Shown: one piece after another, positions 1-41,626 of the stretch
Numbering within the stretch: position 1 is the stretch's first letter
How the letters are laid out: every line of letters begins with the position of its first letter
DNA from: Octopus sinensis
Taxonomy: Eukaryota
Assembly: GCF_006345805.1 (NCBI RefSeq)
Contig: NW_021835224.1
Location: 1-41,626 of the forward strand
DNA: 41,626 bases
Direction: 5' to 3'
Notes under the pieces: model-generated
Databases searched by the model: none
Seen by the model: the letters and a program-made list of their open reading frames with translations, nothing else
Told to the model about the DNA's origin: nothing
Program-made: the position numbers and the translations under genes

Positions 1-380
1 AGCATGTGTTGGACGGTTCGACCGGGGTCTGGGAATCCAGAAGGCTGCACCAGGCTCCAGTCTGATCTTGGCAGTGTTTCTACAGCTGGATGCCCTTCCT
101 AACGCCAACCACTCCACGAGTGTAGTGGGTGCCTTTTACGTGCCACCGGCAGAGGTGCCAGGGGAGTCTGGCAGCGACCACGTTCGGATGGTGTTTTTTA
201 CTTGCCACCGGCAAAGAAGCCAGTCAGGGCGACGCTGGCATCGGCCATGTTCGGATGGTGCTTTTTATGTGCCACCGGCACAGAAGCTGGTTGAGGCGGC
301 ACTGGCTTCGGCCACGTTCGGATGGTGCTTTTTACGTGCCACCGGCACAGAGGCCGGACAAGGCGGTGCTGGCATCGACC
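1..380 (-). mobile_element. RTE-LINE-type 3' tail module with about 4 copies of the 67-bp unit
   Basis: Reverse complement of the module at 22025-22873 and of the LINE end at ~38480-38768 (ggatgcccttcctaacgccaaccactcc...; gtgccaccggc...cacgttcggatggtgctttttac repeated). Confidence 0.75.
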
Positions 381-395
381 AAACATTAGTGTTTG

Positions 396-440
<45 letters not shown>

Positions 441-750
441 TAGTAGAGTTAGCGGTTGGAATGACCATCTAAAGGATTAAAATATCGCTTTTTACTACTG
501 GTATAAATTGCCTATGTTAACCTTGGACGTATGTATGCTAGCATATTATGATCATAGGATACAGGCAATAGCAAAAATAAACAAGAGTTTATCGGGAATC
601 AAATTTAAATAAATCAGAAAATGGAGAAATTCTTCTCCATTTTATGCTCGACTGGTTCTCGTGCCAGTGGAACATTAAAAGCACCATCCGAGCGTGGAAC
701 ATTAAAAGCAAAAGCCAAACAGGTTTTGTGAAATCTCTTCCCAAAGGTTT

Positions 751-1120
751 GTGTCTTTCGACTTCTCACCTGAAGACATTCTGCACGAGGTTGTCAACAA
801 TGGGGTGAAACTGGCGAAGGTCCTTGGAGGTGACGGTTTTAACATCACAGAGGATGAGGTCAGCAACTTCATCCATGTCCACTTTGAAACCCTGACAGAT
901 GAAGATTTGTTGGAGTTAATGAAATCTGCCAGCCAAGAAGAGGAGGAGGAAGCGCCAGATCCAGGAGAGGAGGATGAGGTGGTCCTGGTAATTGAACGTC
1001 TGCCCGACCTTTTAAGGACCGCAAAGGAAATTCAAGAGAAGGCAAGAGCATGGGATCCCTATATGGTTCGATCTCTCCAATTTAAAAATGTCATCAATGC
1101 TGTCCTGCAGACATTTAAAC
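751..1120 (+). pseudogene. Tigger/pogo-family transposase C-terminal fragment
   Basis: Recognised sequence pattern after the DDE domain. No catalytic domain is present in the window. Confidence 0.6.
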
Positions 1121-1320
1121 ATATAAAACTTTCTCCACAACCACGAAGAAACCACGACAGCAAATTCCCATCCCAATGTTCCTCAAAGCCATCAAGAAAG
1201 CCTTGCACGGAGATACGACATCCCCCAAAACAGCTGAAGAAGAGGCGTCACCTGAACAGCTTTAAATTTTCTTTCTATCATCATCGTCTTAAATCAATAT
1301 CATTTATTATTGGTGAGTAA

Positions 1321-1497
1321 CTGGCCCTCATGCCGGTGGAACGTAAAAGCACCCACTATACTCTCGGAGTGGTTGGCGTTAGGAAGGGCATCCAGCTGTA
1401 GAAACTCTGCCAGATCAAGATTGGAGTCTGGTTCGCCAGACCTCAGTCAAATCGTCCAACCCATGCTAGCATGGAAAGCGGACGTTAAATGATGATT
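1321..1497 (+). mobile_element. RTE-type 3' tail fragment ending in (TGA)n
   Basis: ...aaaagcacccactatactctcggagtggttggcgttaggaagggcatccagctgtagaaac...ccaacccatgctagcatggaaagcggacgttaaatgatga matches the LINE 3' end at 38590-38768. Confidence 0.75.
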
Positions 1498-1568
1498 ATA
1501 TATATATATATATATATATACGCACACATATATGTATATAATATTTTATGTTATATTTTGATAACTAT

Positions 1569-1903
1569 AGGCGCATGGCTCAGTGGTTAGAGCGTCGAGT
1601 TTACAATCGTGAGGTTGTGAGCTTGAATCCCGGACCAGGATACGTGTTGTGTTCTTGAGCAAGACACTTTATTTCATGTTGCTCCAGTTCACTCAGTTGT
1701 AGAAATGAGTTGTGATGTCTCTGGTGCCAAGCTGTATCGGCCCCTTTGCTTTTCCCTTCGATAACATCGGTGGGGTGGAGAAGGGAGGCTGGTATGCTTG
1801 GGCGACTGCTGGTCTTCCATAAACAACTTTGCCCGCACTTGTGCCTGGGAGGGTAACTTTCTAGGTGCAATTCCATGGGCTATGTGGTGACCGAAGAAGG
1901 TCT
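1569..1903 (+). mobile_element. tRNA-derived SINE (family D)
   Basis: tRNA-like head with A-box (tggctcagtggttagagc) and degenerate B-box (gcttgaatccc), followed by a cttgagcaagacactt core. A partial related head occurs at ~19786-19880. Confidence 0.7.
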
Positions 1904-2002
1904 CAGATAGTCATTTTTATGGACCACATCCAATATTCATGGTTTTTCACTATTTGTGGGTGCTCTAGGAATGTAACCCCTGCGAACACCAAGGGACTAC
2001 TG

Positions 2003-2914
2003 TATACACATACACACACACACACACACATATATGTATACACACATACACACACATATATGTATATGTACATATATATATACACATACACACACACACA
2101 CACATATATATACATACACACACATATACACATACACCCACACATATACACGTACTCACACACACACACACACACACACATATATACACATACACACACA
2201 TACATATATATACATACACACACATACGTACATACATACACACACATACATACATACATACATACATACACACACACATAAATATATATACACACATATA
2301 CACATACGCACACATACATATCTATAAACACACACATCATCATCATCATCATCATCATCATCACCACCAGTATACACACTGTAAGCATTCAGACACCTCT
2401 TTCTTTGTACATAGTTGTCTGAATGAGTAAAATTGTAATTTTTAGAAACAGGTTCAATGCCCCGCCTCTCCCCCACCACCACCTCACCCCACACCCCCAC
2501 CCCGGCCTGGCCTCGCTTCTTACGTATATACTCATTTAGGTATGCCTGCGTGGATATATATATATACCTTTGTACATGAGTGGGTGTATATAAGTAGATA
2601 CGTTACGTGTGTGCGTGTATGAGGTGTGTTTCAAATGTTATATTTAGAAGTTGAGGATTGCATCAACATATAGGCATGTGTGTATATATATATACACACA
2701 CACACATACATACATACACACATAGCTTAACCTAATATATATATTTACATATGTGTGTGTGTGTGTTTGTGTGCATGTATAAACTGTATATATGTACATA
2801 TGGTATATATGTGTGTGTATGTATGTAGGTAGGTAATTGTGTGCTTGTGTGGGTAGGTATATATATGTGTGTGTGTGTGTCTATACACTCTATACACGCA
2901 CATAAATACATATC

Positions 2915-2953
<39 letters not shown>

Positions 2954-3090
2954 ATCATTAATGTAAATAATATATGCAGACACGTTTGTGTGATGGATAG
3001 ATGGATGGACACACAGACAGATACACAGACAGACAGACAGACAGACAGATAGATAGATAGATAGATAGAGGGATAGACAGACAGACAGAC

Positions 3091-3146
<56 letters not shown>

Positions 3147-3289
3147 GGATAGAGGGATAGATAGATAGATAGATAGATAGATATATAGAGATAGATAGAC
3201 AGACAGATAGATAGAGGGATAGATAGATAGATAGATGGATGGATGGATAAATAGACAGACAGACAGAGATAGATAGATAGATAGGTAGG

Positions 3290-3321
<32 letters not shown>

Positions 3322-3350
3322 CACACACACACTGATAGATAGATAGATAA
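2003..3350. repeat. Microsatellite cluster: (CA/TA)n, (CAT)n, (GATA/GACA)n
   Basis: Directly visible simple repeats; the GATA block spans ~2990-3350. Confidence 0.95.
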
Positions 3351-4059
3351 ATAATTAGATAAGACAGTTGGGTGTGTTTTACCCATTTATTTGAGGGACA
3401 TTTGGCTGCAATTTCTACTTGGTCTTGCTGCTACATAGCTGTCTCCCTCATTGTCTGGATGTAGTGTTGGTGGTCCAGTGTGGTGGTGGTGGTGGTGGTG
3501 GTGGTGGTGTAAAACAATACAAACAACTTTGCTCTTATCTTTTTTCTAAATAACATTTTGTTCCACTTAATATACTTTTAGAGACAATTAGAGACATTGT
3601 ATGAAGGCAGTGGTGGTGATGGTGGTGGTGGCGGTGGTGGTGGTGGCGGTAGTGTTGATATTGGCTGTTAATGTGAAGGACTCTTGAAATGTTATCAATT
3701 TCCGTCCACACACACACACACATGCGCACACACACACATACATGCAGCACATATACACATTTGTCCACATGCAAACAGACAATGCATTTATATACACACA
3801 TGTAAACGAATATACACACACATACATATGCATACATACACATACACACACATTCACATACAAACACACACACACATTCCCAAACACTTATAATATCCAT
3901 TATTCTTTTCTTACAGGAAACCTTCCTCAAAAGTATTCATCTAACGCATGCCAGCATGGAAAAATAGATGTTAAATGTCAATGACAAAGATGAAGAGATT
4001 ATGATGTTATATATAATAATGTGATGGACTCTCTCACCGGTTTCGACTCATGAGTATCT

Positions 4060-4208
4060 GACAATGCGTAACTAGTACTTAATTTATCGACCCCGAAAGG
4101 ATGAAAGGCAAAGTCGACCTCGGCGGAATTTGAACTCGGAACGTAACGGCAGACGAAATACGGCTACGAATTTCGCCCGGCGAGCTAACAGTTCTACAAG
4201 CTCGCCTT
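4060..4208 (-). mobile_element. tRNA-derived SINE (family B), 5' part
   Basis: Same sequence as the 13523-14701 units and 23584-23816 (ttatcgaccccgaaaggatgaaaggcaaagtcgacctcggcggaatttgaactc; B-box gagttcaaattcc on the minus strand). Confidence 0.75.
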
Positions 4209-4387
4209 ATATATATATATGTTAGAAGAAATAAGGTGTTGGTGTGTTTACATCTCTGTAGCTTAGTGGTTCAGCGAAAGAGACCGATAGAATAAGCACC
4301 AGGCTTAGAAAAAAAAATGGCCTGGGGTCAATTCATTTGACTAAAAATTCTTCAAAAGAGTGGTGCCCCAAGCAAAAGATAAAAGAT

Positions 4388-5115
4388 GCACACACACACA
4401 CACACGCACAAACACACACGCACGCACACACATACACACAAGCACAAACACGCACACACACATCACACACACATACACACGTGCACAAACACGCACACAC
4501 ACACACACGCACAAACACGCCCACACACACACATCACACGCACACACAAACACACACATAACACACACGCACAAACACACACGCGCACAAACACACACAC
4601 ACACGCACAAACACACGCACACACACACACAAACACATGCACACACACACATCACACGCACACACAAGCACACACACATCGCAACACATTCAAATGGCCT
4701 GCCATTAACTGCCCAAGACTGACCAGGGGCCAAACAGCAACACCACCACCAACAACAACAACTATATCCCCAACCACCACCAGAACCACCACCACCACCA
4801 CCACTACCTCCACCACAATCCACAGACTATTATTAGAATCTCTTGGCGGCTAGACCGATCCCCCCCCCCAAGCCACACCCGTTTGGATTTCAACTCTCAC
4901 CTCCGAGATAGACTTATCCCCTTCTTTACTCTCCGGCTGCATCCCACCACGACCACCACCACCTACACCCCACTCCAAGTTTCTCTGCACTTGTAAAATA
5001 ATTCAGTTGTTTCTTTACAAACACCCCCACCCCACCCTCCACACATATACATACATATGTAGTCCTATATGCATATTTATATATATTTATACAGATATAC
5101 ATATCATTACTATTA

Positions 5116-5149
<34 letters not shown>

Positions 5150-5165
5150 TAATATATACATATAC

Positions 5166-5197
<32 letters not shown>

Positions 5198-5435
5198 ATA
5201 TATATATATATACATATGTATGTGTGTGTGTATGTGCATTATATTATATGTATATGTATATATATATTATACACATTCATATATGTACATATGTGTGTAT
5301 ATATGTGTGTGTGTGTATATATATATATCTAATATATACACACGCACACACATATATATGTATAGTGTACACACCACATACACAAGTGAATGACTTTTGG
5401 ATCCAATATATATTATATGCATTGTGTATATATAT

Positions 5436-5474
<39 letters not shown>
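4388..5474. repeat. (CA)n, (ACC)n and (TA/TG)n microsatellites
   Basis: Directly visible simple repeats. Confidence 0.9.
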
Positions 5475-5477
<3 letters not shown>

Positions 5478-8400
5478 TCAACAATTGAGGGCAAAATTAA
5501 TTAATTATTATCAATTTCACACAAGTGTTCAGTATGCAAGGGACCATTCAAGGCGAATTCAAATTATTACATTATATAAAAGGGCTTAGTAAAATAAATA
5601 CTTTGCCGCATACTGAACTCATTAGAAATAGCAGCTAAAAAACTTTTTTAAGGCTATTTCTAATACTTAAAGAAAATCTCTCTCATATATAGTGTTTGCA
5701 TAATTTAACAACTCACAAAAGTTTGGGGGTAATGACATCGAAAAATCAAATGCTAAGGTTATTCGAGAACGTACGTTTCAAGATTAGTCAAAACACATTT
5801 CTATCATCTCGGCTCGGAATTCCTTGGTTTTGGATTGGAAACACTGAAAATAAGAACATACCTTCTCGAAGATCTGCTCCCAACTAACAGTGTCAACAAA
5901 TTCAAAATAAGCAAGCGAAAATCTCTGTTCTCCCCTTTCCACCAGCGTGGGTTAAAATCATCAAACTCTATGCTTTTTCGGTAAAGTCCGAAGCATTAAT
6001 CAGAGGGAGATTATTATAATTTCAACAATTGAGGGCAAAATTAATTAATTATTAATCAATTTCACCAAGTGTTCAGTATGCAAGGGACCATTCAAGGCGA
6101 ATTCAATTATTACATTATATAAAAGGGCTTAGTAAAATAAATTACTTTGCCGCATACTGAACTCATTAGAAATAGCAGCTAAAAAACTTTTTTAAGGCTA
6201 TTTCTAATACTTAAAGAAAATCTCTCTCATATATAGTGTTTGCATAATTTAACTCACAAAAGTTTTGGGGTAATGACATCGAAAAATCAAATGCTAAGTT
6301 ATTCGAGAACGTACGTTTCAAGATTAGTCAAAACAACATTTCTATCATCGGCTCGGAATTCCTTGGTTTGGATTTGGAAACACTGAAAATAAGAACATAC
6401 CTTCTCGAAGATCTGCTCCCAACTAACAGTGTCAACAAATTCAAAATAAGCAAGCGAAGAATCTCTGTTCTCCCCTTTCCACCAGCGTGGGTTAAAATCA
6501 TCAAACTCTATGCTTATTTCGGTAAAGTCCGAAGCATTAATCAGAGGGAGATTAATTATAATTTCAACAATTGAGGGCAAAATTAATTAATTATTAATCA
6601 ATTTCACCAAGTGTTCAGTATGCAAAGGGACCATTCAAGGCGAATTCAAATTATTACATTATATAAAAGGGCTTAGTAAAATAAATTACTTTGCCGCATA
6701 CTGAACTCATTAGAAATAGCAGCTAAAAAACTTTTTTAAGGCTATTTCTAATACTTAAAGAAAATCTCTCTCATATATAGTGTTTGCATATTTAACTCAC
6801 AAAATTTGGGGGTAATGACATCGAAAAATCAATGCTAAAGGTTTGATTCGAGAACGTACGTTTCAAGATTGTCAAAACAACATTTCTATCATCGGCTCGG
6901 AAATTCCTTGGTTTGGATTTGGAAACACTGAAAATAAGAACATACCTTCTCGAAGATCTGCTCCCAACTAACAGTGTCAACAAATTCAAAAAGCAAGCGA
7001 AGAATCTCTGTTCTCCCCCCCTTTCCACCAGCGTGGGTTAAAATCATCAACTCTATGCTTATTTCGGTAAAGTCCGAAGCATTAATCAGAGGAGATTAAT
7101 TATAATTTCAACAAATTGGGCAAAATTAATTAATTATTAATCAATTTCACCAAGTGTTCAGTATGCAGGGACCATTCAAGGCGAATTCAAATTATTACAT
7201 TATATAAAAGGGCTTAGTAAAATAAATTACTTTGCCGCATACTGAACTCATTAGAAATAGCAGCTAAAAAACTTTTTTAAGGCTATTTCTAATACTTAAA
7301 GAAAATCTCTCTCATATATAGTGTTTGCATAATTTAACTCACAAAAGTTTGGGGGTAATGACATCGAAAAATCAAATGCTAAGGTTATTCGAGAACGTAC
7401 GTTTCAAGATTAGTCAAAACAACATTTCTATCATCGGCTCGGAAATTCCTTGGTTTGGATTTGGAAACACTGAAAATAAGAACATACCTTCTCGAAGATC
7501 TGCTCCCAACTAACAGTGTCAACAAATTCAAAATAAGCAAGCGAAGAATCTCTGTTCTCCCCCTTTCCACCAGCGTGGGTTAAAATCATCAAACTCTATG
7601 CTTATTTCGGTAAAGTCCGAAGCATAATCAGAGGGAGATTAATTATAATTTCAACAATTGAGGGCAAAATTAATTAATTATTAATCAATTTCACCAAGTG
7701 TTCAGTATGCAAAGGGACCATTCAAGCGAATTCAAATTATTACATTATATAAAAGGGCTTAGTAAAATAAATTACTTTGCCGCATACTGAACTCATTAGA
7801 AATAGCAGCTAAAAAACTTCTTTAAGGCTATTTCTAATACTTAAGAAAATCTCTCTCATATATAGTGTTTGCATAATTTAACTCCCAAAAGTTTGGGGGT
7901 AATGACATCGAAAAATCAAATGCTAAGGTTATTCGAGAACGTACGTTTCAAGATTAGTCCAAAACCAACATTTCTATCATCGCTCGGAAATTCCTTGTTT
8001 GGATTTGGAAACACTGAAAATAAGAACATACCTTTCGAAGATCTGCTCCCAACTAACAGTGTCAACAATTCAAAATAAGCAAGCGAAGAATCTCTGTTCT
8101 CCCCCTTTCCACCAGCGTGGGTTAAAATCATCAAACTCTATGCTTATTTCGGTAAAGTCCGAAGCATTAATCAGAGGGAGATTAATTATAATTTCAACAA
8201 TTGAGGGCAAAATTAATTAATTATTAATCAATTTCACCAAGTGTTCAGTATCAAAGGGACCATTCAAGGCGAATTCAAATTATTACATTATATAAAAGGG
8301 CTTAGTAAAATAAATTACTTTGCCGCATACTGAACTCATTAGAATAGCAGCTAAAAAACTTTTTTAGGCTATTTCTAATACTTAAAGAATCTCTCTCATA

Positions 8401-8681
8401 TATAGTGTTTGCATAATTTAACTCACAAAAGTTTGGGGGTAATGACATCGAAAAATCAAATGCTAAGGTTATTCGAGAACGTACGTTTCAAGATTAGTCA
8501 AAACAACATTTCTATCATCGGCTCGGAAATTCCTTGGTTTGGATTTGGAAAACTGAAAATAAGAACATACCTTCTCGAAGATCTGCTCCCACTAACAGTG
8601 TCAACAAATCCAAATAAGCAAGCGAAGAATCTCTGTTCTCCCCTTTCCAACAGCGTGGGTTAAAATCATCAAACTCTATGC
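5475..8681 (-). repeat. 543-bp tandem array, arm 1 (5 full units plus one ~490-bp unit); hammerhead motif on the minus strand of each unit
   Basis: Unit starts (atttcaacaattgagggc) at 5475, 6019, 6561, 7105, 7648 and 8191. Copies are near-identical apart from small indels. The left end abuts (TA)n. Confidence 0.95.
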
Positions 8682-8992
8682 CTTTATATATGTAATAATT
8701 TGAATTCGCCTTGAATGGTCCCTTTGCATACTGAACACTTGGTGAAATTGATTAATAATTAATTAATTTTTGCCCTCAATTGTTGAAATTATAATTAATC
8801 TCCCTCTGATTAATGCTTCGGACTTTACCGAAATAAGCATAGAGTTTGATGATTTTAACCCACGCTGGTGGAAAGGGGAGAACAGAGATTCTTCGCTTGC
8901 TTATTTTGAATTTGTTGACACTGTTAGTTGGGAGCAGATCTTCGAGAAGGTATGTTCTTATTTTCAGTGTTTCCAAATCCAAACCAAGGAAT

Positions 8993-9049
8993 TTCCGAGC
9001 CGATGATAGAAATGTTGTTTTGACTAATCTTGAAACGTACGTTCTCGAA
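8993..9049 (+). ncRNA. Putative minimal type-I hammerhead ribozyme (U4C variant) in the 543-bp unit
   Basis: ttccgag-CCGATGA-(tagaaatgttgttttgactaatctt)-GAAA-cgtacg-TT-ctcgaa. Helix I is cgag/ctcg, helix/loop III is the palindrome ACGTACGT, and predicted cleavage is after GUU at 9043. Helix II is weak. Confidence 0.6.
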
Positions 9050-9538
9050 TAACCTTAGCATTTGATTTTTCGATCATGTCCTTACCCCCAAACTTTTGTG
9101 AGTTAAATTATGCAAACACTATATATGAGAGAGATTTTCTTTAGTATTAGAAATAGCCTTAAAAAAGTTTTTTAGCTGCTATTTCTAATGAGTTCAGTAT
9201 GCGGCAAAGTAATTTATTTTACTAAGCCCTTTTATATAATGTAATAATTTGAATTCGCCTTGAATGGTCCTTTGCATACTGAACACTTGGTGAAATTGAT
9301 TAATAATTAATTATTTTGCCCAATTGTTGAAATTATAATTAATCTCCCTCTGATTAATGCTTCGGACTTTACCGAAATAAGCATAGAGTTTGATGATTTT
9401 AACCCACGCTGGTGGAAAGGGGAGAACAGAGAGTTTCTTCGCTTGCTTATTTTGAATTTGTTGACACTGTTAGTTGGGAGCAGATCTTCGAGAAGGTATG
9501 TTCTTATTTTCAGTGTTTCCAAATCCAAACCAAGGAAT

Positions 9539-9595
9539 TTCCGAGCCGATGATAGAAATGTTGTTTTGACTAATCTTGAAACGTACGTTCTCGAA
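9539..9595 (+). ncRNA. Putative minimal hammerhead ribozyme, second copy in arm 2
   Basis: Identical motif to 8993-9049. Minus-strand copies occur near 5762, 6302, 6847, 7388, 7932 and 8472; those near 5762 and 7932 have indels in the core. Confidence 0.6.
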
Positions 9596-10338
9596 TAACC
9601 TTAGCATTTGATTTTTCGATGTCATTACCCCCAAACTTTTGTGAGTAAATTATGCAAACACTATATATGAGAGAGATTTTCTTTAAGTATTAGAAATAGC
9701 CTTAAAAAAGTTTTTTAGCTGCTTATTTCTAATGAGTTCAGTATGCGGCAAAGTAATTTATTTTACTAAGCCCTTTTATAATATATATAAATATTATATA
9801 TATACATATATATACATATACAACTATATATAATATGCATGCCACACACACACACAGACATACATATGTGTATATATTATATATATAATATATATTATAT
9901 ATATATATAATGCATGTTGTATGTATGTATATATGTCTGTGTATATACAATGATGATGTCTAAAAGTTCATAGCAGTTCTGTTATCATAGGAGGAATGAG
10001 GAAAAAACCAGAAACAGGAAAGATTCCATTCTTACTGCTCCTCTCCCCTCTCCTCCCCCAGCTCCACCACCACCACCACCACCAGCACCACCACCACCAT
10101 CACCATCATCATTATCATCGCTGCCACCTTCCCCCCCATACCCCGCACCACATACCCCCACCTCACCCCACCCGCCCTGCCCCGCCCCGAAGCATGGATT
10201 CTACCCAACTGGGGTACGTAGCATTTCCTGGTTGACTCAGCTCACGGTTGGTTCCTTCTTTCCTTCCCCCCTTCTTTCTTTCAAAAATTCTTCTGGCTAT
10301 TTTCATTCATTCATACTTGCTTGCTCTCTTTCTTTCAC

Positions 10339-10386
<48 letters not shown>

Positions 10387-10526
10387 TCCCCATATATGTG
10401 TATATATATAGAAATACTCACACACACACACACACACACAGGATCTTTTCGGTTTGAACGGCAGTTTTTTAAAATAAATTCCACGTAACTAAACACTTTT
10501 AAACTAATCATTAATTAACAAAGTTA

Positions 10527-10940
10527 AGGAGTGGCTGTGGGTAAGTAGCTTGCTAACCAACCACATGGTTCCGGGTTCAGTCCCACTGCGTGGTCATCTT
10601 GGGCAGTGTCTTTCTGCTATAGCCCCGGGCTGACCAAAGCCTTGTGAGTGGATTGGTAGATGAAACTGAAAGAAGCCTGTCGTATATATGTTATATATAT
10701 ATATATATATATTATGTTGTGTTTTGTGTGTCTGTGTTTGTCCCCTTAGCATGCTTGACAACCGATGCTGGGTGTTTACAATCCCATCCCCGTCACTTAG
10801 CGGTTCGGCAAAATGAGACCGATAGAATAAGTACTGGGCTTACAAAAAGAATAAGTCCCGGGGTTGATTTGGTCAACTAAAGGTGGTGCTCCAGCATGGC
10901 CGCAGTCAAATGACTGAAACAAGTAAAAGAGTAAAAGAGT
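10527..10940 (+). mobile_element. tRNA-derived SINE (family A)
   Basis: Head ggagtggctgtg(t)ggtaag...ggttccgggttcagtccc, cttgggca(a)gtgtctt core, internal (TA/TG)n and tail gactgaaacaagtaaaagagtaaaagag. Many copies in the window. Confidence 0.85.
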
Positions 10941-11114
10941 ATAGAGTTACTTCGGAAATCATTATCGGGTTAATTAACTTCTGTTAACTCAGGTCAACTT
11001 GAGTTAACTTTAATTAACTTTAATTCAATTGAAGTTAACGAGTTTTATAGTTTTGGCACTTTTTAAAGGTGTTTTCAGGTGGTCTTGGAGCAAAAACTGA
11101 TTTTTGGGGTTTTA

Positions 11115-11625
11115 TCTATATATATAAAACTGTAGTTGTGTGAGTGTCTGTCCCCTTCGATTTAGATTCCTAACTCCTCCCACATTTTGCGGTGCAGTTT
11201 AACCAAATTCGGGTAGCTTATAGTCGTGATTCATATCGAGCCCGTCTGACTATTAGCGCGCGTCTACAATGAGTCTACGATTTAAAAAAAAATTTAACAT
11301 CATTTTTTATTCCATTTTAATGCATAAAATGCATCGTGTGTCGATGGCGGCGGAGTTGGCGTCCACGCTCACAGCTGCACCTGTTTGCTTCTCCCCCTTC
11401 TTCCCTCCCTCGTGAAGCTGTGGGGAAGGGAGTGTAAGGAAATCAACGCCGTTAAAGCATTAAGGAGACCAGCGTTCTTTTAGACAAACGACTCATGGCT
11501 TGAAGACACCAAAACAGAAATGGCTAAGAAGCCCGAATTGGCATCTATAAGGGAAGTAACTCTCTAAAAATGCTTATATAGTTATTTCCCTTACAAACCC
11601 GAGCAATGCCGGGCGATACTGCTAG
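11115..11625 (+). mobile_element. Non-autonomous Helitron
   Basis: 5' A|TCTATATATATAAAA, 3' hairpin cccgagcaatgccggg 8 nt before CTAG|T. Inserted between A and T with no target-site duplication. Confidence 0.85.
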
Positions 11626-11778
11626 TCTATAATAAAAATTAATGTGAATGGTTTATTGATAACTTTCATCACATTTTTAAAGACAACTGAATCTTGGTTA
11701 TCGAAGTTAACTTTTACATTAAAGGATTAAAAGTTAACGAAGTTAACATTCCAATTAATGATGTTCACATTTATTAAA

Positions 11779-12380
11779 CTAGCAGTATCGCCCGGTGTTG
11801 CTTGGGTTTGTAAGGGAAATAACTATATAAGCATTTTTAGAGAGTTATAGCCAAAAAATAGCAAAAAAATGCATTAAAAATGGAAAAAAATGATGGTAAT
11901 TTTTTTTAAAATCGTAGACTCATCGTAGACATTTTTAGAGAGTTACTTCCCTTATATAATAGCGAAAAAATGCATTAAAATGGAAAAAAAATGATGGTAA
12001 ATTTGTTTAAAAATCGTTGACTCATCGTAGACATTTTTAGAGAGTTACTTCCCTTATATAATAGCGAAAAAATGCATTAAAATGGAAAAAAATTATGGTA
12101 AATTTTTTTTTAAATTGTAGACTCATCGTAGACATTTTTAGAGAGTTACTTCCCCTATATAATAGCGAAAAAATGCATTAAAATGGAAAAAAATGATGGT
12201 AAATTTTTTTTTAAATCGTTGACTCATCGTAGACGCGCCCTAATACCCAGAAGGGCTCGATATGAATCACGATTATAAGATACCCGGTTTTGGTTAAACT
12301 GCATCGCAAAATGTGGGAGTAGTTAGGAATCTAAATCGTAGGAGACAGACAGCACACAACTTCACTTTTATATATAAAGA
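11779..12380 (-). mobile_element. Non-autonomous Helitron (same family) with internal ~94-bp tandem repeats
   Basis: On the minus strand it starts TCTTTATATATAAAA and ends with a hairpin plus CTAG, at an A|T site. About 4 copies of catttttagagagtta...gactcatcgtaga at ~11832-12232. Confidence 0.85.
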
Positions 12381-12544
12381 TATCCTCTAAATATAGCAAC
12401 GAAGCATTATTGGATATAACTTAACCATGTCAAATCACCGAAAACCCATTTTTTCATCTTCAGTCTCATTATTCTGGTTTGAGAAGATCCGTCAAACCAA
12501 GTGTACCCATTCGAATGGCATGTAAAGAACACCTTTCGAGTGTG

Positions 12545-13200
12545 GAAGCACATGGCCTGGTGGTTAGAGCAGCGGACTTGTAGTCGAGGGATCGCGGATT
12601 CGAATCTCAGACCGGACGATGTGTGTGTTTATGAGCAAAACACCTAAGCTCCACGCGGCTCCAGCAGAAGGTAATGGCGAACTTCTACTGACTCTTTCAC
12701 CACAACATTCTCTCACTCTTTCTTGAGGAGGTACATGGCTTAGTGGTTAGAGCAGTGAACTTGCAGTCGAGGGATTGTGGGTTCGAATCTCAGACTGGAC
12801 GATGTGTGTGTTTATGAGCAAAACACCTAAGCTACACACGGCTCTGGCAGAAGGTAATGGTGAACTTCTACTGACTCTTTCACCACAACATTCTCTCACT
12901 CTTTCTTGAGGAGGTACATGGCTTAGTGGTTAGAGCAGTGAACTTGCAGTCGAGGGATTGTGGGTTCGAATCTCAGACCGGGTGATGTGTGTGTTTATGA
13001 GCAAAACACCTAAGCTACACACGGCTCTGGCAGAAGGTAATGGCAACACTTCTGCTGACTCTTTCGCCACAACTTTCTCTCACTCTTTCCTTCTGCATCT
13101 TCCAGCTCACCTGCGACGGACCGGCGTCCCGTCCAGGTGGGGAACCTATACGCCAAGGAAACCTTATGAGGCCGGCATAGCTCGAGAAGGAAGAAACAAC
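12545..13200 (+). mobile_element. tRNA-derived SINE (family C): triplicated 5' half plus one 3' half
   Basis: Three ~182-bp copies of a tRNA-like head (tggcttagtggttagagc...gggttcgaatctc) and body. Only the third continues to a 3' part ending ...gaagaaacaac. Confidence 0.75.
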
Positions 13201-13522
13201 ACCTTTCGAGCGTTGGGTCTCACGGAGGCAAAGTGGCTGAGTTCCTTTCAAGAGTTGGGCCTCGCGGAGGCAATGACAAAGACCTTTGACATTATTTTGT
13301 TCTGGAGAAGGAGACCCATCAAGCTGAGAAAAATAGCAGTCTTGGCAGACACCGGTGTCACACAAACGGCACTCTGGTGTCATGCAAATGCAAGGTACTC
13401 TGGTGTCATGCAAATGGTACGTAAAAGTACCACTCTCGGAGTGGTTGGCATTAGGAAGGGCATCGAACTGTAGAAAACCATGCCAAACCAGACTGGAATC
13501 TGGTGCAGCCTTCCAGCTTGCC

Positions 13523-14701
13523 TATTTCTTTACTACCCACAAGGGGTTAAACATAGAGGGGACAAACAAGGACAGACATAGGTATTAAGTCGATTACATC
13601 GACCCCAGTGTGTAACTGGTACTTATTTAATCGACCCCAGTGTGTAACTGGTACTTATTTAATCGACCTCGAAATGAAGAAAGGTAAAGTCGACCTCGGC
13701 GGAATTTGAACTCAGAACGTAACGACAGACGAAATACCTATTTCTTTACTACCCACAAGGAGCCAAACACAGAAGGGACAAACAAGGACAGACAAATGGA
13801 TTCAGTCGATTAGATCGACCCCAGTGTGTAACTGGTACTCAATTTATCGATCCTGAAAGGATGAAAGGTAAAGTCGACCTCGGCGGAATTTGAACTCAGA
13901 ACGTAACGGCAGACGAAATACCTATTTCTTTATTACCCACAAGGGGATAAACACAAAGGGGACAAATAAGGACAGTCACAGGTATTAAGTCAATTACATC
14001 GACCCCAGTGTGTAACTGGTACTTAATTTATCGATCCCGAAAAGATGAAAGGTAAAGTCGACCTCGGCGGAATTTGAACTCAGAACGCAATGGCAGATGA
14101 AATACGTATTTCTTTACTACCCACAAGGGGCTAAACACAGACGGGACAAACAAGGACAGACATAGGTATTAAGTCGATTACATCCACCCCAGTGCATAAC
14201 TGGTACTTAATTTATCGATCCTGAAAGGATGAAAGGCAAAGTCGACCTTGGAGGAATTTCAACTCAGAACGTAGCGGCAGACGAAATACCTATTTCTTTG
14301 CTACCCACAAGGGGCTAAACACAGAGGGGACAAACAAGGACAGACATAGGTATTAAGTCGATTACATTGACCCCAGTGCGTAACTGGTACTTAATTTATC
14401 GACCCCGAAAGGATGATAGGCAAAGTCGACCTGGGCAGAATTTGAACTCAGAACGTAACGGCAGACGAAATACCTATTTCTTTGCTACCCACAAGGGGCT
14501 AAACACAGAGGGGACAAACAAGGACAGACATAGGTATTAAGTCGATTACATGGACCCCAGTGCATAACTGGTACTTAATTTATCGACCCCGAAAGGATGA
14601 TAGGCAAAGTCGACCTCGGCAGAATTTGAACTCAGAACGTAGCAGCATACGAAATACCGCTAAGCATTTTGCCCAGCGTGCTAACGCTTCTGCCAGCTCG
14701 C
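13523..14701 (-). repeat. Tandem array of SINE family B: one head plus 6 body units of ~184 bp, nested in an RTE tail
   Basis: Units start near 13523, 13739, 13923, 14107, 14291 and 14475. RTE tail halves flank the array (13420-13521 and 14702-14755). Confidence 0.85.
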
Positions 14702-14969
14702 TGTCCAACCCATGTCAGCATGGACAACAGACGTTAAATGATGACGACGATGATGTACAACCGATGCCAGCTATAATGTCTCTACAAAATCTGTCAAGGT
14801 AGCCATAAGTTTGTCAGGTGTTTCATTTAACAATGATGTGGAAAATGTGGCTTTATGGATTCTTTGAGTCAGGAGTCAGTGATTCCAGGGCATTGACAGG
14901 TAATTGGAATGGGGGCAAGAATTCGCAAACAATGAAGAATACATCACTGATGGAAAATAAGAATCAAAG

Positions 14970-15351
14970 GCTATCTGTCTGTCTGTCTTCGTATTTGCAT
15001 ATCAGTCTAATCTATTTTATCTATCTGTCTGTCTGTCCATCTAACTATCTATCTATCCATCTATATATGTATGTCTCTCTCTCTCTCTCTCCCTCTTTAT
15101 CCATCGATCTATCTACCCTTTTATGCCTCTCTCTCTCGCTCTCTCTCTCTCGCTTTCTCTCTCTCTCTCTTTATCTTGCTTTCTCTCTCTCTCTTACTAC
15201 CTATCTGTCCATTTGTCCATCTGTCCATTTGTCCATCTGTCCATTTGTCTATCTGTCTATTTATCTATCAATCCATCCATCCGTCTGTCTATCTATCTAT
15301 CTATCAGTGTGTCTGTCTGTCTGTCTGTCTATCTCTCTCTCTCTCTGTCTC

Positions 15352-15402
<51 letters not shown>

Positions 15403-15999
15403 GTCTATCAGTGTGTCTGTCTGTGTGTTTGTCTATCTGTCTGTCTATCTATCTATCTATCTATCTATCTGTCTATCAGTGTGTCTGTCTGTGTGTTTGT
15501 CTATCTGTCTGTCTATCTATCTATCTATCTATCTATCTGTCTATTTATATATCTATCTACCTATCTATCTATATGTCTACCGAGGTTACCGTGGTCTTTT
15601 TCGTAGGCTTTTCTTCCCACGGATAAACCTTACTTGCTTTCCCCTTTACACCGTACATCATGACACTGATACACGATCCCTATTGATCGTTTTTTTATCG
15701 TCTTCCCCTTTTTTCCTCTTTTTTCTTTTTCTTTTCTTTTCTTTTCTTTTCCTTTTTTCCCTTTTACGATCCCTTGTGATCGAAAACCTATGCTATCCCC
15801 CCAAAAGAAAAGCTCTACCTTGTAATTTGTCCCATCTGTGTGCAGCCCTGTGTGGCCAATAAAGAAACTTATCTGTCTGTCTATCTATCTGTCTATCTAT
15901 CTATCTATCAGTGTGTGTCTGTCTATCTATCTATCTATCTATCTATTTATCTATCTCTCTCTCTATATATATATATCTATCTCTCTCTATATATATATA

Positions 16000-16063
<64 letters not shown>

Positions 16064-16120
16064 AGTGTGTCTGTCTGTGTGTATGCCTGTGCATCTGTCT
16101 GTGCGTCTGCCTGTCTATCC
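14970..16120. repeat. (TCTA/TCTG)n and (CT)n microsatellites
   Basis: Directly visible simple repeats. Confidence 0.95.
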
Positions 16121-16614
16121 ATCCACCAAACCCCACCAGATGTTTCCCTAAAGGTGATGCCGTATCTGTGTTTGCATTAGCCTTTGTGAAGATCAAAAGA
16201 GACAGAAACAGCGTGGTGCCGCACCCATTCCACCCCCCACCCCCCCACCGTGCCACCCACGCTCCACCTTGCACCACTCCATGCTTACCCTGTGCCACCC
16301 TCCGTCGCTACACGACATTCTCTATGGCATCATTCTTCTGTCTCAGCCTCCTGCTATTTACATGCCTACCCGAAACCGGGTGGCAGTTGTTGTGATAATG
16401 CTCTCAGTGGTATTGGTGGTGGTGGTGATGGTCGTGGCGGGTGGGTTTTCGATTATTAGGGTGAGTGATGTGAGCAGTGGTAGAGGTGGTGCTGGTGCTG
16501 GTGGAGGAGAAGGGACAGATATTGAGAAGAAGAAACAAGGGCATGCCCCCTCCCCTCAGATTTCTCGAAGACACCCCAATACTCTGATGCATACGTGTGT
16601 GATTCATTGCACCT

Positions 16615-17130
16615 TTGCCACCACCACTACCACCACCACTACCACTGTCACCACCACCATCACCTCCACTACCACCATCACCATCACCTCCACCACCACC
16701 ATCACCACCACCACCATCACCTCCACCACCACCATCACCACCACCACCATCACCTCCAACACCACCACCACCATCACCACCACCACCATCACCTACACCA
16801 CCACCACCACCATCACTAACACCACCCAACCACCATCACTACCACCACCATCACCACCACCACCATCATCACCACCACCACCACCACCATCATCACTACC
16901 ACCACCATCACTACCACCACCATCACCACCACCACCATCATCACCACCACCACCATCACCATCATCACTACCACCACCACCACCACCATCACTTACACCA
17001 CCACCATCATTTACACCACCACCATCACCATCATCACTACCACCACCACCATCACCTTCACCACCACCACCACCACCACCACCATCATTACTACCACCAC
17101 CACCATCACCCCTACCATCTCCACCACAAC
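16615..17130. repeat. (ACC/ATC)n trinucleotide tract
   Basis: Directly visible; produces poly-T/P/H pseudo-ORFs. Confidence 0.95.
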
Positions 17131-17483
17131 TGCCAGAAACAACGACCACACGACTATCACATTATGTGGCAACGCAACCATTTAGAAAGAGCAGCCAAAT
17201 ATCTCTCAAATTCTTAAAGAAGGACACTTTTCAGTGTTACTCAACCAATTCTTTTATCTTTTGAATCGTATTTCACTCAAATTGACCCCTAAAACCATTT
17301 CTGTTCAAAAAACCCTTTCTTATTCTTATAATCAAATATTTTCAGGGATTTTATAAAAAGTTCGTTAAAACGTGTTGGTGTCTCATAGAAATATAACGAA
17401 TTAATTCCACATAAATTTTGGTAATAGAATCTCATATGCAGCTCCAGGGGTCATTTGAACCCTAATTGAGAACCACCAATTTA

Positions 17484-17722
17484 GATAAAGATGGGATGGT
17501 CACAGCTGGAATGTCTTTGATCATGGGTCTGCCTGGATCAGGACTGACCTGGGGCTAAGCAACACAACTATAGCCACTAATACTAACTACTATACTATAC
17601 ATTAGATACTGTAGTCCTAGATACACTATGCCTGAATAAAAGACGGGATGGTCACAGCTGGAACGTCTTTGATCATAGGTCTGTCTGCTGGATCAGGACT
17701 GACCCGGGGCTAAACAACAACA
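17484..17722 (-). repeat. About 1.5 copies of the ~156-bp unit of the 28.6-29.5 kb array, inverted
   Basis: gggatggtcacagctggaa...ggactgacctggggctaa and the spacer tagccactaatactaactactatactatac are the reverse complement of the 28606-29481 units. Confidence 0.85.
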
Positions 17723-18090
17723 GCCATCTTTATCCCCATGACCACCACCACCAAGAGCTTCTACTCAGCTTAACGATCTACCCAAGTACCTACACACCGA
17801 CCTCCCCATTTACCTGGCACCCTCACCGCACCACCCTCCAAGACAACAGAGTTGTTGATCTGGATGGTAGCAACATCCACCCGAGAGTACAGTGTTGTGG
17901 GTGTGCAGCACAACAAACAAATGGCTGTTTTGCTATTTAAGGTGTCATTCCACGAATACCTGAGGCGGGGGGGGGGTCTGAGATTCACACATCTCAAACA
18001 ATTACAAATGTCTGTCTACATTGTTATATATATATATATATACACATCGATGTACATACATGTAGGTATGTGTGTATATGTATATATATA

Positions 18091-18137
<47 letters not shown>

Positions 18138-18236
18138 ATATATGTGTGTGTGTATATGTGTGTGTGTGTGTATATGTGTGTGTATATACATATATATATG
18201 TGTGTGTGTATATATATATATGTGTGTGTATATATA

Positions 18237-18267
<31 letters not shown>

Positions 18268-18375
18268 GTGTGTGTGTGTGCATAAGACCAGTTCATGTAT
18301 GTGTTGGAGATATTTTAACTTGTAAAGGTTCAAATATGTGTACATATAAATGCGACATATATATATATAATATAT

Positions 18376-18413
<38 letters not shown>

Positions 18414-18472
18414 GCGGTGGTGCCCCAGCATGGCCACGGCCTTCGGGCTAAAACATTTTTAAGGATTTAAGG

Positions 18473-18504
<32 letters not shown>

Positions 18505-18539
18505 AGCATATATATGTCTATAACATATATATATATAAC

Positions 18540-18600
<61 letters not shown>

Positions 18601-19280
18601 GCACATTATATATGTCGCATTTATATGTACACATATTTGAACCTTTACAAGTTAAAATATCTCCAAAACATACATGAACTGGTCTTATGCACACACACAC
18701 ACACACATATATATATATACGCACACACACATATATATACACACACACACAGTCGGCTGGACTGGGGCAACATGAAATAAAAGTGTTTTGCGGAAGAATA
18801 CAACGCACTGCCTGCTCCAGGAATCGAAACCCTGCTCTTGTGATTACAACGTCCGCAGGAATGGAACGCCAGTCTGTCACAAGATTTCTCCGTTTTGTCA
18901 GCTGAACGGACGGGAGTAACGCGAAATGAAGTGATTTGCTCAAGAACAAAATTCACTACCCAGTCCAGGAATGGAAACCCCAAACTTATGATTACCGGAC
19001 TCCCCTTGAATAAGATGCTAGGCCTTCAGAGGGTTAATTTTTCAGGGCAAAGTAAAATGAAGTGCTTTGCCCTGTCCAGGAATCGAAACCGTGGTCTTGT
19101 GATAACAACGCTCTCTCCTTAAGGTGGAAGGTTCGTCCGTCGCAGTGACGTCTCCCCAGGTATTGCTTGGACTCATAGCTAAAAATAGGGGCCAAGAAAA
19201 TCAGGAAAATATGAAATAATTTGGGAAAGGAAACGAATAAAGGGCAAAAAGGGGTTTTTATAAAATAATTTTGAAGAATA

Positions 19281-19690
19281 GGCGCAGGAGTGGCTGTGTG
19301 GTAAGTAGCTTGCTAACCAACCACATGGTTCCGGGTTCAGTCCCACTGCGTGGCATCTTGGGCAAGTGTCTTCTGCTATAGCCTCGGGCCGACCAATGCC
19401 TTGTGAGTGGATTTGGTAGACGGAAACTGAAAGAAGCCTGCCGTATATATGTATATATATATATATATAAGTGTGTGTGTATATGTTTGTGTGTCTGTGT
19501 TTGTCCCCCTAGCATTGCTTGACAACCGATGTTGGTGTGTATATGTCCCCGTCACTTAGCGGTTCGGCAAAAGAGACCGATAGAATAAGTACTGGGCTTA
19601 CAAAGAATTAAGTTCCGGGGTCGATTTGCCCGACTAAAGGCGATGCTCCAGCATGGCCGCAGTCAAATGACTGAAACAAGTAAAAGAGTA
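19281..19690 (+). mobile_element. tRNA-derived SINE (family A), full length
   Basis: ggcgcaggagtggctgtgtggtaag through ...gactgaaacaagtaaaagagtaa. Confidence 0.85.
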
Positions 19691-19939
19691 ATGAATAAAA
19701 TAGTCAAAATTTATGATCAAAGGGAGATAACTGGTAAGTTCACCATGCAAGGGAGGTAAATGTGCAAAGAATGGATGTCGACTTTGGTGCGTGGCTCAGG
19801 GGATTAGAGCGTCGGGTTCATAATCAAGAGGTAATGAGTTCGATTCTCGGGTGTGTTGTGTCCTTGAGAAAAACTTTATTTCACATACGCACACACACAT
19901 ATATATTTACGACGGCTTCCTTCAGAATCTAGTTGGCCC

Positions 19940-21156
19940 ATGGCTATAGTAGAAGACACTTGCTCAAGGTGCCTTGCAATGGGACCGAACCCGGAACCAT
20001 GTGATTGTGGGGCAAGCTTCTTACCACAGAACCAAGCCTGCTCCCATGCACGGCTTCTTTCGGTTTCCGTCTGCCAAGTCCTCGGCCAGTCCGAAGCTAT
20101 TTCATTAGAAAACTTACCGAAGGTGCCGCACAGCGGTATTGAACGCGGAACCGTGTAGTTCGGAAGCGAACACCTTACCACACAGCCACAATCGTCCTTT
20201 GTGTGTGTGTGTGTGTGAATCTGGTTCAAGGGAGACAACTTACAAGGGAGGTAACTGTGTAAATCACGGAACGAATTCTGTCGATCATGGTCAGAATCTC
20301 GGTAACTGATGTCGCTAAAAAAGAAAACTTTTTCTAATTAAAAAACAAACAAAACGATTTTTTTTAAAGAAAATTTTATTTTTATTGACGGAAATAGAAG
20401 AGTAGAGATGGTCATATTTGGAGAGGTGGCAACAATCGTTGAGCGGCTGGACTGTAGACGAAACTTTCATTACAAGATCATGCTGGTGGGCGTGGGGTGG
20501 GGGGTGCCCAATGGACCCCAGAGCCAGCACTGGTTGCCATGGTATCGCCTGTTGCACCGTAGCGGTGGACAGTGACCCCAATGGCACCCAGCACCGCCAC
20601 GAACACTAACTCAACCAACACCAGCACCACTCACATCACCAGGAGCACTAGCACCGTGGCTATAGTAGAAGACACTTGCTCAAGGTGCCACGCAGTGGGA
20701 CTGAACCCGGAACCATGTGGTTGGTAAACAATCTTCTTATCACAAAACCAAAGCAGAGCCTATGCACGGCTCCTTTCGGTCTACGTCTACCAAATCCTCG
20801 GTCAGTCCGAGGCTATTTTATTAGAGAACTTACCCAAGGTGCCGCACACTAGTATTGAACGTGGGACCGTGTAGTTCGGAAGCAAGCTAATTACCACATA
20901 GCCACAATCTGGTTCAAGGGAGACAACTAGGAAGGGAGGTAACTGTGCAAATCTCGGAACGAATTCTGTCGATCATGGTCAGAATCTCGGTAACTGATGT
21001 CGCTAAAGAAGAAAACTTCTTTCAAAATAAAAAACAAACAAAACGATTTTTTTTAAAGAAAATTTTATATTTATTAACGGAAAAGGATGAGTAGAGATGG
21101 TCATATTTGGAGAGGTGACAGCAATCGTAGAACGGCTGGACTGTAGACGAAACTTC
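19940..21156. repeat. Diverged direct duplication (~19940-20468 and ~20657-21156) containing SINE A head fragments
   Basis: Shared blocks such as ggaacgaattctgtcgatcatggtcagaatctcggtaactgatgtcgctaaa and gagtagagatggtcatatttggagaggtg. Confidence 0.85.
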
Positions 21157-21374
21157 GATTCGGGTGGATTGATTCGAAATTTTATGCTTTATTCTATTTC
21201 AGGCATTAGACTGCGGCCAGGCTGGAGTACCGACTCGATGAATTTTAGTCGAATTTATCGATCCAGGATTTATTTTACTTTTCTTTTGGCTCTGATCAAA
21301 TTTCCAATGAGTTAACTTTGCATCCCTTGACAACAGTGTAAACCTTCGTTTGACTAAGGTATATTCGGCCAACG

Positions 21375-21640
21375 GTACAGAAGCCAGTCAAGGCGGCACT
21401 GGCATTGGCCACGTTCGGATGGTGATTTTTACGTGCCTCCGGAACAGGGGCCAGGCGAGGCTGGCATCGGCCACAATTGGATTGGAGCTTTTTACGTGCC
21501 ACCGAAACAGACGCCAGTGAAGGCGGAGCTGGCATTGGCCACGTTCGGATGCTGCTTTTTACATGCCACCGGCACAGTGGCTAGGCGAGACTGTCATCGC
21601 CCACGTTCGGATGGTGCTTTTTATGTGCCAACGGCACAGG
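21375..21640 (-). repeat. About 4 diverged copies of the 67-bp RTE-tail unit
   Basis: Repeated ggccacgttcggatggtg...ttttacgtgcc. Confidence 0.8.
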
Positions 21641-21732
21641 GATCACAACTACAATTTCCATTTAATTTTTCTACACTAATAAACCATTATTGTTCCTCAA
21701 AGTTTTATGTAATATATCTTCTGATAGAAGCA

Positions 21733-22027
21733 CTCTGTCGGTTACGACGACGAAGGTTCCAGTTGATCCGATCAACGGAACAGCCTGCTCATGAAATTAA
21801 CGTATAAGTGGCTGAGCACTCCACAGACACGTGTACCCTTAACGTAGTTCTCGGGGATATTCAGCGTGACACAGAGAGTGACAAGGCCGGCCCTTTGAAA
21901 TACAGGTACAACAGAAACAGGAAGTAAGAGTGAGAGAAAGTTGTGGTGAAAGAGTACAGCAGGGATCACCACCATCCCCTGCTGGAGCCTCGTGGAGCTT
22001 TAGGTGTTTTCGCTTAAGAAACACTCA
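21733..22027 (-). mobile_element. 5'-truncated SINE related to family C
   Basis: The minus strand reads gcgaaaacacctaaagctccacgaggctccagcag...tctttcaccacaactttctctcactctt, matching the body at 12630-12720, but with a different 3' part. Confidence 0.65.
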
Positions 22028-22873
22028 CGTAAAAAGCACCATCCGAACGTGGCCGATGCCAGCACTGCCTTGACTGGCTTCTTTGCCGGTGGCATATAAA
22101 AAGCACCATCCGAACGTGGCTGATGCCAGTGCCGCCTCGACTGGCTTCTGTGCCGGTGGCATATAAAAAGCCCCATCCGAACGTGGCTGATGCCAGTGCT
22201 GCCTCAACTGGCTTCTGTGCCGGTGGCATATAAAAAGCACCATCCGAACGTGGCTGATGCCAGTGCCGCCTCGACTGGCTTCTGTGCCGGTGGCACGTAA
22301 AAAGCACCATCCGAACGTGGCCGATGCCAGCACTGCCTTGACTGGCTTCTTTGCCGGTGGCATATAAAAAGCACCATCCGAACGTGGCTGATGCCAGTGC
22401 CGCCTCGACTGGCTTCTGTGCCGGTGGCACGTAAAAAGCACCATCCGAACGTGGCCGATGCCAGCACTGCCTTGACTGGCTTCTTTGCCGGTGGCATATA
22501 AAAAGCACCATCCGAACGTGGCTGATGCCAGTGCCGCCTCGACTGGCTTCTGTGCCGGTGGCACGTAAAAAGCACCAACCGATCGTGGCTGATGCCAGAC
22601 TCCCCTTGCACCTGTGCCGGTGGCACGTAAAAAGCACCAACCGATCGTGGACACTGCCAGACGCTCCTGGCACCTGTGCCAGTGGCATGTAAAAAGCACC
22701 CACTACACTCACGGAGTGGTTGGTGTTAGGAAGGGCATCCAGCTGTAGAAACACTGCCAGATCAGACTGGAGCCTGGTGCAGCCTCCTGGCTTCCCAGAT
22801 TCCGGTCGAACCGTCCAACCCATGCTAGCATGGAAAACGGACGTTAAACGATGATGATGATGATGGTGATGAT
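22025..22873 (+). mobile_element. RTE-type 3' tail module with about 10 tandem 67-bp units and (GAT)n tail
   Basis: aaaaagc(a/c)cc recurs at 22031, 22098, 22165, 22232, 22299, 22366, 22433, 22500, 22567, 22628 and 22691. The terminal part matches the LINE end at 38590-38768. Confidence 0.85.
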
Positions 22874-23225
22874 ATAAAGATACTGAAATTTTACAAATAA
22901 ATGGTAAAGCTGTAAATGGTGGTCAACCTGTGGTCCTCGAAGATTTTCTAGCTTACTAATTTCATACCGAGACCAATTAAATTTCATACTAAGACAAATA
23001 AATTGAAGAAGAACTGCAAAAAAATTCAGTGAAAATTCGGCAAGTAATATTTCATGCATCTGTGTTGTTTCATGTGGTCATCTTCCACTTGGAAACGGTA
23101 GGATGCGGCTCTCGGGGGATGAAAAGTTGCTTGTCCCTTCTGTAAAAGAAATGTCAGATGATTAAGGGAAGACTCAACGGAGAAACGATGCTGCTGGGAA
23201 GGAAGATGTTACTATTTACTATACT

Positions 23226-23528
23226 ACTTTTTTACTTGTTTCAGTCATTTGACTGCGGCCATGCTGGAGCACCACCTTTAGTCGAGCAGATCGACCCCGG
23301 GACTTATTCGTTTGTAAGCCCAGTACTTATTCTATCGATCTTTTTGCCGAACCGCTAACTTTACTCTTTTACTTGTTTCAGTCATTTGACTGCGGCCATG
23401 CTGGAGCACCGCCTTTTTTGGAAGCCCAGTACTTATTCTATCGGTCTCTTTTGCTGAACTGCTAAGTGACGGGGACGTAAACACACCAGCATCGGTTGTC
23501 AAGCAATGCTAGGGGGACAAACACAGAC

Positions 23529-23583
<55 letters not shown>

Positions 23584-23993
23584 TATTTCTTTACTACCCA
23601 CAAGGGGCTAAACACAGAGGAGACAAACAAGGACAGACAAAGGGATTAAGTCGATTACATCGACCCCAGTGCGTAACTGGTACTTAATTTATCGACCCCG
23701 GAAGGATGAAAGGCAAAGTCGACCTCGGCGGAATTTGAACTCGGAATGTACCGACAGACGAAATACGGCAACGCATTTCGCCTGGCGTGCTAATGTTTCT
23801 GCCAGCTCGCCGCCTTCAAATATATATACATATATACGACGGGCTTCTTTCAGTTTCCGTCTACCAAATCCACTCACAAGGCATTGGTTGGCCCGGAGCT
23901 ATAGCAGAAGACACTTGCCCAAGATGCCATGAAGTGGGACTGAACCTGGAACCATGTGGTTGGTTAGCAAGCTACTTACCACACAGCCACTCC
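23226..23993 (-). mobile_element. SINE family A with duplicated 3' part and a nested SINE B (23584-23816) in its internal (TA)n
   Basis: Reverse complement of the SINE A consensus. The SINE B sequence sits between two TA runs. Confidence 0.8.
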
Positions 23994-23999
23994 TGTTGG

Positions 24000-24400
24000 T
24001 AGAGGATGCTGGACGCGAACAAGGTTTATTAGAGCAACGACTAGGGAAGTAATTATGGAAAAGACAAAAGAATGATACGTTTTGGTGATGAGTAAAATCC
24101 GACAACCTCGTTGGCAGAAGAGGATCCATCATGGGAATTTGGTTCTGACGATGGCAGGGATTTCCAGAGAACAACTGTTTGGGGACAGAAGCTTTATGAA
24201 TGAAAGGAGTTATGATTGAGAGAAGACTCAACAGAGAAGTGATGTGTTTAGAATGAGAATCAAGTGATGGGTTTAAGGATTTTGGCAGAGGGCAGGAAAC
24301 CAGAGGGTCACCAGAGCAATGAGCATGGAAATACTTATAGAAAAGAGAGAACAAAGGATAAATTTTGATGATGAAACGAAGATACCAACCCAGAAGAAAG
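24000..24400 (-). pseudogene. Decayed CR1/L2/Jockey-group LINE ORF2 C-terminal fragment
   Basis: Minus-strand peptides LFSLFYKYFHAHCS and, in a shifted frame, TVVLWKSLP resemble the conserved LFYKY...LWNxLP C-terminus of these LINEs. Confidence 0.45.
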
Positions 24401-24464
24401 AAGAGGACTCTCCACGTTAACAACTCATTTGCTAATTAGAAGACGATGGCGGTGAGTATATATA

Positions 24465-25055
24465 GGCGCAGGAGTGGCTGTGTGGTAAGTAGCTTGCTTA
24501 CCAACCACATATGGTTCCGGGTTCAGTCCCACTGCGTGGCACCTTGGGCAAGTGTCTTCTGCTATAGCCCCAGGCGACCAAAGCCTTTTGAGTGGATTTG
24601 GTAGACGGAAACTGAAAGAAGCCTGTCGTATATATGTATGTATATATATATATATATATATATGCGTGTGTGTGTGTTTGTGTGTCTGTGTTTGTCCCCC
24701 TCGCATTGCTTGACAACTGATGCTGGTGTGTTTATGTCCCCCGTCACTTAGCGGTTCGGCAAAAGAGACCGATAGAATAAATACTAGGCTTACAAAGAAT
24801 AAGTCCTGGGGTCGATTTGCTCGACTAAAAGGTGGTGCTCCAGCATGGCTGCAGTCAAATGACTGAAACAAGTAAAGGAGTATATATTTACACACACATA
24901 TGTATATATATATATATATATATTAGCGGTTCGGCAAAAGAGACCGATAGAATAAGTACTGGGCTTACAAAGAATAAGTCCCGGGGTCGAGTTGCTCGAC
25001 TAAAGGCTGTGCTCCAGCATGGTCGCAGTCAAATGACTGAAACAAGTAAAAGAGT
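24465..25055 (+). mobile_element. SINE family A, full length plus a duplicated 3' third (24923-25055)
   Basis: Consensus match; ttagcggttcggcaaaagagaccg...aacaagtaaa occurs twice. Confidence 0.85.
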
Positions 25056-26021
25056 ATATATATGTATGTACATACACACAATGTACCTCTTTCAGTTTTT
25101 TGCCCACAGTGTCCACCCGCAAGGCTCTGGGGCAACACCACAAAATACTTATCAAAGGCGCCACGCAACAGAACTGAAACCAGGACCAGGTAGCCGACAG
25201 GCAAACTTCTTACCACGCAGCCATCACTGCCCCTATGTACTATTTACGTTCTATGGCGTGGTTCCATTTAACCGAAATGGCTTCTTCATTTATTATCGCT
25301 CCGGCGTTGCATGACTGGCCAAGTGCGAACACATTAGAGATTTCCAATGTGCCTCTAGCCTCAGTTAATTTCGTTAGCTTGTGTGTGCTACAATATCTTT
25401 TCTGTGTGGTGCAGCTGTAAATCACTTTTAGATAATTCCTATTGAATAATTTTCTGTAGTGATGGTAAATGGGGAAAGAGTTTATCAGCGAAAGGAAACT
25501 TCTTGAAGTCTTTGATTTTGGTGTTTAAGGACAAGTCACTCTGTGCTTGGGTGTGTGTCTGTAGGTATTAAGAAAGGAGTGCGTATGTGTGTATATGTAT
25601 AATGGTTTTTTAAATGAGCATAGATTATTTGATGTATATGCATGTGTGTGTGTGTATATATATATATATATACATACATATATATTATATATATATATAT
25701 ATATAATATATATATTATATATATATATATCTATATGTACTTATACACGCACATATATGGAATCTGAAAATACACACATATGTACAAGTGTGTGTGTATA
25801 TATATGTTCATATATATACGTTCATATATATATAAATATATATACATACACACACAAATGTATATGTATTTATAAATACAGATATCTGCATACATACATA
25901 CATATATACATACATATATATACACACCTATTTGTAAAATAACCGCACTCACTCACTCACTATTCAATGAGTACAATGTAATCATTTCATTTACAATATA
26001 TATATATATATATATACACAT

Positions 26022-26064
<43 letters not shown>

Positions 26065-26214
26065 CACACACACACACACACATATATATATACACAGACG
26101 TATATACACAATACATATACACATACATACATACACGCGCACACACACACATACTTACATGCATATATCTGTACTAAAGACACATATACATACACATTTA
26201 TATTCATTTACTGT

Positions 26215-26507
26215 CACACACATACACACACACACACACACATATAGACGTTCTCCTTCTATTTCTGTCTCCACACACACACACACACTCTCTCTCTCTC
26301 TTTATTTCCTCCTTAGACGCAAATCCACACACACACACACACACACATATAGATGTTCTCTTTCTATTTCTGTCTCCACACACACACACACACACACTCT
26401 CTCTCTCTCTCTCTTTATTTCCTCTTTAGACGCAAATCCACAACACACACACACACACACACACTCTCTCTCTCTCTCTCTCTTTATTTCCTCTTTAGAC
26501 GCAAATC

Positions 26508-26539
<32 letters not shown>

Positions 26540-26690
26540 CGTTCTCCTTCTATTTCTGTCTCCACACACACACACTCTCTCTCTCTCTCTCTCTCTCTTT
26601 ATTTCCTCTTTAGACGCAAATCCACACACACACACACATAGACGTTCTCCTTCTATTTCTGTCTCCACACACACACACACACACACACTC
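26215..26690. repeat. Composite minisatellite built on (CA)n/(CT)n with two spacer types
   Basis: tagacgttctccttctatttctgtctc and tttatttcctctttagacgcaaatc each recur about 4 times. Confidence 0.85.
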
Positions 26691-26835
26691 CTCGATGTCA
26701 ACGTTGGAAGGTATTAAAAGAGTTTTACTCATTGAAAAAAAAGCGAGTTTCTTTTTTTTTCCTTTTTTTTTTAGTGAAACCCATTTAATTACAATTGGAG
26801 AATTTTTACCTCAGAGAAGAATTGGAATTCACTAC

Positions 26836-27226
26836 AAGAAGAAGGAGAAGAAGGAGGTGGAGAAGGAGAAGGAGGAGGAGGAAAAGAAGAAGAAGAAGAA
26901 GAAGAAGGTGGAGAAGGAGACGAAGAAGGAGAAGAAGAAAGAGGAGGAGGAGAGAACAAAGAAGAAGAAGAATAAGAAGAAGAAAGAGAAGGAGAAGAAG
27001 AAGAAAGAGAAGAAGAAGTAGAAAGAGAAGAAGAAGAAGAAGAAGAGGAAGGAGAAGGAGAGCACAAAGAAGAAGAAGAAAGAGAAGGAGAAGAAGAAGA
27101 AGAAGGAGAAGAAAAAGAAGGAGAAGAAGAAGAAGAAGAAAGAGAAGAAGAATGGTGAAGGATAAGAAGAAGAAAAGAAAGAAGGAGAAGAAGAAGAAAG
27201 AGAAGAGGAAGAACGAAGGAAGAAGG
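26836..27226. repeat. (GAA/GGA)n purine tract
   Basis: Directly visible simple repeat. Confidence 0.95.
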
Positions 27227-27529
27227 CAAACAAGTCTTTAAGGACAACAAAAATAATGATAAAAATAAAAATAATAATAAAAAAAAACTCCTAAATAATC
27301 TGAACAACAACAAGAAGAAGAAGAATAAAAGGTGTGTCGGGGTTTTGTGGAGAGAAAGAAAGAGTTGAGAAGAGAGAAAGAAAGAGTTTTGCTTTTTGCG
27401 TTCAACGCTTCTGGCTTCAAAGAGGAGAGAAAAGAAGACAACGTTTTTCGACGTCAATGAACGGAGGAGGAATGGGGGAGGAAGGAATGTTCAGAATTGT
27501 GGAAGGAGATTCTTCTTAAAACCTGGTAA

Positions 27530-28320
27530 TTGTGGTGGTGGTGCTGGTTGTGATGGGGTGACAGTGCTGGTGATGGTGGTGGTTGTAGTGTTGGTGGTGT
27601 TGGAGGTTCCGGTGGTGGTTGTGGTTGTAGTTGTGGTTGTAGTGGTGGTGGTGTTGGAGGTTCCGGTGGTGGTTGTAGTTGTGGTGGTGGTTGTAGTGTT
27701 GGTGGTGTTGGAGGTTCCGGTGGTGGTGATAGTGGTGTAGGTGGTTGTAGCAGTGGTGGTGATAGTGGTGTTGGAGGTTCTGGTGGTGGTTGTAGTTGTG
27801 GTGGTGGTTGTAGTGGTGGTGGTGTTGGACGTTCCGGTGGTGGTTGTAGTTGTGGTGGTGGTGGTTGTAGTGTTGGTGGTGTTGGAGGTTCCGGTGGTGG
27901 TTCTGGTGGTGGTTGTATTTGTGGTGGTGGTTGTAGTGTTGGTGATGTTGGAGGTTCCGGTGATGGTGATAGTGGTGTTGGAGGTTCCGGTGGTGGTTGT
28001 GGTGGTGGTTGTAGTGGTGGTGTTGGAGGTTCCGGTGGTGGTTCTGGTGGTGGTGGTGGTGTTGGAGGTTCCGGTGGTGGTTGTGGTGGTGGTGGTGGTG
28101 GTGTTGGAGGTTCCGGTGGTGGTTGTGGTTGTAGTTGTGGTTGTAGTGGTGGTGGTGTTGGAGGTTCCGGTGGTGGTTGTAGTTGTGGTGGTGGTTGTAG
28201 TGGTGGTGGTGTTGGTAGCGATAGTGTTAGTTGTGGTGGTGGTGATAGTGGTGTTGGTGGTTGTAGTGATGCTGGTGATGGTGGTGATGTTACTGTTGTT
28301 CTTGTTAGTGGTTAAGGCAC
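27530..28320. repeat. (GGT)n-based minisatellite with a recurring gtgttggaggttccg spacer
   Basis: The spacer recurs more than 10 times. Confidence 0.9.
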
Positions 28321-28605
28321 TGGTATAGTATTGTGATAAGTAGGGGTATAGTGGTGGTGGTCACATATGGAATAGCAGTGGTGGTGGCGGTAGTTGTGTT
28401 GTAGGGGTGGAAACTCTTAGACATGGTGGAGGTTGTAGCAGGGGCAATTCTTAAACGTAGGAAGGATGGTGGTAGTGATGGTGGTGGTGGTAGTACAGCT
28501 GGTACTTAGAGGTGTAGTAGCGGTGGTAGTTTAGGAGGAAGTAATGGTGTTGGTGGTAGTTGTGGCAGTGGTGCTGGTTTATAATTGTAGTGGCTGCAGT
28601 TTTGG

Positions 28606-29481
28606 TTGTTTAACCCTAGGTCAATCCCGATCAAGTAGAGAGACCTATGATCAAAGACGTTCCAGCTGTGACCATCCCCTCTTTTATTCAGGCATAGTGT
28701 ATCTAGGACTACATTATCCAATGTATAGTACAGGAGTTAGTATTAGTGGCTATAGCTGTTATTGTTTAACCCCAGGTCAGTCCAGATCCAGTTGAGAGAC
28801 CTATGATCAAAGATGCTCCAGCTATGACCATCCCCTCTTTTATTCAGGCATAGTGTATCTAGGACTACATTATCTAATGTATAGTATAGTAGTTAGTATT
28901 AGTGGCTATAGCTGTTATTGTTTAACCCCAGGTCAGTCCAGATCCAGTTGAGAGACCTATGATCAAAGATGCTCCAGCTATGACCATCCCCTCTTTTATT
29001 CAGGCATAGTGTATCTAGGACTACATTATCTAATGTATAGTATAGTAGTGAGTATTAGTGGCTATAGGTGTTATTTAACCCCAGGTCAGTCCTGATCCAG
29101 CAGACCTATGATCAAAGACGTTCCAGCTGTGACCATCCCAACTTTTATTCAGGCATAGTGTATCTAGGACTACATTATCTAATGTATAGTATAGTAGTTA
29201 GTATTAGTGGCTATAGCTGTTATTGTTTAACCCCAGGTCAGTCCTGATCCAGTTGAGAGACCTATGATCAAAGATGCTCCAGCTATGACCATCCCCTCTT
29301 TTATTCAGGCATAGTGTATCTAGGACTACATTATCTAATGTATAGTATAGTAGTTAGTATTAGTGGCTATAGCTGTTATTGTTTAACCCCAGGTCAGTCC
29401 AGATCCAGTTGAGAGACCTATGATCAAAGATGCTCCAGCTATGACCATCCCATCTTTTATTCAGGCATAGTGTATCTAGGA
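28606..29481 (+). repeat. ~156-bp tandem array (about 5.5 units)
   Basis: Repeated gtttaaccccaggtcagtcc...gacctatgatcaaaga...gaccatcccctcttttattcaggcatagtgtatctaggactac. Confidence 0.95.
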
Positions 29482-29849
29482 CAACGCCAATGAATCCATT
29501 TAATTTTCACCAAAGATATTTTGCAGCCTGAAAGAAATTCCATTGATATTCCTTCGTCTGGTTGAGCAACCAACAACAAAAGCTGTGTTGTTTGTTCGTT
29601 ACTTTGAGCATTAGCTCCAGGTCAGTTCTGATAATCTAAAGTAGTCTACTTGTAACCATCCCCAAAGGAAGGGGGGGAGGGGTAAAACCCTACCATGCCC
29701 CCCCCCCCAAAAAAAAACAATCACAATAACAGATTGTAAAAGAGCGAAAAAGACGGAAAAATTTGGATTTTAAAAGATTTTCTGAAGACAAAAAAAAAAG
29801 GAACAAAATCTCAAAAATGGGGGTTTTTTCATTCATTTGTTGTTGTTAT

Positions 29850-30525
29850 CATTCTTCTTCTTCTTCTCTCTCCTCCTCCTCCTACTTCTTCCTTTCATTC
29901 TTTTTTTGTCTTCTTCTTCTCCTCCTCCTACTACTACTTCTTCTCTTTCCTTCCTCCTCCTACTTCTTCCTTTCATTCTTCTTCTTCTCTATCCTCCTAC
30001 TCCTACTTCTTCCTTTCATCCTTTTTTGTCTCCTCTTCCTCCCACTTCTCTCTCTCCTCCTCCTCCTTCCTTTCATCCTCTTTTGTCTTCTCCTCCTCCT
30101 ACTTCTCTCTCTCCTCCTCCTCCTTGTTGTCGTTTTCTTCTTCTCTCTCCTCCTCCTCCTCCTTCCTTTCATTCTTTTTTGTCTTCTTCTCCTCCTACTT
30201 CTCTCTCTCCTCCTCCTCCTTGTTGTCTTCTTCTTGTCCTCCTCCTCCACTTTCCTTTCATCCTTTTTTTGTCTCCTCCTCCTCCCACTTCTCTCTCTCC
30301 TCCTCCTCCTCTTTCCCTTCATCCTTTTTTGTCTCCTCCTCCTCCTACTTCCCTCTCTCTCCTCCTCCTCCTCCTTGTTGTCTTCTTCTTGTCCTCCTCC
30401 TCCTCCTCTTTCCCTTCATCCTTTTTTTTTGTCTCCTCCTCCTCCCACTTCTCTCTCTCTTCCTACTTCTCTTTCCCTTCATCCTTTTTCTTGTCTCCTC
30501 CTCCTCCTCCTACTTCCCTCCTTCC
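29850..30525. repeat. (CCT/CTT)n pyrimidine tract with a higher-order unit
   Basis: Recurring cctttcatcctttttgtctcctcctcctacttctctct. Confidence 0.9.
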
Positions 30526-30729
30526 CTGCACAAATCAAAATGCGCAACAGCAACGTATGCAAAGCGTGATTCAAACGAAGAAGCCGTTGCACGCCATCGC
30601 AGTGGTACGTACCACCACCACCGCCGCTATCGCCGTCGGTTGCGGTTGTGGTGATGGCACCAGTGTGCCAACGGAGCTGGGCCACAGCCATCATTCTCAA
30701 GTGCTTGTCAAGTATTGCTGCAAAACTGT

Positions 30730-30765
<36 letters not shown>

Positions 30766-31510
30766 CACATGAGTGCAATTACGTTGTGTCATGTTGGGTG
30801 TATATATGCATGTCTATATATACATATGCATACGTACACCTCTGATGTAATTAACGCATCACAATTTGGTTTTTATCATATATATACATGTATACATACA
30901 TATATACATACATACATATATCTATATATATATATATATATATAATATATATATATAATTATATATATATACCATATATATAATATACACATATATACAT
31001 ACAAACATATATACATATATACACACACACATATATATATATACATTCATACATATATGCATTAGCTAATATATATATACATATGTATATATATATATGT
31101 ATATATATGTTATATATAATGTTATGTATATATGTATATATATGTATATGTATGTATATGTAATATTTATATGATTTATTATATATGTAAATATAATATA
31201 TAATGTATACATATACATACCTATATGTTTATGTGTGTATTTACGTGTATGCATGTGCATATGTGTATATGTATGTATATGTGTATGTGCGTGTGTGCTT
31301 GTGTATGTGTACATAAGTAAACATACATATGTATATATGTGTGTGTATGTACACATGTATATATACATATATATATATATAGTGTGTGTGTGTAGATGTA
31401 CAAGCACATGTCTATAAGTACATGTATATACATACATATGTAAATATGTATACACATGTGCATATACGTGTTTGCATGCACACATATATGTATATGTATG
31501 TATATATATG

Positions 31511-31559
<49 letters not shown>

Positions 31560-32329
31560 TTACATAAACATATGTATGTATATACACACACATATATGTG
31601 TATATATGTGTATGTGTTGTATATTAGTTAAAGCGCTCTTTATGCTTTGCGATGTCTGTTTTCTTTTTTTCTCGTTAAAATTGTTGGTATTTTTCTCATT
31701 TTTGTAAATTCAATTATTTACTTATTCATTGATTTCATGTGTCAACCCATGACACATTGCTGATATTCTGTGCATACATACATACATAACATATATATAT
31801 ATATATATATATAAGATATATATATATTAATATAGAATATATTGTATACATGACTAGATATTATATATATAATACATACATATATATATATATATGTTAT
31901 ATATATCTATATATATAGATATATATAATATAGGTATATATATATATATGTATATATATATAGTATATGTATGTATATATATACATGTATATATATTATT
32001 AATTGTATATTATAATATATATATGTATGTAATAGATATATATATATATGTATGTATCTATACATATGTTACATTACTCGGAGTCAAGATAACTCTGAGT
32101 TCAGATGCCGAAGTGGAAAGCACAACACAATCTCTTCGGTTATCTGGCTATTTGAAAACGTTATGAAAAAATACCGTTAAAATGAAGGGAAATTACTCTG
32201 TTATAACTCTGCTTTGCTGCGTACTTATACATCGCTCGCTTTTTTCGTCATAAAAATTATATAAAAATACATAAAAATATATAAAAATATATAAAATCTT
32301 CTTGGGACATTACACAGAAAGCATGTTCT

Positions 32330-34215
32330 TTAATCCCTCCTAGGATTAAAGGCTTGGAAGATTTCGAAGCGGACCTGCTGAAGATCATGAGCAAAATAAA
32401 GTTTCGTAAGTCTTTTAACAATTTCCAACATAAATTGAAAAAAGATATTGATCATATAAAAAGCTCCAAGAAAAAAGCACTTTTTTCGGATAAAACCAAG
32501 AACTTATACCTGGTAGATAACAGCAAATACACACAACTCTTACACAACAGCATCATTAATAATTATACTAAGGCTAGGGCACAGACATATAAGAAATTAA
32601 TAAAGAAGCTAGCGTCATCGCCGCTAAACTTAAATTAGATAAAAAAATAGAAACCCTCCCCCAAAAAGAGGCCTTTATTACTATTAAAGACCACAAAGAA
32701 AACTTCCTTTCCAACCCTAAATGTAGGCTTATCAACCCAGCCAAGTCAGAACTAAGGATTATTAGCAAAGAAATTTTAGAAAATAAATACGAAAATTAAG
32801 ACCGACACTAGGCTAGTGCATGGTCAATAGTATAGAAGTCGTAGACTGGTTTAAAGCTATTAAGAATAAGAAAAAAGCGAGTTTACACAATTCGATATGT
32901 TGATTTTTATGCCTCTATCTCTAAAGAACTGCTAGATAAACCTAATCTTCGCTAGTGACTTCATAGAAATTAGTACCAATGATAAGGATATAATCTTCCA
33001 TGCTAGAAAGACATTACTTTCAGTGAGAATGCAAAGTGGGTAAAAAACACGACACGGAGGGCGCTTTCGATGTGAGCATGGGTTCATATGATGGGGCAGG
33101 CATCTGTGATCTGAATTGGAATCTCTTTCTCCTAGACCTTCGTAAGACATTCCCTAACGTACATTTCGCCATCTACAAAGATGATGCCCTCGCCTTAACA
33201 GCTAATACAAATGGACCAGCACAAGATCGTTTTAGGAGGATATTATCCAGTTAATGAAACACTTCGGACTTAGTATAACTATAGACACTAACCTGACGGT
33301 TGTCAATTTTTAGACGTTTCCTTAGATCTTAATAATAATATTTATAAGCCTTATAGGAAGCCCAATGATAGACTAAGTATATTAATGTAGGTCATGCCAT
33401 CCCCCTATAGTATTCAAAATTTAGTTAAAAATATTAGTAAGAGGATTTCTAGCCTCTCATCTAATGAGGACATCTTCAATAGCGTTGCCCAGTTATAATA
33501 AAGCTTTAAAAGATAGTGGTTTTAGTGAAAAAATAAAATATACACCATCACCAGCCCAACAATAAGGAAAAGGAAAATAGAAATAGGAAGGTCATCTGGT
33601 TTACGCCCCTACTCACCCGAGGTGGCCTTCAATATAGGTAAATATTTCCTAGCACTGATAGATAGACATTTTCCAGTTAACCATGCTTATAGGAAACTCT
33701 TCAATAGACACAATTTAAAATTAGTTTTAGTTCAACTACCAATTTTAAAAACATAATCAATCATAACATACAAAAAAACACAAGAAGAAAACAGCTGTTC
33801 ATGCAGGAATAAAGAATTGTGCCGCTAAATGGAGCTTGCATGTCCAAGACCATCATATATGAAGCTACCGTAAACTCTTAATAACACTAAAGACACCGTT
33901 TCGACGAAGAAATACGTGGGCCTGACAGAGGGTAATTTCAAGGCCAGGTTCAATAACCACACTTTGAGCTTTAGGCACTGGAACAAAAGAAAAGCGACAC
34001 AATTATCCAATCATATTTGGTCTTTAAGAGATAAAGGTGTCGATTATAACATACAATGGAAGATTTTGGCCAGATGTAAGCCCTATACAACGGCAGCGGA
34101 AGGTGCGGTTTATGCGACATGGAGAGATGGCTTCATCTGGAAAAGCAGCTTAGACCCTACCACATGTCTAAATACAAGGACAGAGCTTTTCGGATCATGC
34201 CCCACATGTGACTAA
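32330..34215 (+). pseudogene. Penelope-type reverse transcriptase plus GIY-YIG endonuclease (frameshifted)
   Basis: PKCRLINPAKSEL (~32716), FD..DFYASIS (~32890), FDVSMGSYDGA (~33066), YKDD (33173); then CSCRNKELC...C..KTIIYEA...KYVGLTEGNFKARFNNH...LSNHIW...IQWKIL. Confidence 0.88.
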
Positions 34216-34443
34216 ATTTCTGTTACGTTTGGTCCCCTAAAGAAAACGGATAGAACATGCTTTCTGTGTTATGTCCCAAGAAGATTTATATATTTTATAT
34301 ATTTTTATATATTTTTATGTATTTTTATATAATTTTTATGACGAAAAATGCGAGCGATGTATAAGTACGTGGGCAAAGCAGAGTTATAACAGAGTAATTT
34401 CCCTTCATTTTAACGGTATTTTTCATAACGTTTTCAAATAGCC

Positions 34444-34506
34444 AGATAACCGAAGAGATGGTGTTGTGGATTTCCACTTCGGCATCTGAAACTCAGAGTT
34501 TTATCT
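34444..34506 (+). ncRNA. Putative hammerhead ribozyme in the Penelope pseudo-LTR (inverted copy at 32087-32145)
   Basis: agataa-CCGAAGA-gatg...catc-t-GAAA-ctcagag-TT-ttatct. Helix I is agataa/ttatct, helix II is gatg/catc, and helix III is minimal. Confidence 0.65.
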
Positions 34507-34620
34507 TGACTACCGAGTAATGTAACATATTGTATAGATAAATTTCCTCTATTTACATAATATTGAGGTCTCTTTCTTTCTTTTGTTATCTTACCGTTTT
34601 ATCAATATATAGTATGTATG

Positions 34621-34675
<55 letters not shown>

Positions 34676-34677
<2 letters not shown>

Positions 34678-35088
34678 AGTGGCTGTGTGTAAGTAGCTTG
34701 CTTACCAACCACATGGTTCTGGGTTCAGTCCCACTGCATGTCACCTTGGGCAAATATCTTCTACTATAGCCTCAGGCCGACCAATGCCTTGTGAGTGGAT
34801 TGGTAGACGGAAACTGAAAGAAGCCCATCGTATATATGTATATATATATAGTATGTATGTATGTGTATGTATATGTTTGTGTGTCTGGTTTGTCCCTAGC
34901 ATTGCTTGACAACCGATGCTGGGGTGTTTACGTCCCGTCACTTAGCGGTTCGGCAAAAGAGGAACCGATAGAATAAGTATGGGCTTGCAAAAGAATAAGT
35001 CCCGGGGTCGAGTTGCTCGACTAAAGGCGGTGCTCAGCATGGCCGGAGTCAAATGACTGAAACAAGTAAAAGAAAAAAAAAAAGAGTA
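34676..35088 (+). mobile_element. SINE family A
   Basis: Consensus match. Confidence 0.85.
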
Positions 35089-35221
35089 TATATATATATA
35101 TATATATATATACATGTTGTGTGTAATATATGTGTAAGTGAGAGACATGTATGTGTGTGTGTGTGTAAATGTGTGTTTGTGTGAAAGGACGTGTGTATAT
35201 GTGTATGTGTATATAGAGGCA

Positions 35222-35627
35222 TACTCTTTTACTTGTTTCAGTCATTTGACTGCGGCCATGCTGGAGCACCGCCTTTAGTCGGGCAAATCGACCCTGGAAC
35301 TTAATTCTTTGTAAGCCCAGTACTTATTCTATCGGTCTCTTTTGCCGAACCGCTAAGTGATGGGGACGTAAACACACCAGCATCGGTTGTCAAGCAATGC
35401 TAGGGGGACAAACACAAACACACAAACACACACACACACATACATACATATATATTATATACATATATACGACAGGCTTCTTTCAGTTTCCAGCTACCAA
35501 ATCCACTCACAAGGCATTGGTCGGCCTGGGGCTATAACAGAAGACACTTGCCCAAGATGCCACGCAGTGGGACTGAACCTGGAACCATGTGGTTGGTAAG
35601 CAAGCTACTTACCACACAGCCACTCCT
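35222..35627 (-). mobile_element. SINE family A
   Basis: Reverse-complement consensus match. Confidence 0.85.
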
Positions 35628-36288
35628 GGGCCTATATGTGTATCGGTGCTTGCAAGAGTGTGCGTATGCACATTTTAGTGTGAGTGATGACAGCTGCAAG
35701 TCATCAGTCGACGACAGCTGGTTAATGTTAAGCTGTTAATCAGAAACCTCACCTCTCACTCCATCCATGACCTTCGCTTGTTAAGCCAGTCTACTACGGT
35801 ACTTCTCTCCCTCCTTTCCCTGACCCCCCCTCCCCGTTATGTCCCTAACGGTGGTGGATGTGGTGGTGATGCTAATGATGATGACACTGCCAACGCTGCC
35901 TCCACCACCACCGTCGCTGATGATGGTGGTGGTGGTGGTGGAGGTGGTAGTGGTGGTGATGATAACAATGATGATGAAGATGATGATGTTGTTAATGATG
36001 ATGATAATGATGGTGATGGTGATGATGATGATGGTGATGGTGATAGTGGTAACAGTGGTGGTAGGAAGTATAGAGAGAGAGAGAGGAGGGAAGATGAATG
36101 TAGACCCCCCCCCCCCTTAGCGACGGTTAACTCCCTGCATGTGTCTATGTATGTATGTGCGCGTTTCTGTGAGCGTGTATGTGTGTGCATGTGTATGTAT
36201 ATACTGTGTGTATATATATATACACATATACATACCCACATATATTATAGGTATGTATATATTATATATATATAATATATATATATGC

Positions 36289-36324
<36 letters not shown>

Positions 36325-36529
36325 ACATATATGTTATAGATATGTGTATATAATGTATATGCATTATATATATATATATATATATATATAAGTATATATA
36401 CATATGTATATATATATATATATATACACATATAAACATATATGTATAAATATATATGTATATATATATACAAACACACTTATATATACAGATATACATA
36501 TGTATATATACGGTTAAGTAATATATACA

Positions 36530-38177
36530 TGGACCAGCAATCGAGTAACAGTTCCTTAGTTAGATAAGGCGATTAGAAGCATGAAAACAGGAAAGCCCCC
36601 GGCCATCAGGAATTACTGCAGAGATGCTCAAAATATTGGTAGTGTCGGCTATGGCTTAGTCACCCGTATAGTTAACCAGGTGTTACACGAAGGAGTATAC
36701 CAATGACTGGCTGTAGCAGCATAATAGTCAACTGCTACAAAGGTAAAGGTGACACCTTGATACAAATAACAAGGGGTATCAAGCTGCTGGATCAGGTAAT
36801 GAAGGTTACAGAGAGGGTTATAGCCCAATTAATTAGAGAGAGTTAGTTAGTAAATGATATTGCAGTTTGGGTTTGTGCCAGGGAAAAGTACTACTGATGA
36901 TATATTCCTGGTAAGCAGCTGCAGGAGAAATACCTAGCCAAAGATAAGCCCTGTACCTGGCTTTTGTTGACATGGAGAAAGCCTTCGACAGGGTCCCCCG
37001 ATCCCTTATCTGGTGGGCAATGAGAAAACTAGGGATAGATGAATGGTTAGTGAGAGCTGTGCGGGCCATGTATAGGACGCCGCTAGTAGGGTGAGGGTTG
37101 GAAACGAGTACAGTGAAGAATTCCGGGTAGAGGTGAGTCCACCAAGGCTCAGTACTCAGCCCCCTCCTATTTATCGTAGTCCTCCAGGCAATAACGGAGG
37201 AATTCAAGACAGGATGCCCTTGGGAGCTCCTCTATGCTGATGACCTTGCTCTAATTGCTGAGTCGCTATCAGAACTGGAGGAGAAGTTTCAGGTGTGGAA
37301 ACAAGGATTAGAATCGAAGGGCCTCAGAGTCAATCTAGCTAAAACCAAAGTCGTAATCAGTAGGAAGGTAGACAAATCACAAACACCTTCAGGTAGATGG
37401 CCCTGCTCGATCTGTAGAAAAGGTGTAGGTAGAAATCTATAAGATGGCACCAAGTGTAAGCTATGGACACATAAGAGATGCAGCAATGTCAAAGGAAGGC
37501 TAACTAGGAAGATGGTTTTTGTATGTGGCGATGCTCAGGAACATAAAACACTGAAAATGCTCTGAGACCAACTCGGTCACTTTCCAGGGAAAAACTAGAA
37601 ATAGTTGATAGTTTCCGTTACTAGGTGACCAAGTCAGCAGCGGGGGCGGGTGTTGCTGAAAGTGTAACTGCTAGAGTAAGAATAGCTTGGGCAAGTTCAG
37701 AGAGCTCTTACCTCTGCTGGTGACAAAAGGCCTCTCGCACAGAGTGAAAGGCAGACTGTATGATGCGTGTGGTACGAACAGCCGCTACATGGCAGTGAAA
37801 CATGGGCCGTGACTGCTGGGATATGCGTAAGCTCGCTAGAAATGAAGCCAGTATGCTCCGATGGATGTGTAATGCCGGTACTCACACTCGGCAGAGTGTA
37901 AGTACCTTGAGAGAAAGCTGGACCTAAGAAGCATCAGTGTGGTGTGCAAGAGCGACGTTTGCGCTGGTATGGTCATGTGGCGAGAATGGATGAAGATAGT
38001 TGGTGAAAAAGTGCCACACCTAGCGGTTGAGGGAACCTGTGGAAGAGGCAGACCCAGGAAAACCTGGGACGAGGTGGTGAAGCACGACCTTCGAACTTTA
38101 GGTCTCACTGAGGAATGACTAGAGACCGAGACCTCTGGAAGTGTGCTGTGCGCGAGAAGACCCGGCAGGACAAGTGA
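36530..38177 (+). pseudogene. RTE reverse transcriptase (frameshifted) with an internal PHD-like finger
   Basis: KAIRSMKTGK..G..GITAEMLK, QFGFVPGKSTTD, AFVDMEKAFDRVP, HQGSVLSPLLF, LLYADDL (YADD 37233-37244), LRWYGHVARM, GRGRPRKTW. Confidence 0.9.
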
Positions 38178-38768
38178 GTCCACAACCCGTGGCCTTCTAC
38201 ATGGATGGAGCCAGCCTACGTATGCATACCTTCCCTTCTTGGACACAAAACTCTACTTGTGAAAGACGTGTTGAGGCAAGGAGGATCAGAATCGAAATCG
38301 ATAATGGAAATTGCGGATGTGCTACCAGTGCCGGTGGCATGTCGAAACTCTGCTTGTGAAGACCCATTGAGGCAAGTGAGGATCAGAATCGAAATCGATC
38401 AATGGAAATTGCAGATGTGTTACCAGTGCCGGTGGCATGTAAGAGAACTTCCGTTTCGCGACCGTTGCCAGACACCGCCCCGTTTTCGTGTCCGTTGCCA
38501 GCCGCGCCTGGCCCTCGTGCCGGTGGCACATAAAAAGCACCATCCGTTCGTGGCCGTTTGCCAGCTCTGTCTGGCACCAGTGCGGGTGGCACATAAAAAG
38601 CACCCACTACACTCACGGAGGTGGCGTTAGGAAGGGCATCCAGCGTAGAAACACTGCCAGATTGACTGGGCCTGATGAAGCCTTCTGGCTTCACAGACCC
38701 AGTAGAACCGTCCAACCAATGCTAGCATGGAAAACGGACGCTAAATGATGATGAGATGATGATGATGA
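36530..38768 (+). mobile_element. RTE-clade LINE, 5'-truncated, with 3' UTR and (GAT)n tail
   Basis: RT motifs, an RTE-type C-terminus and a simple-repeat tail, flanked by TA microsatellite. Confidence 0.9.
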
Positions 38769-38851
38769 TATATTATATATATATAATATATATATATTAT
38801 ATATAAGTAATATATATACCCCTTTTGATTGTTTGGGAATTCTCTGATAGT

Positions 38852-38938
38852 TTTCGGCTGACAGTACGAGCCATCTGTATTCACTGCATTTTTTGTAGCT
38901 TAGTAAAGATGTCCTCGTACGAAACGATCGTACCGAGA
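38852..38938 (+). ncRNA. Putative minimal type-I hammerhead ribozyme (core one base short)
   Basis: tttcgg-CTGAC(-)A-gtacgag...ctcgtac-GAAA-cgatcg-TA-ccgaga. Helix I has 6 bp, helix II is a perfect 7 bp, loop III is palindromic and the site is GUA. G8 is absent. Confidence 0.6.
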
Positions 38939-40189
38939 TTTTATCCATTCTTGTTGCTTCTTCCCATACACATATTTATATGTATGCGTGTATGGATATT
39001 ATATGTTTGTGTGTGCATTATAATGTTAATGAACTTATTAAATACACTATTCAAGTGTATACGTGTGTATATATATAAAAAAATTCTAAAAAATTTTTTG
39101 CCACCTATATTGATTAATTATGAATTTTCCTGGTTAAGGCGTAATGGAATCGGCGGTTATATTATTTGCTGCCGATAAATTTGGCGCGAGTGCGATGATT
39201 TGAAAAATTTTAGGTCAGATATTGCCGAGGCAGGGACAGAAATGCCTCGTGAAAAATATCTGTTCCGATCTGGCTATTTCTTACTGACGAATCTAAGGGC
39301 CTATGGAAGATTGGCTTGATTTAATTTAATCAGGTAGTTTACCATTAAACAGTAGATGAACGGTGCATCGTATAAAAATTACAGGGTAAATGTTTTTGTT
39401 TTTTTAATTTTTCTCCTGGTTTACGGAATTGATGTTATTTGCGGTTGAAGCTTTGGCTGTTATTTCTAGTGGGTGAATGGCCTATTATGGCCGTTCTTGA
39501 TTGTGATGTTGAACTTAAAAATGGTTCTATGACTATTAATTTTTTCCCACTAGGCCGCTGGTGGCAAAAAAATTCTACAAATTTGCCAACCCTATATTGA
39601 TTAATATGATGATAATATAATATATATATCTGTGTGAGTGATTTGTCTGGTTGACATTTTGTCTGTCTATTAAAGTCTATCTTGCTGTTGTCTCAATGTT
39701 TATATATATATAATATATATATATATATATACATATATATATGTATGTGTGTGTGTGTATAAAGTCGGTGTGATATATATGTACGTATGTACTTTATATA
39801 TTATATTCATATGTATTATATATATATAAATATATATTACGTATATACATGTGTGTATTTGTATGTATTTATGATTGTGTATATGTATGTTTATGTGAAT
39901 ATATATCTGTAAGTGTATATGCATGTGTGTATGTATATATATGTGTGTGTTATGTCAGTGTATTTACTCACACACACACACATACATGTAATCTATACCA
40001 AAATACATATATATATATATACATATATATACATATATATATACATTATATATACATATACATACATATATATTATATATATAGACATAATATATATATA
40101 TATATATATATAATATATATAGTGTATATATAGTATACATACATGGTCCAACCCATGCTAGCATGGAGAACGGACGTTAAACGACGATG

Positions 40190-40242
<53 letters not shown>

Positions 40243-40820
40243 TATGAAATCACCATTCCGCCACTTGGAGGCATTGAAAATACTCATATCCAGCCGTCTC
40301 CATGGTGTCGTCGTTGAACAAACCAAAACTCTAAAACACGTGTGTTTTTTTTTCCTTAGGAGTTCATTCCGTATTCAACGTCAACTCACTTAATTGTTAT
40401 AAAATGACCGAAAAATAACCCCATCCCTTCCTACGCCTCCACACCCCCCTCTGCCTTCGGTGCATTCACTTAAGTAGAATGGAATTACAGAGGAACCATC
40501 TCTTACCGAAAGCTGACTTATTTCCCCCCCCCCCGCCCCCGATAAAACAATTACTCCAACAAGCAACATCTGATAAATGCAAGAACATCGTTAATGACGG
40601 CAATTTTATTCCCCAAAGTGGGGAACTGCCAACGAATAATCACAGACGATTATTTTGTGAGATCACAAACGCTTTTACATTGTGCGACAAATAGCCACAC
40701 ACCTACATCGATATTGGGTTGCATCAGAGTTAAGTTTCCGAATCTACCATCTAGCTACCCGTGACCGTAGAAAACGGACGTTATAATGGCTGTGTGGTAA
40801 GTATAATGGCTGTGTGGTAA

Positions 40821-41214
40821 GGAGTGGCTGTGTGGTAAGTAGCTTGTTTACCAACCACATGGTTCCGGGTTCAGTCCCACTGCGTGGCATCTTGGGCAAG
40901 TGTCTTCTACTATAGCCCCGGGCCGACCAAAGCCTTGTGAGTGGATTTGGTAGACGGAAACTGAAAGAAGCCTGTCGTATATATGTATATGTATATATGC
41001 ATGTGTGTGTGTTTGTGTGTCTGTGTTTGTCTCCCTAGCATTGCTTGACAACCGATGCTGGTGTGTTTACGTCCCCGTCACTTAGCGGTTCGGCAAAAGA
41101 GACTGATAGATTAACTACTAGGCTTACAAAGAATAAGTCCCGGGGTCGATTTGCTTGACTAAAGGCGGTGCTCCAGCATGGCCACAGTCATATGACTGAA
41201 ACTAGTAAAAGGAT
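40821..41214 (+). mobile_element. SINE family A
   Basis: Consensus match, with a stuttered 5' end at 40783-40840. Confidence 0.85.
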
Positions 41215-41626
41215 AATGCCAGTGATGAGCATCTGCAAGACGCCAATGAAGTATCGTTGTGGCAAATAAATGTCTAATTATATTCACAACCGTTAGACGA
41301 AACCTTTAGGATACTAAAGAAATTAGTACATCTCAGTTTCCGAATCTACATCTAGCTACCTGTGACCGTAGAAAAACGGACGTTATAATGGCTAAAATTT
41401 GATTGTTAATTAAATGTTCCAGAAAAGATTATTTCGTTTTTAAAATTCCCCTAACGACAAAGCTCTCATTAATCTAGAATTGATGTTGGCAGAGATCAAT
41501 GATGTTAACGATGATTATTTGTAAATTGCTAGTGAAGCGAGTATCGTTTTGTGTGTGGCAAATAAGTCTCTCCTTATATTCCCTTTCAACAATTGTTAAA
41601 CAAAACTGAAAGAAGCTCCCGTATAT

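Follow-up and report, generated by a model that had tools for sequence, protein, structure and literature searches.

A Penelope-like element and an unrelated hammerhead retrozyme of Octopus sinensis share an insertion footprint and a C4 core in their predicted ribozymes

Results

Two inverted insertions in (TA)n tracts

We analysed a 41,626-nucleotide stretch of the Octopus sinensis genome (RefSeq assembly GCF_006345805.1, contig NW_021835224.1, positions 1 to 41,626, forward strand), hereafter the window, which carries two repetitive insertions (Table 1). The first is a dispersed array of non-coding units in tandem, each carrying a type I hammerhead, and both 3' ends of the array run into (TA)n. 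In these respects it matches metazoan non-LTR retrozymes (PMC7229834; Li et al., bioRxiv 10.64898/2026.07.22.740005), and it is a dispersed 546-bp hammerhead retrozyme of this kind. It departs from those retrozymes in its C4 core and in that no homology to a Penelope-like element (PLE) pLTR turned up in the window's PLE family or, apart from an older array copy, in loci L109-L138. The window's array subfamily has 964 core matches in the genome, and no PLE coding match was found within arrays.

The second insertion encodes a reverse transcriptase (RT) and GIY-YIG frame that is truncated and frameshifted here, and intact as single 717-aa open frames with a C-terminal GIY-YIG in other copies (L109-L111). 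Pfam returned no family at E ≤ 0.01 on the full 717-aa frame, so the RT is called from motifs read by eye; on pieces of the open reading frame, the only match was a GIY-YIG at E 0.0026, weaker than Pfam's cut-off. The alignment, read against the protein features of the Hydra clade (Craig et al. 2021; PMC8557442), contains RWK, DKT, the CxCx5C linker, CxxC and CxH, and no CCHH. Like that clade, the element is shorter than 3 kb, has a 3' hammerhead, inserts into (TA)n and bears an inverted 5' arm and a tail, the tail measuring 68 nt in the window's family versus the 30-40 nt given for PLEs (PMC8557442). A canonical CUGANGA core is lacking from the young subfamily (CCGAAGA, 54 of 67 copies being identical to the window's) and is present in its older relatives. 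Because Hydra-clade membership is defined on protein, the non-canonical core marks a variant subfamily. Judged from its sequence, the element is an autonomous-type Hydra-clade PLE.

Table 1 Features of the two insertions in the window
Feature	Position	Strand	Remarks
(TA)n target flank left of array	5427..5473	.
Retrozyme array, inverted arm, ~5.9 units of 546 bp	5471..8681	-	'Long' end on the outside (unit position ~111)
Array inverted-arm hammerhead copies	6304..8525	-	Intact CCGATGA cores start at 8521, 7437, 6895 and 6351; the core near 7987 has lost one C; beside the intact copies, two array units have core damage
Retrozyme array, sense arm, 2 units	8683..9790 (end approximate)	+	Outer end is the 'short' end (~10 nt beyond unit boundary)
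Type I hammerhead, array sense arm	8996..9047	+	Stem I 8996-8999/9044-9047; C4 core CCGATGA 9000-9006; U.U at stem II base; GAAA from 9032; palindromic stem III 9035-9042; predicted cut after 9043
Second sense-arm hammerhead copy	9542..9593	+	Core CCGATGA at 9546
(TA)n-rich flank right of array	9777..9909	.
(TA)n-rich flank left of PLE	31791..32067	.
Inverted arm of the Hydra PLE, duplicating 34252-34543	32052..32329	-	Terminates at 'short' end; hammerhead copy ~32085-32145, core CCGAAGA at 32139, one A of GAAA missing
PLE sense arm, whole	32330..34611	+	Both PLE 3' ends in (TA)n
RT-GIY-YIG reading frame of Hydra PLE	32330..34212	+	5'-truncated, frameshifted; DKT, YKDD, CxCx5C linker; GIY-YIG-like piece at 33874-34212
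Type I hammerhead of PLE	34444..34506	+	Stem I 34444-34449/34501-34506; C4 core CCGAAGA 34450-34456; extra U at 34487; GAAA from 34488; stem III 34491-34499; predicted cut after 34500
'Tail', ~68 nt, between the family's short and long 3' ends	34540..34611	+
(TA)n flank right of PLE	34605..34675	.

Ribozyme motifs of the two elements

Both motifs fit a type I, dimer-type hammerhead, with stems I and II, GAAA, an NUH triplet and a short palindromic stem III. An earlier note on this DNA had read each as CCGANGA, with a U directly before GAAA and a GUU cleavage triplet, within dissimilar surrounding sequence. This reading stands: the cores are CCGATGA in the array and CCGAAGA in the PLE, so that the U4 of the uridine turn is a C in both, and blastn of the array unit against the PLE gave a best E of 0.6. 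The shared U differs structurally: in the array it sits in a U.U mismatch, and in the PLE it is one additional base following the G10.1-C11.1 pair.

Co-folding two array copies paired their stem III palindromes with each other. Minimum-energy folds of single copies formed a hammerhead for neither window motif, as is expected of dimer-type motifs and proves nothing about function. In resampled sequence, a motif descriptor composed after the motifs had been seen matched 0 of 3000 units, 1 of 1500 PLEs and 0 of 100 windows. Rfam placed no hammerhead among the best 150 of 163 matches at E ≤ 1 in the window.

The earlier note took the core to be a lineage-specific variant, which finds no support in two of its three traits: Hydra elements from cnidarians, one echinoderm and one crustacean also have U before GAAA and GUU (PMC8557442). 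Counted by eye in File S2 of that paper, U precedes GAA in 18 of 26 Hydra rows and GUU is present in 10 of 26; stem III of Penelope-3_HM equals that of the window's PLE. The third trait sets the window's subfamily apart, as all 26 published rows read CUGA where it reads CCGA.

Separate origins of C4

C4 was found in six repeat families of the genome: the array, Hydra, a Neptune-like family and three more. Families 3-6 were first detected via C4-aware scans, and among bystander motifs U4-only families are more numerous than C4 families. Among the first 100 array matches listed, position 4 was read by eye as C in 27 (26 of them the window's subfamily), U in 73 and never A or G, and the tree nests array C4 among U4 subfamilies. 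Hydra copies comprised 13 C4 and 17 U4, with 12 of the C4 copies inside one derived clade, and Neptune-like copies comprised 14 C4, all in one clade with 1.1% divergence, and 16 U4. By eye, the first 100 rows of each of the three further families gave 65/35, 89 C/10 T/1 A and 44/56. When the core was left free in family 4, position 4 was 70 C/30 T and every other core position showed at most 11 variants, mainly CpG decay (also by eye). At the subfamily level, position 4 was only ever U or C.

We rejected the idea that U4 copies are products of CpG decay: T4 travels with linked subfamily letters, and decay of G5 affects 5 of 100 copies versus 30 with T4. Trees for the array, Hydra/Neptune-like and family 4, all of which contain the position-4 column, place U4 sister or older subfamilies in each traced family; in family 4, where C4 is not clearly the younger state, two changes are needed. 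On this phylogenetic evidence, the array, Hydra and Neptune-like families each acquired C4 on their own from U4 relatives, and a lineage-specific variant shared through common descent is not supported. Nor is C4 clearly the youngest subfamily everywhere. It is so in Neptune-like and Hydra, but this is not evident for the array, where loci picked by pattern diverge by 3.0% (C4) versus 2.8% (U4 sister); an earlier, lower C4 value came from loci chosen by likeness to the window. On two C4 branches, stem I gained in strength and the fold was kept, the end pair passing from U-A through U.G to C-G in the array and from G.A to A-U in Hydra.

Directional mutation in active lineages might also generate C4 in the absence of selection on the ribozyme, for example if the antisense arm of a fold-back RNA underwent A-to-I editing. 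Coleoid cephalopods edit their RNA heavily, the inversions yield long double-stranded RNA, and T>C is one of the most frequent changes along C4 branches (array 3/12, Neptune-like 3/5, Hydra 2/5). Yet T>C strikes only 2.5-5.6% of ancestral T on these branches, A>G is as frequent in the array, the sense strand is the strand that is copied, and a bias leaves the fixity of the other core positions unexplained. We regard this explanation as highly improbable.

A common insertion footprint

Insertions of both families are tail-out inversions with 3' ends directed outwards into (TA)n, as the earlier note described for the window, and at the level of the family the C4 core, (TA)n targeting and inversion all hold in both, so that the observation withstands the refuting conditions set by that note. 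Any tail-out inversion gives the order antisense left, sense right, whichever strand is read. A long and a short 3' end were paired in all 29 arrays whose two ends were both visible, joined by a thirtieth when L039 and L069 were combined, and in 29 of 34 inverted Hydra copies. The two ends lie 68 nt apart in Hydra and ~100 nt apart in the array; in the two families, 3' ends give way to (TA)n in 68 of 68 and 70 of 73 cases.

The 5' ends of the arms point to one RNA as the source of both arms, lying within 40 nt of each other in 7 of 31 Hydra copies versus 1.35 by permutation (p 0.0001). For this truncation test, the window was added to the Hydra set, L106 was left out, and 7 of 38 Hydra loci (L076, L077, L079, L084, L086, L094 and L104) were dropped because their structure was complex or extended upstream or because they had one arm only. 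Overlaps of 1-6 nt at the arm junctions, present in 19 of 31 cases in one family and 14 of 35 in the other, agree with one RNA for the two arms.

Tail, inversion and (TA)n bias are already documented for Hydra PLEs (PMC8557442). The Poseidon enzyme PAc, for which a dimer is predicted and whose hammerhead is protein-assisted, has two internal start sites that define the tail, and it cuts and extends both target strands in vitro (Frangieh et al. 2024; PMC11167929). Its starts show no strand preference in vitro, whereas the window's families pair long with short almost always. Because array and PLE leave the same footprint, the array likely borrows a Penelope-type enzyme for its insertion. A PLE-specific footprint in the absence of sequence homology supports PLE mobilisation of retrozymes, already proposed together with circular intermediates (PMC7229834; bioRxiv 10.64898/2026.07.22.740005), by a non-phylogenetic route.

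Template and cut-site footprints

Variants private to one locus fill all or nearly all units across both arms of an array (6/6 in L031, 9/9 in L053, 5/5 in L059, 4/4 in L068, and 9/10 and 10/11 in L052). Such fixation suggests that one monomer, likely circular, was the template. Neither this one-template evidence nor the array's tail-plus-inversion footprint was met in the available portions of PMC7229834, where the word 'inverted' is absent, or of bioRxiv 10.64898/2026.07.22.740005.

In two insertions, 18S rRNA in sense orientation adjoins both arms at the position of the predicted cut, the only site inspected for these two events. L324 overlaps the rRNA by 0-1 nt and is assigned to C4 by its linked 3' stem, since it has no core of its own; L355, of U4 type, overlaps by at least 3 nt. 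No excess of 5' truncations was seen at the cut site, where 3 C4-type insertions fell in a 3-nt window and rough arithmetic predicts about 3.

Copying of the arms proceeds through the cut site without interruption in both families, which makes uncut RNA the usual template. This agrees with a reading in which the C4 ribozyme is dead or dispensable: selection would have relaxed, and U4C would be the first step of decay. PAc hammerhead mutants insert unimpaired in vitro (PMC11167929), the distal part of stem II is eroded in the young Hydra subfamily, and one C4 subfamily of family 4 has a stem I mismatch. We nevertheless find decay improbable: subfamily-level variation is confined to position 4 and to U or C, compensatory stem I pairs were gained on two C4 branches, C4 arrays show the monomer-template signature, and a C4-type copy (L324) is fused to rRNA at the cut site.

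Relation between array and PLE

The earlier note also suggested that the two elements form an autonomous/non-autonomous partnership. Such a partnership is supported in kind by the shared footprint, that is, at the level of the class and not for this particular pair: the two share no sequence, no true array-PLE chimera was present among the loci examined, and the Neptune-like family displays the same footprint.

Searches for a closer link returned little. Array homology to a PLE pLTR was absent from the Hydra family, and in L109-L138 only an older array copy was recovered. No autonomous parent of the array emerged from sister-subfamily loci L139-L158 or from L109-L138, and L085, a 69% relative, is likewise a non-coding array, with U4. 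A common 3'-end motif of array and Hydra amounted by eye to a weak AT-then-C-rich likeness. The sole cross-family junction, in L114, has TA filler and mismatched ages and represents a nested insertion in a TA tract.

We give next to no credence to descent of the array from the window's Hydra family as a non-autonomous derivative that inherited its core variant. The two do share target and footprint and were both amplified recently (97-99% identity), the array's 4-bp stem III and GUU resemble Hydra, and its unit length is near that of the Hydra non-coding spacer of ~515 nt. Against this stand the lack of similarity between unit and PLE, tails of 68 versus ~100 nt, and the filler and ages at L114. 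Moreover, the ancestors of either family carried U4, so the array did not inherit C4 from Hydra. Chlamys MRC1-type elements are also multicopy, head-to-tail, non-autonomous PLE insertions, but their 3' end resembles the helper and canonical hammerheads are mostly absent (PMC8557442). Mobilisation of the array by the window's Hydra protein without common descent is plausible, though we lean slightly against it.

Discussion

Of the three shared ribozyme traits, U before GAAA and GUU have been published before, as have the architecture and the target. We consider it likely that an autonomous Hydra PLE and an unrelated retrozyme were both inserted by Penelope-type enzymes, and that C4 arose independently in each, leaving a predicted ribozyme that is probably slower but still working. 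A dimer of the PLE enzyme would nick both strands of (TA)n, reverse transcription would be primed at two internal sites of one RNA, 68 nt (Hydra) or ~100 nt (array) apart, and the two cDNAs would be joined head to head via microhomology. The array's template would be a monomer freed by hammerhead cleavage, as a dimer formed via the palindromic stem III, and then circularised, so that each arm would be a rolling copy of the circle. U4C would be the one core change that the hammerhead fold tolerates, and it may spread, by drift or mild selection for slower cutting, since templates must remain uncut during copying. A natural viroid hammerhead with CCGA in the uridine turn offers a precedent, as U4C lowers its activity in vitro yet suffices in vivo (Ambros and Flores 1998, cited in PMC3088659). 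The viroid change is a single variant, whereas here C4 occupies thousands of genomic copies in several families.

A stronger, speculative version, which we consider rather unlikely, is that selection has favoured U4C again and again as a tuning mutation. Unrelated PLEs and their retrozymes would have converged on a throttled predicted hammerhead that still makes monomer circles and spares the RNA while one enzyme dimer uses two sites of one template to prime the two target strands. If so, a large fraction of genomic hammerheads would be invisible to CUGANGA-based searches, and pairs of subfamilies would be natural experiments on the purpose of PLE hammerheads.

In each of two pattern classes, ~40-45% of the hammerhead-like matches have C4 (3467 vs 5070 and 9212 vs 11531), and descriptors fixed on CUGANGA thus undercount such motifs. 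The strict pairing of long and short ends constrains models of PLE integration. The role of the hammerhead in PLEs has been called unclear (PMC8557442, PMC11167929), and several unrelated families offer matched subfamilies, with U4 and with C4, as ready construct pairs with which to address it.

Two inverted hammerhead elements

The microsatellite-rich contig carries two insertions inverted with their 3' ends outward, an array of a non-coding retrozyme and a Penelope-like element (PLE), and all four outer ends reach (TA)n. Each bears a type I hammerhead in which the core reads CCGANGA, U stands before GAAA, stem III is a short palindrome and the triplet is GUU; a descriptor written post hoc, after the motifs had been seen, matched none of 3000 resampled units and one of 1500 resampled PLEs. 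Direct reading confirmed the ribozyme traits that the earlier note described as shared, and direct comparison found no sequence likeness between the array unit and the PLE, as it had also said.

Arms of the two inverted elements in the window
Feature	Position	Strand	Remark
Array inverted arm	5471-8681	minus	546-bp unit
Array sense arm	8683-about 9790	plus	546-bp unit
PLE inverted arm	32052-32329	minus	copy of 34252-34543
PLE sense arm	32330-34611	plus	

Elsewhere in the window, pieces of common interspersed repeats form tandem arrays (168-381, 22026-22700, 13630-14658, 12550-13089, 28606-29482 and 11832-12234; periods 67, 184, 183, 156 and 101 bp). By eye, 36833-37442 contains broken pieces of the reading frame of a LINE-type reverse transcriptase, with an LLYADD motif. 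A 204-aa frame at 706-1320 resembles the end of a pogo/Tigger-type transposase.

Natural copies of the PLE family have 717-aa open frames with RWK, DKT, CxCx5C, CxxC and CxH. These motifs, together with (TA)n insertion, mark the Hydra clade in the covered portion of PMC8557442, to which we match the family by motifs rather than by protein tree. Pfam returned only a sub-threshold GIY-YIG. In the window, the copy lacks its 5' part and its reading frame is frameshifted; some of the breaks may be long-read errors. A DNA search with the array gave 322 matches, of which the 150 listed, apart from the query itself, show 97-99% identity and lie on many contigs; the core of the window's array subfamily gave 964. 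No PLE coding sequence was found inside the array loci examined, and the array fits a metazoan non-LTR retrozyme, resembling those in excerpts of PMC7229834 and bioRxiv 2026.07.22.740005.

Convergent change at core position 4

Among the 26 Hydra rows in File S2 of PMC8557442 (the part covered, read by eye), U precedes GAA in 18, GUU occurs in 10 and CUGA is universal; C at core position 4 (C4, against the usual U4) is therefore the sole unusual trait of the three. The base before GAAA is mostly C in older Hydra copies and A in older array subfamilies; U there is thus derived and not homologous between the families. C4 is the family state of both window elements: their cores are conserved, with the window motif identical in 193 of 233 array and 54 of 67 PLE copies. 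Literature searches for hammerheads carrying U4C or CCGA, whether in PLEs, in retrozymes or in cephalopods, returned only a viroid mention, Lunse et al. 2017, the most probable source of such variants, lying outside their scope.

The earlier note had inferred a lineage-specific variant core; its sharing by descent is not supported, given U4 sisters and nested or derived C4 clades. For the array, U4 sisters account for 73 of the first 100 matches, and C4 is nested among U4 subfamilies. Of 13 C4 Hydra copies, 12 fall in one derived clade that also includes one of the 17 U4 copies, and the 14 C4 copies of a Neptune-like PLE family form one clade. C4 thus arose separately in all three.

Three further C4 families, tallied by eye in the first 100 rows each, gave 65 C/35 T (family 4, L239-L268; 11,329 core matches), 89 C/10 T/1 A (2,041 matches) and 44 C/56 T (295 matches). 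Genome-wide pattern counts were 3467 C versus 5070 T in one class (controls 422 and 603) and 9212 C versus 11531 T in another (controls 9 and 7). Two points caution against reading too much into this: scans already alert to C4 turned up the C4 families, and in several bystander hammerhead families U4 alone was seen. Family 6 (L281-L288) may hold two C4 gains. Family 4, a very abundant short element, has subfamilies of both kinds, C4 and U4; its hammerhead is minimal and its 3' ends lie in (TA)n. Part of the copies of family 5 (L269-L280) carry stem III of the window's Hydra element. Additional C4 motifs, single or paired and with their own stems, occur at L132, L133 and L129 (one Hydra-related lineage, one other) and are possible extra origins.

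Recurrence and probable activity of C4

Hammerheads with U4A or U4G are not known to be active. In the covered part of PMC3088659, U4C lowers activity and still supports viroid infectivity, and U10.1-U11.1 is the best-tolerated mispair. With the core of family 4 left unconstrained, position 4 alone was bimodal, and stem I carries compensatory changes on two C4 branches. In two insertions, L324/L325 (G000:C7:8476199-8476705) and L355 (G000:C6:103742048), each of the two arms joins sense 18S rRNA at the base that directly follows the predicted cut. The rRNA match of L324 ends at query base 207 of 208 in most matches, with 0-1 nt of overlap; in L355 the overlap is at least 3 nt. Such fusions would be expected if a cut 5'-OH end were joined to an rRNA fragment, or if a template jump took place where the RNA ends; no rRNA-type capture was noticed among the inversion junctions listed. 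With the monomer signature of the arrays, these features argue that the predicted C4 hammerhead is alive. That it is instead dead would accord with there being only two fusion events, the C4 state of L324 being read from its linked 3' stem, with no general excess of truncations at the cut site, with minimum-energy folds of single copies that omit the hammerhead, and with its dispensability in vitro in PAc (excerpts of PMC11167929).

The arms are copied through the cut site, and their templates must therefore be uncut or religated; slower cutting would carry little cost and possibly a benefit. T>C changes on C4 branches affect 2.5-5.6% of ancestral T; some origins can thus be explained by drift, close to neutral, at a position that tolerates the change. 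Because all three traced gains run from U to C and none of the 26 published Hydra rows (covered part of PMC8557442) has C4, we entertain selection for U4C, though as a rather unlikely prospect.

A two-ended footprint, probably from one template

The 38 array loci comprise 30 inverted and eight single-armed insertions. Wherever both ends are in view (29/29), a long end is paired with a short one about 100 nt away; L039/L069 is the thirtieth. Inversion is seen at 34 of the 38 Hydra loci, of which 29 combine long + short, three long + long and two long + other ends. The proposed shared inversion into (TA)n therefore held, with two fixed 3' ends and the same target in both families. By rough arithmetic, free start choice per arm would leave about half of insertions mixed. 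Tail and inversion were already known for PLEs (PMC8557442, part covered), and two internal start sites account for the PAc tail in vitro (PMC11167929, excerpts).

The two arms of insertions overlap in sequence, their junctions often have 1-6 nt in common, and Hydra arm 5' ends lie within 40 nt of each other in 7 of 31 copies versus 1.35 expected (8 of the 38 loci omitted, window added), which points to paired priming on one RNA. Where a substitution is confined to one array locus, every unit of both arms, or almost every one, carries it; this suggests that the template was a monomer, for which a circle would be the simplest form. Five variants are at intermediate frequency. Alternatively, such uniformity could stem from an unsampled homogeneous source array or from template jumping on a linear monomer. 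At L032:7887 (G000:C4:115948887), a long single-orientation array follows non-TA sequence, begins at its 5' end close to the short end, and has one variant state in common with the window's array.

Which element mobilises the array

Since the array carries the same footprint as PLEs, its mobilisation by a PLE is supported. The suggested partnership stood to that extent; a pairing with the window's Hydra family in particular was not supported, as the Neptune-like family shares the inversion, the tail and the target, no parent of the array was found among loci L109-L158 (the relative in L085 is likewise a non-coding array), and the sole cross-family junction, a candidate array-PLE chimera, was rejected as a nested insertion. 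The footprint thus does not single out Hydra as helper.

The Neptune-like protein, its clade label read from motifs by eye, matches RVT_1 (E 1.6e-6) and GIY-YIG (E 6e-6) in Pfam. This young PLE (L119-L131, L209-L238; long open frames in L120 and L130) has a tail of about 35-45 nt and a CUA triplet, and its C4 subfamily is 1.1% divergent. U4 cores occur in other retrozyme-like elements (L085:3200-4080, L113:600-1760, L056, L264), including a 563-bp relative at 69% identity and a 477-bp family; their short ends are like the array's, with CCCT and an AT-rich look.

The parallels noted at the outset are mostly PLE biology already in print; what endures is the convergence of several families on U4C, together with the one-template footprints.
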